Sequence record: OP795442
Reading direction: 5' to 3' (one strand)
DNA from: Escherichia phage A7_1
DNA length: 64,000 bases
Shown here: in pieces, positions 1 to 64,000 of the stretch
Layout: every line of letters begins with the position of its first letter
How positions within the stretch are numbered: the stretch's first letter is position 1
Notes under the pieces: model-generated
Database searches by the model: none
What the model was told of the DNA's origin: nothing
The model's input: the letters and a program-made list of their open reading frames with translations, nothing else
Program-made: the position numbers and the translations under genes

Positions 1-894
1 GAGGTTTCAGGGATAGGCAACATTGATCAAGTCATCACCGATGATATCCGTGCTGGTAAAGTGACTTCCGGTAACACTGTTATCACTCGCACTGTCGGGT
101 CTAATGACCCCGCTCTTGAAGTTCGTGGACCAGGTGAGATTCAGGGCGACCTTAATGTAACCGGAACTGTAACTGGTAACATCGATCTTAGCTCTCAGGA
201 CGTTAACGTTGCTTCTATGACCTCAACGGGAACAGTAAATGCCCTTTCCATTGAGTCTCGTACATCGGTAACTGGATTATCTGGTACATTCGGTGAAGAT
301 TATGAAGGTGCACCTACATACGGGATAACTTCTCTTTCCGGCGCAAACATCAACAAGAACCTTCGAGTTGGTGGAAACCTGACTGTTGTTGGTAACATCT
401 CTGGCAATATCGACTTGTCTGGAAAGGCGATCGAGCCTGCATCTTTGTCTACCACGACAGCTACGTTAACGACGGCGAACATAACAGACCTGACTGTAAC
501 TGGTCAGTTTAATATCCCGACTGTACCGTTAAATGTTCAATCCCTTAGTTCTGAAAACGCTATTTCCGCAAGCAAGTTCAGCACCACACCAAAAGAAGTA
601 AGCACCACCTCTTCTTCTTATATCCCAGACGGCTCAACGAGCATATATAACGTAAACGTTATAAATGATGTTGAAGTGAAAGCGCCGATTGGCCTGTTGA
701 GTTCAGGAAAAGGTGAGTCAGTATTCCTCTTCTTTGAACAGGATGGTACTGGTGGACATGCGGTAACATTCGGATCGGAGTTTGTTGTGCACGGTACTGA
801 AACCATCAACACAGATGCAAACACTGTATCGGTAGTTAACATGGTTTATCGTGGCAAAGGCCCATTGATTGACGTATTCATCACTCGTCGCTAA
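1..894 (+). CDS. tail fibre protein, C-terminal part (5' end lies outside the window)
   Basis: Frame is open from base 1 into track ORF 61..894; Gly/Thr/Ser/Asn-rich with repeated G-N-(I/L)-x-(V/L)-x-G motifs; followed by a terminator. Confidence 0.7.
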   Translation, partial: EVSGIGNIDQVITDDIRAGKVTSGNTVITRTVGSNDPALEVRGPGEIQGDLNVTGTVTGNIDLSSQDVNVASMTSTGTVNALSIESRTSVTGLSGTFGEDYEGAPTYGITSLSGANINKNLRVGGNLTVVGNISGNIDLSGKAIEPASLSTTTATLTTANITDLTVTGQFNIPTVPLNVQSLSSENAISASKFSTTPKEVSTTSSSYIPDGSTSIYNVNVINDVEVKAPIGLLSSGKGESVFLFFEQDGTGGHAVTFGSEFVVHGTETINTDANTVSVVNMVYRGKGPLIDVFITRR

Positions 895-895
895 T

Positions 896-922
896 AGAGG
901 CCCTTCGGGGCCTTTTCTTTTT
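896..922 (+). terminator. rho-independent terminator
   Basis: GC hairpin gaggcccttcggggcctt followed by a T-run. Confidence 0.8.
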
Positions 923-933
923 AGGAGGACAAC

Positions 934-2169
934 ATGATCCCTTTTCCAATTATTAATTTCGGTGGCGGTGTTCCACTACCTGTAGGCGTTACAATCAAGT
1001 ATGCAGTAAGTACCAGCACCGGAAATATTTTTATTCTGCTTACCAATGGGCATCTATATGTAACCGGATCTAATTATCTAAACGGGCTTGGTAAAACAGG
1101 GACCACAAATAATGCAACTTCGGGATGGTCACTTACTAACACAGGTGTTGAAGAAGTTTATGAGGTAGGAACAGAAAGTACACTGTACGGCGGTGTGTGG
1201 GTTAAGAAAAATAATAACCACTATGAATATATCTCTGCTGTAGTCTTTCCCGCTGTTGACACAACTCTCCAAAACAGTTGGAACGTCTTGCCTGAATCCG
1301 CATACATCGTTGGTGGTGTAAATATCTTATCTTCAGCAATACAAATAGCCAGATCATACGCGATCCAACCCGACGGCACTGTTTACAGACTGCTTCCAGA
1401 GGGGCCGCAAGTAGCTTGGCCTGAAAAAACAAAATACCTGTATTTTGCAAACTATAATGCTATTCGTGTCGAGGTGGATGGGACTTTAAAATACCGAGGC
1501 GACAATGGTGTAGATCAAGTGGCAGGCACTTCTGCCGGAACAACATTATCAACTTGGACAACCATCGGGGATTCTTCTGTAAGGTATATTAGGGCAAAAT
1601 GTGCTCGTGGTCAAGTGGCTAACACGAGTGGCGGTTCAGGTGCTCAATCTATTGTACTTGTTGTTGCACAGAGGGAAGATGGGTCATGGGATGCAGTTGG
1701 ATCGGCAGCAAGAGCAGGGATAAACTCAACCAACGTCCTCGGTCCTAATTTAGCACCTATGACAAGCATACCTGCGGGGGTTGAAGTTTATGTCACCAAC
1801 CAGATCAGCTATACAAACGCAAGTGTGAGCACAAGGGCAGCACTGCAAGTATTCATCTCTGACAGGGTTAATGGCATCTATCAATCAACGGGTGGACAAG
1901 GGGGATACACCTATTCTTTATTTAGGAATCTTCCTATAACCACCAACGCAACATCTTTCGAGAACATATCCGAAGATATTATAAACGATGGCGGTATCCT
2001 CAACATGACAGGTTCATTATCCGACACTTTCAAAGTGATTGTTAGTGGTAATGGTAATCTTTACTGGACAGGGAGAGGTTACACAGGGGCTATGTACCCT
2101 GCTGACTTTACGGCCTCTAATACGATAGCTCAGAAGTTTAACTTGGAAGGTATAGTTATTCCAGCATAA
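934..2169 (+). CDS. tail fibre / receptor-binding protein paralogue
   Basis: 411 aa; Gly/Thr/Asn-rich repeats (LYVTGSNYLNGLG, LYWTGRGYTG) shared with the paralogues at 61364-63707. Confidence 0.7.
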   Translation: MIPFPIINFGGGVPLPVGVTIKYAVSTSTGNIFILLTNGHLYVTGSNYLNGLGKTGTTNNATSGWSLTNTGVEEVYEVGTESTLYGGVWVKKNNNHYEYISAVVFPAVDTTLQNSWNVLPESAYIVGGVNILSSAIQIARSYAIQPDGTVYRLLPEGPQVAWPEKTKYLYFANYNAIRVEVDGTLKYRGDNGVDQVAGTSAGTTLSTWTTIGDSSVRYIRAKCARGQVANTSGGSGAQSIVLVVAQREDGSWDAVGSAARAGINSTNVLGPNLAPMTSIPAGVEVYVTNQISYTNASVSTRAALQVFISDRVNGIYQSTGGQGGYTYSLFRNLPITTNATSFENISEDIINDGGILNMTGSLSDTFKVIVSGNGNLYWTGRGYTGAMYPADFTASNTIAQKFNLEGIVIPA

Positions 2170-2171
2170 AG

Positions 2172-2205
2172 AAAAGGCGCTCAAATGAGCGCCTTTATTT
2201 TTATC
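2172..2205. terminator. bidirectional terminator
   Basis: Hairpin aggcgctcaaatgagcgcct flanked by an A-run and a T-run, between convergent genes. Confidence 0.75.
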
Positions 2206-2217
2206 TAAATTTTACGA

Positions 2218-3393
2218 TCAAAACGGAATATCGTCGTCAAAATCCATATCATCTACAGACATATTTACATGTCCTTCAATATCAGGGGTAGGTGAATCTT
2301 CTGCTGACGGAGTTAACTGCGGTTCCGGCTCAGGTTTCTTTTCCTCTTGCTTAGGAGTTGAAGCACCGTTACGGATCTTATCTTCCAATTGACAGATGAA
2401 TCGGAAATTCTCTTCAGTCTTAGCAATAAAGGTTTCGATATTGTCACGACCCCAACGGGCAGAAAGAATGCCACACTGGCCTAAACGAGCACCGAAAGAG
2501 TAATCATCCATAGATTTAAACTCTTCACGCAGTTTTGCTTTGATCGAATCCATCGCTGCAAGAACTTGTTCTACGATCACACCCTGATTTGCAATAGTTT
2601 CATCAGGGAACATTGCATCGGTAATAGACAGTGCATTACCTAAACGAATAGGTAGATCATCTTTACCTTTACCTGAACGTGATCCTGTTCCAGTACTTGC
2701 ACCTTTTGGACCGTAAGCTTTAAAGCCTGTAACCGTACCATCATCTGAACGAACACCTGCAATACGACCACCTTCTGTAATCTGACCCGCCTGTTCATCA
2801 GTGAGGTTTACAGTAACTTCTGTGCCGTCTTCCAGCTTAACAACTACCTTATTGCCTTCAATAGATGTGATATCACCATAAATCTTCTTAGCTGCACCAC
2901 CAGACGGCTTTTGCTGCTGTTGGGAACCACTTGATTGCTGCTGTTTCTGACGAGGCTCACGAGCACCGGATGCGTCAGTAATTTTGATACGTGCTTTCTT
3001 ACCTTCTGTAGAAGAACCTTGACTACCATCTTCTTTGGTATAGGTCTTGATAACAACAGGTAAACGAATTTTCATACCCTCTTTAAGATCAGTGTAACCA
3101 CCTTCAGGATTTTTAATCTGGAACTGATTCTCATACTTCAGGTTTTTAACTTCACCCTCACCAAAAGAAATCCATGCTTGATCTTCACCTTCTTTAAGAA
3201 GAACCGCATAGCGGTGGGTATTGTTAATGCTTTTCTGCTGACCAGTATTCTTGTCTTTGAAGGTAGTCACTCGTGGGCTACCATCTTCATTAATACGTTT
3301 GATCATGATACGTTCAATCGTACCTGCTGCAATGTTTACTGTGGTATCGGAAACAGCATCGTATACAGCATTGATAACTTTAACTTCAGACAT
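2218..3393 (-). CDS. SSB-like DNA-binding protein with acidic C-terminal tail
   Basis: 391 aa ending DMDFDDDIPF, the acidic tail typical of SSB proteins; Gln/Gly/Ser-rich linker; the N-terminal domain is not obviously an OB fold to me. Confidence 0.6.
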   Translation of the reverse strand: MSEVKVINAVYDAVSDTTVNIAAGTIERIMIKRINEDGSPRVTTFKDKNTGQQKSINNTHRYAVLLKEGEDQAWISFGEGEVKNLKYENQFQIKNPEGGYTDLKEGMKIRLPVVIKTYTKEDGSQGSSTEGKKARIKITDASGAREPRQKQQQSSGSQQQQKPSGGAAKKIYGDITSIEGNKVVVKLEDGTEVTVNLTDEQAGQITEGGRIAGVRSDDGTVTGFKAYGPKGASTGTGSRSGKGKDDLPIRLGNALSITDAMFPDETIANQGVIVEQVLAAMDSIKAKLREEFKSMDDYSFGARLGQCGILSARWGRDNIETFIAKTEENFRFICQLEDKIRNGASTPKQEEKKPEPEPQLTPSAEDSPTPDIEGHVNMSVDDMDFDDDIPF

Positions 3394-3476
3394 TTAAATC
3401 TCCTTTAACTATTGAACACACCACTTAAGGCCGAGAAACTATATTACAACTAACTTATTTGAATTGCAAATAACTT

Positions 3477-3857
3477 TTAGAGATAAACTCGCTTAACTTT
3501 TTCATGAACATTATCAAACAAAGTGTTGATCATCTGCAAGTCTTTAATAAGTTCTTCCGTAAATTGTTCTTCTTTGTGAGCAAACACACGAGAACGGTCA
3601 ATGTTTACGGGATCTGCACTTTGGTCACCAGACAGGTCGAAAATGTCGATACCAATACGAGCACGACCTTTTTCAATCTTATTCTCATCATCAATACCAT
3701 AAACACTCATGATTTGCATTTCACGATCTTCTTCACTGTTTGTGTAAATGATCGTCGTATTCAAATTCTTAACACCATCGTAAATGTGAATGTTACGTGT
3801 CGCAGAGATAGGAATCCAATCAGCAACCAAATAATCTTTACCGTCGAAAATACTCAT
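3477..3857 (-). CDS. hypothetical protein
   Basis: Track ORF, 126 aa, fits leftward gene packing. Confidence 0.5.
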   Translation of the reverse strand: MSIFDGKDYLVADWIPISATRNIHIYDGVKNLNTTIIYTNSEEDREMQIMSVYGIDDENKIEKGRARIGIDIFDLSGDQSADPVNIDRSRVFAHKEEQFTEELIKDLQMINTLFDNVHEKVKRVYL

Positions 3858-3911
3858 CTTCTTTCCTCTTTTGTTTAAGTGGGGCCATTATGCCCCACAC
3901 TTAACTTTCTG

Positions 3912-4499
3912 TCAAGGACGTTTCGGTGGACTAACGACACCTTTTTTAGATAAAGGTAATTCGTCTGCATCTTTTCCACGAAGAGATTCTAGCCACTCAT
4001 CTAAAGACAGGGGTACTTTACCATCACCTTTGGACCATACAGATAAGCAATACAGATCGTATGCAGATGGACCTCGATCACCTTTGTCACCATTCAACCC
4101 TTTTAAACTATCCAGCCAATCCTTCTCATTTAGTGGGATAGCGCCAGGATCTTCTTTACGAAGAACTCTCAGGTATGTTTCATAAGCAGACTCTCCACGG
4201 GGACCAATTGGACCAGGTAAACCTTGCGGTCCCTTTGCATACTCAAGACACTTAGAATCTAAATATGCAGACTTTGAACCATCATTAACCACTGAAACTT
4301 TATACAATGACCAAGCCAACAGAACTATCCAACAAGCAAACAATGCAAGCGGGTAAGGGATCATTGAAGTAAAGAATGACAGGGCTAAAATTACAACCTT
4401 GTTCTTGTGATCACGACGGAAAGCGATGATCACAGGGGCTAACCAGATAGCAAAGATAACCCACGCAGATAAGATAAACAACCAACTAATGTATTCCAT
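3912..4499 (-). CDS. membrane protein, superinfection-immunity-like N-terminus plus two short collagen-like G-X-Y segments
   Basis: Two N-terminal TM helices around an FRRDHKNK motif; GPQGLPGPIGPRGES and GLNGDKGDRGPS each followed by SAY(E/D). Confidence 0.6.
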   Translation of the reverse strand: MEYISWLFILSAWVIFAIWLAPVIIAFRRDHKNKVVILALSFFTSMIPYPLALFACWIVLLAWSLYKVSVVNDGSKSAYLDSKCLEYAKGPQGLPGPIGPRGESAYETYLRVLRKEDPGAIPLNEKDWLDSLKGLNGDKGDRGPSAYDLYCLSVWSKGDGKVPLSLDEWLESLRGKDADELPLSKKGVVSPPKRP

Positions 4500-4687
4500 T
4501 AAGCCTCCTCAGTATCGTCTTTAAAGTAATCTAACATCCAACTCTCTACAGGTTTCGCATAGTAACCTGTTCGCCCTTTCTTTTGGAACTCCATAACAAT
4601 TTCATTTGCAATACTTTTTGTGATTGCGATCCCGATTAGTGCTCCACCAGGACCCATTACTGCGTGTGAACTAAAAACATTACTCAT
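4499..4687 (-). CDS. hypothetical small protein
   Basis: Track ORF, 62 aa, start overlaps the upstream stop. Confidence 0.45.
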   Translation of the reverse strand: MSNVFSSHAVMGPGGALIGIAITKSIANEIVMEFQKKGRTGYYAKPVESWMLDYFKDDTEEA

Positions 4688-4750
4688 ATTTAACCCCCTT
4701 TATTCTCTCCGCAACCGACAAGAAGAAGTATACATAAAATGATTAACCTC

Positions 4751-4908
4751 TTCAATAGCTACCTCCAAAATATTTTGTAGCCTCTACTGCAAATATTGTC
4801 CCAAGTATGAACCATGTCGCACTTAGCACGTTGAAAGGTAAAAACCTCGATCCTGCAAGAGAAACCATAATAAAAAATGTTACAAAAATCTCTGGAGAAA
4901 TCATCATT
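4751..4908 (-). CDS. small hydrophobic protein (about 52 aa, not in track)
   Basis: Hand-translated MMISPEIFVTFFIMVSLAGSRF...; ATG overlaps the stop of 4904..5305 (ATGA); approximate coordinates. Confidence 0.4.
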
Positions 4909-5305
4909 GTTTGATAGCCCCTTTGGCAATCATCTCGTCAAGTTCATCTTCCGCACGACACATGATTTGGTAGATAGTTTCTGGATTGTTTAAGAATTCT
5001 GTGTACTTCTTGATACGACAAACTAAACGTGCACGAACTTTACGCTCACGGGCCACATGATTAAAGTAATGTCCCTTTTGTCTGTAGACCCAAGCATAAT
5101 ATACAGTTTTTGCTCTCTGGCGATCAGAACCTAAACGTTCAGCTAATTCCGTGTACGGGTCATTGTTGGTTGGACCAAACAAAAATATTTCTGCAAAACT
5201 TTCCTTCATGATACGAGCTTCTTCATCCGTAACTCGCGGACATTCTTCAGAACCGTAACGTGGGGTTTTAGTGGCATTTGGCTTCTTAGGGTATACTTTA
5301 CGCAT
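4904..5305 (-). CDS. hypothetical protein
   Basis: Track ORF, 133 aa. Confidence 0.5.
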   Translation of the reverse strand: MRKVYPKKPNATKTPRYGSEECPRVTDEEARIMKESFAEIFLFGPTNNDPYTELAERLGSDRQRAKTVYYAWVYRQKGHYFNHVARERKVRARLVCRIKKYTEFLNNPETIYQIMCRAEDELDEMIAKGAIKQ

Positions 5306-5372
5306 TTCATCACTCCTCTAATTAAAACTCTTACTCCCGATGTGAGGAGCCTTTCGGCCCCTCCCTTAAATA

Positions 5373-5981
5373 TCAATCACAACTGCTTGAAGAACTGCTA
5401 CTGCTACTATCCGAAGAATAACTATCGTAAGATGATGAGCTATCATACGAACTTGATCGACTTGAAGAACAGTAAGAACTTGAACTACTTGTACGATCTT
5501 CACTGGATGACATTACGGCAGCATACGTTGCCACACCACCTAAAGCTGCCACCTGAGGATCAACCTGGCTAGTTCCATATCCGTTTGGAGAGTCGCTCAT
5601 TTTACGTGGCGCTGCCCGACGTGCCTGATCAATATATTGTCGCTTTGCCTTCGGTGGTAATTTCTTACCTTGAGCATAAGACGGCAGTTCAACACCCTTC
5701 AGTTGTTCATCCAAAGGTTTCGGCGGCGTAGCCTGTGATTTTGGTCGTTCAACAGAGATATCAACAACCTTCATCGTCTTATCTTTGATGTTTAACCCAA
5801 CCAATACCTCATTTTCTTTTAATGGTTCTTCCAGATCGCGTGTTTCAACTGGACCGAATTTAACGCTTTCAGTTTCCTGACGCTGTTCGGCCTGCTTTGC
5901 AATATACTTGTCGATCGCCGCAGTTTCTACTTCCAGCGGAATAAACAGTGATTTTACCCAAGCAACAAACTTCTTGATCAT
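5373..5981 (-). CDS. hypothetical protein with Ser/Tyr/Asp low-complexity C-terminal tail
   Basis: 202 aa; last ~45 residues are about 70% Ser. Confidence 0.5.
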   Translation of the reverse strand: MIKKFVAWVKSLFIPLEVETAAIDKYIAKQAEQRQETESVKFGPVETRDLEEPLKENEVLVGLNIKDKTMKVVDISVERPKSQATPPKPLDEQLKGVELPSYAQGKKLPPKAKRQYIDQARRAAPRKMSDSPNGYGTSQVDPQVAALGGVATYAAVMSSSEDRTSSSSSYCSSSRSSSYDSSSSYDSYSSDSSSSSSSSSCD

Positions 5982-6202
5982 ACTCTTTCTCCTTTTTCAT
6001 CAATAACAATCAGTGGCTCAATAACTAAAAGACGTTGCTTCATAAGACTTTTTATAGTCTCATCAATGTCAGACAGAAGAATATCTTTTTGACCTTCTAT
6101 CCAATTGAGTGCTGCCTTTTCTGAAACAAATGCAATACCTTCTTGACCAATATCCCATTCACAGAATACTTTATACACCATCATCTTCTCCCTTGTCAAC
6201 AT
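5978..6202 (-). CDS. hypothetical protein
   Basis: Track ORF, 74 aa, overlaps neighbours by 4 nt. Confidence 0.45.
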   Translation of the reverse strand: MLTREKMMVYKVFCEWDIGQEGIAFVSEKAALNWIEGQKDILLSDIDETIKSLMKQRLLVIEPLIVIDEKGERV

Positions 6203-6488
6203 TATTCGGGTTAAGTTTCTTTTCTGCGGCCTTCAAAATAATATCCAGCTTTTCAATTTCCTTATGTAAAGGCTCAGATAATAACTTCTCACCAAAAAGC
6301 CAGAATTTCTTCATGCCTTTCTTAACGCACTTTCCCATAAAGCCCGCGAGGTCTTCTAGTCGCCAAGCAATAAAACTAAATATTGCAGCTAAAAGGTGAA
6401 TCAAGGCCAGCAGTAAACGATGCGGGTTTAGTACAGCAAGGCACAGGATCATAAAGATTATTTTAGTAAAACCCCAAATAATTTTCAT
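6171..6488 (-). CDS. small membrane protein
   Basis: 105 aa with two hydrophobic helices. Confidence 0.45.
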   Translation of the reverse strand: MKIIWGFTKIIFMILCLAVLNPHRLLLALIHLLAAIFSFIAWRLEDLAGFMGKCVKKGMKKFWLFGEKLLSEPLHKEIEKLDIILKAAEKKLNPNNVDKGEDDGV

Positions 6489-6871
6489 TCGTAATTGATC
6501 TCCACTTTAACAATTTTACCAGTTTTATCATTGAATACTTCAATATCGTAGTATTCAATAACACCTTCATCATCAAAAGAACTTTTTTGTTTGCAAGGTG
6601 ATACCCAAAAACCGTGGATTACTGCCTCCTCCAGTCCGTCGGTATGTGATACAACACTCAATGTCGGGTAAGGAACCATAATAGGTTTTACCTCACCACA
6701 ACCACACGTACAGCAAAATACTTCATCTTCTTCCAGTTGGTACAGTCGCTTTTCTGGAACAAAAGTCAGATGCGCCAAAGGATATTTAGAAACGATGGCA
6801 TTAATATAAGGCTTTCCTGCCAAGCTGTCAATAAAATCATTAAATTCTTTTCTATTTTTTGATAATCTCAT
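6485..6871 (-). CDS. hypothetical protein with Cys cluster
   Basis: 128 aa; CCTCGCGE motif; 4-nt overlaps with neighbours. Confidence 0.5.
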   Translation of the reverse strand: MRLSKNRKEFNDFIDSLAGKPYINAIVSKYPLAHLTFVPEKRLYQLEEDEVFCCTCGCGEVKPIMVPYPTLSVVSHTDGLEEAVIHGFWVSPCKQKSSFDDEGVIEYYDIEVFNDKTGKIVKVEINYE

Positions 6872-7104
6872 CGAGTACCTCCAAAAATATTTAAAGCTTT
6901 AGAATAATCAATGTGACCTGGAACAGTGTGGGCCTCTTGTACAAGGCATTGCCGACAAATACGTGACACAACTGTTGTCTTGATCTCTTCTGTATCGTAG
7001 AAGCGAGACATTACCTTTGTAACTTGATTACATTGAGTAATAACAAAATCGTGTTTACAACTTGGTTTGTTTTCTTCAGTTTCTTTCTTTTTAAAAGGCC
7101 ACAT
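6868..7104 (-). CDS. small zinc-ribbon-like protein
   Basis: 78 aa; CxxC-like cysteine pairs (CKHD...CNQ, CRQC). Confidence 0.45.
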   Translation of the reverse strand: MWPFKKKETEENKPSCKHDFVITQCNQVTKVMSRFYDTEEIKTTVVSRICRQCLVQEAHTVPGHIDYSKALNIFGGTR

Positions 7105-7112
7105 GGTGACTC

Positions 7113-7295
7113 CTATTCTTCAACTATTTCGTATTCATCTTTCAAGAGCATAAATTGATAGCCCTTGCCCTTATTCGCAATAATAGTACCAGACGCGCTT
7201 TCTTTTGTCACGAAAAGAATTGAATCTTTTTGGACACCGTAATACTTAAGTTGCTCAAGCAGTTTGGTCTTTGATTCTAAGATTTTGACTTTCAT
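7113..7295 (-). CDS. hypothetical small protein
   Basis: Track ORF, 60 aa. Confidence 0.4.
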   Translation of the reverse strand: MKVKILESKTKLLEQLKYYGVQKDSILFVTKESASGTIIANKGKGYQFMLLKDEYEIVEE

Positions 7296-7552
7296 CAGAT
7301 ATCAATTACTACGATTTCAAGCATTGAATTTTCAACAGCTTCCTTAAGCTCATCGTATACAATAATAGACCAATCATTGTTAAGATTACCTTTGATCAGT
7401 TTGGCTATCTGTTCTAACGAGGTCACAAAAGGTGTGTCACTCTCGTTATTGGAAAGACTTAACTTTGTATGGATAAAGCCATCATCGTCGGCAGTCTGCC
7501 AAAATGAAACAAATTCACCACTGACTTTATGTTTTGCTGAGTAAAATTTCAT
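7295..7552 (-). CDS. hypothetical protein
   Basis: Track ORF, 85 aa. Confidence 0.45.
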   Translation of the reverse strand: MKFYSAKHKVSGEFVSFWQTADDDGFIHTKLSLSNNESDTPFVTSLEQIAKLIKGNLNNDWSIIVYDELKEAVENSMLEIVVIDI

Positions 7553-7573
7553 TTAATTATCCTCTCTGCCAGT

Positions 7574-7840
7574 TTATAACTTTTCTTTACCTAAAGTAAG
7601 ACTAATTTCGAAAGTTTTTGTTATAACTTTGTCGTCTTTGTCGAAGAAATCGAATTGGACATAACTCTCGGTCGAACTGACAACCAGACCTACAGAGACA
7701 GTCCCTTCTGGTACGAGAGCCTTATATTCTTCTTTTAGCACAACGTCGTAAAAATACAACGCTCCACAATAAACTTCATCCCAACCATCAAAAGATTCGA
7801 TGAAAGCTTTTTCAATACCAACTAAAGTATTTTCTGACAT
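7574..7840 (-). CDS. hypothetical protein
   Basis: Track ORF, 88 aa. Confidence 0.45.
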   Translation of the reverse strand: MSENTLVGIEKAFIESFDGWDEVYCGALYFYDVVLKEEYKALVPEGTVSVGLVVSSTESYVQFDFFDKDDKVITKTFEISLTLGKEKL

Positions 7841-7863
7841 TATATTATCCTCTTCGTTTCAAG

Positions 7864-8130
7864 TTAGATATAGTCTACACCAGCTTGTTCCAACAAGTCA
7901 AGTCTCAATTTAAGTTCTTTTTCACGATAATCGGAAACAAGTTTATCCTTTTTCTTTTCTTCTTCCTCAAACTGTTCGAGAGGAAGAATACGAATAATGT
8001 GTTCTGCCTTCATGTAGGACGTTGAACCAATAAGCTGAACATTACCATTTGGTAACAATCGGCCCTTGATCACCCGATAACGAGGGAACAAGTCATATTT
8101 AACAATCGCGGTAACTGCTAGATTACTCAT
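7864..8130 (-). CDS. hypothetical protein
   Basis: Track ORF, 88 aa. Confidence 0.45.
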   Translation of the reverse strand: MSNLAVTAIVKYDLFPRYRVIKGRLLPNGNVQLIGSTSYMKAEHIIRILPLEQFEEEEKKKDKLVSDYREKELKLRLDLLEQAGVDYI

Positions 8131-8449
8131 GTGTATTCTCCATATCGCGAATTCGATCTTCTACCCAACCACGACGATAAATGTTGAGGTAAGATTTACC
8201 TTTTGAACCATGATGGGCATATTCGTCAAAATCAAAATCGAAAGGTGTCTCGGTGTTAAGACCTGCATCAAAGAATTGATTCTTCATTTCGAATTGCACT
8301 TTCATATCTGGATCATTTTTACCTAAAAATGAGGACAAATTAAAACAAAGGCCAGCACCTCGGTAAAAAGCCCCATCTTTTGGTGCACCGATATCTAACC
8401 ATTTTTTATATTCTCGGTAGAAATTCAGAAGTTGCGGACTGCTTTTCAT
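8123..8449 (-). CDS. hypothetical protein (paralogue of 18204..18500)
   Basis: Track ORF 8123..8500 begins at a TTG inside a palindrome; likely start is the ATG about 51 nt downstream (MKSSPQLL) behind a GAGGAG SD; shares WLD-GAP / GLC / F-DAGLN / PFD motifs with 18204..18500. Confidence 0.5.
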   Translation of the reverse strand: MKSSPQLLNFYREYKKWLDIGAPKDGAFYRGAGLCFNLSSFLGKNDPDMKVQFEMKNQFFDAGLNTETPFDFDFDEYAHHGSKGKSYLNIYRRGWVEDRIRDMENTHE

Positions 8450-8470
8450 TTTGTTCTCCTCATTTGTTTT

Positions 8471-8498
8471 GATAGGACTACTATAACATAGTCCTATC
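8471..8498. promoter_or_regulatory. perfect 9-bp inverted repeat (GATAGGACT / AGTCCTATC) in the leader of gene 8123..8449
   Basis: Read directly; 10-nt spacer; no flanking T-run so not a terminator; possible operator or RNA structure. Confidence 0.4.
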
Positions 8499-8582
8499 AA
8501 CTTGTATACTATTTAATTAAAGATTTTATGAATACTTGGTAGGACCCTTCTTTAAATACTCATCTGGATAATAAAAATCATC

Positions 8583-8960
8583 CTATACTCCAAATGTGGA
8601 TTTGATTTCAGCAATAACCTCATGCACATTGTTTTCGTTTACTTCAAATGTGTAGGACGTTGGTTTAAGGAACGTCTGAGGTGAAACATTAACAAAGAAT
8701 TCAAATTCATCATCAAAAATTTCAAAGTATTTTCCCGGTGTTGATTCTTGACTTTTGAAAACAGTACCATCTTCCATAGTAACAGAAGAAACAGATTTTT
8801 CACCAAGGGTGTATGTTTTTAACTCATCAACAACGAAACTAGGACCGTGACGACGTAGTATTTCAACCATAGTTCGGTTGGCCCCGCAAATACCTGTCCG
8901 CTTAATAAATAACTCTTCACACCGAGGATTGAGAATATAAGTTTTTCCTACTTGCATCAT
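8583..8960 (-). CDS. hypothetical protein, tandem paralogue 1 of 3
   Basis: 125 aa; N-terminus M-x-(V/I)-GKTY-x-LN shared with the next two genes. Confidence 0.55.
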   Translation of the reverse strand: MMQVGKTYILNPRCEELFIKRTGICGANRTMVEILRRHGPSFVVDELKTYTLGEKSVSSVTMEDGTVFKSQESTPGKYFEIFDDEFEFFVNVSPQTFLKPTSYTFEVNENNVHEVIAEIKSTFGV

Positions 8961-8970
8961 AACAACCCCC

Positions 8971-9330
8971 TTAGGATAAGTTAAATGTGGATTTGATCAG
9001 GTCGATAGTTTCTTGTGCGTTTTGCTCAGATACTGACACCTGGATAATTTTAAGATCACTGACCTCTTCGAAGTATTTGAACTCAGATTCACGAAGTTCA
9101 AAGTACATTGCCCCACAGCCCACACTGAATGAATCACACCCTACAGCACCATCTTCTGTTGTGATGTTATTAACATACTCATCACCTTCGATCATACTCA
9201 TGTTATTAACAATAAATCGCGGCCCGTGCTCATCCAGAAAAGAAACAATCTCGTGATTGTAACTTGGGTCAGCCTTAATAAATTCTTCCACGAATTTTGG
9301 ATTAAGTTTATAAGTTTTACCTACTTCCAT
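8971..9330 (-). CDS. hypothetical protein, tandem paralogue 2 of 3
   Basis: 119 aa; aligns with 9342..9716 (GKTY, HGP-F-VNN, EDG, YFEL-ESEF, NAQET-DLIK-TFNL). Confidence 0.55.
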   Translation of the reverse strand: MEVGKTYKLNPKFVEEFIKADPSYNHEIVSFLDEHGPRFIVNNMSMIEGDEYVNNITTEDGAVGCDSFSVGCGAMYFELRESEFKYFEEVSDLKIIQVSVSEQNAQETIDLIKSTFNLS

Positions 9331-9341
9331 CTTTGTTCTCC

Positions 9342-9716
9342 TTACGCCAGGTTAAAGGTAGCTTTAATCAAATCTAAAGTTTCTTGTGCATTACTACGAG
9401 AGACGGCAACCTGAATAATAACAGGGTCTTCATCTTCCCCGACTTCTTTGAAGAAGGGAAATTCACTCTCTGCAAGTTCAAAGTATACACACTTGTTACC
9501 TTCGCAGTCGTGAAAAACGTCACTACCTAAAGTACCATCTTCAAATATGACATTGTTAACATATGCAACATTATCATAGAAGTGGGTGGTGTTGACAACA
9601 AATTTAGGACCGTGCTTATAAATAAGGTCAACCAATTCTTGATTGTAGCTAGGGTCCATATTGATAAAAGCTTTTTCTAAGTCTTTATTAAGAATGTAAG
9701 TTTTTCCGATTTCCAT
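9342..9716 (-). CDS. hypothetical protein, tandem paralogue 3 of 3
   Basis: 124 aa; same motif set. Confidence 0.55.
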   Translation of the reverse strand: MEIGKTYILNKDLEKAFINMDPSYNQELVDLIYKHGPKFVVNTTHFYDNVAYVNNVIFEDGTLGSDVFHDCEGNKCVYFELAESEFPFFKEVGEDEDPVIIQVAVSRSNAQETLDLIKATFNLA

Positions 9717-9729
9717 CTTTGCTCTCCTC

Positions 9730-9905
9730 TTATTTGTTGATGAATTGGCTAAGGATTTCGATAAGATCTTTAGCTTGTTTCTTGTCGAGAATCACGCTGT
9801 CTCCTGCATGGCAGATTTCAATAACATCCTCTTCTGCATGATATTCAACTTCCTTTGCATGAAAATCTTCAGTTTCTTTAATCACTTTTACAATGCGCTG
9901 TGTCA
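9730..9905 (-). CDS. small protein (about 58 aa, not in track)
   Basis: Hand-translated MTQRIVKVIKETEDFHAKEVEYH...; GGGAGAG SD upstream; approximate coordinates. Confidence 0.4.
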
Positions 9906-10016
9906 TCTTGTTTCTCTCCCTTTCTCTCTTTCATCGTTTAGTTTCGATAAGGTGATAGTACATCAACTAACCAATTATTATTTAGCAATTAGTGCTAAAC
10001 GCCATAATCAATCTTA

Positions 10017-10259
10017 TTAATTTTCATTTAATACCCTTAGTGCTCTCTTTTCACAAATATCCCTGAGCCTGATTACCTCTCCTATTAGATAGGAAATAGC
10101 CTTAGCTTGTACTGGTTCATCGTAATCCCCAACCGTCCCAAACACTTCATCGAGAGATAGGAAGAACTCTGAAGAGTAAATACTGTTTTGATCTTCTATA
10201 GCACGGTCTGCATTAAATTTAATATCTTCCAGGGCGCTATTACTGATATTCATAGTCAA
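10017..10259 (-). CDS. hypothetical protein
   Basis: Track ORF, 80 aa. Confidence 0.45.
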   Translation of the reverse strand: MTMNISNSALEDIKFNADRAIEDQNSIYSSEFFLSLDEVFGTVGDYDEPVQAKAISYLIGEVIRLRDICEKRALRVLNEN

Positions 10260-10681
10260 ACTCCATAATCTATCTTAACAAGCTTCCCTTTGTAGTATCC
10301 AAAGTTTTTAGGAAATGCGTCGTACTCGAAGAAATCTCGGTCAAGGGTTCTATCTTTATCGTTATCAATCTCATCATAAAGTTTTTGTAGATCAGCTGTA
10401 AATAATTCCTTATTCTCTACTGATTTAGCCTTGTGCATCACAACCATAAGTCCGAATCTGTTTGAGTAAGCTATTGGGCATAGATGCGGGTTATTATACC
10501 CTTTCCACTGACCCTCTGTCATATTGCTGAGCATTCCCTGAACAAACGCCTTCCATGAATTAAATCTTGGGAACTTAATCGCATACTTGTTTGTGATTAT
10601 GACAATTCTCGTCCCACCACTCCTGTTTATCTGCATCTTAATATCTCCAGACCTCGTTACTTGTTTCGATGAGGGCATCAT
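10256..10681 (-). CDS. hypothetical protein
   Basis: Track ORF, 141 aa. Confidence 0.5.
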   Translation of the reverse strand: MMPSSKQVTRSGDIKMQINRSGGTRIVIITNKYAIKFPRFNSWKAFVQGMLSNMTEGQWKGYNNPHLCPIAYSNRFGLMVVMHKAKSVENKELFTADLQKLYDEIDNDKDRTLDRDFFEYDAFPKNFGYYKGKLVKIDYGV

Positions 10682-10723
10682 ACCAGAATGAATCTGTGTG
10701 TCAACACTTTTTATTCAGATAAT

Positions 10724-10750
10724 AAAAAACCACCCCGAAGGGTGGTTTAA
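10724..10750. terminator. bidirectional terminator
   Basis: Hairpin accaccccgaagggtggt with A-run before and T-run after. Confidence 0.75.
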
Positions 10751-10751
10751 A

Positions 10752-11276
10752 TTAATTGCACAGGATGGTCTTTATAGCTGCATCAACTTCTGGACCTTCC
10801 TTACCGATAAAAGAAGCAAGACCCTTAAGTTTACAGGCTTCATACACTGCCCTAGCTTCTTCTTTTGTCCTGTATCTCCCAATATGTTTTTTGTTGATCT
10901 TGACCCTCCATTTCTGGCGATCTTCTTCCCAAGATATGCCTTTTCTTTTTGTCCAGTAACGATTAAGGTCACCGGAGATAAACAGGCAGGTTTCTGGTGA
11001 ATATACCTTACCGCCTTTTAAATCTTTATCAAGGCACTTCCCCTTCCAATCCTTTGTTTGCATCCACGCTTTGAAATTGCTAAACCTGAGCCACTCTTCA
11101 CAGACGGTAGTCCCCTCATAAGAGGGGTCCCTTGACAAAGCGCCCTGATCGTAACAACGTTGAAGCATACTCATCCATCGCATGTAGAATGGGCACATCT
11201 TTTCGTCTGGCCTAACATTGTAACCTGCGTCGTTTATACCCTTTCCGTAAACCATAAAAAACTCCTTATAAATCAA
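10752..11276 (-). CDS. AP2-like DNA-binding domain protein, homing-endonuclease-related
   Basis: C-terminal ISWEEDRQKWRVKINKKHIGRYRTKEEARAVYEA resembles AP2 domains of phage homing endonucleases; no clear HNH or GIY-YIG catalytic motif seen. Confidence 0.5.
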   Translation of the reverse strand: MIYKEFFMVYGKGINDAGYNVRPDEKMCPFYMRWMSMLQRCYDQGALSRDPSYEGTTVCEEWLRFSNFKAWMQTKDWKGKCLDKDLKGGKVYSPETCLFISGDLNRYWTKRKGISWEEDRQKWRVKINKKHIGRYRTKEEARAVYEACKLKGLASFIGKEGPEVDAAIKTILCN

Positions 11277-11282
11277 TAACTA

Positions 11283-13937
11283 CTAATGGCACGCCCCCCA
11301 GTTCATCCCTGTGAGGTATTCTCCAGTTATCATCACTGGTGATTTCATCATCTTAGCTGCTTGTTCGACACAACGAACAACCATCTCTCCTACAGGGCAG
11401 TATGTAATAGTGAAGATACCATTTTCATCAGGATCACACTTAAACTTCCCTTCTTTCACACAATGACCATCTAAGACCATCTTCTTAGCCAAGCAAGCTT
11501 CTACAAATTTTTTCGCGTCAGCTTCGTTGTCAAAGGTCCAGGTCTTCTTGAACTTGTGTGGCACTTCAAGCTGGTATTCATCATGATAGTAAATGATACG
11601 GCGAACACCTTCATCATACCAACCTTTCTTAACCAACTGCCAGTGCAGGAGGATACCTACCAAGTCAAACAGTGCAGCACCACCATTCTGCTGATAAGCA
11701 TTAAGCAATGAGTGTTTGGAACGAGTGTAGATCTTACGTCCATCAAGACCGTAGATGAATCGCTTACCGTTAGCTTCCCAAAACTTCTCTAGTGCTTCTT
11801 TACGACCTTTCAAGCCGATGTTGCTATCCCAGAATGCGTCGATTACTGCCTGGGCCTTCTCAAGAGTGATCCCCAGCATTGATGCAATCTTCGCTGCCTG
11901 TGCCCCGTACATAATTCCGTATGTCACACCTTTACCTTCACCACGAGAAACCTTCTTCCCTGCCGCTTTGGTATACGCTTCTGCGTTTCGGGAGTGAGCA
12001 TCTCCAGATTCCATGATACGAAGATAAGCGCCACCATCGAAATCATACGCGCCCCATGCCGCGATCATACCTTCCAAGTTTGAACCGTCGATACCTACCT
12101 GATATTTACCCTCGGAGGCTCTAAACAGTTCACGCATCTCTTTACCGAGAAGAACTTTCTCATCCGGCTTAGGTACGTTTGCTACGATCGTATGCTTACG
12201 ACGACCTGTGTTAGTTATTCCACTATAACGGGCCGGAAGTTTACCGTCAACCCGTAGACGTGGATGGTTAAGCCATCCGGTATCAACCTTCTCTTCTTTC
12301 AGTGGGTCAAGAACAGATCGTCGGTTACGTAAAGACAGCCATTTAACAATCTGTTTAGCCATTTCACCATCTACTCGCTCAAGGTTAGGGCAAAGACCCT
12401 GCTGATCCTTAAGTTGTGGAGATGTTGGTAATGCACGGGCTTTCTTCCTGAAGAACTTATACATCTTCTCTTTATCTTGCCACTGCTTACCACTGATACC
12501 TAAACTTTTCAGAATCAGATCGCGATATTCAGTCTGGTCAAGATCATCAATATATTGACGAACAATGATATCGACTTCGTTATCGGGACGTTGTTTCTTA
12601 AACTGGTCCTTCGTCGCATCTTTAGTTCGCCACAATGTTGGGACCCAACCAGCATCACGAATAAGGAATTTTTTAACGTCATCCTGATTACCAATACGCA
12701 TCGGGATCATAATGTCCGGCATCTTTTGTTCTTTGATATCCATCAAAGCACGAGCCATATCTTCCGGCGGCAAAGGAACAAGCCCTTGCTGCTTAACGTT
12801 TTGTGCACGGATAAAATCACCCATTTTGGATTCATCTTCTACACCGTGTTCAACACAATACTTGATCGCGGCGGCAGTAAGAGATCCGTCAGCCTTAAAC
12901 GGCTTACTTGGTGCACCTTTAAACTCTAATGCTTCCCAATTGATATTATAACCTAACTTCTCTAACCATTTCCAACCTGTACCGGAAAGAGATCCATCAC
13001 CCTTGAAAGGCTTAGATGGGAATGTCGGTTGTGCTGATTTCGACATTTCTTTCTTCGGTAACTTAGGTTCAACCTCTAACTCAATGTCTGTCATCATCTT
13101 ATCGATACGATCACGGAGCTTGAGTGCTTTTTCTTCATCAAATGAAACACCCTGAATCTCTTGCTCAATCATCAGGTAGTCGGTCAGCATACCTCGACGC
13201 AGGGCATTCTTCCAGTTGATCATTTTAAACTTCTTCTGATCTTTGTCTGTTTCATCCTTAAACATGAAGCGTTTATCATCTGGCATGGATTCACAAGAGA
13301 TCTCTTTCATCAGAGCATCCCACACCATTTCGTTGATAATTACGTCTTCAATAATACGATCGCAATATTTCCAAAGTGGAAGGCCACGCCAATCTTCAAT
13401 CGCCACTTTCTGGTTGGCTACTCGCATACCCCAAGCTTCAAGCCCGTGAGGGCCTACAGGCTTCATTTTACCTGTGACTGGGTTCTTTACCATCTCGGGA
13501 CAACCACGAGGCAGAGGGCGATCTGGATACAATGTACGGGACATTGAAAGTGTATCGAAGATGTTTACTTGTTTACCATTAATCGTACCCATGCAACCAG
13601 GGTCTGCAAACATATCGTAAGTTGTTCCAAGCATCTTCTTAAACAACTGGAGGTCGTAGCCGAAGATGTTGTGGATAGCAATTGCTTTAGGCTCTGTGAC
13701 AAACCACTCGTTTAATTCCTCAATGGTCCGAATCTTAAAGTTTTTACCTTTAGATTGGATAAATTTAACAGCTTGATCGTAACCTTCCCGCTGGGGATCA
13801 AGAAAGATGTTCCAGTTATCTTTTTTATACTCTTTAAACAAGACGCAGTGAATCAGATCAACCTCTGTCAATAGACCATTCGCTTCCGCATCTCCAATAA
13901 ATAAGCCTTTCATTTTTTCTCCTTCTTCAAGCTCCAA
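11283..13937 (-). CDS. DNA polymerase, family A, with 3'-5' exonuclease domain
   Basis: 884 aa; N-terminal FIGDAEANGL (Exo I D-x-E); motif A DGSNLEGM; motif B R-GEGKGVTYGIMYG; motif C YHDEYQLE. Confidence 0.9.
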   Translation of the reverse strand: MELEEGEKMKGLFIGDAEANGLLTEVDLIHCVLFKEYKKDNWNIFLDPQREGYDQAVKFIQSKGKNFKIRTIEELNEWFVTEPKAIAIHNIFGYDLQLFKKMLGTTYDMFADPGCMGTINGKQVNIFDTLSMSRTLYPDRPLPRGCPEMVKNPVTGKMKPVGPHGLEAWGMRVANQKVAIEDWRGLPLWKYCDRIIEDVIINEMVWDALMKEISCESMPDDKRFMFKDETDKDQKKFKMINWKNALRRGMLTDYLMIEQEIQGVSFDEEKALKLRDRIDKMMTDIELEVEPKLPKKEMSKSAQPTFPSKPFKGDGSLSGTGWKWLEKLGYNINWEALEFKGAPSKPFKADGSLTAAAIKYCVEHGVEDESKMGDFIRAQNVKQQGLVPLPPEDMARALMDIKEQKMPDIMIPMRIGNQDDVKKFLIRDAGWVPTLWRTKDATKDQFKKQRPDNEVDIIVRQYIDDLDQTEYRDLILKSLGISGKQWQDKEKMYKFFRKKARALPTSPQLKDQQGLCPNLERVDGEMAKQIVKWLSLRNRRSVLDPLKEEKVDTGWLNHPRLRVDGKLPARYSGITNTGRRKHTIVANVPKPDEKVLLGKEMRELFRASEGKYQVGIDGSNLEGMIAAWGAYDFDGGAYLRIMESGDAHSRNAEAYTKAAGKKVSRGEGKGVTYGIMYGAQAAKIASMLGITLEKAQAVIDAFWDSNIGLKGRKEALEKFWEANGKRFIYGLDGRKIYTRSKHSLLNAYQQNGGAALFDLVGILLHWQLVKKGWYDEGVRRIIYYHDEYQLEVPHKFKKTWTFDNEADAKKFVEACLAKKMVLDGHCVKEGKFKCDPDENGIFTITYCPVGEMVVRCVEQAAKMMKSPVMITGEYLTGMNWGACH

Positions 13938-13947
13938 CTAGACTAAA

Positions 13948-13975
13948 ACAAAGCCCAGCCGGAGGTATGACCCTT
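13948..13975 (-). terminator. terminator-like hairpin just upstream of the polymerase gene
   Basis: On minus strand agccgaagggtcatacctccggct followed by gggctttgtttt; approximate coordinates. Confidence 0.4.
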
Positions 13976-13986
13976 CGGCTAGGTTA

Positions 13987-14079
13987 TCAAAAGTGTCGGT
14001 ATCCTTCATCAATAAAATAAAGCATCACTAACAGGGCGAATACCCCACATAAGAAGATCAAGCCCAATAAGGTGGGCAT
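13987..14079 (-). CDS. tiny hydrophobic peptide (about 30 aa, not in track)
   Basis: MPTLLGLIFLCGVFALLVMLYF...; ATG overlaps upstream stop (TGATG); approximate. Confidence 0.3.
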   Translation of the reverse strand: MPTLLGLIFLCGVFALLVMLYFIDEGYRHF

Positions 14080-14312
14080 CAGTCTTCTATTACCTCAAAT
14101 TCACCACTAAAAGCTACGATAGTTTCACCGTAGCCCATGTTCAATCGGGCAGTTGTAGGTTTGCCATTCCTAGATAGATAGTACACCCTCGCTTCGTAAA
14201 TGTCACCAACTTTTACACCGTAAGCCTGTAGGTCTTTGTTATTGATATCTTTATTTTCAGCATTGATTATTCGAACACTGCTGATCTCTGAGTATACAGA
14301 ATTATCTTTCAT
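14079..14312 (-). CDS. hypothetical protein
   Basis: Track ORF 14079..14354 overlaps its upstream neighbour; the internal ATG (MKDNSVYSE) abuts the upstream stop and is the likelier start. Confidence 0.45.
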   Translation of the reverse strand: MKDNSVYSEISSVRIINAENKDINNKDLQAYGVKVGDIYEARVYYLSRNGKPTTARLNMGYGETIVAFSGEFEVIED

Positions 14313-14596
14313 CAGTATTTTTCCTCTGGACGGAAAACTCCACGGCAAGCCCACATACTTGCTTCTTTGAGGCGATCTTTAGCCTTAGATAAGCAATCAG
14401 ATGCAAAAAGCACGGAATCTAGATCCCCTTCGGGAATCGAAGAGTCATTAGCCAGTCGATTATATTCCTCAATAATCTCGTCTTCTAATGCTTTTAAAAT
14501 AAGACCTAAACGAATTTCAGCATCTTTAATGGCATTCACCTTACCGATTTTTTCATCGGTGTGTGGTTTGTAGCCCTTAATGTCATCAATAGCCAT
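14312..14596 (-). CDS. hypothetical protein
   Basis: Track ORF, 94 aa. Confidence 0.45.
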   Translation of the reverse strand: MAIDDIKGYKPHTDEKIGKVNAIKDAEIRLGLILKALEDEIIEEYNRLANDSSIPEGDLDSVLFASDCLSKAKDRLKEASMWACRGVFRPEEKY

Positions 14597-15090
14597 TACC
14601 AGTCCTCCTCTGTTTGTTCATACTCTGAAGGGGTGATGAAGTAATTCTGACCCCGCTTGCACTGGTTGAAAGTCCCAACATACCAAGTACCGATATCCAT
14701 GTTGATGAAAGTTTCTTCTTGAACAAAGATCAGATCAGCAAGATTATTGTCTGATCGTTGGGTCGCTAACAAAATATGCTCAAAATCTGCCAACGTCATG
14801 TTATAAGAGAAACCATCTTCGTCCTCCATAACCGCAACAACAGAACTGCGCCCCTGAGTGAATTGACGAAACTGTAAACGTAAATGACGATGCTCATGTT
14901 CATTCGTCTTTACCTTTTTCCGATTTTCAAAGTATTCTTCGGAATAATACGGATGCTTTAACTTTAGCTTTTCAATCTCTTCTAAAGAAAGAGCGTCCTT
15001 GTCCCAACCAGTGAACCATTTACCGTTATGATCAAATACCGCAGGGTATTTACGCTTACTTAAATCTTTAAACATCATAATCCTCCCCAT
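14596..15090 (-). CDS. hypothetical protein
   Basis: Track ORF, 164 aa. Confidence 0.5.
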   Translation of the reverse strand: MGRIMMFKDLSKRKYPAVFDHNGKWFTGWDKDALSLEEIEKLKLKHPYYSEEYFENRKKVKTNEHEHRHLRLQFRQFTQGRSSVVAVMEDEDGFSYNMTLADFEHILLATQRSDNNLADLIFVQEETFINMDIGTWYVGTFNQCKRGQNYFITPSEYEQTEEDW

Positions 15091-15400
15091 AAATATCTTG
15101 AATTTTTGAACTTAGGTATTCAGGATCGCTACCATCATACCAGACTTCTACGAAAACCTTTTGGGAACCTTTAACGATCTTTGCACCGACTCTTTCAATA
15201 CCTTTAAAGAAAGATTGCAAGATGTAATCATCTAACACGTTTACTCCATAAGCATCGTGGAGGGATTTTTCATTGTGAACATACACAACCATCTTACCAT
15301 CATAGGTGATTTGGATATGGGGATCATCTTCCCAAGTAATAGCCGGAGAATCCGGCTCAAGCTTTGCAATAACACCAATAGTCAATCGGTTGTCACTCAC
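15068..15400 (-). CDS. hypothetical protein
   Basis: Track ORF, 110 aa. Confidence 0.5.
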   Translation of the reverse strand: MSDNRLTIGVIAKLEPDSPAITWEDDPHIQITYDGKMVVYVHNEKSLHDAYGVNVLDDYILQSFFKGIERVGAKIVKGSQKVFVEVWYDGSDPEYLSSKIQDIYGEDYDV

Positions 15401-16614
15401 TCTTTACCCCCTGCGATGCGTAACATTTTGATAGTTTTCTCCAGTTCTTTACGAGGTTTAGCAACTAAACGACGTTCGTGTCGCTTCAGGAAGCCTTCTA
15501 AGAACTCTAGCGGTTTAAAGGATAACACTTCCTGTACTGATTCGTCAACAGCATACTCTTTCTGGACCATACGATAAACCGGATTTTTTACAGTTACAGG
15601 AGTATAACCCTTCGTGATCGCCATCTGAGTAACAACACGTTTCTTACCGTCGGTCCACGAATCGTCAATAGGGAAAGAATCTTTTCCGTATTTTTCAGCG
15701 AACAACTTAACTGCTGTCTTTGTCAGGTCGTCCTGATCTTCTTGTGACCGACTTTGACCCCAATAATAGCCACCAGAGGTCTTAGCACGACGTTCTGAGA
15801 ACAAAGCAAGGTCATCGTACTGCTCAAGAGCTAAACGCGCCAGAAGCTCGATATCGTCGCTTTCTGACAGTAGTCGGTTTGCTTCATACTTAACCTCAAA
15901 AGTATTTGCACTATCACGATCACGGTCAAGAGTAAAGGCTTCCGGCTTAAAATCATAATCGAATTTAAAATTACCTGGAACACGAGTAACGAACAGTCCA
16001 TTTACAAACAGGTTGCAGTCGCCACCTGTGATAGAGCCATCCTCTTCTTCATTTTGGTATTCGTCCGCAGCATTGTATAGCTTAGTATAAGCTTTACCGC
16101 GGTCATTCTGAATAACGACTGTACGTTCAGTAGTTGGTGCATAGTTATCCATAATTTCCGACATAGCGTACTGAGGGATGTTTTCAATGATAACGGTCAC
16201 AGTATTTGAATCACGACCCGATAAGGCGTTTTCATGGATATCCACCGCCAAAATGTTCTGTTCGTATGTGGTATCGTAAACCATATTTGGAATCCAAAGA
16301 TCATTACCATTTTCGATAACGATATCTGCGCCTTCACGAACAAGCACCAGAAGACCCACTTTCAGACCTTCACCAAACTTACCGATCTTACTGTCATCAT
16401 CACGTTTGGTTGAAACACCCATCAAAAGGCCGGAAACAGGAACAACACCGCCACGAGAGATGATTGTGATCTTACCTTGATTACTATCATCATTCCCAAA
16501 ATAAATATTGAAATCTTCTGTATCGATAGCATTTTGCATGAGTTCACGAGCACCTTGCCACCATGACCAGTGGCTGACGTAATTTTCAGTGATGCTCAAT
16601 TTAATCTGTTTCAT
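15397..16614 (-). CDS. GHKL-superfamily (Bergerat fold) ATPase
   Basis: 405 aa; N-box RELMQNAIDT (E-x-x-x-N-x-x-D); G2-like box GKFGEGLKVG. Confidence 0.65.
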   Translation of the reverse strand: MKQIKLSITENYVSHWSWWQGARELMQNAIDTEDFNIYFGNDDSNQGKITIISRGGVVPVSGLLMGVSTKRDDDSKIGKFGEGLKVGLLVLVREGADIVIENGNDLWIPNMVYDTTYEQNILAVDIHENALSGRDSNTVTVIIENIPQYAMSEIMDNYAPTTERTVVIQNDRGKAYTKLYNAADEYQNEEEDGSITGGDCNLFVNGLFVTRVPGNFKFDYDFKPEAFTLDRDRDSANTFEVKYEANRLLSESDDIELLARLALEQYDDLALFSERRAKTSGGYYWGQSRSQEDQDDLTKTAVKLFAEKYGKDSFPIDDSWTDGKKRVVTQMAITKGYTPVTVKNPVYRMVQKEYAVDESVQEVLSFKPLEFLEGFLKRHERRLVAKPRKELEKTIKMLRIAGGKE

Positions 16615-16626
16615 TTATTTGTCCTC

Positions 16627-17343
16627 TTATTTGTTGTATTGATAAATTGCTTCAGCTAAGCCCCGTGGGGTTAGTGACCGGATCATCTTAGTTCTTGCTG
16701 ACTTACCTCCTAACTTATTCTGCTGATCTGACCAACCAGGTGCAACAGGAACCGGAGAGGTTTTTGGAATTATAAACCCATTTCCTGTCCAAAGTCCAGT
16801 CTTTTTCGGATAAGCATCCCTTGGTTTAATGTATTGAGGAAAATAAGGGTTAACATCATTTACCGGAAGGTAACCGCCATATTCCCAAGGGTTAAAATAT
16901 ACAGTAGGTTTTCGCCATTGTCCAGCTAAAACACTTACTGGGTTTTCAATCATATACGGACAATCGAAAACAAATTCAGCAAGCCAAGCTGCAATCTTCG
17001 CAGTTCTTACCGCCTTGACCTGGAAGAAAGGATCTTTTGCTTTCTTCGATGCAAAGTGACGAGAACCACTAACAGCCATATCGGTACATGGAGGATAGGC
17101 AAGGATCAGGTCCGGCGCAGGCAATCCTAAGTTCTCTACATTCTCCATCCATTCAATATCGATAAAGGCGTTAACGTAAGTGATGTTGGGATGAATTTCC
17201 TTTACGCCTTCATAATCCCCGTGATCAGCATCGTCATAGTTGAAGCAGTAGCATTTGTGCCCTGCCTTCGCCCAGGGAAGAACATCAATCCCTGAACCAG
17301 AAAAGAGACTCCAGATAATCTTTTTATTCATCGTAGCATCCAA
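16627..17343 (-). CDS. minimal C5-cytosine methyltransferase-like protein
   Basis: 238 aa; motif I LFSGSG, motif IV AYPPCTDMAVSG (Pro-Cys), motif VI-like MIENPV, C-terminal TPRGLAEA; unusually short with no obvious target-recognition domain. Confidence 0.55.
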   Translation of the reverse strand: MDATMNKKIIWSLFSGSGIDVLPWAKAGHKCYCFNYDDADHGDYEGVKEIHPNITYVNAFIDIEWMENVENLGLPAPDLILAYPPCTDMAVSGSRHFASKKAKDPFFQVKAVRTAKIAAWLAEFVFDCPYMIENPVSVLAGQWRKPTVYFNPWEYGGYLPVNDVNPYFPQYIKPRDAYPKKTGLWTGNGFIIPKTSPVPVAPGWSDQQNKLGGKSARTKMIRSLTPRGLAEAIYQYNK

Positions 17344-17636
17344 ATAGTGGTTAATTTACAAATACACCAGAAAATCCCGATCAGTGTAGCCAGAGTAATA
17401 ACACAAGTCAATACTATAGGTAAGAATATCGTCATAATCACTGCAAAAACTGAAATACCTATGCTTGCAATAAGATCCGGCACGAAATAGTGAAATGGAT
17501 CTCTTGCCTTTTTAATGTTGTCCCATGTTATTACTACGGAGCTAAGGACGAGCCAGAATAAAAAGTACAAAATGCAAGGAAATAAAGTCATGTGTGACTT
17601 AACCATATCAAACCACATGTTGTAGAATTCAATCAT
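17328..17636 (-). CDS. membrane protein
   Basis: 102 aa, three hydrophobic helices. Confidence 0.5.
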   Translation of the reverse strand: MIEFYNMWFDMVKSHMTLFPCILYFLFWLVLSSVVITWDNIKKARDPFHYFVPDLIASIGISVFAVIMTIFLPIVLTCVITLATLIGIFWCICKLTTIWMLR

Positions 17637-17956
17637 TCAGTTTTCCTCGGTACAGATGCAATAACAGCCTTTTCGACGAGACATACAATAAATCTCCCAA
17701 TCCCTGCCAAAAGGAGAGCAAAGACTGTAAAAGGCAACCCATAAATAAGAACCAAAATCATCAATCCAAAACAAGCGGAAAACAGGACTTCTGTGCCTAG
17801 CCACATTTTGGAGTAATTGATATAATTATGCCGCAATTTTAAAAACAGTCCAGCAATAGAGCCTACAGAAAATATACCAATCAACCAAGGTGCAGTTACA
17901 AATGAACGACTGAACCCTTCCCAAAAAACAAAAACATTAATGATTGCTTCGATCAT
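17633..17956 (-). CDS. membrane protein
   Basis: 107 aa, multiple hydrophobic helices. Confidence 0.5.
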   Translation of the reverse strand: MIEAIINVFVFWEGFSRSFVTAPWLIGIFSVGSIAGLFLKLRHNYINYSKMWLGTEVLFSACFGLMILVLIYGLPFTVFALLLAGIGRFIVCLVEKAVIASVPRKTE

Positions 17957-18207
17957 AAACCATACCTCGCTTCATATAAGAATTCATCAAGATCTTTACT
18001 GTCGTCGGAACCTTCTACTGTCAACGGCATCAGGTGTTCTTTGAAATAATAGCAAAGATTGCCGGAACTCGTTTCCACTAAACATGTGGTTTTGCAAACC
18101 ATCTTAACTTTCACCGATAGTCCCGCATCTTCATGGCTGTGGACCATTGCAAGACAACCATCATAAAGCTTATCCTCGTAAGGTAAGCAAGGATCTGGAT
18201 TTTTCAT
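17953..18207 (-). CDS. hypothetical protein
   Basis: Track ORF, 84 aa. Confidence 0.45.
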   Translation of the reverse strand: MKNPDPCLPYEDKLYDGCLAMVHSHEDAGLSVKVKMVCKTTCLVETSSGNLCYYFKEHLMPLTVEGSDDSKDLDEFLYEARYGL

Positions 18208-18500
18208 CGTGAACTTTCCTCCTCCGCATGTTTACGCACCCATTCTACACGGGACGCGTTCAGGTGTTTGTTATCGTCGTAGTGATACGCTTTCCAACCT
18301 TCGTCGAAAGGGAACTCCCAGTTCAGTCCGGCATCGGTAAACTGTTGCTGCATCTCTTTGAGTAACTTATAGTCACACTCTGAAAACTCTTCCAGTGCGT
18401 TACACAGACCGCAGGTCCGATCAAACGTCTCGGAGTGTGGTGCACCAGCGTCAAGCCACTCAGCATAGGCTTTATAGAATGCTTTAAGTTGCTCGCTCAT
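18204..18500 (-). CDS. hypothetical protein (paralogue of 8123..8449)
   Basis: 98 aa; shared motifs with 8123..8449. Confidence 0.5.
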   Translation of the reverse strand: MSEQLKAFYKAYAEWLDAGAPHSETFDRTCGLCNALEEFSECDYKLLKEMQQQFTDAGLNWEFPFDEGWKAYHYDDNKHLNASRVEWVRKHAEEESSR

Positions 18501-18896
18501 TTATTTATCCTCTGCATATGCAATCTTAGTCATGTAGTCAATACAATCATATTGAACATTGTGGCTATTAAAAACAGCCTTGTCTTTGTAAATAACTTGC
18601 CAATAATCAATGCTTTCAATTTCGGAAAGGTATGCAACACACTCCCCTTTTGGATTAATAAGTTCAACTCGATCAGTTTCTCGTAATTTCCAACCAGTAG
18701 GTAACTGAACAGCTTGTTCCTTAAAAATCACAATATCGTCACGGTGACCAGTTGCCCTTTTAAATGCCCGCAGTAATTCTTTGTATTCACGATATTTCAC
18801 ATAAAGGCCGTCCTCTGATTTTTCCATACGGGCTTCATTGATATTGCAATTACCATCCATATCTCCAACCAGGTCGTAACGATATACAGGTTTCAT
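18501..18896 (-). CDS. hypothetical protein
   Basis: Track ORF, 131 aa. Confidence 0.5.
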   Translation of the reverse strand: MKPVYRYDLVGDMDGNCNINEARMEKSEDGLYVKYREYKELLRAFKRATGHRDDIVIFKEQAVQLPTGWKLRETDRVELINPKGECVAYLSEIESIDYWQVIYKDKAVFNSHNVQYDCIDYMTKIAYAEDK

Positions 18897-19105
18897 TTTT
18901 TAACTTTCTCCTTTTTCTCAGGTTTTACATCGCAAACTTTTTGTTGATAACTGATCGGTGTTACATAGCGCCACGTCTTTTTAAGGTTCTCAACGAGGAT
19001 TCGCATTTGTTCCTCATCAGCACCCCAGCCTGCGGTATGTGCTATTTCATCAACACTCATCTGGCATTTAACGTACCATCTTGTAATTGTCTTCGATTGT
19101 ATCAT
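18893..19105 (-). CDS. hypothetical protein
   Basis: Track ORF, 70 aa. Confidence 0.45.
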   Translation of the reverse strand: MIQSKTITRWYVKCQMSVDEIAHTAGWGADEEQMRILVENLKKTWRYVTPISYQQKVCDVKPEKKEKVKK

Positions 19106-19132
19106 TATCGTTTCCTTAAGGTCAAGAGATTT

Positions 19133-19429
19133 TTATTTAATACCTAATTCTTTTGCACTGTAAATATCATTACCTTCATAGCCTTTGTAGTAGATCAGGA
19201 TATCTTTGACAATCTCTCCCGTCGGTCCGCTCCGGCGAGTACGTGGTCGCTGTGCATTGACCAAATAAACTTCACCACGAGTATTTATTTTTGTTGTACG
19301 ATGGCCTTCGACAAAGGTCAAAGTTGTATATGCAGGAACCTTAACAAGAACTTCTACCTGGTCACCAGCAGTATTCTGTTGTTCATTTGCCATATCGTCT
19401 TTAACAACAGTCGTCATAAGTTTGGTCAT
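19133..19429 (-). CDS. hypothetical protein
   Basis: Track ORF, 98 aa. Confidence 0.5.
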   Translation of the reverse strand: MTKLMTTVVKDDMANEQQNTAGDQVEVLVKVPAYTTLTFVEGHRTTKINTRGEVYLVNAQRPRTRRSGPTGEIVKDILIYYKGYEGNDIYSAKELGIK

Positions 19430-19431
19430 TT

Positions 19432-19695
19432 TTATTCTCCTTTGTTCAATGTGGATACGAATTCGATATAAGATTCTGCATTTCGTTTATGATAAATCTG
19501 AGGATAGCTGTCGGTTACTTTGCCGTATTTGATGTATCGCTCAAGCATACCGACAACACCACCAATGGAATGCACAACAACGCCTTCTTCACCGACAAAG
19601 GTAACCACTTCTACGAATGGACTGTTATCATAAGAACGATTTACAATCAGATCGCCGACTTCAAATTCGATTTTATCATTTTGTGAGTAGTGCAT
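19432..19695 (-). CDS. hypothetical protein
   Basis: Track ORF, 87 aa. Confidence 0.5.
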   Translation of the reverse strand: MHYSQNDKIEFEVGDLIVNRSYDNSPFVEVVTFVGEEGVVVHSIGGVVGMLERYIKYGKVTDSYPQIYHKRNAESYIEFVSTLNKGE

Positions 19696-19756
19696 TTGTT
19701 TCTCCTTTCTGTTTGGTATGGGAGAAGTATAGGGGAGTTTAGGAGGGGTGTCAATA

Positions 19757-19785
19757 GAAAAACCGCCCGAAGGCGGTTTATTTTG
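19757..19785. terminator. bidirectional terminator
   Basis: aaccgcccgaaggcggtt hairpin flanked by A-run and T-run. Confidence 0.8.
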
Positions 19786-19792
19786 AAAAATA

Positions 19793-20902
19793 TCAGAAAG
19801 GTGCTTCGTCGTCGAAATCTACATCTTCAACTTCCGGTACATCAGGAATGTCACCTGCGGATTCAACGATACTCTGTTGTTCCCACGTAGGTTCCTCTGA
19901 AGGTTGGTCCATTTCTTCCATAACCTTCTTGATCTCTTCCTCTTGCTCACGTAGGAAGTTATCATCCGGCTCAGGAATATCTTCCTCTTTAATATCTGAA
20001 CGAGTGAGATCACTGTTTTGTTCAGACAAAGGTTGAATCTCTGCGGCCTTAGGTTTGAAATCTGGAGAACGATGATCATCTTCTGGATGAGCGGCATACC
20101 ACTCACGAAGAGTTTCATAAGGACTCTCTAGGAAGCCCTCTGGCGGTTCCAGATAATCACCTGTATCAATGTCATAGAACACAGGGAATTTACCAGCACG
20201 ACCGTGTTTACGGTCATCCAGGATAACAAAGTAAGAAGTGTTACGTTGTTTCATCGGAAGCTCTGGATCTTTGTTACGTTCAATACCCCACATATAGTAA
20301 GTGTTTCGCATCATTGCACGGCTACCAGCAAACTGCGCCGACTGGACTTGACCACCAAATTCATGAGGCTTACCAGATTCAGGCTTGTTAAGGTGACAGA
20401 AGCAATAATAAGTAAAGCCAAGCTCTTTTGCCAGTTTGGAGATCTCATCCGAGAATCGTTCCAGTTCCTGGTTAGCTTCAGAAGCACTCATACCTTGCAC
20501 AAGACGAGTGATCGGGTCAATAAAGATATCTTCACAACCTTCTACGATCACTGCGTGACGGATAGCACCTTTCAGTTCATCCCATACTGCACGACCATAG
20601 TTGTTATAATAGATAACACTATCACCAACTTCATCAGTAGCTTTGATCAGTTCTTCTTGCTTAAAGTAGCCACGTTGACCTTCAAATACTTCATTACCCC
20701 AAATGTCACGGAAAGTTCCATCTTCTTGAGGAATCATTACCTTTTCTGCGTTAACAAAGTCTTTATGATAACGCTTACCTGCGATCTTCTTACAAGTGAT
20801 CTCGTTCTCTTCTTCAAACTTAAACACCGCAGCTTTTGACTTCTCAATACCCGTGATGTGTTCAACCATTTGGTTAAGAAGTTCAGACTTGCCCATTTTC
20901 AC
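19793..20902 (-). CDS. replicative helicase domain (T7 gp4-like), 3' exon of split primase-helicase
   Basis: Begins (V/M)KMGKSELL, the second half of a Walker A box; RecA-like core; ends with acidic tail DVDFDDEAPF. Confidence 0.8.
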   Translation of the reverse strand: MKMGKSELLNQMVEHITGIEKSKAAVFKFEEENEITCKKIAGKRYHKDFVNAEKVMIPQEDGTFRDIWGNEVFEGQRGYFKQEELIKATDEVGDSVIYYNNYGRAVWDELKGAIRHAVIVEGCEDIFIDPITRLVQGMSASEANQELERFSDEISKLAKELGFTYYCFCHLNKPESGKPHEFGGQVQSAQFAGSRAMMRNTYYMWGIERNKDPELPMKQRNTSYFVILDDRKHGRAGKFPVFYDIDTGDYLEPPEGFLESPYETLREWYAAHPEDDHRSPDFKPKAAEIQPLSEQNSDLTRSDIKEEDIPEPDDNFLREQEEEIKKVMEEMDQPSEEPTWEQQSIVESAGDIPDVPEVEDVDFDDEAPF

Positions 20903-21643
20903 CGTTATGTTCGACAGGGTTCGCTACTCCCTGCCCGTTCTCTTACGAACTGCTACATGTCCCCATGCAGACCAGACTATATCTTCAACCTGTTTCCAGG
21001 TGCTATGCACTTCGGACCGCTTGGTCCTACTCTACTCGATTCAAGAGTCTAGCTCTTGTCTTTCGATAGTCGTTGCTCCTTCCTCTCAACCGCTTTGTAA
21101 TTTGTCTTACGGTATCTCTGTGTATCCCAAAATGCTCTGCAATTTCTTTTTGTTGAAGCGTGGTATTAATAACCATTTCGTAAACCTGCTTCTCAAAATC
21201 ATCAGCATATCTATTTGGATTTCTTCTACCGTTGGCCCAACCATGATCGACATTTTCTTTCGTGGTTGTCCATTCCAAATTAACATCGTTGTTGTTTTGC
21301 CTGTCGCTATCTTTATGATTAACAACAGGAAGGTTATGAGGGTTATCAACGTAGTGTTCAGCCACCAATTGGTGAATAAATCTACGTGTAACCTTACCAT
21401 CTTTACTTAACGAAACTCTAAGATACCCTGAACTATTGGTATCCGGTTTGAGTTTTTTAAGCTTCCGGTAAACATCTCCCCTTCGGGTAATGATGTAATT
21501 TTCAAAACCTTTTATTCTTTTCATTTCCCCCTCCTTGCAATAAACAAAGAGGTTGAGAGGCTTGGATCAGGATTACGTGTTCTACGCTTCCCCTGAGTTC
21601 ACATAGTATTTAGTCGAGGCATCTCTGCCAAGGCTGGCTAGAC
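20903..21643 (-). mobile_element. intervening sequence in primase-helicase gene, candidate group I intron with HNH homing endonuclease ORF
   Basis: About 740 nt between primase stop and helicase start; contains an independent ORF with its own SD; approximate boundaries. Confidence 0.6.
21027..21524 (-). CDS. HNH-family homing endonuclease (intron-encoded candidate)
   Basis: 165 aa; N-terminal GFENYIITRRGDVY (NUMOD4-like), HNH-type core, basic C-terminal DNA-binding tail; AAGGAGGGGG SD. Confidence 0.8.
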   Translation of the reverse strand: MKRIKGFENYIITRRGDVYRKLKKLKPDTNSSGYLRVSLSKDGKVTRRFIHQLVAEHYVDNPHNLPVVNHKDSDRQNNNDVNLEWTTTKENVDHGWANGRRNPNRYADDFEKQVYEMVINTTLQQKEIAEHFGIHRDTVRQITKRLRGRSNDYRKTRARLLNRVE

Positions 21644-22588
21644 TTAATGTTTACCAGCACCGATGAAGTAACCTTCACCTGGACGACGACCCAAGGTAAG
21701 CTTGGTCATGGTGGGCCAAGGGAACTTCTTGCCGAGTTTAGGGATCTCATGTGCCTTTTCGCGGAACTGTGAATAAGTCGAGAAACCATCCGGCACATAT
21801 TCCTTTGGCTTCATTGCAGCCCAAAACAACTGATCAGAAAGTCCTTTGTTATACATGTCGCAAGGGTCCATATCTTCTGGAATGTCCACGACCTTCATTT
21901 GTGGAATTACAGAGTATACCGCTGCAACTGCATCTTTACCTTTCATGATCCCTTTGGCCTTCTCTGCTTCTGTCGCACGGTCAGCATCGAAAGCTACGAT
22001 AATCTCTTCAAACTTACTCAGAAGCTTATAGTTATTCTTCTGTGATAAGTTTTGCACGGCATTGGATGTACCGTTAGAGATAGATACAACTGTGAAGTTT
22101 GGTTTACGAGTGGAACCATCCTTCGGTTTGTACTTCTCTGTCAATACCTGCCACAAGATTGCAGCATCGTATTCACCTTCAGTGATAAAGATCATACGTT
22201 TGGAAGACTTGTTTGCACCTTCCAGACCAAACATATCACAGGCTACAGATTGGAAACCGATAGTTGTAAAGTGCCCTTTCTGTTGCTTAGGGATCGTAAG
22301 ATCACGCTTTTTAAAACCTACAACCTTACCTTCCAATGTGTACGGAAAATAATGTGCTTCTGGAGTCATACCGTCTTTAGCTGACAACTTGGTACGAATA
22401 CCAAATCGTTTAGCTGTCTTTTCGTCGATACCACGCTCAGGGATACTTTTACACGGGTAAGTCAATACATCTTCAACTGTTTCTTCCACACGAGACACAC
22501 CACCACCATAATTACGTGCTACTGAAGCTTTAGGATTTTTATGTCCGAACTTATAACCGCCAAACAAACTTTCGCCAATAGTGCTCAT
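21644..22588 (-). CDS. DNA primase (TOPRIM) domain, 5' exon of split primase-helicase
   Basis: 314 aa; TOPRIM motifs IFITEGEYDA and VAFDADRA; ends GEGYFIGAGKH-stop, the first half of a Walker A box. Confidence 0.8.
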   Translation of the reverse strand: MSTIGESLFGGYKFGHKNPKASVARNYGGGVSRVEETVEDVLTYPCKSIPERGIDEKTAKRFGIRTKLSAKDGMTPEAHYFPYTLEGKVVGFKKRDLTIPKQQKGHFTTIGFQSVACDMFGLEGANKSSKRMIFITEGEYDAAILWQVLTEKYKPKDGSTRKPNFTVVSISNGTSNAVQNLSQKNNYKLLSKFEEIIVAFDADRATEAEKAKGIMKGKDAVAAVYSVIPQMKVVDIPEDMDPCDMYNKGLSDQLFWAAMKPKEYVPDGFSTYSQFREKAHEIPKLGKKFPWPTMTKLTLGRRPGEGYFIGAGKH

Positions 22589-22746
22589 TACTGCTCCTTG
22601 ATCATCGTCGCCAAATAAATAGTGTTACCGTTTGAATTAATACCTGTTGTTACAGAACCCATCAATTTATAACCGTAATCGTAATATTCTACAATACGCC
22701 TTTCAAGAGATAGTGTATTTGTATAAGTCAGGATCTTAACGTCCAT
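22588..22746 (-). CDS. small protein (about 52 aa, not in track)
   Basis: MDVKILTYTNTLSLERRIVEYYDYGYKLMGS...; overlapping stop/start codons with both neighbours; approximate. Confidence 0.4.
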   Translation of the reverse strand: MDVKILTYTNTLSLERRIVEYYDYGYKLMGSVTTGINSNGNTIYLATMIKEQ

Positions 22747-23021
22747 CAAAAACCTCCAGTTTCTTCATTAAATGCCTGACTTACTTGTGCATCACGGACA
22801 CGTTCTTCAATACAACGATACACCACTTCATAAGGGATATCAAGAGCAATTTCTTCACCATCTTCATAAACAGTGATTGAAAAAATATCTAAGTAATCTT
22901 CGGCATCCCAATCTGATTCTGCATCTGGAATACCCTTGTACATAATAACCTCGGCCTCAACTACTACCTCTTTACCGATCGCTTTATGAAAATGTGTGAA
23001 TTCGAAGTTTACTGTACGCAT
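22746..23021 (-). CDS. hypothetical protein
   Basis: Track ORF, 91 aa. Confidence 0.5.
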   Translation of the reverse strand: MRTVNFEFTHFHKAIGKEVVVEAEVIMYKGIPDAESDWDAEDYLDIFSITVYEDGEEIALDIPYEVVYRCIEERVRDAQVSQAFNEETGGF

Positions 23022-23057
23022 TTTATTTTCTCCTGATAATTTATATTTATTTACTGC

Positions 23058-23249
23058 TTACTTTTTGGAAATGATATGTTCTTCACGAACTTGAAGCTTA
23101 GTGCCATCTGTCATCTCGACAAGGTAGGCATTGCAAAGAATGTATTCTTGCAGCATCAAGATCTTACCATCACCTTTCTTACCGTACTTTTCGCCAACTT
23201 GATCGAAGCTCACATCATCATTGATTGCATATTTGAACACATTATTCAT
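23058..23249 (-). CDS. hypothetical protein
   Basis: Track ORF, 63 aa. Confidence 0.45.
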   Translation of the reverse strand: MNNVFKYAINDDVSFDQVGEKYGKKGDGKILMLQEYILCNAYLVEMTDGTKLQVREEHIISKK

Positions 23250-23614
23250 GCGTATTCAACCTCACTGATCATTTCAAAGCCGTCATTTTGGATTAATGTT
23301 TTAACAAAGCCAATATTACCTTCTTCTATGTTTCGATGCAACCACATATAACCTTCAGCACAGTAAACATTAACACCGTAGCCTAGTTTAGCTGCCCGTT
23401 CAAAATCACCGCTTTCTTTCTTAACCAAACAACGAACCGTCTTTTTCATTAGTCTTTCCCCCTTATGATCAGGAACAACGTGTTTATTGATTACTTTAAC
23501 AATACGTTCCCGTAATTGTTGTGTATGCCCATATTTTGAAAAAGTCCCCATGATCTCACCAATATGCTTACTGAATAGGTGAGGTGGGATTTTTAACTTT
23601 CCGAGTTGATCCAT
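23246..23614 (-). CDS. hypothetical protein
   Basis: Track ORF 23246..23677 overlaps upstream gene by 62 nt; internal ATG (MDQLGKLK) behind a GAGGA SD is the likelier start. Confidence 0.5.
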   Translation of the reverse strand: MDQLGKLKIPPHLFSKHIGEIMGTFSKYGHTQQLRERIVKVINKHVVPDHKGERLMKKTVRCLVKKESGDFERAAKLGYGVNVYCAEGYMWLHRNIEEGNIGFVKTLIQNDGFEMISEVEYA

Positions 23615-23615
23615 A

Positions 23616-23840
23616 TCATTCCTCAATAATCTCAAGTTTACCGTTGATAGTGTACAACGTAGTTGCTTTATCTTCAATGGCTTTTAAAGCCTGAATGACA
23701 GAATCATAAAACTGTTCAGATTCCTTAACTTCTTGTTTGCACTTCTGGATATGATCAGCACTAATGTCGCGAAGACTCAGCAGTTGTGCACGGTTCAGTA
23801 CAGATAGGTCTACAGAAAAATCATCAACTTTAAAACTCAT
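23616..23840 (-). CDS. hypothetical protein
   Basis: Track ORF, 74 aa. Confidence 0.45.
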   Translation of the reverse strand: MSFKVDDFSVDLSVLNRAQLLSLRDISADHIQKCKQEVKESEQFYDSVIQALKAIEDKATTLYTINGKLEIIEE

Positions 23841-23885
23841 CTCTAATCTCCTTGTTTGTGTTCAGTTACTTTATCATTTTAAGAT

Positions 23886-23916
23886 AAAGATGCAACAAGT
23901 TTATTGCATCTTTTTG
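23886..23916. terminator. bidirectional terminator downstream of the helicase gene
   Basis: gatgcaacaagtttattgcatc hairpin with flanking T/A runs; approximate. Confidence 0.6.
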
Positions 23917-23922
23917 AATTAT

Positions 23923-25281
23923 TTATTGATCCTTGAAGATACTGGGGAACTTCTCGTGATAGAAGTTTACAACATCTTGGTCAACAATGATATCTTTTAC
24001 TCGTAAGCGTTTCAAAAGGCGAAGACCTTCTACACTCGTGGCACGGGAGAGCATAACATATGCTTGACCAGGTGTGAAAGTACCAAAGCCGAGATCGATG
24101 TTTACCTTACCTAAAGTTAAACCTTGTGCCTTGTGACCAGTGATCGCATAGCCCAACTTGAATGGGTATTGAATGTATTCACCAATAGATTTATCAACAA
24201 GAACAGTCTTTTCAACCATCTTCTTGATCATCTTTTTAGTCCCGTCCGGCATATCAACCTCTTCCTCTTCAAGCATCATCTTTTTCTCAGGTACTTGAGC
24301 AACGTTGTTCCATGTTGCAGGACCAATTGGGACCATCTTGCCATCGATATCTACAACAACAAAGGTTTTTGCGATACGACGCACAATACCGACTGTACCA
24401 TTGACATAATCAGGAACTTTCTTCTTCTGATCATTGTCGTTAACAACGATCATTACTTTAAGACCTTCTTTGAGAAAGAGCTTTTCGTTAACTGGACGTT
24501 CAACAAACTCACCAGTAATACGAGCATTAAATTCATGCTGTTCAGCATTAATCTTTGCGTATTCTTTGTTGTTGATCTCTTCTGCCAGCTTGTTCGTGGT
24601 AGTTAAAGTTACTGCTCCATCAAGTGGACGACCAAAGCAACGCTGATTAAAGAAGTTAACAGCATCGGGGATGTTCTTCCCGATACGGATATTATTAAGG
24701 TGTTCTGCAAACACAGGATCACTTTGACGATGCACTTTGGGAAGATAGGCATAGGTCAAATTCAAGGATTCCCAACTTTCACAACCAAAAGGAATTTCCT
24801 TGCCATGTAGCTCACGGAACAGGGGAACTTCTTCTTTCTTAAGAACAGGCTTGATCTGGAAACCATCGCCAAACATGATGATCTGGAGTCCACCAAAAGG
24901 CTTATCGGATTTACGATGATGGCGAAGTTTCATATCGATTTCCTTCAGTTTGTCACTTCGAGTCATACCGATCTCATCAAACACGATACCATCCAGTGCA
25001 TCAGATGCCATAAGCATAGCTGCCTTTTTAGATTTTGCCTTATAATCCTCGGAAGTTGTGACACCAAAGGTTAAACCAAACGCCTTGTGAGCCGTAACAC
25101 CACGGATGTTTAATGATGCTACACCTGTAGGACCAACAAACAGAAAACTATCGGCAAAGAAGTCACGCAATGCAGCGATCATCATACTTTTACCACTACC
25201 ACCAGGTCCGGTGATAAAAACGTTTTCACCATTCATGATTGCCTGCATCGCTGCTTCGTTACCGATCACTGTCTTAGTCAT
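23923..25281 (-). CDS. SF1B helicase, Dda/RecD/Pif1-like
   Basis: 452 aa; Walker A ITGPGGSGKS; C-terminal AITGHKAQGLT (RecD-like motif). Confidence 0.85.
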   Translation of the reverse strand: MTKTVIGNEAAMQAIMNGENVFITGPGGSGKSMMIAALRDFFADSFLFVGPTGVASLNIRGVTAHKAFGLTFGVTTSEDYKAKSKKAAMLMASDALDGIVFDEIGMTRSDKLKEIDMKLRHHRKSDKPFGGLQIIMFGDGFQIKPVLKKEEVPLFRELHGKEIPFGCESWESLNLTYAYLPKVHRQSDPVFAEHLNNIRIGKNIPDAVNFFNQRCFGRPLDGAVTLTTTNKLAEEINNKEYAKINAEQHEFNARITGEFVERPVNEKLFLKEGLKVMIVVNDNDQKKKVPDYVNGTVGIVRRIAKTFVVVDIDGKMVPIGPATWNNVAQVPEKKMMLEEEEVDMPDGTKKMIKKMVEKTVLVDKSIGEYIQYPFKLGYAITGHKAQGLTLGKVNIDLGFGTFTPGQAYVMLSRATSVEGLRLLKRLRVKDIIVDQDVVNFYHEKFPSIFKDQ

Positions 25282-25492
25282 TATTTAGTTCCTCATATTC
25301 ATATGGGTAGAGTAGATATCCTTTGTTGTCTTTTAGTGCTACGGCTATAACACTCTCAAGGTAAAAATCATCATCATAGTGAATTTCTTCAATTACAAGA
25401 ATATCACCTTTCTTTGGATGGTCATCGCGATCACTGAAATCATTTAGTAGCTTTATTTTTACGTTTTTCATATAACATCTCCGCTGCCACAA
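25274..25492 (-). CDS. hypothetical small protein
   Basis: Track ORF, 72 aa; true start may be the internal MKNVKIKLL. Confidence 0.4.
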   Translation of the reverse strand: MWQRRCYMKNVKIKLLNDFSDRDDHPKKGDILVIEEIHYDDDFYLESVIAVALKDNKGYLLYPYEYEELNND

Positions 25493-25652
25493 GGGTTAAG
25501 ATCATTGCCATATACATTACAATAGAGGTCACACTGATTTGAATGAATAGTTCATCAGTAACATGATTGAAGTAAACATTCTTTACATATCGAACCCCTA
25601 TAAGCCAAAATGCCATCACCACAGCAAATGTTAGTATCATACGTTTTATCAT
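25440..25652 (-). CDS. small membrane protein (holin-like candidate)
   Basis: 70 aa, two hydrophobic helices, charged C-terminus; directly upstream of the cell-wall hydrolase gene. Confidence 0.45.
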   Translation of the reverse strand: MIKRMILTFAVVMAFWLIGVRYVKNVYFNHVTDELFIQISVTSIVMYMAMILTLVAAEMLYEKRKNKATK

Positions 25653-26164
25653 TTCTTCTTCTCCTCTTTGTCTTTATAAAAGATGTGATTTTCTATGGTT
25701 ACTGTTCTTTTTAGAAGTTTACGCCAAACGGGTTTAACCTTCTTCGTATGATAATACAGAGATCCATATGTCGGGTCAAACCTTTTGTACAAAATCTCGT
25801 TATTTTTTAGCTTATGTACGAATTTTGATATACTAAGAGCACCCTCCCAAGAATCTTTATCTGTTATATTATAGGAAGATTTGGTTAGTGTCCACGAGAA
25901 CTGAGAGGCTTGATACACAACACCCTTCATAGTGGTTGGGAACTTATCATGCTTCATACGATTCATAGTTACGAATGCAACAGCCATTTGACCATTGACC
26001 GTTTCTCCTCTCGCTTCCATATAAACATTGCAAGCTAAGGCATTAATAGAGTTATCCTTTTTAGTGCATTTGTGGATAACTTTCTGTGCTCTCTCTTTGG
26101 CATAAGTAACGCCTGGTGCCAGAGACAGAGTACAAATAAAACTATATAATACTAATTTCTTCAT
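25649..26164 (-). CDS. SleB-like cell-wall hydrolase with N-terminal signal peptide
   Basis: 171 aa; signal-like MKKLVLYSFICTLSLAPGVTYA; conserved NVYMEARGE...AVAFV-MNR core. Confidence 0.7.
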   Translation of the reverse strand: MKKLVLYSFICTLSLAPGVTYAKERAQKVIHKCTKKDNSINALACNVYMEARGETVNGQMAVAFVTMNRMKHDKFPTTMKGVVYQASQFSWTLTKSSYNITDKDSWEGALSISKFVHKLKNNEILYKRFDPTYGSLYYHTKKVKPVWRKLLKRTVTIENHIFYKDKEEKKK

Positions 26165-26210
26165 TTTCCCTCCAATTGAGGACCCAGCTTATCACTGGGT
26201 CGCTCTCTTG

Positions 26211-26597
26211 TCAACTACCTTCTGTATGCTTTTTAATTTGGTCAGCGATCCCTTTCCATAGGCCGTTAAGGAAAGGGTTGCTTGTGATTACCTCGCCTAA
26301 CCAGGGGCCGTACAGGCGATATACGTAGTCATCTGTGATCGCATAGATACTTCCATCCCGTACAGCCAGTCCACGCACAAGAGATGTTGTTACACGACGG
26401 CCTGCGAATCCAGTTTTTTGATATTCCACTTCTGTATTCTCAATATAACCGACCAAATTCACAAGGTTTTTTGTCCCATCAATTGTAAAACCACACTTAT
26501 TTTCAAGATCTTCTGAAATAGTGCTGATCCCTTCTAGTGAGAAGTTGCCACCGAACTTTAGGCCATACTTAGCTGCAAGTTTATCGTGCGCTGTCAT
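26211..26597 (-). CDS. hypothetical protein
   Basis: Track ORF, 128 aa. Confidence 0.5.
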   Translation of the reverse strand: MTAHDKLAAKYGLKFGGNFSLEGISTISEDLENKCGFTIDGTKNLVNLVGYIENTEVEYQKTGFAGRRVTTSLVRGLAVRDGSIYAITDDYVYRLYGPWLGEVITSNPFLNGLWKGIADQIKKHTEGS

Positions 26598-26788
26598 TTT
26601 ACACTTTCCTTGATCAGTTGCTCAAAAGTTTCAACATCCTGAGTGATATGTGCTGTACTTCCATCACGGAAGACAACAACGGTAGTTTCTTCACCAAAAT
26701 GATTACCTTCACGAAAGAGAAGAATCTCTTCTACACGTAGAGCAACTTTAAGACCACCCTCACCTGTCAAATTTGCTTTTACGAACAT
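26594..26788 (-). CDS. hypothetical protein
   Basis: Track ORF, 64 aa. Confidence 0.45.
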   Translation of the reverse strand: MFVKANLTGEGGLKVALRVEEILLFREGNHFGEETTVVVFRDGSTAHITQDVETFEQLIKESVK

Positions 26789-26979
26789 TATAAACCTCCC
26801 ATGCTACGAAGAATAACATCTTTCATACGAATAAGAATTTCATTCTTATCCACCTCAGGAAAAATTTCAACCAGTTTAATAAGTAAACTTCTTCCACTTT
26901 TATACTCACCCGATCTTGCAAGGTGTAGAACAGTTCTTGCAAACTCTAACTCGTCTAAAGGTACTTTTCCTTCAACCAT
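26788..26979 (-). CDS. hypothetical protein
   Basis: Track ORF, 63 aa. Confidence 0.45.
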   Translation of the reverse strand: MVEGKVPLDELEFARTVLHLARSGEYKSGRSLLIKLVEIFPEVDKNEILIRMKDVILRSMGGL

Positions 26980-27233
26980 TCCGCAGCCTCCTTCAAGTTG
27001 TCAAACACTTTATAAGCAACACCTGTATATTCTGAATCCCAATCGTCACTTGGGTCATAATCCTCGTTAATCTCTTCTACATCAACATGATACTTATTTT
27101 CGTAGTCCTTTTCAACAAGAATACGAAGATCATGATAAACAGATGCTTCAACTTGGTCTGCTATTTTATCAAAGTAATCTCGATCTGTCATCTTTATACC
27201 CCACAACGTTGGAGAAAAGCTTCGCAAATGCAC
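26955..27233 (-). CDS. hypothetical protein
   Basis: Track ORF, 92 aa. Confidence 0.45.
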   Translation of the reverse strand: MHLRSFSPTLWGIKMTDRDYFDKIADQVEASVYHDLRILVEKDYENKYHVDVEEINEDYDPSDDWDSEYTGVAYKVFDNLKEAAEWLKEKYL

Positions 27234-27445
27234 AAAAAATCTTCTTTTTCTACATTCTTGATATCCATACCGATCTCTTTAAAAAGTTTAGGAAGATCAA
27301 GAGCCTTCGCGTCCTTTTCTAACTTGAAATAGCCGTTCTTATCATACGGAATTTTTTGGAGGAATAGAACATCTGGATTATCAGAGCCTTTTGTTTTTGT
27401 TGCTAGATAATCATAAATATCTTCACGAGGTACTGGCTTCTTCAT
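27194..27445 (-). CDS. hypothetical protein
   Basis: Track ORF, 83 aa. Confidence 0.45.
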   Translation of the reverse strand: MKKPVPREDIYDYLATKTKGSDNPDVLFLQKIPYDKNGYFKLEKDAKALDLPKLFKEIGMDIKNVEKEDFLCICEAFLQRCGV

Positions 27446-27446
27446 A

Positions 27447-27890
27447 TTATTCTCCTGTCAAATTTAATTTGTCACCTTTTCGCATCTCAAGGAAGGCTTT
27501 GAGATCTCCAAACTTAGTTTCCGTAAACGCAGAACCTGCCGGAGCTTTGTTATAATCCCATGTTTCCTTTGCTTCGTCAATATCTCCCACACGAGATTCA
27601 ATTTTCTTTCTGAATTCGTAAACGGAATACTTTGAACGAATAACTTTCGGCGGTACGTAACGCATAATGCCTGCGTCGCTTGATCTCTTTGATAATGAAA
27701 CCTTTTGTTGATGCATTTTAACACATCTTAAAACGTACTCCTCGAATTCCTTTTTAAAAGCCAGGTGAATCAAGGATTCTGGTGCAGAGAAGTGAACCTT
27801 GCGATAAGACCCATCATCATCCATAAGGTAACACACTTCTGGTTTTCCTGCAAAAACTTCAACATCAAAACTTTCAATCTGGAACTTCAT
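27447..27890 (-). CDS. hypothetical protein
   Basis: Track ORF, 147 aa. Confidence 0.5.
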   Translation of the reverse strand: MKFQIESFDVEVFAGKPEVCYLMDDDGSYRKVHFSAPESLIHLAFKKEFEEYVLRCVKMHQQKVSLSKRSSDAGIMRYVPPKVIRSKYSVYEFRKKIESRVGDIDEAKETWDYNKAPAGSAFTETKFGDLKAFLEMRKGDKLNLTGE

Positions 27891-27934
27891 AAAGTAAAAC
27901 CCCCATCGGTTAGGATAGGGGTATATTACATTGG

Positions 27935-28129
27935 TTACTCTACAGAGTCAACCGTTTCAACAAAGATAATATCACCATATTTCAGCTTACGGCGGTTGTC
28001 ACCTTTGTGGGTGTGGTCCACAGGGTTAAATGATCCAATATCATTGGAATGTTTCCAGCCAGATTTAACAGAAAACTGCTTAACAACAGCAGCAAAATCT
28101 TCCGGCTTTAACTCAATCATATGCTCCAT
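27935..28129 (-). CDS. hypothetical protein
   Basis: Track ORF, 64 aa. Confidence 0.45.
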   Translation of the reverse strand: MEHMIELKPEDFAAVVKQFSVKSGWKHSNDIGSFNPVDHTHKGDNRRKLKYGDIIFVETVDSVE

Positions 28130-28216
28130 TACATACTCCTTTCATAAGAAATTTCTCTATAGGGGCTTCATAGAGTAAAACCCCTATTGATTAAGATAGA
28201 ACCTATTATCAGTTAT

Positions 28217-28606
28217 TTACTCGTCAACAACTTTCCAACTCCAAAGATAACCATCTTTAGGCATAGTGGAACCTTTAACAAATATCATTTCGTCATAAAG
28301 ATCATCTTCGTTCGGCAAATCTTCTAAAAGTTTAAACTCAACATTGTTATACTCATTATAGATGATTTGTGCACGGAGTTTCTTGCCTACCTTAATGGAG
28401 TTAGTTTCTGATCGAACACATTCAATAATGTATCCCTTTTCATAAGAAATTTCTTCACGAGATACCTTATAGACCTTGACCAACGCAGGAAATTCCTTTT
28501 GTATTTTCAAAGCTGTATGCTGCGCTTCTTGTTCACTATCATAACCCTTGAAGAATTTAAAAACTTCACCTTCCCACTTGATCCAGACTTCATATTCTTT
28601 TTCCAT
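28217..28606 (-). CDS. hypothetical protein
   Basis: Track ORF, 129 aa. Confidence 0.5.
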   Translation of the reverse strand: MEKEYEVWIKWEGEVFKFFKGYDSEQEAQHTALKIQKEFPALVKVYKVSREEISYEKGYIIECVRSETNSIKVGKKLRAQIIYNEYNNVEFKLLEDLPNEDDLYDEMIFVKGSTMPKDGYLWSWKVVDE

Positions 28607-28616
28607 GTATCACCTC

Positions 28617-28934
28617 TTAAGAAATAAGTTGGATTTTTGGACCTTTTTCTTTTTCTGCTTGACGCAGGCGTTCACGAACGTACAGTTCGATATCAGTTGG
28701 TCGCCACAATTCAACTATAACCACATCGAAACGGTTTTCGTGAGCACCAGGTTGTTTATTCATGTAGCTTGCCATCAGGTCTGCACTTTCTTGATCAGCA
28801 AATACAGCTTTTGCTACGATTGGCTTACCATCTTCAGTTTGTCCCATACTCATGCTCGGAATGTTGTGACCTGCATCATTATCACGAATAGCAAACACAA
28901 GAGTAGTTTCAGCATTTTTCAGAAAGTCAGTCAT
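28617..28934 (-). CDS. hypothetical protein
   Basis: Track ORF, 105 aa. Confidence 0.5.
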   Translation of the reverse strand: MTDFLKNAETTLVFAIRDNDAGHNIPSMSMGQTEDGKPIVAKAVFADQESADLMASYMNKQPGAHENRFDVVIVELWRPTDIELYVRERLRQAEKEKGPKIQLIS

Positions 28935-29154
28935 TAATAATCTCCACGTCAGAATTGATATCAGTTTTATAAAACAGTCCCAGAGTTTCTGCGACCCCTA
29001 TCTCTATGAAAACAGCATCCTCATACACAACTGCATCAGAGGTTGCGTATACTTTATTATAAATTGGCTGGCCTGTAAAGTCACAATCAACAATATATTT
29101 AAACTTTTGGCCTTTCTTTACATCACGGGCCTTGATCAGCTTAACATTAATCAT
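28927..29154 (-). CDS. hypothetical protein
   Basis: Track ORF, 75 aa. Confidence 0.45.
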   Translation of the reverse strand: MINVKLIKARDVKKGQKFKYIVDCDFTGQPIYNKVYATSDAVVYEDAVFIEIGVAETLGLFYKTDINSDVEIIND

Positions 29155-29842
29155 CGGTACTCCCTATTTGTAATGGTACAATACCTAAAGCTTCCAAACC
29201 TGCCTCCACGACCTTACGATTTACAGAAGCCTCAAACTCTGCTTGTGCTTTCGCCTTAACAACCTCGGAGTTTTCCTTAAACACGTTAATCGCATGTTGA
29301 GTGATATCCGGCAGCTTTGAATGAACACGAGTGATCTTATTCTTAAGTTCAGTCAATTCTTTCTTTGTTGCCTTACCTTTCTCAATAAGTTGCTGGACTT
29401 CAATTACGGCTTCCAGATGGTCCTTTAAAAGATCTTTTAAGTCTTTATCCACGTTCAAGCCGATCATGTCAGAACTGTTTTGTTGTCCCTCAATGCCAGG
29501 AACATATCCATCGCCCTTGATATATCTTAATGTGATTGGTACGCCTTGTCCACTATGGGATGCCACTAACTCTGCCCATTGGTAAGATGTTAATTCAATC
29601 TCAATGACACGAGAGTTTCGTGACGTATAATAAGACGGCAAACCATAAGAGATCTCCTGGTATGCGGTATCAATACGTAAACAAACACGTTGATTATGGG
29701 TCGTGTCTGATCCGAACATTTCCACATTCCCACCAGTTGGGTGAGTGATTGATGCCAACCCATAAGCTGGGTGTGTCTGGATTACACGCTCAAATACTCC
29801 AGCTTCAGATAATTTTACTTCGGGCTTCATTACGTTTCTCAT
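29147..29842 (-). CDS. hypothetical protein
   Basis: Track ORF, 231 aa, coiled-coil-like C-terminal half. Confidence 0.55.
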   Translation of the reverse strand: MRNVMKPEVKLSEAGVFERVIQTHPAYGLASITHPTGGNVEMFGSDTTHNQRVCLRIDTAYQEISYGLPSYYTSRNSRVIEIELTSYQWAELVASHSGQGVPITLRYIKGDGYVPGIEGQQNSSDMIGLNVDKDLKDLLKDHLEAVIEVQQLIEKGKATKKELTELKNKITRVHSKLPDITQHAINVFKENSEVVKAKAQAEFEASVNRKVVEAGLEALGIVPLQIGSTDD

Positions 29843-29850
29843 AAAATCCC

Positions 29851-30051
29851 CTATTTTATTTTTACAATGTATTTAGAAGTTCTTCGGATTCTTTGGGTCC
29901 TTGTCCAAGTTGGGTCAACATACTCTATTCCTGCCATACCCTTACTCGGGATGATTCTGGTGATAATCCCCTTAAATATAGTTTTACGATCGTCATAAGT
30001 AAAAGCTACTTTGTCACCAACTTTCATCTCTATACCCATTAAATCTTTCAA
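29851..30051 (-). CDS. hypothetical protein
   Basis: Track ORF, 66 aa. Confidence 0.45.
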   Translation of the reverse strand: MKDLMGIEMKVGDKVAFTYDDRKTIFKGIITRIIPSKGMAGIEYVDPTWTRTQRIRRTSKYIVKIK

Positions 30052-30055
30052 ATCA

Positions 30056-30280
30056 TCAACCCCGTCTTTCTTTCAGTTCCTGTAAGAACAACTCATCAGC
30101 AAGATTATTTAAACTATTTGCCAGATTTCGGGCTTGTTCACGAGTAACACGAATACCAACAGAATCACAACCCTCACGATCGCAGTAGTCAATTCCGATC
30201 AGGATTTTACCTTTTTCAGTTGAGGGTGTAATATTAATTTCTGCCTGATAATCTACGCCAATATCCTGGAATGTCATCAT
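30056..30280 (-). CDS. hypothetical protein
   Basis: Track ORF, 74 aa. Confidence 0.45.
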   Translation of the reverse strand: MMTFQDIGVDYQAEINITPSTEKGKILIGIDYCDREGCDSVGIRVTREQARNLANSLNNLADELFLQELKERRG

Positions 30281-30435
30281 TTTGTGTATACCTCTTGTAT
30301 TTCTGCGATTAATGTTTCAGAGGAACTGGCAATTTCTGCTCGGACTTCCTCTGCTTTTTCTTTATCTTCAAATAGGGTCGGATGAATTTGAGCATCCTCA
30401 CCACAATGAAGACACAGTATAGCATAATACTTCAT
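30277..30435 (-). CDS. small protein (about 51 aa, not in track)
   Basis: MKYYAILCLHCGEDAQIHPTLFEDKEKAEEV...; overlapping stop/start with both neighbours; approximate. Confidence 0.35.
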   Translation of the reverse strand: MKYYAILCLHCGEDAQIHPTLFEDKEKAEEVRAEIASSSETLIAEIQEVYTK

Positions 30436-30797
30436 CACTTATTACCTTTTTCTTCTTCATGCGGCTTAACAATAATCTCTTCAATAATCTCAGGATCAAT
30501 GTTTTTAGTATACATAAAAGTATAAAGCGCCGTTTTCAAAGCGGCACGTTTACCATAGTAATGATCTGCGATGCCATTCTGTTTTGATAGTTTATGAATC
30601 TCCACTATTTTGCTTTCAACTTCTTCGTTGGAGATCTCTATATACTCGACTGCTGACATGCGTTCAATAAATATTGCATTAAGACCGTATAACTTGGCAT
30701 CTCGCTCCACGTATTCTTTGAATCGCTGCCACTCTACCTCATCTTTGATAAGGTCTGCAATTTTAAAGATTACTGGGTGCTTACGTGATTTGGTCAT
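30435..30797 (-). CDS. hypothetical protein
   Basis: Track ORF, 120 aa. Confidence 0.5.
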   Translation of the reverse strand: MTKSRKHPVIFKIADLIKDEVEWQRFKEYVERDAKLYGLNAIFIERMSAVEYIEISNEEVESKIVEIHKLSKQNGIADHYYGKRAALKTALYTFMYTKNIDPEIIEEIIVKPHEEEKGNK

Positions 30798-30853
30798 TTA
30801 TTCTCTCCTCGTTTGTTTTGATAGGGTCATATTACACGACCCTTGATATGTTG

Positions 30854-31111
30854 TCAACTAAAAATTAAAGAAACAACGTGGTAAATTACTTGGGGAAAGA
30901 TAACTACGAAGTACAGATCAACAAATCCAGAGATAAAGTGATAAGCCTTCAGTTTTGTACGTTTACCTTTGTAAAAATCAGAGATGATTTTGAAATATTT
31001 ATAAAGATTCCTTAAAAGTGCAAAACCGATCAACCCCAATCCACTAAGAACCACAACAAAAAGTGAAAACTGGACGTCCGCACTAAAAACACCAACAATA
31101 AGATCTAACAT
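30854..31111 (-). CDS. small membrane protein
   Basis: 85 aa, three hydrophobic segments. Confidence 0.5.
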   Translation of the reverse strand: MLDLIVGVFSADVQFSLFVVVLSGLGLIGFALLRNLYKYFKIISDFYKGKRTKLKAYHFISGFVDLYFVVIFPQVIYHVVSLIFS

Positions 31112-31392
31112 TAAATTTCCTCCAAATCAGCTTCTACGACATAGATACCTGGTAAAACTCTATAAGCCCAGGTGTTAAAAGTACAAGAATACATAATTCC
31201 TTTTACCTTGTAAGTTTTATTTGCAAACTGGCTTACAGGGTCAGTGACTTTAACTACGGTGTCACTTGCAAACTTAGGCATACCGTGCTTTGAAATTGCT
31301 TCACGATCAACTTTGTAAACATCCCTCCCAAAGAACTTTTCTAGTGGACAAAGATTATTCTCAAAATCAGTACCCATAGTCAACATCTCCAT
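31111..31392 (-). CDS. hypothetical protein
   Basis: Track ORF, 93 aa. Confidence 0.45.
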   Translation of the reverse strand: MEMLTMGTDFENNLCPLEKFFGRDVYKVDREAISKHGMPKFASDTVVKVTDPVSQFANKTYKVKGIMYSCTFNTWAYRVLPGIYVVEADLEEI

Positions 31393-31633
31393 TAATTACC
31401 GAGGTGCTTTTGTTTGTCTTACCATTTGAAGTCTTGATATGAGTATCTGCATGAGGACAATACACCACATTCAGACTCATATCTCCTGGGTTAGCTTTGA
31501 GACGATAAATCTTACAACCTGCCTCTTTCATTTCTTGCGGTAAAATGTAATTAGTAGTCTTATCGACAACGCCCTTTTGATCACAACCGGAAATGAAACA
31601 TACCATAAAAATCGCAGCAATAATCTTTTTCAT
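31367..31633 (-). CDS. putative lipoprotein
   Basis: 88 aa; signal peptide with lipobox-like FISGC (MKKIIAAIFMVCFISGCDQ). Confidence 0.55.
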   Translation of the reverse strand: MKKIIAAIFMVCFISGCDQKGVVDKTTNYILPQEMKEAGCKIYRLKANPGDMSLNVVYCPHADTHIKTSNGKTNKSTSVINGDVDYGY

Positions 31634-31980
31634 TTTACCTCCATCATAAATACTTTAACTTTTCGTACCTCTAATCTTACTTTATTAGAGCCTTGAAGTC
31701 TATTTCTTTTTTCAATTGCGTCATTAATGTCGCCATAGAAGTAGTGATCCTTACCTATTGTTGGTATTCCATTGCCGCCTTGCATAGCCAGTGTATACAT
31801 TTCTTTTCCACCTTGCAACCCTTTTGATACTTTTTCTTCAAAATATTTATTGAATTGGGTTGGTGAAGTGTCAATTTCTACATCATCTTCCCATCCCATA
31901 ACTTTATCCCAAAAACGGTCAATCTTGTCAAGAACTTTGTTACTAATCTTTTTAATCTTCTTCAACATAATCTTCCCCAT
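31630..31980 (-). CDS. hypothetical protein
   Basis: Track ORF, 116 aa. Confidence 0.5.
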   Translation of the reverse strand: MGKIMLKKIKKISNKVLDKIDRFWDKVMGWEDDVEIDTSPTQFNKYFEEKVSKGLQGGKEMYTLAMQGGNGIPTIGKDHYFYGDINDAIEKRNRLQGSNKVRLEVRKVKVFMMEVK

Positions 31981-32440
31981 TATTTATTTGGATACCGAAA
32001 CGATTTTCGTTAGTGGAAAAGAAACCATTTTCCATGCGGCGAATCTCTTCTTTCATCACTTCCTGCATCGTTAATTTAAGGATTTCTTTGTTTAATTTTG
32101 GCTTAACTTCACGAAGCTTGTCAAGAAGTTTTTCCATTTCTTCTTTTACTTTTTCTTCCTCATTTTCTATCTCTAATTGGTCCATTGCATCTTTACAAAC
32201 ACAGCAATGACCTGTTACTCTTAAAATGTGATTTTGTATAGGTAGTGCTTTTCTACCGCAATACCCACAAAGAATAGAACCACCAGAGTTTCGAGCATCT
32301 ACTGTCAATGTAGGTTTAGCCCCTTCTGCTTGAGAATCCCAAGTCTTTTTACCCTGGTAATCATACATAAAGAATTCGTAGGATCTTTCATCAACGTGGT
32401 CTTCGAGCATATGTAAAGTTCGTGTATTGAAATGTTTCAT
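31952..32440 (-). CDS. hypothetical protein with zinc-ribbon-like Cys cluster
   Basis: 162 aa; CGYCG...CCVC; first gene of the leftward unit. Confidence 0.5.
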   Translation of the reverse strand: MKHFNTRTLHMLEDHVDERSYEFFMYDYQGKKTWDSQAEGAKPTLTVDARNSGGSILCGYCGRKALPIQNHILRVTGHCCVCKDAMDQLEIENEEEKVKEEMEKLLDKLREVKPKLNKEILKLTMQEVMKEEIRRMENGFFSTNENRFGIQINNGEDYVEED

Positions 32441-32560
32441 TTTTAACTCCTCGTCGTTTGTATGTGCTAACTATACGAGAACTTGAGGGGAAGATCAATA
32501 CTTGATTTGCATTTTATTTTCATTATACTGTGCACATCTAAAACGAGAAGGAGATAACAA
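32441..32560. promoter_or_regulatory. divergent promoter region
   Basis: Rightward TTGATT-17-TATACT plus AAGGAG SD before 32561; leftward TTGATC-17-TATAGT plus GAGGAG SD before 32440. Confidence 0.55.
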
Positions 32561-33124
32561 ATGAGTCAAGATAAAGAGTTAGCCATTGCGATATCCGTAG
32601 CTGCTTCTGCCCATGTTGACCAAGTAGATAAAGGGGGGAATATCTATATTCTTCATCCTTTGCAGGTGATGCAAACATTGCAGCAAAAGGGAAGGGGAGA
32701 TTTAATGGCAGCAGGAGTTTTGCATGATGTGATTGAAGATACTGAAATCACTATGGAACACCTCTTTAAAAAGGGGATTTCAGAAAGAACCTTAGTGATT
32801 GTCGATGCAGTGACAAAGAAACGTAAGCAATCTTCATCTGATTACCTAGAGGGGATTTTAGAGAGTGAGGGTGCTTGTCATGTTAAGCTTGCGGATCTTA
32901 AACACAACTTAGATATTCTGCGAACTTGTAGCACCACAGAAAAAGACTTGCAACGGGTCAGGAAGTATGTAACAATGCACTTGTTGATTACGGAGATGGT
33001 TGATTGGTATGAAAGTATCGGAAGGTATCTCGATTATTGTGATTCTTTTGCCTATTCTAGCTATCTCGACGAACGTAAAGAATTTGTTCAGAAACTTATT
33101 AAAAAATGGAAGGAGTTTAAATGA
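32561..33124 (+). CDS. HD-domain (p)ppGpp hydrolase, SpoT/Mesh1-like small alarmone hydrolase
   Basis: 187 aa; AHVDQVDKGGNIYILHPL, AAGVLHDVIEDTE, VIVDAVTK, KLADLKHNL match the RelA/SpoT hydrolase HD signature. Confidence 0.8.
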   Translation: MSQDKELAIAISVAASAHVDQVDKGGNIYILHPLQVMQTLQQKGRGDLMAAGVLHDVIEDTEITMEHLFKKGISERTLVIVDAVTKKRKQSSSDYLEGILESEGACHVKLADLKHNLDILRTCSTTEKDLQRVRKYVTMHLLITEMVDWYESIGRYLDYCDSFAYSSYLDERKEFVQKLIKKWKEFK

Positions 33125-33654
33125 AAAAGGTATTGAGTATTGAGCCGTTCACAACAACATACTTTGACGATTTGGAACGTCATGGTGATTATGGGGTACA
33201 AGACGCTGATGGTTGGAAAGAATTCCCTGAAGAAACAAAAGGTGACATTACAAAGCTCGGTTGTAAGATCAATGGATCTGAACCAAAAGGTGTTTACACC
33301 ATGTTTTCTTTCCTTGAAGCTATGAACCCAACGTACAAGGGAGATCGGCAATTTGGTTTTTCTTTTGCATCATTCCTTACTTGTAGCTGTGGTCATGGGG
33401 GTTGTGCAGGCTATCATGATAATGTGGTTATTCGACGTAAAAAGAATACCGTGATGGTCATGGGTAAAAAGGGAGATGGTTATGACGAAGGTGTTGTATT
33501 GACAGGTGAATCTGTTGTATACTTCGATAAAAAGCAGTGGGACGGTGTTCTAGAACACTACCTTAAACTCTTCAAAGAAAATCCTGATGGTGTTTTTGAA
33601 GATGCGGGTTTTATGTTTACTGGTCGTTGGGGGACTAAAAATTTTTCAAAATAA
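33121..33654 (+). CDS. hypothetical protein
   Basis: Track ORF, 177 aa; Cys/His cluster CSCGHGGCAGYH. Confidence 0.5.
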   Translation: MKKVLSIEPFTTTYFDDLERHGDYGVQDADGWKEFPEETKGDITKLGCKINGSEPKGVYTMFSFLEAMNPTYKGDRQFGFSFASFLTCSCGHGGCAGYHDNVVIRRKKNTVMVMGKKGDGYDEGVVLTGESVVYFDKKQWDGVLEHYLKLFKENPDGVFEDAGFMFTGRWGTKNFSK

Positions 33655-33724
33655 TTTAAAAACTTGTTGACTTAAGAAATAGAAAAGATATACTTATCAC
33701 ATCAAAAACAAGAGGAGATATAAA

Positions 33725-34954
33725 ATGCAAGCAACTTATCAACGTATGGACCAAACCATGTTCAAAAAACGTATCAGTGTTCGTGATATGGAATCACTGA
33801 TTCGCCTAGGAGCTTCCATCGGAAAGACCGTATTCTTTTTTGGTGGCGCTGGTCTTGGTAAGTCTGAAAAAGTAAAACAGATCGCTGATTCCATGTTCCC
33901 ACATCGTGTAGGTAATAACCTTTGTGATGTTCGTCTGTCGGATAAAGAGCCACAAGATATCGCAGGTATTCCGATTCCGATCTCTTATCCAGATCCGAAA
34001 ACTGGTAAAGAAGTCACTCGTACCGTATATGCAGTTCCAAACTTTTGGCCTACTGATCCTGATTGGGAAGGTATCGTGTTCTTGGATGAACTGCCAAATG
34101 CACCATTGGGCACTCAGCACTCTGCATATCAGGTTATTCTTGATCACGTTGCAGGTGAGCATAAGTTCCCGAAAGGTACTGTGTTTGTAGGTGCAGGTAA
34201 CCGTGATACTGATGGAGCAGGGACTACTTCTATGCCTGGCCCATTGGTTAACCGTATGATCATTGCAGAAGTTGATTATAATCTGGATGTGTGGATCGAA
34301 GACTATGCGATTCCGTTCCGTCTGCACCCGAACATTATTGGTTTCTTGAAGCAGTTTCCAGAGCATTTCTATACTGGTGACGTAGAAAACCGAAGTACTC
34401 CGGTTTATTCATCTCCTCGTCAATGGAAAACAGCATCTGACATTCTGTACAAGTATGATGCGGGTGAGATTAATGAATTTATCGCAGAGGTTGCTCTTGC
34501 AGGTACAGTTGGTGAAGGCCTGGAAGTACAGATCCTTGCTTATCATTTACGTGCTAAAGAACTTCCTCCGATTGAAGATATCTTTAGTGGTGCAGTTGAA
34601 GAACATAAACTTGATCGCAGTAAGAACGACCTTGTTTACGTCCTGGCACAAACTGGCCTTCGTCGCATGGAAGATGAGGTTATGGATAATGACATGACGG
34701 ATGATAAGTTCCTTGAACGTGCAGGTAACTTCCTTACGTTCATGTACAATAACTATTATGCAAACAACAAGGATACGATGATTGCTTTGATCTTGGGCGT
34801 GTTCCGTGGTCCAAACGATAAGCCATCTATCTTGACTGTTAACCCGAAACGTCAGAAAATGATTCCGCTTATGCGTAAGAGTTGCCCGACTGTTTCTGCC
34901 GCAGTTATGGAATACATGACTCGATATGGTCAACTGATTAAAGAATTCGAATAA
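33725..34954 (+). CDS. MoxR-like AAA+ ATPase
   Basis: 409 aa; Walker A GGAGLGKS, Walker B VFLDELPNA, sensor region VGAGNRD. Confidence 0.8.
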   Translation: MQATYQRMDQTMFKKRISVRDMESLIRLGASIGKTVFFFGGAGLGKSEKVKQIADSMFPHRVGNNLCDVRLSDKEPQDIAGIPIPISYPDPKTGKEVTRTVYAVPNFWPTDPDWEGIVFLDELPNAPLGTQHSAYQVILDHVAGEHKFPKGTVFVGAGNRDTDGAGTTSMPGPLVNRMIIAEVDYNLDVWIEDYAIPFRLHPNIIGFLKQFPEHFYTGDVENRSTPVYSSPRQWKTASDILYKYDAGEINEFIAEVALAGTVGEGLEVQILAYHLRAKELPPIEDIFSGAVEEHKLDRSKNDLVYVLAQTGLRRMEDEVMDNDMTDDKFLERAGNFLTFMYNNYYANNKDTMIALILGVFRGPNDKPSILTVNPKRQKMIPLMRKSCPTVSAAVMEYMTRYGQLIKEFE

Positions 34955-34959
34955 TCTCT

Positions 34960-35020
34960 TGACAACGAAAAACAGTTAACTTAATATAAGGGCATCTCGA
35001 AAGAGGTGTCCTTTTTTAAT
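34960..35020 (+). promoter_or_regulatory. promoter plus leader hairpin for the HNH endonuclease gene
   Basis: TTGACA-17-TAATAT followed by a catctc/gaggtg hairpin and T-run; approximate. Confidence 0.4.
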
Positions 35021-35029
35021 TTGGAGAAA

Positions 35030-35524
35030 ATGATGGATTTCATAAAAGAAGGATTTTCTTTCGACCCCCTTGCAAAGTTTCTACTAAGGAGAAATGGAAG
35101 AGAAGTAGGGAATGTAGTAAAGAATCATAAAGGTTATGATAAAGACTATGTACGTGTAACATGGTCAAGGGAAAGGAAAAGAAAATCTGCGTATGCTCAC
35201 AGGATCATTTGGGAATTGCATTATGGCAAGATACCTGATGGTTATTGTATAGACCACATAAATGGAGATGGTTTGGATAACAGGATTGAAAACTTAAGAT
35301 TGGCAACTAAGAGTCAGAATGGTCAAAACAGGAAAAACAACAAGAATAAAAAGGATGGTCTTCCTAAAGGTGTAGTTATGAATCATGGAAAATACACAGG
35401 AAGGGTCTATGTAAATGGAAAAAGGTTACAGAAAATTAGTTCCGACCTTGACGAAATAGTCAATTGGTTGGAGAATAAACGTAAAGAAAATCACGGTGTG
35501 TTCATGAACAATGGAGAACAATAA
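35030..35524 (+). CDS. HNH homing endonuclease, free-standing
   Basis: Track ORF 35006..35524 begins at GTG inside a hairpin; ATG at about 35030 behind GGAG; core HRIIWELHYGKIPDGYCIDHINGDGLDNRIENLRLATKSQN. Confidence 0.8.
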   Translation: MMDFIKEGFSFDPLAKFLLRRNGREVGNVVKNHKGYDKDYVRVTWSRERKRKSAYAHRIIWELHYGKIPDGYCIDHINGDGLDNRIENLRLATKSQNGQNRKNNKNKKDGLPKGVVMNHGKYTGRVYVNGKRLQKISSDLDEIVNWLENKRKENHGVFMNNGEQ

Positions 35525-37062
35525 TGTCAAAAATTAGTCAAGAAGAAAAAGATATGATCGAAATGCAAGTCTTCGAAGCTGAACGTATTATTGAAGCTGC
35601 AAGTCTTCAACTTATGCGCTTCAAAGCGTTCTACGGGGTTATGCTTTCGTCTATGCCTGTTAAAAAGGCGACGGAGTGGTGTAGTACAATGGCGACTGAT
35701 GGACGTAACCTGTATTACCATCCAGAGTTCGTTGCAGGTATGACAGAAGAACGTAAAAAATTGGTACTTGAGCGACTTTCCAAATCTGAGAAAGATCCTA
35801 AAAAGCTGAAAGAGGGTATTGAGTTTATCAATGTCTTCTATCGTCGAAAGACTGCTCGTGAGCTTGCTCTTATTCTTGAGCACGAATGCGATCATGTGAT
35901 CTCTGATCACGCTTCTCGTGGTAAAGGGTTTAATCATGAGCTTTACAATATTGCAGCGGATCATCGTATCAATACAACGGCTGTGCTTATTCACCAGAAA
36001 GGGGATGAGCTAGGTAAAGCCTGGTTCCCTGCCGGAGAGAGAACGGTATTTGATAAAAATGCTGAATTTGGATTTATGGCCTGGTCTTACTGTGATTTCC
36101 GATTCAAAGATATGTATACTGAGCAGATCTATGAAATCCTGAATAAAGAGCAAGATGATAAAGAAAAATCCAAAGGGAAAGGTTCTGGTTCTGGAAGTGG
36201 AGAGGGTGATGGTGAAGAAGGTGGTCAAGGTCGTAAAGGTGTTGATCAACACATGGATCAGAATGGTGATCCAGAAGATTCAGAAGGTGATGATATCGAA
36301 GATGCACTGGGAATCGACCGTAAAGCGAAGCCTAAGCAAACAGCAGAGGAACGCCAGTATAACGATGGGGTTATGCGTCGAGCCATTGAGAATGCCGTAC
36401 AGGCAGCAGGAAGCGGTGCACCGGAAGATGCTCGTCGTTTTGTAGAAGCGGCGGGTAAACCAAAGATTAATTATCTTCGTTTGTTGCGTAAAACTATTGA
36501 ACGTCTGTTCAAAGATGATGTATCATATCGTCGTTTGTCACGCCGTAGTCACTCGTTAACTCGGACTCTTCGTGGCTCGGGTTACTTATCTGGACGACAG
36601 ACGATTGGTTTACCCTCAAAGAATAAACAGAAGACTATTCGTGCAGGTGTCTTCTTCGACGTATCTGGATCATTTAACGATGATCTGTTAAGACCAACAA
36701 TGCGTGAGATTCGTGGATTGTGTAATCTTTACGATGAGTTTGAAGTTACAATGGCTTGCTGGTCAACAAAGGTTGGTAACATTGAAACGTATACGAAGAA
36801 GAATGTGAATGAGATTGCTAACTACAAGATCAAGACCACATTTGGTACGGATGTTTCTTGTGTGTTCGAGGCATTAGATGAAATGAAAGACCCTATGGAT
36901 CAGATCATCATCTACACTGACGGTTACTTTGCTGATGTATCCCAAAAGAAAGATTGGGCCAAAAAGTATGGTAAGAATGTTCTTTGGATTATCCTGGGTC
37001 GTGGGTCTTCGTTCACCCCGCCTTTTGGCAAGGCAATTGATTTTGACAAGTATCTTAAATAA
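35524..37062 (+). CDS. VWA-domain protein with N-terminal HExxH metallopeptidase-like domain (MoxR partner)
   Basis: 512 aa; HECDH zincin-like motif; C-terminal VFFDVSGSF MIDAS motif; Gly/Asp/Glu-rich linker. Confidence 0.8.
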   Translation: MSKISQEEKDMIEMQVFEAERIIEAASLQLMRFKAFYGVMLSSMPVKKATEWCSTMATDGRNLYYHPEFVAGMTEERKKLVLERLSKSEKDPKKLKEGIEFINVFYRRKTARELALILEHECDHVISDHASRGKGFNHELYNIAADHRINTTAVLIHQKGDELGKAWFPAGERTVFDKNAEFGFMAWSYCDFRFKDMYTEQIYEILNKEQDDKEKSKGKGSGSGSGEGDGEEGGQGRKGVDQHMDQNGDPEDSEGDDIEDALGIDRKAKPKQTAEERQYNDGVMRRAIENAVQAAGSGAPEDARRFVEAAGKPKINYLRLLRKTIERLFKDDVSYRRLSRRSHSLTRTLRGSGYLSGRQTIGLPSKNKQKTIRAGVFFDVSGSFNDDLLRPTMREIRGLCNLYDEFEVTMACWSTKVGNIETYTKKNVNEIANYKIKTTFGTDVSCVFEALDEMKDPMDQIIIYTDGYFADVSQKKDWAKKYGKNVLWIILGRGSSFTPPFGKAIDFDKYLK

Positions 37063-37071
37063 GGAGGATCT

Positions 37072-37443
37072 TTGAGCGAGTATACTTACAAGTTGTCAGT
37101 CGGTAGGCGTGGAGTGGTTATGACTATCAACATGATTAATGAAAGTGCGGAGGCTGTGAAATGGTGGGCCTCCACCTTTAACGGGAAAGGTTTTACTTTA
37201 TCTCGTCATAAGGTTGGATCAGGAAAGCCAATAGATCTTGTCAAGGAGGACACTTTCTTGTATCCTGATCGTATTGCTGATGAAGATATTGATTTCCTAT
37301 CTGCTACGGTTGGTAGTTTGTTGGATGAGGAGCCAGACATTGTAAGGTTACTCTCTTTACTTACAGCAATGTGGTCAGCAGGTCATGATGAGGAAAGTAT
37401 GCATACGATGGTAAGGAATACGTTGAGACGTTGGTCTAAGTAA
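37072..37443 (+). CDS. hypothetical protein
   Basis: Track ORF, 123 aa, TTG start 3-5 nt after AAGGAGGA. Confidence 0.45.
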   Translation: MSEYTYKLSVGRRGVVMTINMINESAEAVKWWASTFNGKGFTLSRHKVGSGKPIDLVKEDTFLYPDRIADEDIDFLSATVGSLLDEEPDIVRLLSLLTAMWSAGHDEESMHTMVRNTLRRWSK

Positions 37444-37489
37444 CAACATTTCCTTTATGCCCATTTAGGCATACAATACTATATTAGAT

Positions 37490-37535
37490 GATAAACCCCT
37501 CAACCTGCTCGGTTGCTTCGACGGGGTTTATATAT
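37490..37535 (+). terminator. terminator-like hairpins
   Basis: aaacccc...ggggttt stem then an AT-rich palindrome aaaaaattaa/ttaatttttt; approximate. Confidence 0.45.
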
Positions 37536-37652
37536 CTATTAAAAAATTAACCACACTCACATTCGTTCGGTACTTAATTTTTTAAGTCACCACAAAATTG
37601 TGTTGACACCACAATGAAACAGATGTAGAGTTAACAAGAGAAGGAAAGTCAA

Positions 37653-37751
37653 TTGGATAAGTTTTACATATACTGTCTAACATTGGGATTGATCTTCATG
37701 ATTGTTGGATCAGTGGGTAAAGTTTTACTCAATAGTTTTGGAATTTATTAA
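37653..37751 (+). CDS. tiny hydrophobic peptide (about 32 aa, not in track)
   Basis: TTG start after AGAAGGAAAG SD; (M)DKFYIYCLTLGLIFMIVGSVGKVLLNSFGIY; approximate. Confidence 0.3.
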   Translation: MDKFYIYCLTLGLIFMIVGSVGKVLLNSFGIY

Positions 37752-37763
37752 GAGGAGATCGTA

Positions 37764-38006
37764 ATGAGAGTACGTCAACATCGTGGTACATTGATCGAAA
37801 GTTTGAAAACTGTTAAACAGATTGAAGGTACAAAACAAGCTCTTGTGGATCATATCAACAAAGAGTTAGGTAAACCGTTTAACTTCTCTGTTGATTCGAT
37901 CAGTATTGTGGAAAAAGGAGTTGATGAGCGTATCAACTGGAACAACCATCTGATCCTGATTGATGGATTTGGTGTATTTGGTTATTGTGATCAACATCCT
38001 GTTTAA
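37764..38006 (+). CDS. hypothetical protein
   Basis: Track ORF, 80 aa, GAGGAG SD. Confidence 0.5.
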   Translation: MRVRQHRGTLIESLKTVKQIEGTKQALVDHINKELGKPFNFSVDSISIVEKGVDERINWNNHLILIDGFGVFGYCDQHPV

Positions 38007-38015
38007 GAGGTGGTT

Positions 38016-38117
38016 ATGGGTATTAAATGGTGGTTGTTTGTAGTTCCTGCAAATGATAATGCAGGTGGTGATGGTAAACGTGCAGTCGCACAAACCTATG
38101 TCTATGGTCGTCATTAA
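38016..38117 (+). CDS. tiny protein (about 33 aa, not in track)
   Basis: MGIKWWLFVVPANDNAGGDGKRAVAQTYVYGRH behind AAGAGGTGG SD; approximate. Confidence 0.3.
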   Translation: MGIKWWLFVVPANDNAGGDGKRAVAQTYVYGRH

Positions 38118-38126
38118 GGGGTTATT

Positions 38127-38534
38127 ATGGATGCTTTTTTGAGTATGGTGTTTGCACTAACAGTGGTTGATTGGGTATTTATCGGTATCTATTTACTGTG
38201 TATTCCTTTTGTGATCTGGTTTTACATTGACCTTTTGGCAGGTACTGGCAAGGTAAGTGGGATGGATTACTTCATGTTTATTGTTGTGATCCTGATGGGA
38301 CCTTTAGCTTTGTTGTCTTTCCTTATTGCAAACATTGTGGTAAGAGGGGGCGCTATCAAACAAGCCATTCTTTTAAAGGTGAGTGGAACTGATATCGGTA
38401 AGAAGATCATTGTCTGGAACATTACACGTAAGCTTAAGAAGACTGATACCAAATGGGTTAATCCTTTAGAGCGAGCCGTTCAGAAACGTCACAAAGTCTT
38501 AATAGGGAGAAAACATGGGAAATGCAATCCGTAA
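38127..38534 (+). CDS. membrane protein
   Basis: 135 aa, three hydrophobic helices. Confidence 0.5.
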   Translation: MDAFLSMVFALTVVDWVFIGIYLLCIPFVIWFYIDLLAGTGKVSGMDYFMFIVVILMGPLALLSFLIANIVVRGGAIKQAILLKVSGTDIGKKIIVWNITRKLKKTDTKWVNPLERAVQKRHKVLIGRKHGKCNP

Positions 38535-38678
38535 AATCAAGTGGAAGTTTTGGGAATACGCGCTGGTTGTTGCTGGATATCTTTTCGGATACGGTCATGA
38601 AGTGTACTATGGTGTGAAGCATAATCGAAACATGGCGTACTTCGCGTGGAAGTTTCCAGAGCGTAAGGAAAAGAAATG
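38515..38678 (+). CDS. small protein (about 54 aa, not in track)
   Basis: MGNAIRKIKWKFWEYALVVAGYLFGYGHEV... behind AGGGAGA SD; stop overlaps next ATG; approximate. Confidence 0.35.
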
Positions 38679-39197
38679 AAAGTCACAGAAAGCTTAGTTA
38701 AAAAGCTTCGAATAGAAGAACTCCAGGAAGAAAGGCTCGATCCTATCGAGGTTATCATTGAGAACTACGAGAATGGTAGAGGTAAGCTTATAGTCACCTC
38801 AAGTGGTAAGTCTTGGGTAGGCCAATGGAATGCAATGGGAGGTAGTGTAGAGTCCTTCATCCAACGGGTAGATAATGACTACCTTATCGGATGTATGGGG
38901 CGAGCGCCTAAATTCATTGAAGACAAGGATGAAGATCCTGTCTTCATTAAGAAGATGATCTTGAAGCAACGCCGGACCGATTCAATAACTAAAGGGCAGG
39001 CGAGATGGGCTTGGGATTATACGGAGACGTTTGCCCCTGACCGTGATCACATCCTTCATGGGGTTCCTTTTGCGCTTCAACCCCTGAGGGAGTTAGAAGA
39101 ACCTTGGTATCTGGACTGGCCCACAAAAATCAATACGGATTATGTACACCAAAGTAAGATCCTGGATGTTGTTCGTAAAGTCATAAAGCCAAATTAA
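38676..39197 (+). CDS. hypothetical protein
   Basis: Track ORF, 173 aa. Confidence 0.5.
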   Translation: MKVTESLVKKLRIEELQEERLDPIEVIIENYENGRGKLIVTSSGKSWVGQWNAMGGSVESFIQRVDNDYLIGCMGRAPKFIEDKDEDPVFIKKMILKQRRTDSITKGQARWAWDYTETFAPDRDHILHGVPFALQPLRELEEPWYLDWPTKINTDYVHQSKILDVVRKVIKPN

Positions 39198-39204
39198 TCA
39201 CAAA

Positions 39205-39235
39205 AAGGGGTTGACGGGAGTCGCCCCTTAAGTTA
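39205..39235 (+). terminator. terminator-like hairpin
   Basis: aggggttgacgggagtcgcccct, weak T-run; approximate. Confidence 0.45.
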
Positions 39236-39272
39236 GACTTCAGTTATCGAAACAAAGAGGGGGAAACACATA

Positions 39273-39488
39273 ATGACTAAGATTGTAACTTACGTGTTCG
39301 AAGGTGATTCTGTACCCAGTGAATTTTTTGAAGATGTTTACAGCAATGATCGTGGAGTGGAACCTTTAAAGGTTTTACTTGTTGATGTTACCAACTACGG
39401 TGATGATATCGAAGTCACAGTGCAAGGAACAACCCGAGAAGTCATTGATGAACGTATGAAGTATTGGACACTGTTGCTGAAAAAATAA
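39273..39488 (+). CDS. hypothetical protein
   Basis: Track ORF, 71 aa. Confidence 0.5.
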   Translation: MTKIVTYVFEGDSVPSEFFEDVYSNDRGVEPLKVLLVDVTNYGDDIEVTVQGTTREVIDERMKYWTLLLKK

Positions 39489-39520
39489 AAAAGTTATTTT
39501 AAATTACATAGGAGAAAGAA

Positions 39521-40162
39521 ATGGCTATCTATGCAAAACTGAAAGAAAGTAAGAAAAGTTATTTTATTTCAATGGACCCATCTAACCGACGTATGATTGA
39601 AAATCATGGTGATCGATTCATTGTTCGACCTTCTGAGAATAACGATTCTTACTTACGTCCGGTGGGTCCACGTATTGAGGGTCAGTTCTTAACATCCCGA
39701 GATATCGAAGAGTATTTTACATTCTTCCCTGAATGGTCAGCAGAGTCAGCAGAATACATCGTTAACTTGGCGATCCCGCAGGGTCAGGTGTCTATTGATG
39801 ATCAGTATCTGTTGGGTGATTTAACTGGGGACTATAGAATTAAAACAAGCCACCCGAATATGTGGCGACTCTATAACAACTCTACTAACCCTGATGATTA
39901 TGTCCTAATCAAGCAGAGTAATTTGGAGAAATACTTCACCTTAGAGGAAGATTGCTTAAAGAGAGCATTGAATAAGTTTGACAATTACACCTCTTCTTCT
40001 TCTTCTTCTTCTTCTTCTGTTGAAAAGGAACAGGAACTCGCAGATGATGATGTTTTTGAATTGAAGATTAAACGCACAGTAAGGGTTAAGGATGCAGAAA
40101 TCACAGAGGACAATCTGGATCAGTTCATTGCACAGCTTACTAAACTGGTTAAAGGAGAATAA
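39521..40162 (+). CDS. hypothetical protein with poly-Ser tract
   Basis: 213 aa; internal run of 9 Ser encoded by a (TCT)n repeat. Confidence 0.55.
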   Translation: MAIYAKLKESKKSYFISMDPSNRRMIENHGDRFIVRPSENNDSYLRPVGPRIEGQFLTSRDIEEYFTFFPEWSAESAEYIVNLAIPQGQVSIDDQYLLGDLTGDYRIKTSHPNMWRLYNNSTNPDDYVLIKQSNLEKYFTLEEDCLKRALNKFDNYTSSSSSSSSSVEKEQELADDDVFELKIKRTVRVKDAEITEDNLDQFIAQLTKLVKGE

Positions 40163-40165
40163 AAG

Positions 40166-40480
40166 ATGATTATCGATCAAAGAACGCAAGTAGTTATTGA
40201 CAAGACTTTCAGTGTACGTAAAAGTATCATTGCAGACATTAGTCTTGAGCGTATGACCGAAGAGGGTATTGATACTTCTGTAAACTACCCCTTGATGGAA
40301 GAAGACTTCCTACGTAAAATTATGAAGCAGAGTTTTACCGACTACGTTCGGGTAGAAACGAACAAAGACATGTGGTTAGTCTTTAAACTATCTGCCGATA
40401 CTGATCACGAACAAGAATTCAATGCGGCATTAGCCTGGATTCTTAAATACTGTAATGACAATGATCTGGAGGTAATGTAA
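40166..40480 (+). CDS. hypothetical protein
   Basis: Track ORF, 104 aa. Confidence 0.5.
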   Translation: MIIDQRTQVVIDKTFSVRKSIIADISLERMTEEGIDTSVNYPLMEEDFLRKIMKQSFTDYVRVETNKDMWLVFKLSADTDHEQEFNAALAWILKYCNDNDLEVM

Positions 40481-40707
40481 TGCACAAGCTTCCAAAGAAC
40501 TTTCGATTCTATCGTGATCTGAAATTAAAGTCTGTGCTGTTTGTCGAGAATTTAGAGTTAGAGGAGTTTTATGGTTTTGAATGGTACGAAGGGGATATGG
40601 GAGAGATGAACCTCAAGAATGTTCTCGAATTTTGGGGCAACGATGATGGAGAAGGATACAGCCCCACTCCAAAACACGAGCTTTCCCTTGTTGAGATTAG
40701 ACAGTAA
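40480..40707 (+). CDS. hypothetical protein
   Basis: Track ORF, 75 aa, ATG overlaps upstream stop. Confidence 0.45.
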   Translation: MHKLPKNFRFYRDLKLKSVLFVENLELEEFYGFEWYEGDMGEMNLKNVLEFWGNDDGEGYSPTPKHELSLVEIRQ

Positions 40708-40812
40708 CAAAAGAAGGGGCCTAAACAGGCCCCTGTAAGCATAAACAAGCACAAGACGATAAATGACCTTACCAAAGATAAAAGGTCCTCACAAACGCAT
40801 ACAGGAGCTTAC

Positions 40813-41631
40813 ATGGCCTATCGTAAATTTGACCCACTAATCATTTATGAAGTTGTCCCAATGAGTGTCTCCAATCCTCATGGTTTGCAATCACCTACCC
40901 CACTTGACCATAAGACAATGATCAGGAATGCAGAGTACACCTTAAGAGATCTTGAGAACGAAGAGATTGAAAGTGCTGTGCATGGATTGAAAGACCTGAT
41001 CCGTGAACTTGATACGGATGATTCTGTTCAAGAATATATTGAAAAGTCAGAGGCGCTAATCACGAAGTTTCATGAGTACCGCACTAAGGTATCGCGTATT
41101 CTTGATGAAGCTTTTGATCCTTCATCAAAAGACCCGATAAATGATGACAAGGCAATAGCCTTACTCAGCCAAATAGCTGACGCTACTGACAGCATGGACC
41201 CTGGTTTTGTAAGGGCTGATCATACCTGTGTAGATCAGTTTCCTTTAGCCTATCTTAAATCCAAAAAAGCATTCGGTAGTCTGGCTTTTGTCTGGGAGTA
41301 TGAGAAAGATTCCCTTACTCGTTACATCAATCGGGTAGGTAAGAAAGATACTTCAGTTACGTTAAATATCTTTTGTGATGGTTCCTTGATGGTCCATAAC
41401 AACTGGACAAAAGAGAGCATCCTCTTTGGTAAAGAAAGAGATCAGAAATTTAAACTGGTAAACTATATCCGTTTCGCAACAGAGGATAGTAAAATGGGTA
41501 AGTCATTTAAAGAGGAGGACTTTAAAACTTTCTTTGAGGATTGGCTTTCCCCAACAGAAGAAGAGATCCAACTCTTCAAGGCTGTAAATGGGGATGTTTC
41601 GTTCGACCTCTACACACTTTTTAATGAGTGA
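40813..41631 (+). CDS. hypothetical protein
   Basis: Track ORF, 272 aa; last gene of the rightward unit. Confidence 0.55.
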   Translation: MAYRKFDPLIIYEVVPMSVSNPHGLQSPTPLDHKTMIRNAEYTLRDLENEEIESAVHGLKDLIRELDTDDSVQEYIEKSEALITKFHEYRTKVSRILDEAFDPSSKDPINDDKAIALLSQIADATDSMDPGFVRADHTCVDQFPLAYLKSKKAFGSLAFVWEYEKDSLTRYINRVGKKDTSVTLNIFCDGSLMVHNNWTKESILFGKERDQKFKLVNYIRFATEDSKMGKSFKEEDFKTFFEDWLSPTEEEIQLFKAVNGDVSFDLYTLFNE

Positions 41632-41651
41632 TATTTGTTCGCTGAAACAAA

Positions 41652-41748
41652 TTCAGATTTCAGATCCAAAATCTATTTGAGATATTTCCCTGTGATATTT
41701 GTTTCATGGGGAATTTTCAGATTTCAATTTGAAATTCTATTTGAGATA
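41652..41748. repeat. two about 33-bp imperfect direct repeats
   Basis: ttcagatttca(g/a)at...aaat(c/t)ctatttgagata occurs twice about 63 bp apart; approximate. Confidence 0.6.
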
Positions 41749-41926
41749 AATTTAAGACTCCTGCCACCGTGCCCCATCCATACTGTGTCATTCCTGCATA
41801 CCTGCACCACTAGATCAACTTAGTTGATGCCCCTCTTACAGACTCACCCTCCAGATTCAATACGTTACTGCTCCACTATACATACGATACAAAGCAAACA
41901 TACGACACTCATGACCAGAATAATTT

Positions 41927-42094
41927 GAGAACTTGAGAGGTTTTTCATTTTTGAGATCGTAACCTGAAAACTGTGCACGAGAACTTGAGAGGTTTTTCGA
42001 TACAGGGATTAGGAACTTGAGAGCTTTTTCATTTTTGAGTTTGCATTTGAACTTGAGAACTTGAGCTACAGGCCAGATACTTGAGAGGTTTTTC
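41927..42094. repeat. iteron array, five copies of about 17-bp gaacttgagaggtttttc
   Basis: Direct repeats at about 41930, 41980, 42013, 42049 and 42077; interspersed catttttgag and gaaaaatttttc palindromes; no ORF. Confidence 0.7.
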
Positions 42095-42451
42095 AAATTT
42101 CAGTTTCATTTCAAAATTGAAAAATTTTTCATAAGCATAAAAGTATAGAGGTTGTCAAGGTCTTTGATAAGAAATTTTTCAGGGGGTGAGAATTATTCTC
42201 ATTTGCAAAATAGCGGGCAGGGGTGGTGATTGCCTCGTGAAACCGTCCTCATCACCGTGAATATATAATAGCACCGTTTTTGATTCGAAAGCAACAACAT
42301 TTTAAAAATATTTTTCGGTAAATTTTAGGCGAGCTACCAGCGATTATAGCTATCGATGCCCTTCGGCTATCATCACCCAAGTTTAACGCCGTTGGTAGGC
42401 GATTGTTTTCCTATGTAGGCATTATGGCCCCTGGCGGGGCCGTTGTCAACA

Positions 42452-42730
42452 TTATTTTTTATCTTCTTGCCAGGTAAGAACGCCTAACCAAAAATACACG
42501 TCGCCCTTAGCGTTCGGCGGTATCTTGCTTTCTTTCCCGCCAGCACACGCCCAAAGGTAACCATCGGTAAACGTATCAAGGTAGTCCATATCTTCCACCT
42601 TTCGATCCGCCAGGTTAAGGATAGTATTAACGTCTAAGCCTGTTGCGCTTGCTACCTGGTAGACCGTGCCACCTTGCCAGCCTAACGAGTGCATAAGATG
42701 CAAAGTAGTAGTAGTGGTGATGGTAGTCAT
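42452..42730 (-). CDS. hypothetical protein, leftward orphan gene
   Basis: Track ORF, 92 aa; own TTGCCA-17-TATAGT promoter on minus strand; locally higher GC. Confidence 0.45.
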   Translation of the reverse strand: MTTITTTTTLHLMHSLGWQGGTVYQVASATGLDVNTILNLADRKVEDMDYLDTFTDGYLWACAGGKESKIPPNAKGDVYFWLGVLTWQEDKK

Positions 42731-42778
42731 AGTATCGCCCTTTCTTCTGTTGTGCGCCCTGGTTGGCGCGGTAAAAAG

Positions 42779-42870
42779 ACTATAAATGATCTTCCTTTAT
42801 ATGGCAAGGAAAAAGAAAATTAAAAAAGATTGAAAATAATGTTGACGTGGTGAATCTGGTAGCGTAGTAT
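42779..42870. promoter_or_regulatory. divergent promoter pair
   Basis: Rightward TTGACG-17-TAGTAT; leftward TTGCCA-17-TATAGT. Confidence 0.55.
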
Positions 42871-42927
42871 TCATCTCATCGAACGGCGACATGCCAACAA
42901 GTAAACAAATAAAAGGGCAACAACAAA

Positions 42928-43113
42928 ATGAATAAAAGAATTACAAACGTAAATCCTGGCGAACGTTTCCAACATGAGGGGCATTTGCACACTGTAGTAA
43001 GCAACAAAGAGCATACTGTAAGAGTAAATAGAAATATCTTGCAACTTCGCGATCGTTTTGGTATCGTACAGACTTACACTTTCGAAGCAAATAAAACAGT
43101 TAAAACTTTCTGA
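42928..43113 (+). CDS. hypothetical small protein
   Basis: Track ORF, 61 aa. Confidence 0.5.
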   Translation: MNKRITNVNPGERFQHEGHLHTVVSNKEHTVRVNRNILQLRDRFGIVQTYTFEANKTVKTF

Positions 43114-43124
43114 GGATTTTTAAA

Positions 43125-43460
43125 ATGGCACTAGTCACTAAGTATTTCATTGAAGGCCAGCAAGCGGCGCAACAAGGTTACAGCCGTGTTACTCGTTACA
43201 AGAAAGAAGAAAACAAGATTGAATTTTTCAAGGGTTACGATAGTGTAAACCGTGATGCAATGGTCCTACGCTTCGAATCCGATCCAGTGGGCAAGCCTGT
43301 TACCTCTTACCAGGCATCACCGCAGATTGTTTATGTTGGTACTGTTAAAGAATGTAACGACAAGTTAATCACTTTGAAGCAGGCCGATCGTGCGGGTTAC
43401 TTTGTTGTTTACACTGCTGACGGTAAGCCTTACCAGTACGAAAGCAAATATTTTAAATAA
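43125..43460 (+). CDS. hypothetical protein
   Basis: Track ORF, 111 aa. Confidence 0.55.
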   Translation: MALVTKYFIEGQQAAQQGYSRVTRYKKEENKIEFFKGYDSVNRDAMVLRFESDPVGKPVTSYQASPQIVYVGTVKECNDKLITLKQADRAGYFVVYTADGKPYQYESKYFK

Positions 43461-43466
43461 AAAGTA

Positions 43467-43523
43467 TTGACAGAAAGAAAGAAGTAAATTAAATTATACC
43501 ACGTAACGCCGCAATCGTGCGGC
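43467..43523 (+). promoter_or_regulatory. sigma70-like promoter plus 5' GC hairpin cassette
   Basis: TTGACA-17-TAAATT then hairpin gccgca-atcg-tgcggc. Confidence 0.55.
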
Positions 43524-43550
43524 AATAAAAACTGATAGGAATTGAACAAA

Positions 43551-43763
43551 ATGGCTAAAATCATCATTAAAAAATCCCGTGTATCTTCTGTTGCTCGCGT
43601 CGAAATGGTAAACACTATGCCAGGTTACCGGACTCGCGAGGAAGCCCGAAGCGTTGCAAAACAGATTAAAGCCCGTGGCTTAACTGTAAGTGCACCGACC
43701 AAAACACAAGAAGGATGGAAGGTATCTATTAAATCCGGTACACTGTCAATCAATAAACACTAA
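43551..43763 (+). CDS. hypothetical basic small protein
   Basis: Track ORF 43542 has a TTG start; ATG at 43551 (MAKIIIKKSR) is likelier. Confidence 0.5.
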   Translation: MAKIIIKKSRVSSVARVEMVNTMPGYRTREEARSVAKQIKARGLTVSAPTKTQEGWKVSIKSGTLSINKH

Positions 43764-43825
43764 TAGCCAAAACATTAACGGGGCAACTTTGCCCTCATTA
43801 AATAACATTATCCAGGAGTATTAAC

Positions 43826-43984
43826 ATGACTAGCCAAAACACTAACATTGAAAAAATCAACATTACTAAAGAGCGTAAAGCATGGAATGAAACATTAAAT
43901 CTCAAAGGTAAGAAGCTGAATAAAACTAAACGCGATCGCAGTACAAAGCGGGCCTTTTGTGAATTTACAGCGGATCAAGAGTGA
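43826..43984 (+). CDS. small basic protein (about 52 aa, not in track)
   Basis: MTSQNTNIEKINITKERKAWNETLNLKGKK... behind CCAGGAGT SD; approximate. Confidence 0.35.
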   Translation: MTSQNTNIEKINITKERKAWNETLNLKGKKLNKTKRDRSTKRAFCEFTADQE

Positions 43985-44175
43985 TGATTAAAGTTATTGC
44001 ACTTACTGCTTTATTGTGTATACCATTTTTGGCGCACGGTACTAAGTTTTACGGTGCTAACTTGATAGATTGTAAAGCTCATATGCTGGACCATGAAACA
44101 GGCAACAAATTTCTTAAGCCTTTCCAGATCAATCCAGCGGCATTTAGTGACCGGTGTTTTGTATCAGGAAGGTAA
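43984..44175 (+). CDS. small protein with signal-peptide-like N-terminus
   Basis: Track ORF 43981..44175; MIKVIALTALLCIPFLAHG. Confidence 0.45.
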   Translation: MIKVIALTALLCIPFLAHGTKFYGANLIDCKAHMLDHETGNKFLKPFQINPAAFSDRCFVSGR

Positions 44176-44287
44176 AGCCAGTACGCTGATAATGCATTAC
44201 GATCCGACAACAAAGAAAGGTAGTCTATCAATCCAGGTTGGAGAGGTGGAAGAGTTTTCCGGTGAAATAGTCTGTAATTAATATCTT

Positions 44288-44319
44288 GAGGCCCGTCATT
44301 GTACGGGCCTTTTTCTTTT
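44288..44319 (+). terminator. rho-independent terminator
   Basis: aggcccgtcattgtacgggcct followed by T-run. Confidence 0.8.
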
Positions 44320-44343
44320 ATGAAAATAATTTTGAAAATGTTG

Positions 44344-44411
44344 TTGACAGTAAAATCGATTCTGTTAAGATGTATCACATCAGGACGGGGAACGAAGTAA
44401 ACACTCCCCGT
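44344..44411 (+). promoter_or_regulatory. promoter plus hairpin cassette with no downstream ORF
   Basis: TTGACA-16/17-TAAGAT then acgggga...tccccgt hairpin; next start codon is after a second cassette. Confidence 0.5.
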
Positions 44412-44470
44412 TAAGTAGTCCAGGAGTAAGACATACGAAAAACTCCCCTGATAAAAAGATTTAAAAGTGG

Positions 44471-44527
44471 TTGACACAAAATTAAAAACTGTTAAGATGT
44501 ATCACATACGGCGGCAATAGTGCCGCC
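44471..44527 (+). promoter_or_regulatory. promoter plus 5' GC hairpin cassette
   Basis: TTGACA-16-TAAGAT then ggcggca-atag-tgccgcc. Confidence 0.6.
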
Positions 44528-44547
44528 TCCAACAAAGAGAAATTATC

Positions 44548-44799
44548 ATGGCTAACAAAACTAAAACCACTAAAACTTATAACGGTCACAAAAACAAAAA
44601 TCATTGGAACGTTTCTCTATGGCTTAACAATGATTCATCACTTTACCAGCTGGCGAAAGAATTTATTAACGCTAACACTAATCGTAATGATGCGGCGCGG
44701 GATATGATGATTTTTCTGGAACAAACTGGACAATATAAAACTCCAGACGGTTTCAAGTACAGCACTACGGCGATCCGTGCTGCAATGGTTGGAATGTAA
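44548..44799 (+). CDS. hypothetical protein (paralogue of 46366..46605)
   Basis: 83 aa; shares HWNVSLW and C-terminal TPDGFKYSTTAIRAAMVGM. Confidence 0.55.
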   Translation: MANKTKTTKTYNGHKNKNHWNVSLWLNNDSSLYQLAKEFINANTNRNDAARDMMIFLEQTGQYKTPDGFKYSTTAIRAAMVGM

Positions 44800-44817
44800 T
44801 ATTCAATACTGTAACAA

Positions 44818-44836
44818 TGGCGGGATTAGTTCCCGC
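44818..44836 (+). promoter_or_regulatory. 5' leader GC hairpin
   Basis: ggcggga-ttagt-tcccgcc. Confidence 0.5.
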
Positions 44837-44855
44837 CTTTGCGGAGAAATATCTA

Positions 44856-45143
44856 ATGAGCAAAGTAATTGACTGTAAAGTGTTAACCAAATCATTGTCA
44901 ATCAGTGAGTGCACCAATGGTTATTGGCTTTATGATGAAACACGCGGCATGAATCTAGCTATGGAAGCTAAAACGGCTGAGGCGGCGTATGTGCAAGCCC
45001 TGGAATACTACCAGAGACGTTTAAAGGAAGTAGAAAACAATTATCAGAATCTCAAAGAGAAAGTAGATCATTTCGTTGGTCAATTCGTTGACGATGACGA
45101 GGAAGACGGGCACTACTGCAACCGCTGCGGATCTTACAGTTAA
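44856..45143 (+). CDS. hypothetical protein
   Basis: Track ORF 44817 begins inside the hairpin; ATG at about 44856 behind GGAG is likelier (MSKVIDCKVL). Confidence 0.5.
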   Translation: MSKVIDCKVLTKSLSISECTNGYWLYDETRGMNLAMEAKTAEAAYVQALEYYQRRLKEVENNYQNLKEKVDHFVGQFVDDDEEDGHYCNRCGSYS

Positions 45144-45147
45144 GTAC

Positions 45148-45207
45148 TTGCAATTAGTTTTAAGTACTGTATAATGTTTTACATCGAGAGCGGGAATAGT
45201 TCCCGCC
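45148..45207 (+). promoter_or_regulatory. promoter plus 5' GC hairpin cassette
   Basis: TTGCAA-16-TATAAT then gcgggaa-tag-ttcccgc. Confidence 0.6.
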
Positions 45208-45229
45208 TCACATCAAAGAGATTAAAATT

Positions 45230-45457
45230 ATGGCTATCCTTATTGTTCGTGTATCCGGTACAGTTGGTAACTCCCAGGTTGTAGCAGTTGTAACAAGCAA
45301 AAAGATTAATGAATCTTCTAAAATCTTGAACGAATGGGCCGTTGCTAACTTTGGTCAATGGTCGAGCGTCGAGTATCTCGAATCTTACCAGGTGCCAACT
45401 ATTAGCCTAACCGATCTCAATGTTGATCGCCTGTTATGCCTGGATGAATTGATTTAA
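45230..45457 (+). CDS. hypothetical protein
   Basis: Track ORF, 75 aa. Confidence 0.5.
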   Translation: MAILIVRVSGTVGNSQVVAVVTSKKINESSKILNEWAVANFGQWSSVEYLESYQVPTISLTDLNVDRLLCLDELI

Positions 45458-45464
45458 AAAGTAG

Positions 45465-45524
45465 TTGCAAAGTAAAACGAATAAAGTATAATACATTACA
45501 TCAGGGGGAGAAATGATTCTCCCC
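45465..45524 (+). promoter_or_regulatory. promoter plus 5' GC hairpin cassette
   Basis: TTGCAA-16-TATAAT then gggggaga-aatga-ttctcccc. Confidence 0.6.
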
Positions 45525-45541
45525 ACTAAAAGGAAACTAAA

Positions 45542-45685
45542 ATGAAAACTTGTCAGTGTGGTAAAAAGTCTATTGCTGGTCTGCGTCGCGGTGTTGCTTT
45601 ATGCCAGTATCATTACAATAGTCAAGTATGGGGTAAAACGTGGGCTGACCAGGTTGAAGCAGCAAAGAAAGCAAAAAGTAATTGA
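45542..45685 (+). CDS. small Cys-rich protein (about 47 aa, not in track)
   Basis: MKTCQCGKKSIAGLRRGVALCQYHYNSQVW... behind AAGGA SD; the antisense track ORF 45570..45887 is rejected; approximate. Confidence 0.4.
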   Translation: MKTCQCGKKSIAGLRRGVALCQYHYNSQVWGKTWADQVEAAKKAKSN

Positions 45686-45738
45686 CAGCAAGAAGAAAAA
45701 GAGTAAACTGTATTACGTAGGGCGGCAATAGCGCCGCC
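45682..45738 (+). promoter_or_regulatory. promoter plus 5' GC hairpin cassette
   Basis: TTGACA then ggcggc-aatagc-gccgcc. Confidence 0.55.
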
Positions 45739-45762
45739 ACATCAAAGATAGAGAGAATCAAA

Positions 45763-45981
45763 ATGGCCAATATCCGCACTGTACTGAAAAATGCAAAACA
45801 AGTTTTATTTTCTGACGATGAATATTTTAATCGCAATATCAAAGGCGTTCGGAACATTGAGGATGTAAAGGAATTATTTGGAATCAAAGGTAACGTATAT
45901 CGTAAAGGATTGCACGGTAATAATTTTGAATATAAGTTGGCTGATAGTGATTATAATTTTACACTGACCACCATTAGTTGA
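45763..45981 (+). CDS. hypothetical protein
   Basis: Track ORF, 72 aa. Confidence 0.5.
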   Translation: MANIRTVLKNAKQVLFSDDEYFNRNIKGVRNIEDVKELFGIKGNVYRKGLHGNNFEYKLADSDYNFTLTTIS

Positions 45982-46000
45982 AAGTTTTAACCTAGCGCTA

Positions 46001-46029
46001 TTGACTTAAGCCGATAGTGCTGGCATAAT
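46001..46029 (+). promoter_or_regulatory. sigma70-like promoter (copy 1 of a duplicated promoter)
   Basis: TTGACT-17-CATAAT; about 40-bp leader nearly identical to the promoter at 46294. Confidence 0.6.
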
Positions 46030-46061
46030 AACTTTTATCAAGAACATCAAAGGAAAGTAAA

Positions 46062-46274
46062 ATGGCTATCATTACTAAAATCAAAGTAAACAAAACACTG
46101 GTTAAGCTGGAAGAAGTGAAAGCAGGTTATAAAGTATCTTGGTGTGGCATGTATCGGATGTTCACAGATATAGACGATGCAATCAATTACTACACTAACA
46201 CGATTAAAAACTTTGTTCGTGCTGATGTGATTATTGCAGTGGAAGCACATAAAGCATCGAAAGAAAGTAAGTAA
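46062..46274 (+). CDS. hypothetical protein
   Basis: Track ORF, 70 aa. Confidence 0.5.
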   Translation: MAIITKIKVNKTLVKLEEVKAGYKVSWCGMYRMFTDIDDAINYYTNTIKNFVRADVIIAVEAHKASKESK

Positions 46275-46293
46275 AATTATTACCACAGTACTA

Positions 46294-46322
46294 TTGACAA
46301 CTACTGATAGTACTGACATAAT
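46294..46322 (+). promoter_or_regulatory. sigma70-like promoter (copy 2 of a duplicated promoter)
   Basis: TTGACA-17-CATAAT followed by the same ataacttttatcaag leader. Confidence 0.6.
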
Positions 46323-46365
46323 AACTTTTATCAAGTAGTACAAATCAAAAAGAGAGAATATCATC

Positions 46366-46605
46366 ATGGCTAAATCTAAAACTTTCAACGATCACAAAAA
46401 CAAAACTCATTGGAATGTTTCCTTGTGGATTAATAATGGTGAAGCACTGTATCGGCTTGCTCAAAATTGCATTGCACAAAGTAAAACTAAAGATATTGCT
46501 GCGGAATGTATGTACCGCAGATTAAAAGCGAACGGCACTACAACAACGCCGGACGGATTTAAGTATAGCACCACTGCGATCCGTGCCGCGATGGTTGGAA
46601 TGTAA
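46366..46605 (+). CDS. hypothetical protein (paralogue of 44548..44799)
   Basis: 79 aa; HWNVSLW and C-terminal TPDGFKYSTTAIRAAMVGM shared. Confidence 0.55.
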   Translation: MAKSKTFNDHKNKTHWNVSLWINNGEALYRLAQNCIAQSKTKDIAAECMYRRLKANGTTTTPDGFKYSTTAIRAAMVGM

Positions 46606-46624
46606 AAAGAAAAAGTAAAAGTAG

Positions 46625-46682
46625 TTGACACAAAGAAACAAAACAAGTAAATTAATCACATCAGGCGGGGAATGGCCCCGCT
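46625..46682 (+). promoter_or_regulatory. promoter plus 5' GC hairpin cassette
   Basis: TTGACA-17-TAAATT then gcgggg-aatgg-ccccgc; nearly identical to the cassette at 48749. Confidence 0.65.
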
Positions 46683-46703
46683 AAAAGAGAAGAGAGAAAT
46701 CAA

Positions 46704-47036
46704 ATGAGCTTTTTATCTATCGTGCAGACTAACTTTGAAAATGATTTTATTGCTCAAGCTATCAACATTGACAAAGGTATCCCAAATATCAATTTTGGTT
46801 TTAATAGTGGTGGTTATGAGAGATACCAGTATTTTGTAACTGACGATGGAAGTGTTTTAGGTATCAATACGGTGATGGCTAATATCCAAAACATTAATTT
46901 CAATGATCCCGATGAGCGCTCATTCTATATCGTCGGTATCCAGGTGAACTACAATGATGACTCTTTAATCGATGATTACACTGGCGAGACGTTAGAGAGT
47001 GCTTACGGTGATGAATCAGAAGAAGAAGAAGAATAA
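46704..47036 (+). CDS. strongly acidic small protein
   Basis: 110 aa; many Asp/Glu, almost no Lys/Arg; ends DESEEEEE. Confidence 0.55.
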   Translation: MSFLSIVQTNFENDFIAQAINIDKGIPNINFGFNSGGYERYQYFVTDDGSVLGINTVMANIQNINFNDPDERSFYIVGIQVNYNDDSLIDDYTGETLESAYGDESEEEEE

Positions 47037-47050
47037 GATTAAAAAAGTAG

Positions 47051-47110
47051 TTGACTGAAAGAGTATAAAGAAGTAAGATAATTAACGAATAGGGGGAAAC
47101 ATCTTCCCCC
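47051..47110 (+). promoter_or_regulatory. promoter plus 5' GC hairpin cassette
   Basis: TTGACT-17-TAAGAT then ggggga-aacatc-ttccccc. Confidence 0.6.
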
Positions 47111-47136
47111 ATAAACAAAAGAAAGAGAGATTAAAA

Positions 47137-47319
47137 ATGACAGAACTGATTGCAACTACAAAGATCGAAGGCGTTAACGATGTTACTTTGTCCTATGATC
47201 CTTCTACTCTGGTTTATGTTGTGAAATATGGCAGAATGATCGCAGAACTTGATTGCATTGATGAGGCTTTCGAAAAATATTTCGAACTTATCAATATTGC
47301 TTATGATGACTACCGTTAA
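47137..47319 (+). CDS. hypothetical protein
   Basis: Track ORF, 60 aa. Confidence 0.5.
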   Translation: MTELIATTKIEGVNDVTLSYDPSTLVYVVKYGRMIAELDCIDEAFEKYFELINIAYDDYR

Positions 47320-47349
47320 TATACAACGCAAAAATAGAAAGGTGATAAA

Positions 47350-47559
47350 ATGATCAATGAAAAAACAATCAATGACGTTCGAGAGGAAGTTTTAGCCGTT
47401 GCCGTAGAATCTGGCGCACGTCAGGCATTTTGGAAAGCTACTGATCTTTACCCTGAGCAAGCCGAAAATATTCTCAATCAGGTCAGCGTTAAACTTGAAA
47501 AAATGGGAAAACTGAAAACAAGTGAGCGCCTCGACCAAATCATTAAAGAAAGTTTTTGA
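47350..47559 (+). CDS. hypothetical protein
   Basis: Track ORF, 69 aa. Confidence 0.5.
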   Translation: MINEKTINDVREEVLAVAVESGARQAFWKATDLYPEQAENILNQVSVKLEKMGKLKTSERLDQIIKESF

Positions 47560-47596
47560 TTGACTTTTAACATTGCCCCTATTAGTATTCAGGGGC
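47560..47596 (+). promoter_or_regulatory. promoter overlapped by a hairpin
   Basis: TTGACT-17-TAGTAT with gcccct...aggggc stem spanning the -10 element. Confidence 0.5.
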
Positions 47597-47623
47597 AAGA
47601 TTAAAAGAAACAAGGACACAAAG

Positions 47624-47935
47624 ATGAATGATATTGTTAGCATCATAGGTTTACTCGGCATAGGTTACATCGCCACATCAATTACAATGAGTTACTTCAA
47701 TAAAAGGCGTGATAAAATGTTTTGTTACTTTGAATACCGTTACCGTGGTAAGGTTGGATCATCCCGTGACTATGGTCCGATGTTAGAGATTGATGCGGTA
47801 GGAGCAATGCAGTATCGCCAGTCACTTGGGGCTGAGATAATTTTTGAAGTGTACCGCAGTACAGAAGAAGAGATCCACGACATTATTGACGAGCGTCAAT
47901 ATTACCACGAACAACAAACTAAACGCAGGGCTTAA
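47624..47935 (+). CDS. small membrane protein
   Basis: Track ORF 47573 begins in the promoter; ATG at about 47624 (MNDIVSIIGLLGIGYIATSI) is likelier. Confidence 0.5.
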   Translation: MNDIVSIIGLLGIGYIATSITMSYFNKRRDKMFCYFEYRYRGKVGSSRDYGPMLEIDAVGAMQYRQSLGAEIIFEVYRSTEEEIHDIIDERQYYHEQQTKRRA

Positions 47936-47938
47936 CAT

Positions 47939-48079
47939 ATGACTAATACAAACCGACAAAAAATCATCAAAACTAAAAAACTTGATTTCAATACTTATCA
48001 AGAATGTAAGAAGAAGAAAGTAAAAGATAAGCGAGAGAACAAGCGGCACGAATGGATCACTAATACAATCGATCTTTAA
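47939..48079 (+). CDS. small basic protein (about 46 aa, not in track)
   Basis: MTNTNRQKIIKTKKLDFNTYQECKKKKVKDKRENKRHEW...; weak SD; approximate. Confidence 0.3.
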   Translation: MTNTNRQKIIKTKKLDFNTYQECKKKKVKDKRENKRHEWITNTIDL

Positions 48080-48084
48080 CAATC

Positions 48085-48112
48085 AAGGCCCGCTATAATG
48101 TGGGCCTTTCTT
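48085..48112 (+). terminator. rho-independent terminator
   Basis: aggcccgctataatgtgggcct then ttcttt. Confidence 0.7.
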
Positions 48113-48126
48113 TATGGAGAACAGAC

Positions 48127-48354
48127 ATGATTAATATTCTTTCACTTACAGAAGTGATCCGCTTCCTCAAAAACAACGCCCTGGGAACGTCTATAGCGTA
48201 TCTAATCCCTCAAGGTAAAGATTATGCCAGCGTTACACGTTCAATCACTGCTACGGCTTCCAGGGAAGAAATAAAGGTCAGCGTAAGCCAATTGTTGATT
48301 GTTGATCCATCATCTTGCGAGACTATCCAGGCAGTAAAGATAATTAGAAAATAA
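48127..48354 (+). CDS. hypothetical protein
   Basis: Track ORF 48100 overlaps the terminator; ATG at about 48127 behind GGAGA (MINILSLTEV). Confidence 0.45.
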   Translation: MINILSLTEVIRFLKNNALGTSIAYLIPQGKDYASVTRSITATASREEIKVSVSQLLIVDPSSCETIQAVKIIRK

Positions 48355-48367
48355 TTTAAAAAACTTC

Positions 48368-48396
48368 TTGCATCCATTATTGAGAGGATGTATATT
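48368..48396 (+). promoter_or_regulatory. sigma70-like promoter
   Basis: TTGCAT-17-TATATT. Confidence 0.5.
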
Positions 48397-48439
48397 AGTT
48401 TCATCAAGACGAAATGATGATAATCAAAAGGTGATTGCT

Positions 48440-48733
48440 ATGTTATACGAAGTTTTTGCAGGTTTCTGTTTTTATGGTGCTGCCGCCGTTCGCCAGTGTG
48501 ATGATTATGTAGTTGAATCATTCGATGATCCTTTGGCGTGTGAGATTGTTACTACGGCGTATGAGCAAGATCGCCGTTGGATTAATCCGGCCTGTATCGC
48601 ATCGCCTGAGGTTGAACCTATGCCGGAAGGTGAGGAATTAACAGAGGAAGACTTGCAAGAAGTAAAAGAAGTTATGAGCTACATGATTGATAATCTGGAC
48701 GCTGAAAACTTACAACGTGCATTGCAAAAATAA
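48440..48733 (+). CDS. hypothetical acidic protein
   Basis: Track ORF 48368 begins in the promoter; ATG at about 48440 (MLYEVFAGF) is likelier. Confidence 0.5.
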   Translation: MLYEVFAGFCFYGAAAVRQCDDYVVESFDDPLACEIVTTAYEQDRRWINPACIASPEVEPMPEGEELTEEDLQEVKEVMSYMIDNLDAENLQRALQK

Positions 48734-48748
48734 TTTAAAAAAAAGTAG

Positions 48749-48805
48749 TTGACTCGAAGAAACAAAACAAGTAAATTATTCACATCAGGCGGGGAATGGC
48801 CCCGC
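48749..48805 (+). promoter_or_regulatory. promoter plus 5' GC hairpin cassette
   Basis: TTGACT-17-TAAATT then ggcgggg-aatg-gccccgc; duplicate of the cassette at 46625. Confidence 0.65.
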
Positions 48806-48821
48806 TGAACAAAAAGAGATT

Positions 48822-49202
48822 ATGAAAATGGCTAAAAATACTAACGTTTGTGATTACGCTGATCTGGTTACTCTGAATGCAGATTCTAAAATCAACCTGT
48901 CAAACGTGGAAGCGGTGCACGTCCTGGCCCGCCGCTGGTTCCAAAAGTTATATGGTAATACTTATTTCTCTTTAAGTGTAGATGTGGAGATCGCTGGTAA
49001 ATTGGTAGAAGTAGTTAACGTCCCGTTTACATATGGTTATGGTGATCATTTCGATACCGTGGCACTGGAAGAATTTAGCAAGGTTATCAACATGGAAGGA
49101 AAAGAGTTTTCAGAGTATAGTTACCTTTCCCGTTTTTGCCGTGACAATAACATCCCTGTTTATTCGAACGCTGTTGATGTTAAACGCAAAAAAGATATGT
49201 AA
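48822..49202 (+). CDS. hypothetical protein
   Basis: Track ORF, 126 aa. Confidence 0.55.
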   Translation: MKMAKNTNVCDYADLVTLNADSKINLSNVEAVHVLARRWFQKLYGNTYFSLSVDVEIAGKLVEVVNVPFTYGYGDHFDTVALEEFSKVINMEGKEFSEYSYLSRFCRDNNIPVYSNAVDVKRKKDM

Positions 49203-49208
49203 TTATTA

Positions 49209-49267
49209 TTGACAGTACATAGAAAACAAGTAAACGGTATTACATAGAAAGCGGGAACACTTCCCGC
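49209..49267 (+). promoter_or_regulatory. promoter plus 5' GC hairpin cassette
   Basis: TTGACA then gcgggaa-cac-ttcccgc. Confidence 0.55.
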
Positions 49268-49289
49268 TTATATTCCAGGAGTAAGAGAA

Positions 49290-49541
49290 ATGATCGAACA
49301 AATCAAAACTACGACGGCTAATGTAACGGGTACAATATCGCACTTTATTAGTGATGAATCGCGGGGCGTTCCTTATTGTGCAGTACATGTAAACAAAAAT
49401 GGCGACTACTGGTTAACGGCGTATGGATCTTATTCTTTCGGACGTAGTGCACACCAAAAGATCCTGGATAAAGTACAACCAACGGGTAAAAATATTACCG
49501 CTGAGATGTTTAATAAATCACTTGCAAAGTTAAAAGCGTAA
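49290..49541 (+). CDS. hypothetical protein
   Basis: Track ORF, 83 aa. Confidence 0.5.
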   Translation: MIEQIKTTTANVTGTISHFISDESRGVPYCAVHVNKNGDYWLTAYGSYSFGRSAHQKILDKVQPTGKNITAEMFNKSLAKLKA

Positions 49542-49581
49542 AGTATAATACATCACATCAGGCGGGGAGTGTTTCCCCGCC
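49523..49581 (+). promoter_or_regulatory. promoter plus 5' GC hairpin cassette
   Basis: TTGCAA-15-TATAAT then ggcgggga-gtgtt-tccccgcc. Confidence 0.55.
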
Positions 49582-49602
49582 ACAAAATGAAAGGCCAACA
49601 AA

Positions 49603-49782
49603 ATGAAATCAAGCATGATGGTAGCGACTGTAAACATTATCATTGGTAACGGAACTGGACACCACGAAATCATAAAAAACAAGGCTTACTCTATTAGCTC
49701 CCTCAAAAACGACATGCGTTTATCTTTGGGCCAAATCCGCGCTTACTTTCGTGAAGGCTATCAGAAAAAAGTAGCAAATTAA
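49603..49782 (+). CDS. small protein (about 59 aa, not in track)
   Basis: MKSSMMVATVNIIIGNGTGHHEIIKNKAYSISS...; approximate. Confidence 0.4.
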   Translation: MKSSMMVATVNIIIGNGTGHHEIIKNKAYSISSLKNDMRLSLGQIRAYFREGYQKKVAN

Positions 49783-49785
49783 TAG

Positions 49786-49819
49786 TTGACGCAAAGGTCA
49801 TTTTAATTTAATCTATAAC
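49786..49819 (+). promoter_or_regulatory. sigma70-like promoter
   Basis: TTGACG with AT-rich -10 region; approximate. Confidence 0.45.
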
Positions 49820-49842
49820 AAATCGACAAATGAGGCATAATC

Positions 49843-50145
49843 ATGTTTACCAAAGCAAATGAGTATTTCTTTTTAGATTTACTTGATGAAAGTATCTTTG
49901 TAGCTATGGGCAAAAAGTCAATGGTCTTTAAACGCAAAAAAGATAATGGTGACTTTGAAGATAGCGAAGCCGTGCTAACAGTCAAGGAAGGTAAAGATCC
50001 TGCAACGTCTGTTTTAATCTACACCTTGACCAACGGCGGTGAAGTTATCGCATCAGGGAGTAGCCATCCGATCCCAAAATCGGAAGTGAACACTGTAATT
50101 ATTGGTTTTGTTGCAGCTTGTTTCTACGAGGAAAAAAGCAAATGA
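49843..50145 (+). CDS. hypothetical protein
   Basis: Track ORF, 100 aa. Confidence 0.5.
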   Translation: MFTKANEYFFLDLLDESIFVAMGKKSMVFKRKKDNGDFEDSEAVLTVKEGKDPATSVLIYTLTNGGEVIASGSSHPIPKSEVNTVIIGFVAACFYEEKSK

Positions 50146-50306
50146 ATCCGCAAAATTTATCTTATGTAAACTGGCCCAATAAGGCTGAGAAGAAAGAAAA
50201 CTTGAAACGTCTGGTTAACTTTTATCGTGAAGCTGGTCATAGTAAAGTAACAGCGGTTAAAATGGCAAAGCGCCACCTTAACAAGCCAAGTACTAAACTA
50301 ATTTAA
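50142..50306 (+). CDS. small basic protein
   Basis: Track ORF 50118 extended; ATG at 50142 overlaps upstream stop (ATGA); MNPQNLSYVNWPNK. Confidence 0.45.
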   Translation: MNPQNLSYVNWPNKAEKKENLKRLVNFYREAGHSKVTAVKMAKRHLNKPSTKLI

Positions 50307-50314
50307 AAAACTTG

Positions 50315-50343
50315 TTGACGTTGGCTTGTGCCGTACCTATAAT
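50315..50343 (+). promoter_or_regulatory. sigma70-like promoter
   Basis: TTGACG-17-TATAAT. Confidence 0.6.
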
Positions 50344-50378
50344 GGACGGCATAGGCAAACGAAATAGGATTTATAGAA

Positions 50379-50585
50379 ATGAAAAAGAAAATTGTATATA
50401 ATATTATTAGCTTTATCGCAACTATCCTCCTGGCTATTGCTGGTCTATCTTTGATTGTTGCAGTAGGATCTCTGTTTCCTGGGGCAATAAGTATTAGCAT
50501 AGCTTTCGCCGCATTGTCTGTTTTTACAGGGTATGCAGGGATTAAAGTTACTTACTGGTCAGAAGATTACAAATATTCAAACTAA
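50379..50585 (+). CDS. small membrane protein
   Basis: 68 aa, two hydrophobic helices. Confidence 0.5.
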   Translation: MKKKIVYNIISFIATILLAIAGLSLIVAVGSLFPGAISISIAFAALSVFTGYAGIKVTYWSEDYKYSN

Positions 50586-50598
50586 ATTGAGGTGTAAG

Positions 50599-50748
50599 AT
50601 GTACAAGCTATTAACCTGGGAAACAGAATCATCGTCACCGATCAGCCGGACCTTTTTTGATTTGTGCACGGCTTACAGGCTGGCAAAGGGAGGATATCAT
50701 AAGGCCCAAATCATTGATGAATTTAATGTTATCCTTTATGAATTTTAA
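50599..50748 (+). CDS. hypothetical small protein
   Basis: Track ORF 50533 extended; ATG at about 50599 behind GAGGTG (MYKLLTWETESS). Confidence 0.4.
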   Translation: MYKLLTWETESSSPISRTFFDLCTAYRLAKGGYHKAQIIDEFNVILYEF

Positions 50749-50795
50749 TCAATTCATACACTTAAAAGAAAGTTAGAAAAAGTTTTAAAAAGTGG

Positions 50796-50848
50796 TTGCA
50801 ACAGGTATTGGATAGTAGTATAGTACTTTCAACGGGGCGAGATGGCCC
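50796..50848 (+). promoter_or_regulatory. promoter plus weak 5' hairpin
   Basis: TTGCAA then TAGTAT-like -10, then gggc-gagatg-gccc; approximate. Confidence 0.45.
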
Positions 50849-50877
50849 AAAACGAAAAAACTTGAAAGGTGATTATC

Positions 50878-50970
50878 ATGATGGCAATTTTCTTAGTTTC
50901 TCTTCTGGTTGCTGTATGTTCTGCCACTGCTGCCGCTGTACTTTATGACACTCGCTACAATGAGGAATAA
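50878..50970 (+). CDS. tiny hydrophobic peptide (about 30 aa, not in track)
   Basis: MMAIFLVSLLVAVCSATAAAVLYDTRYNEE behind AAAGGTGA SD; approximate. Confidence 0.3.
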   Translation: MMAIFLVSLLVAVCSATAAAVLYDTRYNEE

Positions 50971-50975
50971 TAAAA

Positions 50976-51194
50976 ATGAATATTGTCAACATTACAGGTA
51001 AGACCGAGATCCTTAAGAATCTTGCACCAGGTGAGTCCACCGTATGGATCTGCAAAGATGGAGAAGTAGAAAAACAAATGAGATTGTTTACCGCTATTTG
51101 TTGTCGGTTAAATATGAAAGTTACACAAATCCGATCGATGATTGTTAGTGTGGGAAACATTCCGACTGAATGCATAATTCTTACAAAGATTTAA
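50976..51194 (+). CDS. hypothetical protein
   Basis: Track ORF, 72 aa. Confidence 0.5.
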   Translation: MNIVNITGKTEILKNLAPGESTVWICKDGEVEKQMRLFTAICCRLNMKVTQIRSMIVSVGNIPTECIILTKI

Positions 51195-51201
51195 AAATAG
51201 C

Positions 51202-51229
51202 TTTACAACAACGATAAAATCAGTACAAT
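51202..51229 (+). promoter_or_regulatory. sigma70-like promoter
   Basis: TTTACA-16-TACAAT. Confidence 0.45.
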
Positions 51230-51270
51230 ACAAATCAGGCAATAAAGCCAACTAAAGAAAGGTAAAGACC

Positions 51271-51510
51271 ATGCAAACTATTATCACTAAGTTTCTTCCT
51301 CCTACGAATACCCGTGGCGCTCGCATCAAAGCAAAATGTTGGTTGACAGATATCACTATCGCCTATCCGGTAGCCGAGATCAACGAAGCCCATAAACTGG
51401 CGGCAGAAGTGTTAATTACAAAATTGAAGATGACAACAGATATTGATTGGAAAATTGTTGCAAGTGGTGAAACACCGGACGGATCAGGTTATGCATTTAT
51501 CATCAAATAA
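51271..51510 (+). CDS. hypothetical protein
   Basis: Track ORF, 79 aa. Confidence 0.5.
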   Translation: MQTIITKFLPPTNTRGARIKAKCWLTDITIAYPVAEINEAHKLAAEVLITKLKMTTDIDWKIVASGETPDGSGYAFIIK

Positions 51511-51513
51511 TTG

Positions 51514-51569
51514 TTGACAACAGCAAAGTAAGCGCGTAGTATTCATTTTACAGGGGCGACAAGCGCCCC
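51514..51569 (+). promoter_or_regulatory. promoter plus 5' GC hairpin cassette
   Basis: TTGACA-17-TAGTAT then ggggcg-acaa-gcgcccc. Confidence 0.65.
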
Positions 51570-51578
51570 GCTTATCAG

Positions 51579-51860
51579 ATGAGACAAATCATGAAAATAT
51601 CATTGGACGTTGCAATCAAGGCCATCGAATCCGGTTACACTCTGGTTAAGGACGATAAGGCTAAAATCGTGCATCACGTTAACAAGGAAACAGGCGAAAG
51701 CATGATCACATATAAAGCCGCCTACTTTCTCCAATCAGTAGCAGATCCGCGCCTGCAACGCCAGGTTACGGCGGCTATCGCTAAAAAATTATGTGCTTTA
51801 CAAGGTACAAGTTTTAACGAGATCGCCCCGTGTTTTGATTGGTCAAGCTTGAAAAAATAG
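51579..51860 (+). CDS. hypothetical protein
   Basis: Track ORF, 93 aa; start may be the second ATG at about 51591. Confidence 0.5.
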   Translation: MRQIMKISLDVAIKAIESGYTLVKDDKAKIVHHVNKETGESMITYKAAYFLQSVADPRLQRQVTAAIAKKLCALQGTSFNEIAPCFDWSSLKK

Positions 51861-51861
51861 T

Positions 51862-51920
51862 TTGACAATACGCAGTTATCTGGTAAAGTGTACTACATAG
51901 CGCGGAAATACTTCCCGCCA
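51862..51920 (+). promoter_or_regulatory. promoter plus 5' GC hairpin cassette
   Basis: TTGACA then gcgcggaa-ata-cttcccgcc (imperfect). Confidence 0.5.
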
Positions 51921-51937
51921 TTAATGAGGATAATTTA

Positions 51938-52075
51938 ATGAAAACTTTCAACGCAACAGCCTCGACAATTGGTTATATTATTACAGTGCAAGCCGTAGAT
52001 CTGGTAGCAGCAGCAAACAAGATTAAAAGAATGATCCCGCTAGGTAGTGAATTTTCCGTTTGGGAAGTAAAATAA
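51938..52075 (+). CDS. small protein (about 45 aa, not in track)
   Basis: MKTFNATASTIGYIITVQAVDLVAAANKIKRM... behind GAGGA SD; approximate. Confidence 0.35.
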   Translation: MKTFNATASTIGYIITVQAVDLVAAANKIKRMIPLGSEFSVWEVK

Positions 52076-52078
52076 TTC

Positions 52079-52140
52079 TTGACAATAGTTTGTTACTTGA
52101 TAGAATGTATTTCGTAGGGCGGGGCAATGGAGCAACGCCC
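52079..52140 (+). promoter_or_regulatory. promoter plus 5' GC hairpin cassette
   Basis: TTGACA-16-TAGAAT then gggcg...cgccc stem. Confidence 0.55.
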
Positions 52141-52158
52141 ATTAATGAGGCTAGCATC

Positions 52159-52263
52159 ATGTTAGAGAAAATTTTCACGGTTGCAGTGGTTGGCCTGGCG
52201 TTATCGGTTGGAGTGGTTGCAACTATGGCTAATATGATCCTATCTTCCCACGGTATCGGTTAA
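52159..52263 (+). CDS. tiny membrane peptide (about 34 aa)
   Basis: Track ORF 52060 begins at TTG upstream of the promoter; ATG at about 52159 behind GAGG (MLEKIFTVAVVGLALSVGVVATMANMILS). Confidence 0.35.
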   Translation: MLEKIFTVAVVGLALSVGVVATMANMILSSHGIG

Positions 52264-52275
52264 GAGAGACACATC

Positions 52276-52662
52276 ATGAAAACAGAAATCATTATTGAAA
52301 TCATCAACGGTTACAAAGAGGCTTTTATCTTTGCTGAATCAGCCAGGAATCACGAAGGTGATTTTATAGATGACATGACTGATTATGATTTTTCAGATCA
52401 AGCCCAGCAACGGATCATTCGTGACGTGGCGGCTTTTTGTGACGCCAATGATGCCGCTATCTCTGAGGCAATGAGCGACGGCGCAACAGCCAACCAGATC
52501 GGGAATGATTTACATTTTACCCGTAACGGTCACAGCGTAGGCTTTTGGGATCGCCCTGAGATATACACTACTAACACGGCTAACCGTTTGACCAATGCCG
52601 CTAAATTTATGCCAAACGTGTCAGCCTACATTGGGAAAGATAATCTGATTTATATTGAATAA
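52276..52662 (+). CDS. hypothetical acidic protein
   Basis: Track ORF, 128 aa. Confidence 0.55.
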   Translation: MKTEIIIEIINGYKEAFIFAESARNHEGDFIDDMTDYDFSDQAQQRIIRDVAAFCDANDAAISEAMSDGATANQIGNDLHFTRNGHSVGFWDRPEIYTTNTANRLTNAAKFMPNVSAYIGKDNLIYIE

Positions 52663-52668
52663 AAAGTA

Positions 52669-52723
52669 TTGACAAGCTGAATCAACCTGACAAGATGTAT
52701 CACATAGGGGCGATAAACGCCCC
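52669..52723 (+). promoter_or_regulatory. promoter plus 5' GC hairpin cassette
   Basis: TTGACA-17-AAGATG-like -10 then ggggcg-ataaa-cgcccc. Confidence 0.6.
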
Positions 52724-52743
52724 ATAACAGAAAGGGTAATCTT

Positions 52744-52938
52744 ATGACGTTAGCAACATGTACCGGATCAAAAATTGCTTGCTTTGAGTTTATGGAAGAC
52801 TACCACACGACCGCAATCACTGACCAATATATTACAGTGATCACGCGTGACGGTATCGCCTGGCATGTTCCGGTTTATGATGGGGATACCTATGAAGTCA
52901 CCGACAGCGACGGCAATACAGCTATCTTTGTTGTCTAA
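52744..52938 (+). CDS. hypothetical protein
   Basis: Track ORF, 64 aa. Confidence 0.5.
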   Translation: MTLATCTGSKIACFEFMEDYHTTAITDQYITVITRDGIAWHVPVYDGDTYEVTDSDGNTAIFVV

Positions 52939-52949
52939 GGGGGAACACT

Positions 52950-53177
52950 ATGCACAATAACATCATTACCGATCGTGCCGCCACTATGCGCCCTGGCGAT
53001 CGGGCACGTTTACAGGTTGGCGCTTATCCGTTCCCTACTTATGACTTTTGCAAGGTGACGGCAGTCGAAAACAATCCCTTTGATCCTGATACTGTGATCA
53101 TATGGTACGAAGGAAGGGGAAATAAGTATGAAGATGTTTTATGGCGGGATGAGCATATCAACATTATTCGTTACTAA
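52950..53177 (+). CDS. hypothetical protein
   Basis: Track ORF, 75 aa, GGGGGA SD. Confidence 0.5.
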   Translation: MHNNIITDRAATMRPGDRARLQVGAYPFPTYDFCKVTAVENNPFDPDTVIIWYEGRGNKYEDVLWRDEHINIIRY

Positions 53178-53237
53178 TCGCCACCTAACAGCCTAAATAG
53201 TAGGAGGCAATGCAATCCCTACTCAATGAGAATGGAG

Positions 53238-53264
53238 CGCCCTGGCTTATGCTGGGGCGTTTTA
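53238..53264 (+). terminator. terminator-like hairpin
   Basis: cgccc-tggcttatgctg-gggcg then tttt; approximate. Confidence 0.4.
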
Positions 53265-53294
53265 TGTTGTATGGAAATAATTTAGAAAATAAGC

Positions 53295-53351
53295 TTGACG
53301 CCGGGAATGTTAGCGCGTATAGTTTATCACATAGGGCGGCAATAGTGCCGC
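53295..53351 (+). promoter_or_regulatory. promoter plus 5' GC hairpin cassette
   Basis: TTGACG-17-TATAGT then ggcggc-aatag-tgccgc. Confidence 0.65.
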
Positions 53352-53371
53352 TCATAATTGGAGTAGAGATC

Positions 53372-53545
53372 ATGGCAATTCTGGCGAAAGATGTAAAAGT
53401 AGGTATGACCTTTAATGATTGTGAAGTTGTCTATGTTGCCGCGCACGGCGACGGTATCATTACCATTGAAACAGAACACTTTGATCGAGATTGTGGCGAG
53501 ATGGAATATTTTTCTTGCGAGTATCATGAAAACGATGAGTTTTAA
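53372..53545 (+). CDS. hypothetical small protein
   Basis: ATG at about 53372 behind GGAGTAGAG; track ORF 53210..53545 is the same frame extended upstream through terminator, promoter and hairpin. Confidence 0.45.
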   Translation: MAILAKDVKVGMTFNDCEVVYVAAHGDGIITIETEHFDRDCGEMEYFSCEYHENDEF

Positions 53546-53549
53546 ACTA

Positions 53550-53604
53550 TTGACACTGTAAGTAATTGTGTTAATATTTTTGTGTAGGGCGGCAATGTTG
53601 CCGC
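53550..53604 (+). promoter_or_regulatory. promoter plus 5' GC hairpin cassette
   Basis: TTGACA-16-TAATAT then gggcggc-aatgt-tgccgc. Confidence 0.6.
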
Positions 53605-53625
53605 TCACTGACTGGAGCTATCACC

Positions 53626-54027
53626 ATGACCTTTACAATCACCTCTTACACTGACGTTGCCAGCATTGCTAAAACTTTCGGCCCTGAAGCCCTTAAATAT
53701 GCGGTATCCAATGGTAATCTGACAAAAGAGGAATGTTATCTGATTGGAAGCTGTAAACGTTGGGCGGTATCTCGTAACATCGAGATTGAAAACGTAAATG
53801 ATGGCAACATCGAATATAGCGTTGATGCAGTATTCCAAGTTGTTGATTTAGGTGGTATCTATAATACCAATCTTAATGATGTGCGTATCGTTCGCACTGG
53901 CTTTGGGGCTTATGATGTTCCAGTTCGTGAAGCTATGGAAAAAGGTTATATTAATCCAGCCATTTTAAGCATGATCATGACTGAGGCCAAACAACGTAAC
54001 GAGATACGGGCTATCCTGGGCCTGTAA
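53626..54027 (+). CDS. hypothetical protein
   Basis: Track ORF, 133 aa. Confidence 0.55.
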   Translation: MTFTITSYTDVASIAKTFGPEALKYAVSNGNLTKEECYLIGSCKRWAVSRNIEIENVNDGNIEYSVDAVFQVVDLGGIYNTNLNDVRIVRTGFGAYDVPVREAMEKGYINPAILSMIMTEAKQRNEIRAILGL

Positions 54028-54048
54028 TGAAATATTAATGGAAAACTA

Positions 54049-54101
54049 TTGACACGGATCGTCAATATGCTAATATTTATCACGTAGGGCGGCAACGCCC
54101 C
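54049..54101 (+). promoter_or_regulatory. promoter plus 5' GC hairpin cassette
   Basis: TTGACA-16-TAATAT then gggcg-gcaa-cgccc. Confidence 0.6.
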
Positions 54102-54126
54102 AGATTAATAAAAATAGGAAATAAAT

Positions 54127-54333
54127 ATGACTACTTCAATGATCAGATCTTCCGACATTAAAAAGGCTTTATCTGCATTGCGTTATCATCATAGAATGAA
54201 AGTAATCAACGATGAGAGCTATCTAGATTCATCGTTAGAAAGCGATACGTTGGAAGCCATTTCAAAATTATCTGATTTGCATAAACGCATGACCGAAAGC
54301 AACCGATCCGACTTCATAGGGGGCGAAATATGA
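54127..54333 (+). CDS. hypothetical protein
   Basis: Track ORF, 68 aa. Confidence 0.5.
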   Translation: MTTSMIRSSDIKKALSALRYHHRMKVINDESYLDSSLESDTLEAISKLSDLHKRMTESNRSDFIGGEI

Positions 54334-54590
54334 GCATTGCAATGTTAATCAATACCGTAGAAGAGGCGAAAGCATTAAAGTTACGTGTTGAACTGATTGA
54401 TCAGCCAGGTGGAGATCTCCTTGTACAAATCTATCCCCCAAAGGATGATTCTGGCGCTTATGATTGGTGCTACTCTGACACGTTCGAACAAGTAGACATT
54501 AAAGCAATAACATCATTTATCAATAGGGCTATACTTGAGCAAACGATAGAACTTAACGGGATGTTAAAAACACCCTGGCACATTTACTGA
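54330..54590 (+). CDS. hypothetical protein
   Basis: Track ORF, 86 aa, 4-nt overlap with upstream gene. Confidence 0.5.
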   Translation: MSIAMLINTVEEAKALKLRVELIDQPGGDLLVQIYPPKDDSGAYDWCYSDTFEQVDIKAITSFINRAILEQTIELNGMLKTPWHIY

Positions 54591-54597
54591 GTTCGAC

Positions 54598-54629
54598 AAA
54601 AGGGCTTGACTTGTTCAGCCCTTTTTTGC
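54598..54629 (+). terminator. rho-independent terminator
   Basis: agggcttgacttgttcagccct then tttttt. Confidence 0.8.
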
Positions 54630-54767
54630 TATTCTTATCAAACGGGCGGCACCTGGGAACAGGGGGGAGGTAATCACTGGACGACTCCGCTATATAGTGA
54701 TAGTAAATAGCTATCAATAATCTCCAAAAATAAAATAAAACATATCGAATCTTTACAATTCTTTCTG

Positions 54768-54796
54768 TTGACACAACAACCGCATTACAGTATTAT
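54768..54796 (+). promoter_or_regulatory. sigma70-like promoter driving an ORF-less leader
   Basis: TTGACA-17-TATTAT; no plausible ORF for about 340 nt downstream. Confidence 0.55.
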
Positions 54797-54804
54797 TTAT
54801 CTCG

Positions 54805-55069
54805 TAGGGCAGCGAAGCAGTGATGTAAAGTAGTTACTCTATGATGTAAGTTCTGAGAAGTCGAATCCGATAAAGTATCAGAAAGTTTCTAAGTTTTCGA
54901 ATCGTCCAGATGAAAAAGGCTGGCAAGTGTTGAGAAAGGGCACGTTGAGTAAGTCCTGAACAGGGGCGCTCCTAGACACCTTCTACTGAGATTGCGATCG
55001 AAGTGTTAAACTGTGAGAAACGATAAAGAGTACCAGGAAAGAAAGAAGTAAAAGAAGTGAAAAAGATTG
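54805..55069 (+). ncRNA. candidate non-coding RNA or long untranslated leader
   Basis: Promoter-proximal stretch with no ORF longer than about 10 codons, then a second promoter; inferred from sequence only. Confidence 0.3.
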
Positions 55070-55099
55070 TTGACACGAAGGTAAGTTTTGTACTATTAT
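55070..55099 (+). promoter_or_regulatory. sigma70-like promoter
   Basis: TTGACA-18-TATTAT. Confidence 0.55.
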
Positions 55100-55143
55100 C
55101 TATCTTGTAGGGCAAACTTCAAAAACATTAAAAAGGGTACAAA

Positions 55144-55419
55144 ATGTTACAGCTTAACGCCAAATTAGACAAAGAAATCACTGAATTTTGGGATATGGTA
55201 GTAGCTACAGATGTTGACGGTGTAGCAAGTCCTTACCTCAACAACATCGAATACCACAATGTTGCTGCAATGAATGCAGAATACGCAGAAGAAGGCGGCG
55301 CGGATAAGTTTGCTAAAAGCAACGGTTTCACTGATGCTAACGACATGATGCAATCAGTATTGTGGCAAGCCCAGGAAGATTTTCAAGAAAAAACCCTTGA
55401 ATTCGCCAGACGTTCATAA
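55144..55419 (+). CDS. hypothetical acidic protein
   Basis: Track ORF, 91 aa. Confidence 0.5.
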   Translation: MLQLNAKLDKEITEFWDMVVATDVDGVASPYLNNIEYHNVAAMNAEYAEEGGADKFAKSNGFTDANDMMQSVLWQAQEDFQEKTLEFARRS

Positions 55420-55471
55420 TAGAATAATCAAACGGGCCGAAAGGCCCACTAACTAACCTAACAGGATTATC

Positions 55472-55744
55472 ATGATGAATCGCATCGACCAATTGAAAGT
55501 AGTTCAGCATATGGCCTACCGTATCCTTGAAGTTCAGAAAGGAAGCAAAAAAGAAGTATGTGAGAAAGCGTACAAGGTATTCAGCCATAAATCTGACGAT
55601 TGGAAGTTGCAGAAAGTCAAAAAGGCCGACATTCTGGGCTATCTTGAAGAAGAGATCCGACTTGCAGACCAAAAACAGATTCGTCGTGATGAGGCTGAAC
55701 ATAACCAGGCTTGGAAAGAATGGTTTAAAGGGTACACTAAGTAA
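55472..55744 (+). CDS. hypothetical protein
   Basis: Track ORF, 90 aa. Confidence 0.5.
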   Translation: MMNRIDQLKVVQHMAYRILEVQKGSKKEVCEKAYKVFSHKSDDWKLQKVKKADILGYLEEEIRLADQKQIRRDEAEHNQAWKEWFKGYTK

Positions 55745-55752
55745 TACTAAAA

Positions 55753-55778
55753 CAGGGGTCATATGGCCCCTTTGTAAA
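55753..55778 (+). terminator. terminator-like hairpin
   Basis: aggggtcatatggcccct then ttgtaaat. Confidence 0.55.
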
Positions 55779-55805
55779 TATCCTATTAATTTACAATTTT
55801 CCCTA

Positions 55806-55835
55806 TTGACAGAGAAGTCAGTTTTGCACTATAGT
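55806..55835 (+). promoter_or_regulatory. sigma70-like promoter
   Basis: TTGACA-18-TATAGT. Confidence 0.55.
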
Positions 55836-55875
55836 TAAGTTCCTGGCAGCAAACAACAAAACAAAGGATAATAGC

Positions 55876-56295
55876 ATGAACATCAAATCAACTAATCCAG
55901 CATACTCTTTCGATAACGCCTTTTGTCACGGTAGCGCCGCCAAAGGTTTTGAAATTGATGGTAAACTGGTTATCGTCAATGTTGATGGGGAAGAGGTTGC
56001 AGTTTATCCAGTAGCAGACGTTAAAAGCCGTTTACAATGCCGCATGGATGTTAACGATTATCGCCTTGATCCGGTTCGTGTAGTTGCCCTGGTTCTGGAA
56101 GAGGAAATTAAAGCAATGCAGCACAGCAACAAATTTATCGGCGATGCACAGGACAACATGAAAGTAAGCCGCCACAAAGTTAATGAAGCACTGAAAGATT
56201 TTGGCTTTAAAGATCTAGTTATCAAACGTGATGAAAAATTCCGCTTTCGTAATGATCTGGCAAATCGCTACTATGAAATATATGAAGCACTTTAA
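55876..56295 (+). CDS. hypothetical protein
   Basis: Track ORF, 139 aa. Confidence 0.55.
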   Translation: MNIKSTNPAYSFDNAFCHGSAAKGFEIDGKLVIVNVDGEEVAVYPVADVKSRLQCRMDVNDYRLDPVRVVALVLEEEIKAMQHSNKFIGDAQDNMKVSRHKVNEALKDFGFKDLVIKRDEKFRFRNDLANRYYEIYEAL

Positions 56296-56298
56296 TAA

Positions 56299-56322
56299 AA
56301 AGGCCGCAATAGCGGCCTTTGT
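56299..56322 (+). terminator. terminator-like hairpin
   Basis: aggccgcaatagcggcct then ttgtct. Confidence 0.6.
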
Positions 56323-56325
56323 CTA

Positions 56326-56354
56326 TTGACACCTGGTAAGCATTTCTTTAATAT
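56326..56354 (+). promoter_or_regulatory. sigma70-like promoter
   Basis: TTGACA-17-TAATAT. Confidence 0.6.
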
Positions 56355-56406
56355 GTATCTTGTAGGGCAAGCAATAACGCAAGCCTATAAACAGGACAAA
56401 CTAATC

Positions 56407-56604
56407 ATGACCATCGCTAATGAACTGATCGCTGTACTGAATGAAGCCAAATCTAATGATATCGATGTACAGATTAAAGAGTTACCCAATGGTCTGATCG
56501 GTTGTACTTGCACTTGTGTCGGAAGTGACTACACAGAAGTAAGCTCACTAGAATCTTTGATCCGTCACCTCAAGGCGATAGTAGAAGATTGGAGAATCAT
56601 CTAA
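56407..56604 (+). CDS. hypothetical small protein
   Basis: Track ORF 56326 begins at the TTG of the -35 element; ATG at about 56407 (MTIANELIAVLNEAK) is likelier. Confidence 0.45.
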   Translation: MTIANELIAVLNEAKSNDIDVQIKELPNGLIGCTCTCVGSDYTEVSSLESLIRHLKAIVEDWRII

Positions 56605-56612
56605 TCAACAAA

Positions 56613-56640
56613 GGGGCCGCTATTGCGGCCCTTATTATAT
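56613..56640 (+). terminator. rho-independent terminator ending the rightward array
   Basis: ggggccgctattgcggcccc then ttattatat. Confidence 0.7.
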
Positions 56641-57328
56641 CCATCGGCGTGACTCCCCCAACTCTATTAATCCCTTCCCCATTTGGATCATCATATCTTA
56701 CCCTATCTAATCATCAATCCAATCACCCTTTGGAATCTCTCTCCCAAAAATCTAAACTAATCTGATAGCTTACCACAACATAACACACAAAGAAAGAACT
56801 ATTTTGCCCACAAAGAAAGGCAGTTTTAAAGAGATACCATTGCCAGAGTATGGAGGTGGCGCGACCGTAGGGAGCGACACTATAAAACGAGTATACCCCT
56901 CCTACCGCTATGCGGTCATCGGTGATAACCGATATCGTTACACGCTATCTGTTCTCTTCGTTTCCTCGTTTTATAGTGTCTATCTGTAGTAATCTTTTAT
57001 CCTTTGTCAACAGATTAATTGGCTTATAGACAATTATTTATAGTGATTTATTATGCATAGCTACTGATTATGTATGCAATAAGGATACAATAAGGATACA
57101 GTAGCGGTAGTGTAGCGACGCTGTAAATATCAACAAAGAGATGCCGTATTTGCCCACAGAATGAACAAGTAAGCAGGGCGGTACGCCCTTTTGCTAATGA
57201 GCGTAGCTCTTTTGCTAGGTAAAACTCTCTTCTCTCTTCTTTCCCAAAATAAATTTTTTCTTGCTTTTATTGCCAGAGTATGGCGGGGCGCTCAGGCTAT
57301 TGATGGCCCTGATGGAGTCGCTCCTGTA

Positions 57329-57432
57329 CAGTTGGAATAGTTCACAGTTGGATAGTCACAAGTTGGTATTATTCTTCCCACTAGTTGGAACAGGCCAGAA
57401 CTGGCAAGGCTTAGAGTCGCTCCACTTGTTGG
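57329..57432. repeat. five AGTTGG-containing iterons
   Basis: cagttggaat, cacagttggat, cacaagttggt, cactagttggaac, cacttgttggac; approximate. Confidence 0.55.
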
Positions 57433-57638
57433 ACGGAAGAAGGGCGCTTGCAGTGCGTATAAGTTGTATTATGTTAAATGCAGATCGAAATCGGTATTCT
57501 AAATCAGATTCAGAAGTCAATAGAAATCTTTAACTTTATTGTTGGGGTAGCACAACATTTTTCTTGACAAGTCGAATCAAAGATGTATTGTGGATTGAAA
57601 ATAAATGAAGATAATGCTTGACTTCTTGGATATTTTGA

Positions 57639-57655
57639 AAACATCGGACCCCCTC
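57639..57655. repeat. homopolymeric C tract (C5 T C5 T C5)
   Basis: Read directly; approximate. Confidence 0.7.
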
Positions 57656-58064
57656 CCCCTCCCCCACGGTCGCCGTGCCTGGCAGCAGTGCCAACGCACT
57701 CAACAAAAAAGAGGCAAACATCCTGTTCTTATCGACGAAGACAACTGACCTCTACTGACGTGACTACAATTGGTGCGTCTCTTCAGGCCATCACCTTTGG
57801 GCACAGATATATTTGGGCAGGATAAATAATGGACCCACCCCGTCATTAGTGACTCAAAATTTTGGCGGGAGGGTATAAAAACTAAAAAGTGGTCGTTTAA
57901 AATTTATGGCAGAGGTCCACTCAGGGTAGACATATACTAAAAATTCTAAACTACTGGAAATTATAAACTACAAGACGGGTGGATGTATAGGGAAGGGAGG
58001 TGACTCAGTGGGAAGTGGTATGTGGTAAGGGATTTATACACACGAGCCTCACTAGGCAAATGTG

Positions 58065-58226
58065 ACTCTGTGGACAATAGGTATTACTCTGTGGACAATC
58101 GGAATAACATGAAGTAGGTCAGTCTCTTCAGAAAGTCTTGACCATTGTGGAAATATATGAAGTAATCCGTCAACCAAAATGGTTTACATTGTGGAAAGTA
58201 AACCAAAATGGTTTAGATGTGGGTAA
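58065..58226. promoter_or_regulatory. cluster of DnaA-box-like TGTGGA(C/A/T)AA motifs
   Basis: TGTGGACAA x2, TGTGGAAAT, TGTGGAAAG, TGTGGGTAA, each 1-2 mismatches from the TGTGGATAA complement of the DnaA R-box; approximate. Confidence 0.35.
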
Positions 58227-58508
58227 ACAGATGTGACTCGACAGGCAAAGTGGTGTGTCTCAGTAGGCCAACAGTGGTTACTCTTTAGGCAAACTACCTG
58301 ATTTTGGGATGAATCGATATTTGTGGGAATCGTTGTACGATATTTGGGCATTATTGTAGGTGGAGTACAACAGTTTGGAAGGACTATATAGTTTGGTGAG
58401 CACAACATTTTTGGTACTGGTACAGTATTTTTGGGGGAAGCATGGTGGCTTGGTTGCAATCCAGATGCAAAAAGCACCCACAATTGGGGTGCTCTCTGTA
58501 GTTCAGGA

Positions 58509-58907
58509 TCATACAGCCAGTCGTCTGAGGGCATACGTTGGATTGTCAATGTCAAATAGATTGACAAGCTTAACAATTCTGTAGCTCTGGGCTTTTACTG
58601 ACTTGTATTGAGATTTATCTTTATCTTCTTGAAGGATGATAGATTCAATTCCGTTATCATAGGCATACTCAAGGTAGCTTTGAGTGAACCCAAGGGCATC
58701 TGCATCCTTCTTGGCTATTTGGTAGACAAATTGCGCCTCTGTTCCGTCATAAATTACCTTCTTGTCTTTCGGTTCTATATAGATTCTACGTGCAGAGCCA
58801 GAACCAATCTTCTGCTCTTGTTCTTTACGTTTTTCAGCCTCTTCTGCCAAAGATTTCCGTGTACCATTCCAACGATGTGCGATTTTACTTACCATTCCGG
58901 CCTCCAA
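58509..58907 (-). CDS. hypothetical protein
   Basis: Track ORF, 132 aa; last gene of the leftward unit. Confidence 0.45.
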   Translation of the reverse strand: MEAGMVSKIAHRWNGTRKSLAEEAEKRKEQEQKIGSGSARRIYIEPKDKKVIYDGTEAQFVYQIAKKDADALGFTQSYLEYAYDNGIESIILQEDKDKSQYKSVKAQSYRIVKLVNLFDIDNPTYALRRLAV

Positions 58908-59152
58908 GTGATATCAACTTTAATTTCTACCTGTGCCAACACGAAAGGGCGGTCATCACCACTGAAGTTATGTCGCCAATCCGTCTCTCGAATGTCCAGA
59001 TAGTCTTTGCTCTTAACGTCATAGAACGTAAACGTACCCGATTTCCTGAACACTTCGTCAATAGGGCCGTCTACATGACCGAAGTATGCGCCTCTTTTAA
59101 TTTCCTGAAAGTTATAGTGTGCCATATTACCCCTTAATAATGTACCTGTCAA
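58889..59152 (-). CDS. hypothetical protein
   Basis: Track ORF, 87 aa. Confidence 0.5.
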   Translation of the reverse strand: MTGTLLRGNMAHYNFQEIKRGAYFGHVDGPIDEVFRKSGTFTFYDVKSKDYLDIRETDWRHNFSGDDRPFVLAQVEIKVDITWRPEW

Positions 59153-59343
59153 TAGTATTCATATTCATCGCCCATGTACCATGAATCGTAACCTTGACCA
59201 TAGGTGTATGATTTAGTTGGTGTTTTCTTTGTCTGTTCTTTAGAAAATAGTGCCGTACCGTCCTTAAGGAAGCCAGTAGCTTCCTCTCCTTTTACTACGA
59301 CACGTCCTTTCTTTTTCCACTCTTCAAATGTACGGTATACCAT
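59149..59343 (-). CDS. hypothetical protein
   Basis: Track ORF, 64 aa. Confidence 0.45.
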   Translation of the reverse strand: MVYRTFEEWKKKGRVVVKGEEATGFLKDGTALFSKEQTKKTPTKSYTYGQGYDSWYMGDEYEYY

Positions 59344-59346
59344 ATC

Positions 59347-59466
59347 TAATCCTCAATTTCTAATTTAACAATTGAAGTTAATGTATCGCCGCAACAAACG
59401 TTAATGTATCCGTTATTAAGGTCAAACAGGACGTGCTCAACTGTTACCATTTCGTAAATGTTCATA
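59347..59466 (-). CDS. tiny protein (about 39 aa, not in track)
   Basis: MNIYEMVTVEHVLFDLNNGYINVCCGDTLTS... behind GGAGAG SD; approximate. Confidence 0.3.
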
Positions 59467-59468
59467 TC

Positions 59469-59678
59469 TCACTTCTCTCCGTGCTCCGCTTCGTCTGCTG
59501 CGGTGATAAGTGCTGCCGCAAGCTTACGTGCTGCCTCTGGTGTATAGTACATTAATGTATTTCCTTCTTCATATTCATCGGGATTGAAGTCTACAGAGAC
59601 GAGGTTGCCGATCCCAGACTTCTTGATGCTAACCTCGGTTTCGTCGAAATCAACGTCTTCAATGCGTACAGTTTTCAT
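59469..59678 (-). CDS. hypothetical protein
   Basis: Track ORF, 69 aa. Confidence 0.45.
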   Translation of the reverse strand: MKTVRIEDVDFDETEVSIKKSGIGNLVSVDFNPDEYEEGNTLMYYTPEAARKLAAALITAADEAEHGEK

Positions 59679-59864
59679 AGTAATTTCCTCTTTATTGTCG
59701 GTAGGGTAATTATGATTTAAACCCTGATGTTAAGTGCTCACCAAGTGCCCCACTGACCCTTCTTTGTGTCAGTGTGATTCATCGTCCTTTCTCCATAATG
59801 TACACCATAATCATGGAGAACGCCAGTATCAGTAGTGGTAGCGCGATCACTACCCCAGCAGTTA

Positions 59865-60011
59865 TCATAGTTGCTCCAGAGCCGACAGCACGGCGACGGA
59901 TGCGAGTAACACTAAGATAATGCCATAAGTCAAGTAGTGATACCAGTTAGGCCATAAAAGGTAGTCACAATTCTCCCAACGGGCGTTCGGGTTATCGTCA
60001 GTATCCTTCAT
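59865..60011 (-). CDS. small membrane protein (about 48 aa)
   Basis: C-terminal part of track ORF 59865..60152 from internal ATG (MKDTDDNPNARWEN...ILVLLASVAVLSAL); the upstream part clashes with 60013..60246; approximate. Confidence 0.3.
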   Translation of the reverse strand: MKDTDDNPNARWENCDYLLWPNWYHYLTYGIILVLLASVAVLSALEQL

Positions 60012-60012
60012 T

Positions 60013-60210
60013 TTACTTCTTACTCGCCCAAGGTAATTCAAGCTTAGTGGGCCGGATGGTAAATTTACGCTCAGGGTTTCCGGTACACAGTTTAGCGACA
60101 ACGATCGCAGCAGCTTGCATACTTCCAAATACGAGGAATTGTCCATCAACAATACAAATTTCTTCTTGCCCTTCCTGCGTGATTACGTATGCGTCATGAT
60201 ATTTGCTCAT
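60013..60210 (-). CDS. hypothetical protein
   Basis: Track ORF 60013..60246; likelier start is the internal ATG (MSKYHDAYVITQEG) behind GAGAGGTGG. Confidence 0.4.
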   Translation of the reverse strand: MSKYHDAYVITQEGQEEICIVDGQFLVFGSMQAAAIVVAKLCTGNPERKFTIRPTKLELPWASKK

Positions 60211-60476
60211 AAATCCACCTCTCGACAACCTAAATAGTCTGTGCAATAGGTACGGAATGAGGTCTTTGCATCTTCCAGAGTAAACCCTGCTGGCATAGCG
60301 AGGTCTGACTCATCCCAAAAGATGTACTCTACGTGACCATCACCGTAGATCACCTCTTGAATGCTTGCCAGATTAGTAGCCTTCATCTCAAATTCTCCTC
60401 GATTATACTCCGCATGAAACTTAAATGGACAGAAAAATTGATTATCTAACATACCCGCACGACGTTTCTTTTCCAT
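60207..60476 (-). CDS. hypothetical protein
   Basis: Track ORF, 89 aa. Confidence 0.5.
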   Translation of the reverse strand: MEKKRRAGMLDNQFFCPFKFHAEYNRGEFEMKATNLASIQEVIYGDGHVEYIFWDESDLAMPAGFTLEDAKTSFRTYCTDYLGCREVDL

Positions 60477-60485
60477 TATAACCCC

Positions 60486-60953
60486 TCACTTTTTGCTGAT
60501 GATTAATTTCTGAATGTTTTCAACGGCTTGGTCGAAGGGAATCTCATATTCTTCGATCAGTGCCAGAAGTTTTGCTTTTGCTTCTTGATTGCGCTCTTCT
60601 TGCACCTCTTTAAGAAGTTCGCCATACTTATCTTTCAGCATTTGCTCAGAGATATCATATGCCTCTGCCAGAATAGCATCGATTTTGTCGTCGAGTTCTA
60701 AACATTCCGGCGTTGCAGTCTTGCCACTTGACCAGCAAGCACCCATATAGCCATCTATACCAACGATGAAGTCATTCCAGTTAGTGTAGTAGCTTACTCC
60801 CTTGGAAATATCGTAATCCTGAGCTAAGGCTTCTTTGAACATCTCATCTGCAAGCTTCTGGATCAGTTCTTTACGATCAGGAGTGCAGAAAGCAAAGAAA
60901 TAGCTGGACGTATGTTCAGGAAATTCACGACGATAGACTGTTAAGCTGTACAT
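60486..60953 (-). CDS. hypothetical protein
   Basis: Track ORF, 155 aa. Confidence 0.5.
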   Translation of the reverse strand: MYSLTVYRREFPEHTSSYFFAFCTPDRKELIQKLADEMFKEALAQDYDISKGVSYYTNWNDFIVGIDGYMGACWSSGKTATPECLELDDKIDAILAEAYDISEQMLKDKYGELLKEVQEERNQEAKAKLLALIEEYEIPFDQAVENIQKLIISKK

Positions 60954-60988
60954 TTTGTTCTCCTCTTTGATTTGATATGCTCAGTATA

Positions 60989-61153
60989 TTAGTTTCCGGT
61001 GTACTCTGCAACCTTTTCTTGCAATTCTGTGTGAATTTTTGCCAGTTTCTGCATTTTGTCCCTGTCCCAAGGCTTCTTCTCAAAGTCAGAAACAGCATCT
61101 GCGTAAGTCTCGATCATTGCCATCAGGTCGTAGTATTTTTCTTGTGGTGTCAT
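60989..61153 (-). CDS. hypothetical protein
   Basis: Track ORF 60989..61243; internal ATG (MTPQEKYYDLMAMIE) behind AGGAGA is the likelier start. Confidence 0.45.
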   Translation of the reverse strand: MTPQEKYYDLMAMIETYADAVSDFEKKPWDRDKMQKLAKIHTELQEKVAEYTGN

Positions 61154-61324
61154 GTTAGTCTCCTGTTTAGTTGATGAACTTAATGTACAGGACAAAAAGG
61201 GAGAATGCAAGAACTTTTTAAAGCCTCTTAGAAGGCTTCTCACGAGGTTATTTAAGTAGGGTATACATTCGGGTAGGTTAGTCAGCTTAGGTCGTTACAG
61301 TGCACCTTGTGAAGCCACAGGCAA

Positions 61325-61353
61325 TAAAAAACCGCCCGAAGGCGGTTTGTGTT
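61325..61353. terminator. bidirectional terminator
   Basis: aaccgcccgaaggcggtt hairpin flanked by A-run and T-run. Confidence 0.8.
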
Positions 61354-61363
61354 TATTGAGTTG

Positions 61364-62561
61364 TTATTCCGGCAATTCCAAGGGTGTAAACTCGAAGAGT
61401 TGCATACCTATGTAACCTGGGAGCAATCCTGCACTGCTATTACCGACACCATATAGGATTCCTTTATCTACATAGTAGTGTGCAACATAGCCACCTTTTA
61501 GTGATGAATATTCTCCACCATATGGTACAGTCGCTGCAAGCTGTGTAAATACTGAATATGAAGACTGGAATTGTGCGCCTGCGCCTTGTAAACTACCCGT
61601 AGCTGCTCCTGTATAGTATACCCTTTTTTCTTCCGGGTGGAGAATACGGGCGCTAAAGTGACCAATGTACAAAGGAGGTAATGAAGGTACATTGGAAAAT
61701 ACCAACGTTGGCGCAACAACGTTTATATTACCCGAGTTGTTTACCCCGAGACTTCCTGACACACTTTGTCCTTGTGCGTAAACGGAGTAACTACCATTTG
61801 AAAGCACAATCCTAAAAAATCCAAACGTTGTCGCAATTATGTCAACTACCGTACCACCGCTAATTTGGCTTTGCCTAAGCCAAGTTGTATTGCTTGAAGT
61901 TGTTCCATTTTGTCCATTATTTGAAAGACCTGCGACATAAACTTCACCACTTTTGGTCAGAAGATAGGATGTATCGTATGTTGACCAGTCAAGATCTATT
62001 TTTTCAACATTCGTGAAGTCAGTCCTTAAGGTTAAGGTTTTTACCGTAGAGGTATCTCCTTTCCCCAAACCCCCTGAGTTGTTAGTACCAGGTTTTTACC
62101 GTAGAGGTATCTCCTTTCCCCAAACCCCCTGAGTTGTTAGTACCACACATTGCATACTGCCCATTGGTAAAGACAACAGCCAGATTACGATGCCCGATCG
62201 CCACCTGCTTAACTATAAGTCCTCTAGGTATAGGCATATCGGCAGTTACATCCGTGGGTGTCCTTATCGTAGTCCCATAACCCGTATTGAAATATTGATT
62301 AAACCCCATAAACAGCCACCTACCTGCGGTTGTCCTCATGAGAACAGCACTAGATGCAGTCCATATCTCTTCCACTTCTCTTGCCAGATAGCGCCATGTT
62401 GTAGCATTTCCCCCTGTACCGCTGAAGTATTGATCTCCTATACCATAGACGTTACCGGAGTTCATAAGCACAACAATGCCACCATTGCCAGCGGCAAACT
62501 TCTTAACGTTACCTTCCACCACTGGCAATTCGGCAGAGCCTAAGTTCATCATTTCTAACAT
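61364..62561 (-). pseudogene. tail-fibre paralogue disrupted by a 55-bp tandem duplication
   Basis: Track ORFs 62082..62561 and 61364..62068 both encode GLGKGDTSTVKT at the junction; removing one 55-bp copy joins them in frame. Confidence 0.7.
62036..62145. repeat. perfect 55-bp tandem duplication
   Basis: ggtttttaccgtagaggtatctcctttccccaaaccccctgagttgttagtacca occurs twice back to back. Confidence 0.9.
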
Positions 62562-62570
62562 AATTTTTCC

Positions 62571-64000: not shown

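Follow-up and report, generated by a model that had tools for sequence, protein, structure and literature searches.

The sequence analyzed here is a 64,000-nucleotide stretch (the window) of Escherichia phage A7_1, a Septuagintavirus (Vequintavirinae) with 98% identity to phage A5-4. Within it, a ~13-kb array (42840..56640, + strand) carries ~44 small rightward genes encoding proteins of 22-139 amino acids, in line with the approximately 45 reported in an earlier note on this DNA. That note recognized no protein family in the array, which holds for most of the products but not for DUF7249 (two paralogues), DUF7170, and a T7 gp1.1 homologue, the only Pfam matches above cut-off among the array proteins. 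A PHROG comparison gave 37 matches, and among the matches listed (25) none carries a function. Judged by these comparisons, the small proteins appear to be of essentially unknown function. The replication module was previously described as T7-like, and we agree: a family A polymerase has a Pfam match above cut-off, a DnaB-type helicase domain scores 26.0 bits, just below its 27-bit cut-off, and the annotation of rV5 itself names a T7-like polymerase and a primase/helicase.

Most of the ~44 genes have a strong, host-type promoter of their own, and 31 sigma-70-type promoters were counted in the array. When sites were required to match at least 10 of 12 consensus bases, the array held 24 on the + strand and 1 on the - strand, compared to 3.3 +/- 1.9 (maximum 8) in dinucleotide shuffles. 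The resulting density is 1.7 per kb; outside the array, the + strand of the window has 0.2 per kb. A comparison of six Septuagintavirus genomes showed few variable columns in the -35 (2%), the -10 (3%), or the start region (4%), and 20% in both the spacer and the upstream tract. The two hexamers and the start region are under purifying selection.

A clear GC hairpin follows 18 of the promoters and a weak one follows 3-5 more, so the earlier figure of at least 20 hairpin-bearing genes was slightly generous, with 18-23 being fair. These elements form a cassette of ~75 nt that reads, 5' to 3', A-rich tract AAAAAGTAG, near-consensus sigma-70 promoter, start region CAC-R-T-A/C-R, GC hairpin, SD, and ATG. 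The stem starts 10-12 nt past the -10 hexamer regardless of its sequence. Stems are 5-9 bp, loops are mostly 3-6 nt (two are 13-14 nt), the median dG is -12.6 kcal/mol, and a median of 20 nt separates hairpin end and ATG. In the transcript predicted from the -10 position, the hairpin would occupy approximately +3 to +25, with the stem beginning ~3-6 nt in. The 18 cassettes have 14 distinct 5' arms, and the stems quoted previously are all confirmed: ggcggc/gccgcc (at 44510 and 45721), gcgggaa/ttcccgc (45190), gggggaga/ttctcccc (45504), and ggggcg/cgcccc (51553 and 52707).

All cassettes lie on the + strand. The leftmost, 43455..43527 (TTGACA-17-TAAATT; GCCGCA/atcg/TGCGGC at 43508-43523; 78.1 bits), precedes gene 43551-43763. 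An orphan cassette at 44332..44415 (TTGACA-16-TAAGAT; ACGGGGA/13-nt loop/TCCCCGT) has an SD downstream and no start codon, and a small CDS is annotated at the corresponding place in UPEC06. The DUF7249 gene 44548-44799 follows cassette 44459..44530 (TTGACA-16-TAAGAT; GGCGGCA/atag/TGCCGCC at 44510-44527). A hairpin without a convincing promoter, GGCGGGA/ttagt/TCCCGCC (44819..44837, +), lies upstream of a likely start at 44856. Gene 45230-45457 is preceded by cassette 45136..45210 (TTGCAA-16-TATAAT, TG-extended; GCGGGAA/tag/TTCCCGC at 45190-45206), gene 45542-45685 by 45453..45527 (TTGCAA-16-TATAAT; GGGGGAGA/aatga/TTCTCCCC), and gene 45763-45981 by 45670..45741 (TTGACA-16-TAAACT; GTAG plus GGCGGC/aatagc/GCCGCC at 45721-45738; 82.7 bits). 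Cassettes 46613..46685 (TTGACA-17-TAAATT; 46664-46682; gene 46704-47036) and 48737..48809 (TTGACT-17-TAAATT; 48788-48806; gene 48822-49202) both carry GGCGGGG/aatgg/CCCCGCT. Between them lies 47039..47113 (TTGACT-17-TAAGAT; GGGGGAA/acatc/TTCCCCC at 47092-47110; gene 47137-47319).

Farther right, cassettes 49197..49272 (TTGACA-16-TAAACG; AAGCGGGAA/cac/TTCCCGCTT at 49249-49269) and 49510..49584 (TTGCAA-16-TATAAT; GGCGGGGA/gtgtt/TCCCCGCC at 49561-49581) precede genes 49290-49541 and 49603-49782. Cassette 51502..51575 (TTGACA-17-TAGTAT; GGGGCG/acaag/CGCCCC at 51553-51569) serves gene 51579-51860, and 51850..51922 (TTGACA-16-TAAAGT), whose hairpin GCG(C)GGAA/atac/TTCCCGC is imperfect, serves 51938-52075. 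Then come 52066..52143 (TTGACA-16-TAGAAT; GTAG plus GGGCG/14-nt loop/CGCCC; gene 52159-52263) and 52657..52726 (TTGACA-16-CAAGAT; ATAG plus GGGGCG/ataaa/CGCCCC at 52707-52723; gene 52744-52938). Cassette 53283..53356 (TTGACG-17-TATAGT; ATAG plus GGGCGGCA/atag/TGCCGCTC at 53334-53353), upstream of ORF 53372-53545, sits within a longer ORF (53210-53545). The same arms recur in 53538..53609 (TTGACA-16-TAATAT; GTAG plus GGGCGGCA/atgt/TGCCGCTC at 53587-53606; gene 53626-54027), followed by 54037..54102 (TTGACA-16-TAATAT; GTAG plus GGGCG/gcaa/CGCCC at 54087-54100; gene 54127-54333). A weak cassette at 56324..56389 (TTGACA-17-TAATAT; a GTAGGGC start and only an imperfect stem; gene 56407-56604) has a covariance-model E value of 0.013 for the whole window and 0.003 for the array.

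Approximately 10 array promoters have no hairpin. Those on the + strand at 46001..46029 (TTGACT-17-CATAAT, TG-extended; gene 46062-46274) and 46294..46322 (TTGACA-17-CATAAT; gene 46366-46605, a DUF7249 paralogue) are near-repeats of each other. Others (all +) are found at 54768..54796 (TTGACA-17-TATTAT, then GTAGGGC; no downstream ORF), 55070..55099 (TTGACA-18-TATTAT, then GTAGGGC; gene 55144-55419), and 55806..55835 (TTGACA-18-TATAGT; gene 55876-56295). The phage uses T-run terminators outside the cassettes. Classical intrinsic terminators with 9-bp stems occur on the + strand at 44288..44311 (T-run) and 48085..48108 (T-rich tail), and the former contrasts with the cassette hairpins. After gene 54330-54590, a terminator at 54600..54627 (+; AAGGGCT/10-nt loop/AGCCCTT plus T6) was read from the sequence, its loop being longer than the scanner accepts. 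A terminator-like hairpin (AAAGGCCGC/aata/GCGGCCTTT; 56299..56320, +) follows gene 55876-56295, and the array closes with GGGCCGC/tatt/GCGGCCC (56614..56631), which the terminator scan scores on the - strand.

The cassettes are real, strand specific, and confined to the array. A covariance model run with filters off returned 18 matches at E <= 0.013. Each is on the + strand and falls inside 43455-56389, and the remaining 81.6 kb of the A5-4 genome gave zero matches; within the ~145-kb genome, cassettes are thus restricted to 42840..56640. The hairpins could in principle be chance palindromes or GC-rich leftovers in an AT-rich region, with no selected structure. The stems are short, the copies are related, and G+C bias alone yields 74-78% apparent pairing in shuffles. 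However, this reading, to which we assign a negligible probability, is refuted by several observations. The window holds 34 perfect GC hairpins (23 of them within 42.4-57.2 kb) versus ~3 in shuffles, and a hairpin accompanies 16 of 33 promoter-like sites on the + strand versus 2 of 26 on the - strand. The pairing tests and orthologue changes described below also count against it.

Across the 18 cassettes, 91.7% of stem cells are paired versus 74.0 +/- 2.3% after within-column shuffling of the 3' letters (the observed value was reached in 0 of 500 shuffles), and across 66 distinct cassettes from five relatives the values are 92.4% and 77.7%; such shuffle-based scores tend to be inflated because the model's structure was imposed on the alignments and the cassette copies are interrelated. 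Both sides change in 6 of 7 stem pairs in the smaller set and in 7 of 7 in the larger. Pairing collapses in slid controls, to 21-75% of stem cells for the 18 cassettes. An alignment-free test gave averages of -12.8 kcal/mol for native hairpins and -8.1 for arm-swapped chimeras (0 of 10,000 permutations). Orthologues provide compensatory changes: G-C to C-G at 45194/45202, where UPEC06 and LTH01 have GCGGCA/atag/TGCCGC in the cassette corresponding to 45136..45210, and A-T to G-C at 49250/49268 (cassette 49197..49272) in LTH01. The basal pair of cassette 46613..46685 (46664/46682) is G.U in A7_1, A-U in UPEC06, and G-C in LTH01, and orthologues of cassette 47051 show a paired deletion. The proposal that the stems covary beyond GC bias is therefore upheld, and base pairing is maintained while the stem sequence changes. 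In the model-aligned stems, G.U cells (33) and A.C cells (34) are equally common, giving no indication that selection acts on the RNA strand in particular.

Comparing hairpin positions with gene-content breakpoints in relatives, as the earlier note proposed, revealed that the two coincide. Of 18 homology breakpoint clusters against four relatives, 14 fall in cassettes (18% expected, p = 6e-8; p = 0.01 against a non-coding-only null). A 7-kb deletion in W70 has its left end in cassette 49510..49584 (at 49537), homology to A73, UPEC06, and LTH01 breaks at 51511 in cassette 51502..51575, and breakpoints lie at 52113-52122 in cassette 52066..52143 and at 52674-52734 for cassette 52657..52726. Two chimeric cassettes mark one-gene indels. 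One, in A73, is a chimera of 53283..53356 and 53538..53609, and the intervening gene is absent; crossovers in the A73 chimeras fall within shared TAGGGCGGCAAT..TGCCGCTCA and CATAATAACTTTTATCAAG. Gene 46062-46274, between the near-repeat promoters, is absent in A73, UPEC06, and LTH01, and gene order is shuffled relative to tuntematon. At the DNA level, cassettes are the sites of gene-content difference among relatives, through homologous exchange between cassettes.

The GTAG tetranucleotide beside a GC palindrome formally resembles REP elements (REP/RAYT). Perhaps, then, this combination is recognized by an enzyme that mobilizes cassettes one gene at a time, be it site-specific or acting on single-strand DNA (REP/RAYT-like, integron-like, or a homing nuclease), with the promoter merely traveling along. 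Crossovers do map inside the hairpin itself, cassettes do flank one-gene indels, and Arbiol et al. detected PeSL mini-circles (PMC2839356). We consider active mobility quite improbable, however, as crossovers also occur in promoter-only repeats without a hairpin, which fits plain homologous recombination. Furthermore, ~40% of cassettes lack GTAG or ATAG, the motif is unmatched in 5,426 E. coli genomes, and the search of the array proteins gave no transposase or integrase family.

The earlier likening of the array to promoter-early-stem-loop (PeSL) cassettes of T4-type phages stands for the layout, the hyperplastic array, and the shuffling at breakpoints, but not for the hairpin position relative to RB49 PeSLs. 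Both systems share an A-rich tract, a near-consensus sigma-70 promoter, a GC stem-loop, an SD, and the ATG of a small ORFan. [quoted passage not shown] When the cassette model was run against RB49 PeSLs, only the promoter part aligned, with the hairpin segment deleted, and there was no match at E < 0.01. Only two array promoters, both +, have the RB49 geometry: 47560..47596 (TTGACT-17-TAGTAT; -10 in the loop of GCCCCT...AGGGGC, 47575-47596) and 50315..50350 (TTGACG-17-TATAAT; -10 in the loop of GCCGT...ACGGC, 50330-50350). An equivalent cassette occurs, unannotated, in Phapecoctavirus, Justusliebigvirus, and, sparsely, rV5, and our literature search found no description of it. The cassettes act like T4-type PeSLs as shuffling modules, but the role of the hairpin would differ.

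Because the RB49 PeSL stem-loop has been shown to act as a terminator, with that of PeSL211/210 cutting read-through as strongly as rrnB T1 (PMC2839356), the array hairpins may likewise act on upstream transcripts, in the way suggested for PeSLs, as terminators or attenuators or by forming or protecting the 3' end of the preceding gene, their position after the next promoter being incidental. T-run terminators are few where 5' hairpins are dense, and the right end (55-56.6 kb) consists of promoter-gene-terminator units whose promoters lack hairpins. Moreover, upstream of the 52744 and 54127 orthologues, relatives keep the hairpin without a promoter, which shows that its link to a start site is not strict. 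This is a possible but minority reading in our estimation. The 8 nt after each cassette stem contain at most 3 T (usually 1), the + strand terminator scan flagged no cassette hairpin, and the hairpin does not look like a terminator. A terminator past the next promoter's start site would also not shield that promoter. Finally, stems of varied sequence all begin at a constant 10-12 nt from the -10, which points to the cassette's own start site.

The hairpin and the conserved RTAG or ATCAG leader might instead be an operator through which a phage-encoded or host RNA- or DNA-binding factor co-ordinately switches the early array in its entirety, with shut-off, antitermination, or selective decay as possible mechanisms. 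The motif RTAGGGCGGCAAT(G/A)GTGCCGCYCA is near-identical in many cassettes across two subfamilies, an AATGG loop form is present in 10 of 19 tuntematon cassettes among the matches listed, conservation of the start region equals that of the promoter hexamers, and cassettes occur in one array only. We nevertheless regard an operator as unlikely. The 82 distinct cassettes show 30 loop types, and the diversity of their stems and loops is too great for a single sequence-specific partner. Gene conversion between cassettes explains near-identical copies equally well, and no candidate for the binding protein was identified, the array proteins having no known domains.

We lean modestly toward the view that the array is an early, host-RNA-polymerase-driven accessory region in which each cassette hairpin is a 5'-proximal protective or insulating structure of its own transcript. 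The genes would be early because their promoters are of the unmodified host type, and the most likely function of the hairpin is 5' mRNA protection or insulation. According to the citing passage in PMC3997798, 5'-terminal stem-loops stabilize E. coli mRNAs (Emory 1992, Bouvet and Belasco 1992, Arnold 1998). The B. subtilis RppH enzyme requires at least 2 unpaired nt, per the same review, and the predicted 3-6-nt single-stranded leader may be long enough for RppH, which counts against protection. Likewise, scanning RNase E readily bypasses a simple stem-loop (PMC9943677), so any protection would have to depend on how near the hairpin lies to the 5' end. Acting in RNA from its own promoter, the hairpin would curb decay that depends on the 5' end (by RppH and RNase E) and would prevent base pairing between the variable coding sequence and the leader and SD. 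On read-through transcripts initiated at upstream promoters, it could serve as an intercistronic barrier to exonucleases. Each cassette mRNA would receive a uniform, protected, and insulated 5' end.

The small rightward genes at 42840-56640 are preceded by near-consensus sigma-70 promoters whose number greatly exceeds chance expectation. A scan of both strands at a cut-off of at least 9/12 returned 80 promoter-like sites, compared to 48.6 +/- 7.2 in shuffled sequences. At a cut-off of at least 10/12, the array holds 24 sites on the + strand and a single site on the - strand, whereas dinucleotide shuffles yield 3.3 +/- 1.9 sites with a maximum of 8. The density of + strand promoters is 1.7 per kb in the array versus 0.2 per kb elsewhere in the window. 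When all upstream regions were read, 31 promoters were counted, and these take the form TTGAC(A/T/G)-16/17-TAnnnT with AAAAAGTAG ahead.

Folding of the first ~38 transcribed nucleotides predicts a stable hairpin (dG -7.8 to -17.7 kcal/mol) for 20 of the 31 promoters. Eighteen of them have clear GC stems of 5-9 bp that start 10-12 nt past the -10 element and extend to about +25 (median dG -12.6 kcal/mol), with a median of 20 nt from the end of the stem to the ATG. We refer to the unit of A-rich tract, promoter, GC hairpin, Shine-Dalgarno (SD) sequence and ATG as a cassette. Perfect GC hairpins are also abundant, with 34 present in the 64 kb versus ~3 in shuffles, and 23 of these fall within 42.4-57.2 kb. 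The promoter-hairpin array described in the earlier note is real and well above chance.

Intrinsic terminators combine a hairpin with a U-rich tract. The 8 nt past each cassette hairpin contain 0-3 T residues, versus 5-7 for the window's true terminators, and the 17 hairpins that follow promoters in the perfect-hairpin census likewise have at most three. No cassette hairpin was therefore classed as an intrinsic terminator, and none was flagged on the + strand. Perfect GC hairpins outside the array have A/T flanks, as in terminators. The sequence argues against the cassette stem-loop being an intrinsic terminator. The terminators of leftward genes (1-32000, minus strand; e.g., 10727, 19760 and 61329) carry a motif of their own, the recurrent AAACC(G/A)CC-CGAA-GG(C/T)GGTTT, which on the transcribed strand corresponds to a UUCG tetraloop followed by a T-run.

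Plain MAFFT alignment of the cassettes misaligned the two arms of the stem and was therefore left out of the pair counts. Instead, a covariance model was built from seven well-aligned copies. With filters off, this model found 18 matches at E <= 0.013, all on the + strand between 43455 and 56389. The rest of the window (50 kb) had no match at E <= 0.013, and the rest of the genome of A5-4, the nearest relative, had none at E <= 0.01 over its 81.6 kb. Thus, the cassettes are a property of one array. The only near-match outside it (33655-33707, + strand, E = 0.02) is a promoter ahead of the gene at 33725-34954, located at the window's other strand-switch point; the sign of the GC skew flips near 32 kb.

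When the 18 cassettes of the window were aligned to the model, standard pairs made up 91.7% of stem cells. When the 3' letters were shuffled within columns, pairing dropped to 74.0 +/- 2.3%, and the observed value was reached in 0 of 500 shuffles. Changes on both sides were present at six of the seven pairs, the covariation score was 0.436 versus 0.146, and sliding the partner by 1-3 columns reduced pairing to 21-75%. Seventy more cassettes, all on the gene strand, were recovered from four diverged relatives (A73, UPEC06, LTH01 and W70) and the Phapecoctavirus tuntematon; these show 92.4% pairing versus 77.7%, with both-sided changes at all seven pairs. Pair counts of this kind come from alignments biased toward the structure of the model, and the cassette copies are related to each other. 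Therefore, we added an alignment-free test in which chimeras were made by fusing a 5' arm and its loop to the 3' arm from a different cassette. The mean for native hairpins is -12.8 kcal/mol, compared to -8.1 for these chimeras, and the native mean was reached in 0 of 10,000 permutations. The 18 cassettes include 14 distinct 5' arms.

Comparison of orthologous cassettes revealed the same trend. Compensatory changes occur at 45194/45202 (G-C to C-G) and at 49250/49268 (A-T to G-C), the pair 46664/46682 alternates among G.U, A-U and G-C, and there are further wobble changes as well as a paired deletion in cassette 47051 (47039-47113). Three or four orthologue changes are uncompensated, mostly at terminal or loop-closing positions, and non-Watson-Crick cells occupy the outermost and loop-closing positions of the stem. 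A comparison of G.U with A.C mismatches, which could have indicated the strand on which the structure acts, gave 33 versus 34 and hence no strand signal. Covariation beyond GC bias, on which the earlier note had staked its claim of selection on structure, is thus present in the shuffle, slide, chimera and orthologue tests. Across six genomes, the fraction of variable columns is 0.20 in the upstream tract, 0.02 in the -35 element, 0.20 in the spacer, 0.03 in the -10 element, 0.04 in the start region, 0.08 and 0.14 in the two stem arms, 0.19 in the loop and 0.13 in the leader. This pattern is the one expected of working promoters, a constrained start site and a stem constrained by structure.

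The array matches A5-4 over its full length at 98.3% identity, and A73, UPEC06, LTH01 and W70 at 92-94% identity over 43-86% of its length; shorter pieces are matched by more than 200 phages of ~150 kb each. The nearest relatives belong to the Vequintavirinae, with A73 and W70 placed in the recently named genus Septuagintavirus. Mapping of A5-4 proteins onto the window, with correction of starts that annotators had placed inside cassettes, gave 44 rightward genes of 22-139 aa. A tRNA/tmRNA scan of the window found none, and a search of the whole window with Rfam 15 gave no match at the gathering score. At E <= 1, Rfam returned only two chance-level matches for 54.5-58.2 kb.

Several replication proteins are encoded upstream of the array on the opposite strand. 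Pfam identifies a family A DNA polymerase at 11283-13937 and a PIF1 helicase, and a DnaB-type helicase domain match at 19793-20902 lies just under the Pfam cut-off. The annotation of the related phage rV5 names a T7-like polymerase and primase/helicase. The remark that the replication module is T7-like is fair because both the Pfam matches and the rV5 annotation name such proteins.

The statement that the small proteins belong to no recognized family was largely upheld. The PHROG families listed, 25 of the 37 matched, are all without function. Only 4 of 43 array proteins pass Pfam cut-offs: two DUF7249 paralogues, one DUF7170 protein and a homologue of T7 gp1.1. A few weaker Pfam matches among these 43 proteins sit below the cut-offs. 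This protein content fits an early accessory-gene region, as far as sequence can indicate. The gp1.1 homologue (43826-43984, 52 aa; PF08200, E = 8e-9) resembles a T7 early protein of unknown function. The DUF7249 paralogues (44548-44799 and 46366-46605) share 59% amino-acid identity and each has its own promoter; in W70, the segment with the first copy has been relocated to a position after the second. At 43984-44281, A5-4 has one 98-aa open reading frame (ORF). In the window, a 1-nt indel near 44152 divides it into two, 43984-44175 and 44093-44281, and the split is therefore either a frameshift or a sequencing difference.

The cassettes also bear on gene annotation. In A5-4, the annotated start at 44817 falls in a hairpin, that at 52105 within a -10 box and that at 53249 ahead of a promoter, and SD-bearing starts are present instead at 44856, 52159 and 53372. 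The same annotation omits the genes at 54127-54333 and 48127-354, and calls a minus-strand ORF where the latter lies. The ORF at 53210-53545 (111 aa), which has a strong AGGAGG SD, runs in frame through an entire cassette (promoter 53295, hairpin 53334-53353) and ends as the 57-aa ORF served by that cassette; the start annotated in A5-4, 53249, is a third position. Such an arrangement could yield a long product and a shorter one nested within it, or could have arisen when a cassette interrupted a gene.

Two stretches in and beside the array are poor in ORFs. The ~540 nt at 54600-55140 contain no ORF of at least 30 aa, and the strong promoter at 54768 (TTGACA-17-TATTAT, transcript start GTAGGGC) is followed by the promoter at 55070 with no gene between them. 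We considered a structured ncRNA at 54804-55069 and rejected this candidate on a fold z-score of +1.5 and the lack of an Rfam match. At 56640-58300, gene direction and GC skew switch, and the sequence contains C/T-rich tracts and direct repeats (56787/57133 and 56839/57269, ATTGCCAGAGTATGGNGG). It also includes an inverted repeat with 21-nt arms (56876-56896 and 56960-56980), 21-mers repeated in tandem (58065-58106) and, at 58169-58218, two 21-mers that are palindromic. The map in the rV5 paper has a "non-coding" box, and the region may be an origin or control region.

Outside the immediate relatives, a 93-nt cassette matched 134 phage records. The 40 listed are myoviruses of 131-159 kb that include Phapecoctavirus, Justusliebigvirus phi92, Vequintavirus FV3 and Septuagintavirus, and in the majority the cassette aligns with intergenic DNA that bears no annotation. 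Multiple copies of the exact core motif occur only in three large IMG/VR contigs (97-153 kb). When the same scan was applied throughout, hairpins were found at 19 of 26 promoters in tuntematon, 16 of 33 on the + strand of the window, 2 of 26 on its - strand and 7 of 22 in the rV5 array, the last including the published promoters P168, P174, P185 and P194. Carriers of the cassette are Septuagintavirus, Phapecoctavirus, Justusliebigvirus and, sparsely, rV5, and it is unannotated in every record inspected. Promoter sequences in the rV5 paper end just past the -10 element and hairpins are unmentioned. In the 5 kb of the phi92 record that were inspected, only ribosome-binding sites are annotated, and the words promoter, hairpin, stem-loop and terminator are all absent from the Septuagintavirus paper (PMC11370258). 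A literature search found no transcriptome of a Vequintavirinae phage. Within the searchable literature, to which the PVP-SE1 genome paper does not belong, the cassette is undescribed for this phage group.

The earlier note had compared the array with the promoter-early stem-loops (PeSLs) of T4-type phages. In the PeSLs of RB49 and phi1, an AT-rich region precedes a sigma-70 promoter, which is combined with a G(n)-loop-C(n) stem-loop; the stem-loop mostly lies between the -35 and -10 elements or over the -10, and one such stem-loop terminated as well as rrnB T1 (PMC2839356, Arbiol et al. 2010). Recombination between PeSL copies shuffles ORFans and makes mini-circles (PMC2839356; PMC4122927). 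We inspected the upstream regions of 23 genes in RB49 hyperplastic regions and found PeSLs as published, for example TTGACAGGGGATCggtGATCCCCTATAAT and TTGACA..GGGAGTAgtaagaTACTCCC, the latter with the -10 in the loop. Both systems have an A-rich tract, a near-consensus TTGACA-N17-TATAAT promoter, a GC stem-loop and a small ORFan with its SD and ATG, and even the upstream AAAAAGT(T/A)GTTGACA is alike, with AAAAAGTNGTTGACA common to both. Both also cluster in hyperplastic regions, flank indels between close relatives and recombine between copies. Among PeSL features, the array presents a sigma-70 early promoter, a GC stem-loop before the SD and ATG within one ~100-bp intergenic motif, a hyperplastic, ORFan-rich location and motif-bounded indels.

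The hairpin itself is different. In RB49, the stem-loop lies in the -35/-10 spacer or encloses the -10 and acts as a terminator, whereas the cassette hairpin begins 10-12 nt past the -10, falls within the predicted transcript and has no T-run. Even when PeSL placement is taken to admit stem-loops upstream of the promoter or just before the start site, none of the 18 clear hairpins is so placed, and the RB49 layout is found only at promoters 47560 and 50315. When 50 kb of RB49 were searched with the cassette model, no match fell below E = 0.01, and the best-scoring alignments were limited to the promoter and left the hairpin segment out as a deletion. We therefore rejected RB49 PeSLs as true homologues of the cassettes and regard the array as having the PeSL layout and role with a shifted hairpin: a PeSL has it within the promoter, the cassette in the predicted transcript. 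The PeSL comparison thus holds for architecture and gene shuffling but not for the hairpin.

Lineage also separates the two, with cassettes in Vequintavirinae and Stephanstirmvirinae and PeSLs in Straboviridae. The PeSLs and PmSLs of T4/PST and KVP40/nt-1, described as terminator/promoter composites, indicate that the motif takes a separate form in every lineage (PMC4122927, Comeau et al. 2014). These share with the cassettes the concept of a composite promoter/stem-loop at gene-exchange points but use lineage-specific promoters (TTTACW, TTGYVH, Mot boxes) and A/T-flanked stems (A3-4G3...C3T3-4). Some genes are common to the two lineages. The products of 53626-54027 and 55144-55419 match RB49p225 (L021, the RB49 sequence, 17022-17420; 33% identity, E = 1e-17) and RB49p266 (45405-45677; 31% identity, E = 7e-5), both of which adjoin PeSLs in PeSL-rich hyperplastic regions. 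In addition, the rV5 annotation lists six RB49-like proteins in the stretch examined, several of them in the small-gene array. These homologues suggest that both lineages draw on a common gene pool.

BLAST comparison of the array with the four diverged relatives revealed that 14 of 18 clusters of homology breakpoints fall in or within 5 nt of a cassette. With this tolerance, cassettes make up 18% of the region (binomial p = 6e-8). Because they fill 57% of the non-coding DNA, we also used a null restricted to non-coding sequence, which gave p = 0.01. The suggested comparison of hairpin positions with gene-content breakpoints therefore finds that they coincide. A73 lacks the gene at 53372-53545 and has one chimeric cassette instead, whose promoter half is like cassette 53295 (53283-53356) and whose downstream half is cassette 53550 (53538-53609), with the crossover inside the shared TAGGGCGGCAAT..TGCCGCTCA hairpin. 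Similarly, the gene at 46062-46274 is absent from A73, UPEC06 and LTH01, and at this place the A73 promoter is chimeric, combining parts of the near-identical promoters 46001 and 46294 with the junction inside CATAATAACTTTTATCAAG. These two cases display the mechanism directly, namely recombination between cassette or promoter copies. In the four relatives, gene 53626 has the same hairpin and leader behind four unrelated promoter halves, the left end of a 7-kb deletion in W70 lies inside the cassette at 49510-49584, and gene order differs between A7_1 and tuntematon.

On balance, we lean toward the cassettes being early expression units whose transcribed hairpin would act at the 5' end of the cassette's own RNA, and which would double as substrates for homologous recombination. 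Action within that transcript is favored because the distance from the -10 is constant despite 14 different stems, because the start region is conserved and because the hairpins lack a T-run even though the phage has T-run terminators (44288, 48085, 54600 and 56299). The classical precedent, by analogy, would be 5'-end stabilization: the 5'-terminal stem-loops of ompA and papA stabilize E. coli mRNAs (Emory 1992, Bouvet and Belasco 1992, as cited in PMC3997798). Like them, the cassette hairpins are stable stem-loops that precede the SD as a distinct element and would lie a few nucleotides from the 5' end, but ompA and papA are single genes with mapped ends, whereas the cassette start is predicted only. 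The predicted start, 6-8 nt past the -10, gives a 3-6-nt leader before the stem. So many unpaired nucleotides may be too many for full 5' protection and may still admit RppH, and RNase E bypasses simple stem-loops while scanning (PMC9943677).

Alternatively, the hairpin could act on transcripts arriving from upstream. This role has room because the terminator-bearing part of the array is without 5' hairpins, and at two positions the relatives retain the hairpin but have no promoter; we nevertheless consider it rather unlikely. A hairpin of the relatives, GGGCGGCAACGCCC, has a GCAA loop and lies directly past the stop codon of the upstream gene without a promoter, at ~10940-10990 and ~12370-12405 in A73 (L002) and at the same places in two further relatives (L003 and L004), preceding orthologues of window genes 52744 and 54127.

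Repetitive extragenic palindromes offer another comparison. REP elements are multicopy, extragenic GC-rich palindromes with GTAG directly 5', and in enterobacteria they are substrates of RAYT proteins. GTAG or ATAG precedes the stem in only ~60% of cassettes. Cassette stems (5-9 bp) are much shorter than those of REPs, and the cassettes are always co-oriented with genes and coupled to promoters. A blastn search of 5,426 E. coli genomes with the cassette motif returned nothing at E <= 10, and the sequence is unrelated to E. coli REPs. A REP-like origin was therefore rejected, and we regard active mobility of the cassettes as highly improbable. It is also improbable that the hairpin and the conserved RTAG leader form the recognition element of a dedicated system, rather than just a passive mRNA structure, and that the units are true mobile cassettes. 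In such a system, cassettes might be excised and inserted by a phage or host factor in a REP/RAYT-like or integron-like manner, or a factor might co-regulate the whole array. The units would then be exchangeable even between unrelated coliphage lineages, and some genes are common to the array and to RB49 PeSL regions. An operator bound by a factor is a further, quite unlikely, role for the hairpin.

Dense, tiny genes with strong host-type promoters, like the predicted early genes of the array, are also present in the host-takeover module of SPO1 and the early region of T7. SPO1 units consist of a promoter and a terminator, and T7 uses one promoter cluster with RNase III sites between genes. 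Neither phage is known to begin every transcript with a hairpin.

The cassette is immediately useful for annotating this phage group. It serves as a handle for ~20-30 transcription units per genome and corrects starts such as 44817, 52105 and 53249. Because the same promoter comes with many different stems and also without one, the cassettes constitute a natural experiment on the effect of a 5'-proximal hairpin on mRNA, and they offer a ready-made layout for gene insertion in these phages. The group that comprises Septuagintavirus, Phapecoctavirus, Justusliebigvirus and rV5 is widely used in therapy and in defense-system screens. Large virulent phages keep small early ORFans, of all their genes the ones understood least, in hyperplastic regions, where they are thought to act in host takeover and anti-defense. 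We know of detailed accounts of how such regions are expressed and reshuffled only for T4-type phages. Here, a second coliphage group, unrelated to T4-type phages, builds an equivalent region from a repeated promoter-hairpin cassette, and the mapped crossovers account for gene gain and loss between relatives.

Follow-up and report, generated by a model that had tools for sequence, protein, structure and literature searches.

What does a strong phage promoter make when no gene follows it? The question is raised by two promoters, P1 and P2, that stand in tandem in the window, the whole stretch of 64,000 nucleotides of Escherichia phage A7_1 DNA analyzed here (OP795442), which belongs to an A5-4-like phage of the Vequintavirinae. 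It is common to read phage early regions as rows of small open reading frames (ORFs) of unknown function and to ignore what does not code. P1 is probably not an orphan: its product would be a conserved, structured, non-coding RNA module that is homologous to the transcribed A1–A2 spacer of phage T7, between two of its early promoters, and forms an early leader. "Orphan" promoters in phage early regions may, more generally, mark RNA genes.

By consensus prediction, P1 and P2 are two strong sigma-70-type promoters 127 bp apart, each scoring 10 of 12 in the promoter scan and each with an extended −10 TG (Table 1). Transcription would begin at A44379 for P1, by analogy with T7 A1, and at A44506 for P2. 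Each promoter lies within one copy of a 45-nt direct repeat (44336–44380 and 44463–44507; 80% identical, 127-nt spacing), and the final 19 nt of the repeat, CTGTTAAGATGTATCACAT, show no difference between the copies. Such identity within a 281-nt region is far beyond chance. A GC-rich hairpin stands 3′ of each promoter, and an SD-like AAGAGA with an ATG (44548) is found 3′ of P2 only, not of P1. The preliminary description of two near-identical promoter–hairpin cassettes, of which only the second has an SD and an ATG, agrees with the sequence in these respects. According to the promoter and hairpin list, some dozen of the window's early promoters have an ordinary tight 5′-UTR hairpin on their 3′ side. 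The intrinsic terminator of the upstream unit, 33 nt 5′ of the −35 hexamer of P1, is kept in A5-4, A73, W70, UPEC06, and LTH01. An inverted repeat that pairs CCCUGAUAA (44446–44454) with the start region of gp69, UUAUCAUGG, was also seen; this pairing is not kept in relatives, so it is probably due to chance and was rejected as functional.

Table 1. Features of the P1–P2 locus, with positions in the window.
Feature	Position	Strand	Description
Intrinsic terminator of upstream unit	44288–44311	+	GAGGCCCGT..ACGGGCCTT and T run; terminator scan, inverted repeat
P1, sigma-70-type promoter	44344–44371	+	−35 TTGACA 44344–44349; 16-nt −35/−10 spacer; extended −10 TG 44363–44364; −10 TAAGAT 44366–44371
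Conserved non-coding element, ~74 nt	44379–44452	+	Three-way junction in MFE fold; no start codon, no ORF
Closing helix, 5′ arm	44379–44384	+	AUCAGG; MFE fold; begins at the putative +1
HP1	44385–44411	+	Stem ACGGGGA/UCCCCGU, 13-nt loop; directly abuts UAAGUAG box
Linker box	44412–44422	+	UAAGUAGUCCA (family consensus UAAGUAGNC); between HP1 and HP2
HP2	44423–44446	+	Stem GGAG/CUCC, 16-nt loop UAAGACAUACGAAAAA; compensatory changes across family
Closing helix, 3′ arm	44447–44452	+	CCUGAU; MFE fold
P2, sigma-70-type promoter	44471–44498	+	−35 TTGACA 44471–44476; 16-nt spacer; TG; −10 TAAGAT 44493–44498
Tight 5′-UTR hairpin of P2 cassette	44510–44527	+	GGCGGCA AUAG UGCCGCC; ordinary type
Downstream gene, 83-aa early protein	44548–44799	+	phrog_871, E = 1e-29; A54_69 in phage A5-4

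The element that follows P1 has a predicted minimum free energy (MFE) of −21.6 kcal/mol (z = −3.2) and consists, in order, of a closing helix, the hairpin HP1, a linker, and the hairpin HP2. The 5′ box of the module reads AUCAGGACGGGGAAC in the window. Positions 44412–44420 read UAAGUAGUC and match the single-stranded box between the hairpins, which all members of the family have and which was itself part of the search pattern. The HP2 loop follows the pattern UAAGNC-N4-GAAAA(A/C/U), 16–17 nt long on a stem of 4–5 bp; HP2 of the window fits this pattern, and its loop shows no difference from that of a T7-like contig, L024. A purine-rich internal loop may form inside the HP2 loop. The closing helix is a prediction of the MFE fold at a place where type A copies hardly vary. 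HP1 is not universal, since it is absent from type B relatives.

Among the large coliphages, the order of P1, element, and P2 is kept in the close relatives A73, W70, UPEC06, and LTH01. The element is 88–93% identical in other Vequintavirinae, in phi92-like phages (Justusliebigvirus), and in the jumbo Asteriusvirus. Similarity limited to the element occurs in 45 records, Asteriusvirus and Justusliebigvirus among them, with no annotated feature at that place, and the type B variant occurs in 57 records. Records of the jumbo Asteriusvirus hold two to four copies each, some within terminal repeats. For comparison, identity in the eight shared neighboring genes is 84% at first, 90% at second, and 70% at third codon positions, and 65% where sites are four-fold degenerate. 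On these sequences the element is under stronger constraint than the synonymous sites of its neighbors, a comparison that assumes equal divergence times, which are uncertain in mosaic genomes.

The surroundings of the element change from lineage to lineage. It precedes at least five different downstream genes, and a second promoter stands 3′ of it in nearly all family members, although that of a 121Q type B copy matches at only 9 of 12 positions. An exception is contig L063, where the element lies in a 5′ UTR that has no strong second promoter and shows a boxA 3′ of the element. At the syntenic site of phi92-like phages, the same P1 drives an ordinary hairpin–SD–gene cassette in ZYD, JLBYU50, and inny, and the element with P2 and a gene in EmilieFrey and muut. 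Breakpoints between phages coincide with the edges of the element. The module would move between genomes as the surrounding gene cassettes do, by recombination in the flanking promoter and 5′-hairpin sequences. Comparative evidence for gene swapping at similar motifs comes from the promoter-early stem-loop (PeSL) cassettes of T4-like phages, in which the stem-loop is a terminator 5′ of the promoter and every cassette serves an ORF (Arbiol et al. 2010, PMC2839356; Comeau et al. 2014, PMC4122927). The phage of the window is not T4-like, its hairpin lies 3′ of the promoter in the 5′ UTR, and in the P1 cassette, where no ORF follows, the conserved RNA takes the place of the ORF. The terminator at 44288–44311 precedes P1, and P2 has none upstream.

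Such exchange makes it reasonable to ask whether the P1 cassette once held a small gene whose deletion left a neutral spacer, carried passively ever since by cassette recombination. The preliminary description had proposed a cassette whose gene was lost, and had pointed to the SD-like CCAGGAGU 3′ of P1. The layout does resemble a cassette with a decayed ATG (hairpin, ~10 nt, AGGAG, 5 nt, ATA), one 121Q type B copy has an ATG there that opens a 14-codon ORF, and gain or loss of cassettes by promoter recombination is evident at the phi92-like site and documented for PeSL cassettes (PMC2839356). Against this, the same element stands before unrelated genes in four phage lineages, its identity in three lineages beyond that of the window far exceeds the 65% of neighboring four-fold sites, and its core recurs between A1 and A2 of T7, where the record has no annotated gene. 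The pairing of HP1 and HP2 is moreover kept by compensatory change. AGGAG in CCAGGAGU is the 5′ arm of the HP2 stem, and relatives have CCUG, CCAG, or CUUG in its place, each with a matching change in the 3′ arm; on this comparison CCAGGAGU is not an SD. Loss of a gene is thus largely refuted as an explanation and very improbable.

Translation of the element itself, which the preliminary description had named as the finding that would refute it, is scarcely credible. No ATG, GTG, or TTG opens an ORF between P1 and P2. A micro-ORF with a non-canonical start could be read from AGGAGU, 5 nt, and ATA; its frame would have 13 codons in the window and 8 codons (ATA CGA AAA ACU CCC CUG AUA AAA UAG) in most type A copies. 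Yet the position of the would-be start is ATA, ACA, ATG, ACG, or AAG across members (ACA in EmilieFrey and muut), with none conserved, and insertions and deletions between members are not multiples of three and shift the frame, which argues against both a lost gene and a conserved small ORF. The TAAGTAG box puts stops in two frames, and the SD-like sequence is absent in type B and T7-like members, though the pairing is kept. A 132-aa antisense ORF (44079–44477, minus strand) has no PHROG match and overlaps gp68 and the terminator.

Members outside the large coliphages were found by pattern. A strict pattern gave, in IMG/VR, only two 121Q copies and chance matches; loosened to the loop and linker boxes, it brings in T7-like contigs as well as T7, with the match falling exactly between A1 and A2. 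As T7-like members were found with patterns of the window family, TAAGTAG, TAAG, and GAAAA are invariant in part by construction. Other matches (L012, L015–L017, L026, L030, L033–L036, L039–L042, L048, L062, and L072) were judged chance and rejected on context. A covariance model, R1, draws on 22 sequences, all of them T7-like, with window-type sequences left out. R1 recovers every type A and type B copy, and its only match in the window is the element, at 44388–44453, with 24.6 bits and an E-value of 0.002 over 195 kb or 0.0039 over 379 kb, values that are rough because the calibration was short.

The paired structure is supported by several comparisons. In the alignment, A4, 93% of pairing cells are paired (shuffles, 71%; slid controls, no more than 47%), and seven of nine pairs have changes on both sides, counts that come from related sequences fitted to the model and are not independent events. 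HP2 is 97.9% paired across the family. Its stem variants (CCUG/CAGG, CCAG/CUGG, CUUG/CAAG, and GGAG/CUCC) are compensatory at three of the 4–5 pairs, and RNAalifold recovers HP2 independently, with three of four pairs compensatory. For HP1, 30 of 39 distinct family sequences have a stem of 4 bp or more directly against UAAGUAG, and these stems come in 12 different sequences; among shuffled controls the share with such a stem is 6.8%.

In T7 (NC_001604, where A1 is annotated), A1, A2, and the transcribed spacer between them lie at about nt 498–626 and the element core, HP1, UAAGUAGNC, and HP2 with the loop UAAGNC-N4-GAAAA, about nt 532–594; blastn matches the 63-nt T7 stretch to 485 records of T7-like phages. 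The order of parts is that of the window, with a strong host-polymerase promoter, the core, and then a strong promoter with a TAAGAT −10, so that A1 is the counterpart of P1 and A2 that of P2. The −10 hexamer of A2, an annotated Escherichia coli promoter, is also that of P1. Start-to-start spacing is 128 bp from A1 to A2 and 127 bp from P1 to P2, and the transcripts have similar 5′ starts (AUCGAGAGGGACACGG in T7, and the 5′ box of the window). In T7-like members an additional 5′ hairpin precedes HP1, which is short (4–6 bp, loop GGUCAA); the HP2 stem is CCUG/CAGG, and A2 directly adjoins HP2. In the window, HP1 has 7 bp and a loop of 13 nt, the closing helix begins at +1, the HP2 stem is GGAG/CUCC, and 24 nt separate HP2 from P2. 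Farther on, T7 has A3, a boxA, and an RNase III site, of which no counterpart was found in the window. The element would be among roughly the first hundred nucleotides that host polymerase transcribes from a strong early promoter.

The module thus stands in the T7 A1 leader, a standard transcription template, and is unannotated in all records examined; the T7 record has no gene or feature between A1 and A2. No description was found in the literature on the T7 A1/A2 leader, the T7 boxA, Studiervirinae leaders, Vequintavirinae promoters, or phage small RNAs (sRNAs), in which older T7 papers are thinly covered; the PeSL papers alone had a bearing on the question. Rfam (4227 models) gave no match at gathering score in the whole window, nothing relevant at E ≤ 10 on 44300–44560, and nothing at E ≤ 1 on the T7 leader, and a tRNA/tmRNA scan found none. 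Searches with blastn of 5,426 complete E. coli genomes and the PLSDB plasmids, with the window and T7 versions, returned no match, and species-representative genomes gave chance matches only, in unrelated MAGs. A CRISPR-repeat mimic, a tRNA-like structure, a hammerhead, a K-turn, a tetraloop-receptor, and a sarcin-ricin motif were rejected by eye, as their defining nucleotides are absent. A non-coding module would have been kept under selection and passed among virulent phages of enterobacteria that fall into four widely different groups. The covariance model lets annotators find the element and flags spurious small CDS calls over it.

Conservation of this kind could also act on DNA, with the element serving as an upstream region of P2 (an UP-element or factor site) or as a recombination hotspot for cassette exchange, and not as RNA. 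The element is almost always just 5′ of a second promoter, and breakpoints fall at its edges. The proximal subsite of UP-elements has the consensus AAAAAARNR, and its expected place in T7-like phages, about −47 to −38 relative to A2, is occupied by GAAAAACAGG. The spacing between HP2 and the −35 hexamer that follows, however, varies from 2 nt in T7 through ~14 nt in most type A copies and 24 nt in the window to 25–55 nt in L024, L038, and L049, and L063 has no strong promoter there. The element is, in addition, always co-oriented with a strong upstream promoter and near its start, and changes that preserve pairing are not expected of a site bound by protein as duplex. Function purely as DNA is therefore improbable. 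The T7-like A-tract GAAAAAC does stand at the proximal UP-element position of A2, and part of the conservation could be at the DNA level.

If the element works as RNA, its transcription may be pictured as follows. Host RNA polymerase would start at P1, transcribe the element, and continue through P2 into the downstream gene. The terminator scan found no terminator-like site from P1 (44371) to the ATG at 44548, the nearest being the one upstream of P1; since none lies 3′ of the element, P1 transcripts probably read on through P2. Read-through is also favored by the absence of a strong second promoter in L063 and by the 9-of-12 match of that promoter in the 121Q type B copy. The gene at 44548 would then be served by P2 and probably also by read-through from P1. 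As a result of this read-through, the module would stand at the 5′ end of transcripts from P1 and be missing from those that begin at P2. The short non-coding transcript that the preliminary description had offered as its other possibility is broadly supported: the stretch is non-coding, conserved, and structured, and it probably forms the 5′ portion of a longer RNA made by read-through.

The loop and linker are conserved in phages that apparently share little else, and for this reason a host factor, not a phage protein, is proposed to recognize them. In the version preferred here, the module would be a cis-acting element of the early leader that alters the fate of the transcript or the polymerase, through processivity, protection from Rho, or RNA stability. 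It may instead be freed by processing as an abundant, very early decoy RNA, and we lean only slightly toward the cis-acting leader over the processed decoy. Taken as a whole, the picture of an unnamed early-leader RNA, common to T7-like podoviruses and three myovirus lineages, recognized by a host factor, and acting on polymerase or transcript or as a decoy, is one that we put forward tentatively, at somewhat under an even chance. If it is true, the module would be a general host-takeover RNA that was overlooked in T7. Binding of a host factor would imply an RNA-level strategy shared by these phages in the first seconds of infection, which is directly testable in T7.

A stand-alone, trans-acting sRNA is a related but unlikely reading. 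P1 would yield an RNA of ~75–90 nt, for instance a very early decoy for a host nuclease, chaperone, or defense sensor, with its 3′ end made by processing or by polymerase collision at P2. The compact, self-contained fold that runs from +1 and is closed by AUCAGG/CCUGAU would suit such an RNA, as would a strong promoter of its own with a second promoter right after, which resembles a cassette whose "gene" is the RNA. The presence of the element at two to four places per jumbo phage record, some in terminal repeats, and its restriction to virulent phages, with absence from E. coli chromosomes and plasmids, point the same way. In the classical T7 literature, RNase III cuts at R0.3 and frees the A1 leader as a discrete "initiator" RNA, but that leader runs for ~390 nt. 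The window also departs from the classical layout of an sRNA gene, as neither an intrinsic terminator that would define a 3′ end (44371–44548) nor an obvious processing site lies 3′ of the element, and blastn detected no complementarity to host sequence. A requirement in cis meets a difficulty of its own: P2 downstream would make transcripts without the element. A stand-alone RNA fits this more easily, yet no terminator defines one.

For the cis-acting leader, known systems offer partial models. The put RNAs of HK022 are cis-acting antiterminators of ~70 nt with two stem-loops that lie close to the promoter and act on downstream terminators. The element resembles them as a promoter-proximal RNA of two stem-loops that host polymerase would make as part of an early phage transcript, and by this analogy a put-type mechanism would be the most plausible kind; it differs in that no terminator requirement is evident. 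Membership in the put family was rejected, as R1 gave no match at E ≤ 1 in nt 24000–34000 of HK022 (L044), a stretch of the pL/pR region whose coverage of put is assumed from the position of gene O, put being unannotated in the record.

Antitermination sites of lambda nut (boxA–boxB) and of rrn leaders (boxB–boxA–boxC) provide another comparison. Like them, the element presents, 3′ of tandem promoters and within an early or leader transcript, a hairpin with GAAAA in its loop, but the HP2 loop has 16 nt and that of nut five. We know of no N-like protein in these phages. No boxA (GCUCUUUAACAA or CGCUCUUA, at most two mismatches) was found near the element in the unit at 44.3–48.0 kb, nor near it in other myoviruses. 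In L063, CGCUCUUUAACAA, ~17 nt 3′ of HP2, is the boxA also found in the T7 leader. Stabilizer hairpins of the ompA type, at the 5′ ends of bacterial and phage mRNAs, act through the stem alone. The element shares with these a structure that starts at or near +1, as do the hairpins of the other early promoters in the window, and it differs in that phages of different families keep the sequence of its loop and linker, a pattern that points to specific recognition.

The locus lies in a plus-strand series of small early genes, every one annotated as hypothetical, and the region is 99.7% identical to that of Escherichia phage A5-4 (Vequintavirinae, 145 kb). The predicted sigma-70-type promoters P1 and P2 sit inside a 45-nt direct repeat (80% identity, 127-nt spacing) whose final 19 nt are identical, so the tandem, near-identical promoter-hairpin cassettes of the preliminary description are real. 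As also described, an SD and ATG follow only P2, where a tight hairpin is succeeded by AAGAGA and the start of gp69. On the 3' side of P1 are a hairpin and CCAGGAGU, and the ORF scan found no ORF opening with ATG, GTG or TTG between the two promoters. The SD-like motif noted there indeed lacks a start codon, but its AGGAG is the 5' arm of a second hairpin, HP2. The terminator scan found no terminator-like site from P1 to the gp69 ATG. The notion of a cassette is sound because about 12 other early promoters share its plan (window ~44340-56400, plus strand). These read TTGACA - N16-17 - TAnnAT - (G)TATCACGTAGGGCGGCAA...; a tight, GC-rich hairpin starts 2-5 nt past the inferred start, and SD and ATG come next.

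The stretch after P1 is a ~74-nt non-coding element (44379-44452), with +1 set at A44379 on the model of the T7 A1 start, that is predicted to fold into a closing helix enclosing HP1, a linker, and HP2. The RNA has a predicted fold energy of -21.6 kcal/mol, with z = -3.2 relative to shuffled sequences. Complementarity of 89% exists between the closing helix's 3' arm (CCCUGAUAA, 44446-44454) and the sequence around the gp69 start (UUAUCAUGG, 44543-44551); this is probably chance, as a similar AUCAUGG occurs in EmilieFrey and not in other relatives.

Features of the P1-gp69 locus, early promoters of the same plan, and coding calls over the element in other phages
Feature	Position	Strand	Description
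Terminator-like site	44288-44311		upstream of P1; sole one nearby
P1	TTGACA (44344) - 16 nt - TAAGAT (44371)	+	extended -10 TG; 10/12 in consensus scan
Closing helix	44379-84 / 44447-52		AUCAGG / CCUGAU; MFE fold
HP1	44385-44411		ACGGGGA - 13-nt loop - UCCCCGU; MFE fold
Linker	44412-22		UAAGUAGUCCA
HP2	44423-46		GGAG - UAAGACAUACGAAAAA - CUCC; MFE fold
P2	TTGACA (44471) - 16 nt - TAAGAT (44498)	+	extended -10 TG; 10/12 in consensus scan
Tight hairpin after P2	44510-44527		then SD-like AAGAGA, then ATG of 83-aa ORF
gp69	44548-44799	+	83-aa ORF; phrog_871
Example early promoters	45682, 47051, 51514, 52079, 53550, 54049, 54768, 55070, 56326	+	shared plan
UPEC06 QUL77394	L004 (UPEC06 locus) 2420-2533		hypothetical protein; public record
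BAU.Micro_ELP-22 ELP22_0051	L009 2006-2125	-	hypothetical protein
SD-6_S16 WPK19117	L010 2041-2133	-	hypothetical protein

The element appears to be under constraint. The window copy and those of jumbo or phi92-like phages agree at 67-69 of 74-76 positions (88-93%), and most of the changes lie in the HP1 loop. For eight genes nearby that the same phages share, identity at the first, second, and third codon positions is 84%, 90%, and 70%, and at four-fold sites 65%. Conservation of the element is thus comparable to that of second codon positions, which counts against a neutral scar, although modules of a mosaic genome need not all be equally old. The position of a would-be start after AGGAG reads ATA, ACA, ATG, ACG, or AAG across members, AGGAG itself is not conserved, and indels between members (1 nt and others) are not multiples of three, which speaks against a conserved small ORF with a non-canonical start. 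For the same reasons, together with the RNA-type conservation, the coding calls over the element in three phages are probably spurious. T7 has no annotated gene at the equivalent place, between A1 and A2. A 132-aa minus-strand ORF across the locus, overlapping gp68 and the terminator in antisense, has no PHROG match. The proposal that the first cassette had lost its gene is very probably wrong; the alternative offered with it, a short non-coding transcript, was essentially right.

The relationship to T7 emerged from the pattern TAAGTAG-N8-TAAGNC-N4-GAAAAMC, derived from boxes common to window-like copies (type A) and a shorter variant without HP1 (type B), and used to search IMG/VR, metagenomes, and species genomes. 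It matched jumbo-phage copies, evident chance hits, and contigs of 37-41 kb, where the sequences on either side of the match can be recognised as the T7 A1 and A2 promoters. The motif is present in T7 as well, lengthened by a single A, CCGGGGUCAACCGG-A-UAAGUAGACAG-CCUG-AUAAGUCGCACGAAAAA-CAGG (~nt 532-594), between the annotated A1 (498) and A2 (626) starts. The start-to-start spacing there is 128 bp against 127 bp in the window, the A2 -10 hexamer is TAAGAT as in the window promoters, and the first transcribed bases, AUCGAGAGGGACACGG, resemble the window's AUCAGGACGGGGAAC. The window HP2 loop is identical to that of one T7-like contig (L024), and the type B loop to that of L023. In blastn, the 63-nt T7 stretch matched 485 records of phages whose hosts are Escherichia, Klebsiella, Salmonella, Yersinia, Enterobacter, Citrobacter, Serratia, Pantoea, and Providencia, where the features annotated beneath are mostly the next promoter or its -35 signal, with a few hypothetical-protein calls. 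The element connects to an RNA motif without a name, one that T7 carries and that many virulent phages of enterobacteria have; no description of it was found in the literature searched, which omits much older T7 work.

Homology and pairing were assessed with a covariance model (R1) built on 22 T7-like sequences only (alignment A3). Its single hit in the window is the element at 44388-44453 (24.6 bits, E ~0.002-0.004), and it also recovers all type A and type B copies. Across 40 distinct sequences obtained with R1, in an alignment fitted to the model and of sequences related to one another, standard pairs fill 93% of cells, compared with 71% for column shuffles and 24-47% for slid partners, and both sides change in 7/9 pairs. 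HP2 is 97.9% paired, as CCUG/CAGG, CCAG/CUGG, CUUG/CAAG, CCUG/CGGG, or GGAG/CUCC, and RNAalifold recovers it without a supplied structure, with three of four pairs compensatory. Because the model alignment is unreliable for HP1, this hairpin was scored directly: a stem of at least 4 bp ending no more than 1 nt from UAAGUAG occurs in 30/39 distinct upstream sequences (6.8% in shuffles), in 12 different stem sequences, the nine exceptions being type B copies and the IMG/VR contigs L058 and L063. Invariance of the boxes is partly forced, because members were found with patterns. Part of the conservation may reflect a role of the DNA, for example as a UP-like A-tract for the next promoter, but this leaves both the compensatory pairing and the variable distance to P2 unexplained.

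The layout of P1, non-coding stretch, and P2 is kept in 5/5 closest relatives. Sensitive blastn with 44330-44475 matched 45 phage records, including jumbo Asteriusvirus (121Q/PBECO4 group) and Justusliebigvirus (phi92-like), most of them only over window 44370-44456 at 86-92% identity with no annotated feature beneath. Asteriusvirus has 2-4 such places per record, some within terminal repeats; type B occurs in UPEC06 and LTH01, and relatives of it lie in the jumbo phages at a third locus. The order in aligned matches is constant: promoter, element, second promoter at once, then differing genes with at least five different N-termini. At a syntenic phi92-like site, the same P1, including the first ~15 transcribed nt, is followed in ZYD, JLBYU50, and inny by a hairpin-SD-gene cassette of the ordinary type, and in EmilieFrey and muut by element, P2, and gene. 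The element therefore behaves as an exchangeable cassette, much like the PeSL cassettes of T4-like phages, which are exchangeable (PMC2839356, PMC4122927). PeSLs form a family analogous to the window's early cassettes, in which the hairpin sits downstream of the promoter.

Searches for known RNA classes and for a host counterpart gave no match. The window, locus, and T7 leader match no Rfam family, scans found no tRNA or tmRNA, there is no similarity to the HK022 immunity region, taken as the site of put RNAs, and E. coli chromosomes and plasmids hold no counterpart. No boxA lies near the element in the window. Two divergent members on ~6-kb IMG/VR contigs (L063 4086-4230, L058 ~5361-5470), with HP2 stem CCAG/CUGG and loop UAAGGCAUA(C/U)GAAAAU, carry boxA-like sequence ~17-25 nt past the element (CGCTCTTTAACAATCTGG and ATGCTCTTTAAAAAC, respectively). 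In L063, CGCUCUUUAACAA (boxA) comes ~17 nt after HP2, and no strong second promoter lies ahead of the gene; in T7 this same boxA is found farther along the leader.

The element is non-coding, structured, and conserved; it follows closely on a strong predicted early promoter in the same orientation, and no terminator comes after it. It would fall among the structured, promoter-proximal leader RNAs known from early operons of phages. Transcripts begun at P1 would have the module as their 5' part and continue past P2 into gp69, just as T7 transcripts from A1 continue past A2 and A3. That the loop and linker boxes are common to phages apparently sharing little else suggests recognition by a host factor. 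The favoured function is that of a cis-acting leader affecting the transcript or the polymerase, through processivity, Rho protection, or stability, which agrees with the missing 3'-end signal and with the layouts of L063 and 121Q type B. A very-early RNA that is processed and acts in trans ranks second; the constant second promoter directly after the element fits this reading somewhat better.

Further repeats occur in 121Q (NC_025447; fetched locus L018). A second non-coding unit, with promoter-like TTGACT inside a hairpin (GGGATTGACTCCGGTCAGTCCC), then TTTGCTATTATAT and a conserved ACTAGCCCACAGGGTGCA stretch, has four copies, in intergenic gaps after L018 19916, 23601, 26899, and 28819, one directly 5' of a type A element. 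The early region also holds a 2-kb stretch without annotated gene (nt 135194-137161; L018 10195-12162). In the 121Q group, early promoters have AGTACT palindromes on their flanks (AGTACTGAAAACTATTTTTAAAAAGTACTTGC; e.g. L018 13770-13800, 23730-23770), the recurring motif overlapping the UP-element and -35 region.

In the window, gp69 and gp75 (46366-46605) are paralogues, both phrog_871, with the common N-terminus MA(N/K)..HKNK(N/T)HWNVSLW.NN. Their homologues in Asteriusvirus, Justusliebigvirus, and ~150-kb myoviruses show 72-88% nucleotide identity, and exchange between phage families appears to have spread much of this early region. Between gp69 and gp70 lies a promoterless hairpin, GGCGGGA-UUAG-UUCCCGCC then UUUGCGG (44818-44845), which could serve within the transcription unit as a weak attenuator, or in RNA stability or processing. 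The homologue of A5-4 gp68 (98 aa, phrog_31669; window 43981-44281) is split into overlapping ORFs (43981-44175, 44093-44281) by a 1-nt insertion, an extra C near 44153-44154 (GTGACCGGTG versus GTGA-CGGTG in A5-4 and A73), and is either a frameshifted pseudogene or the product of a sequencing error.
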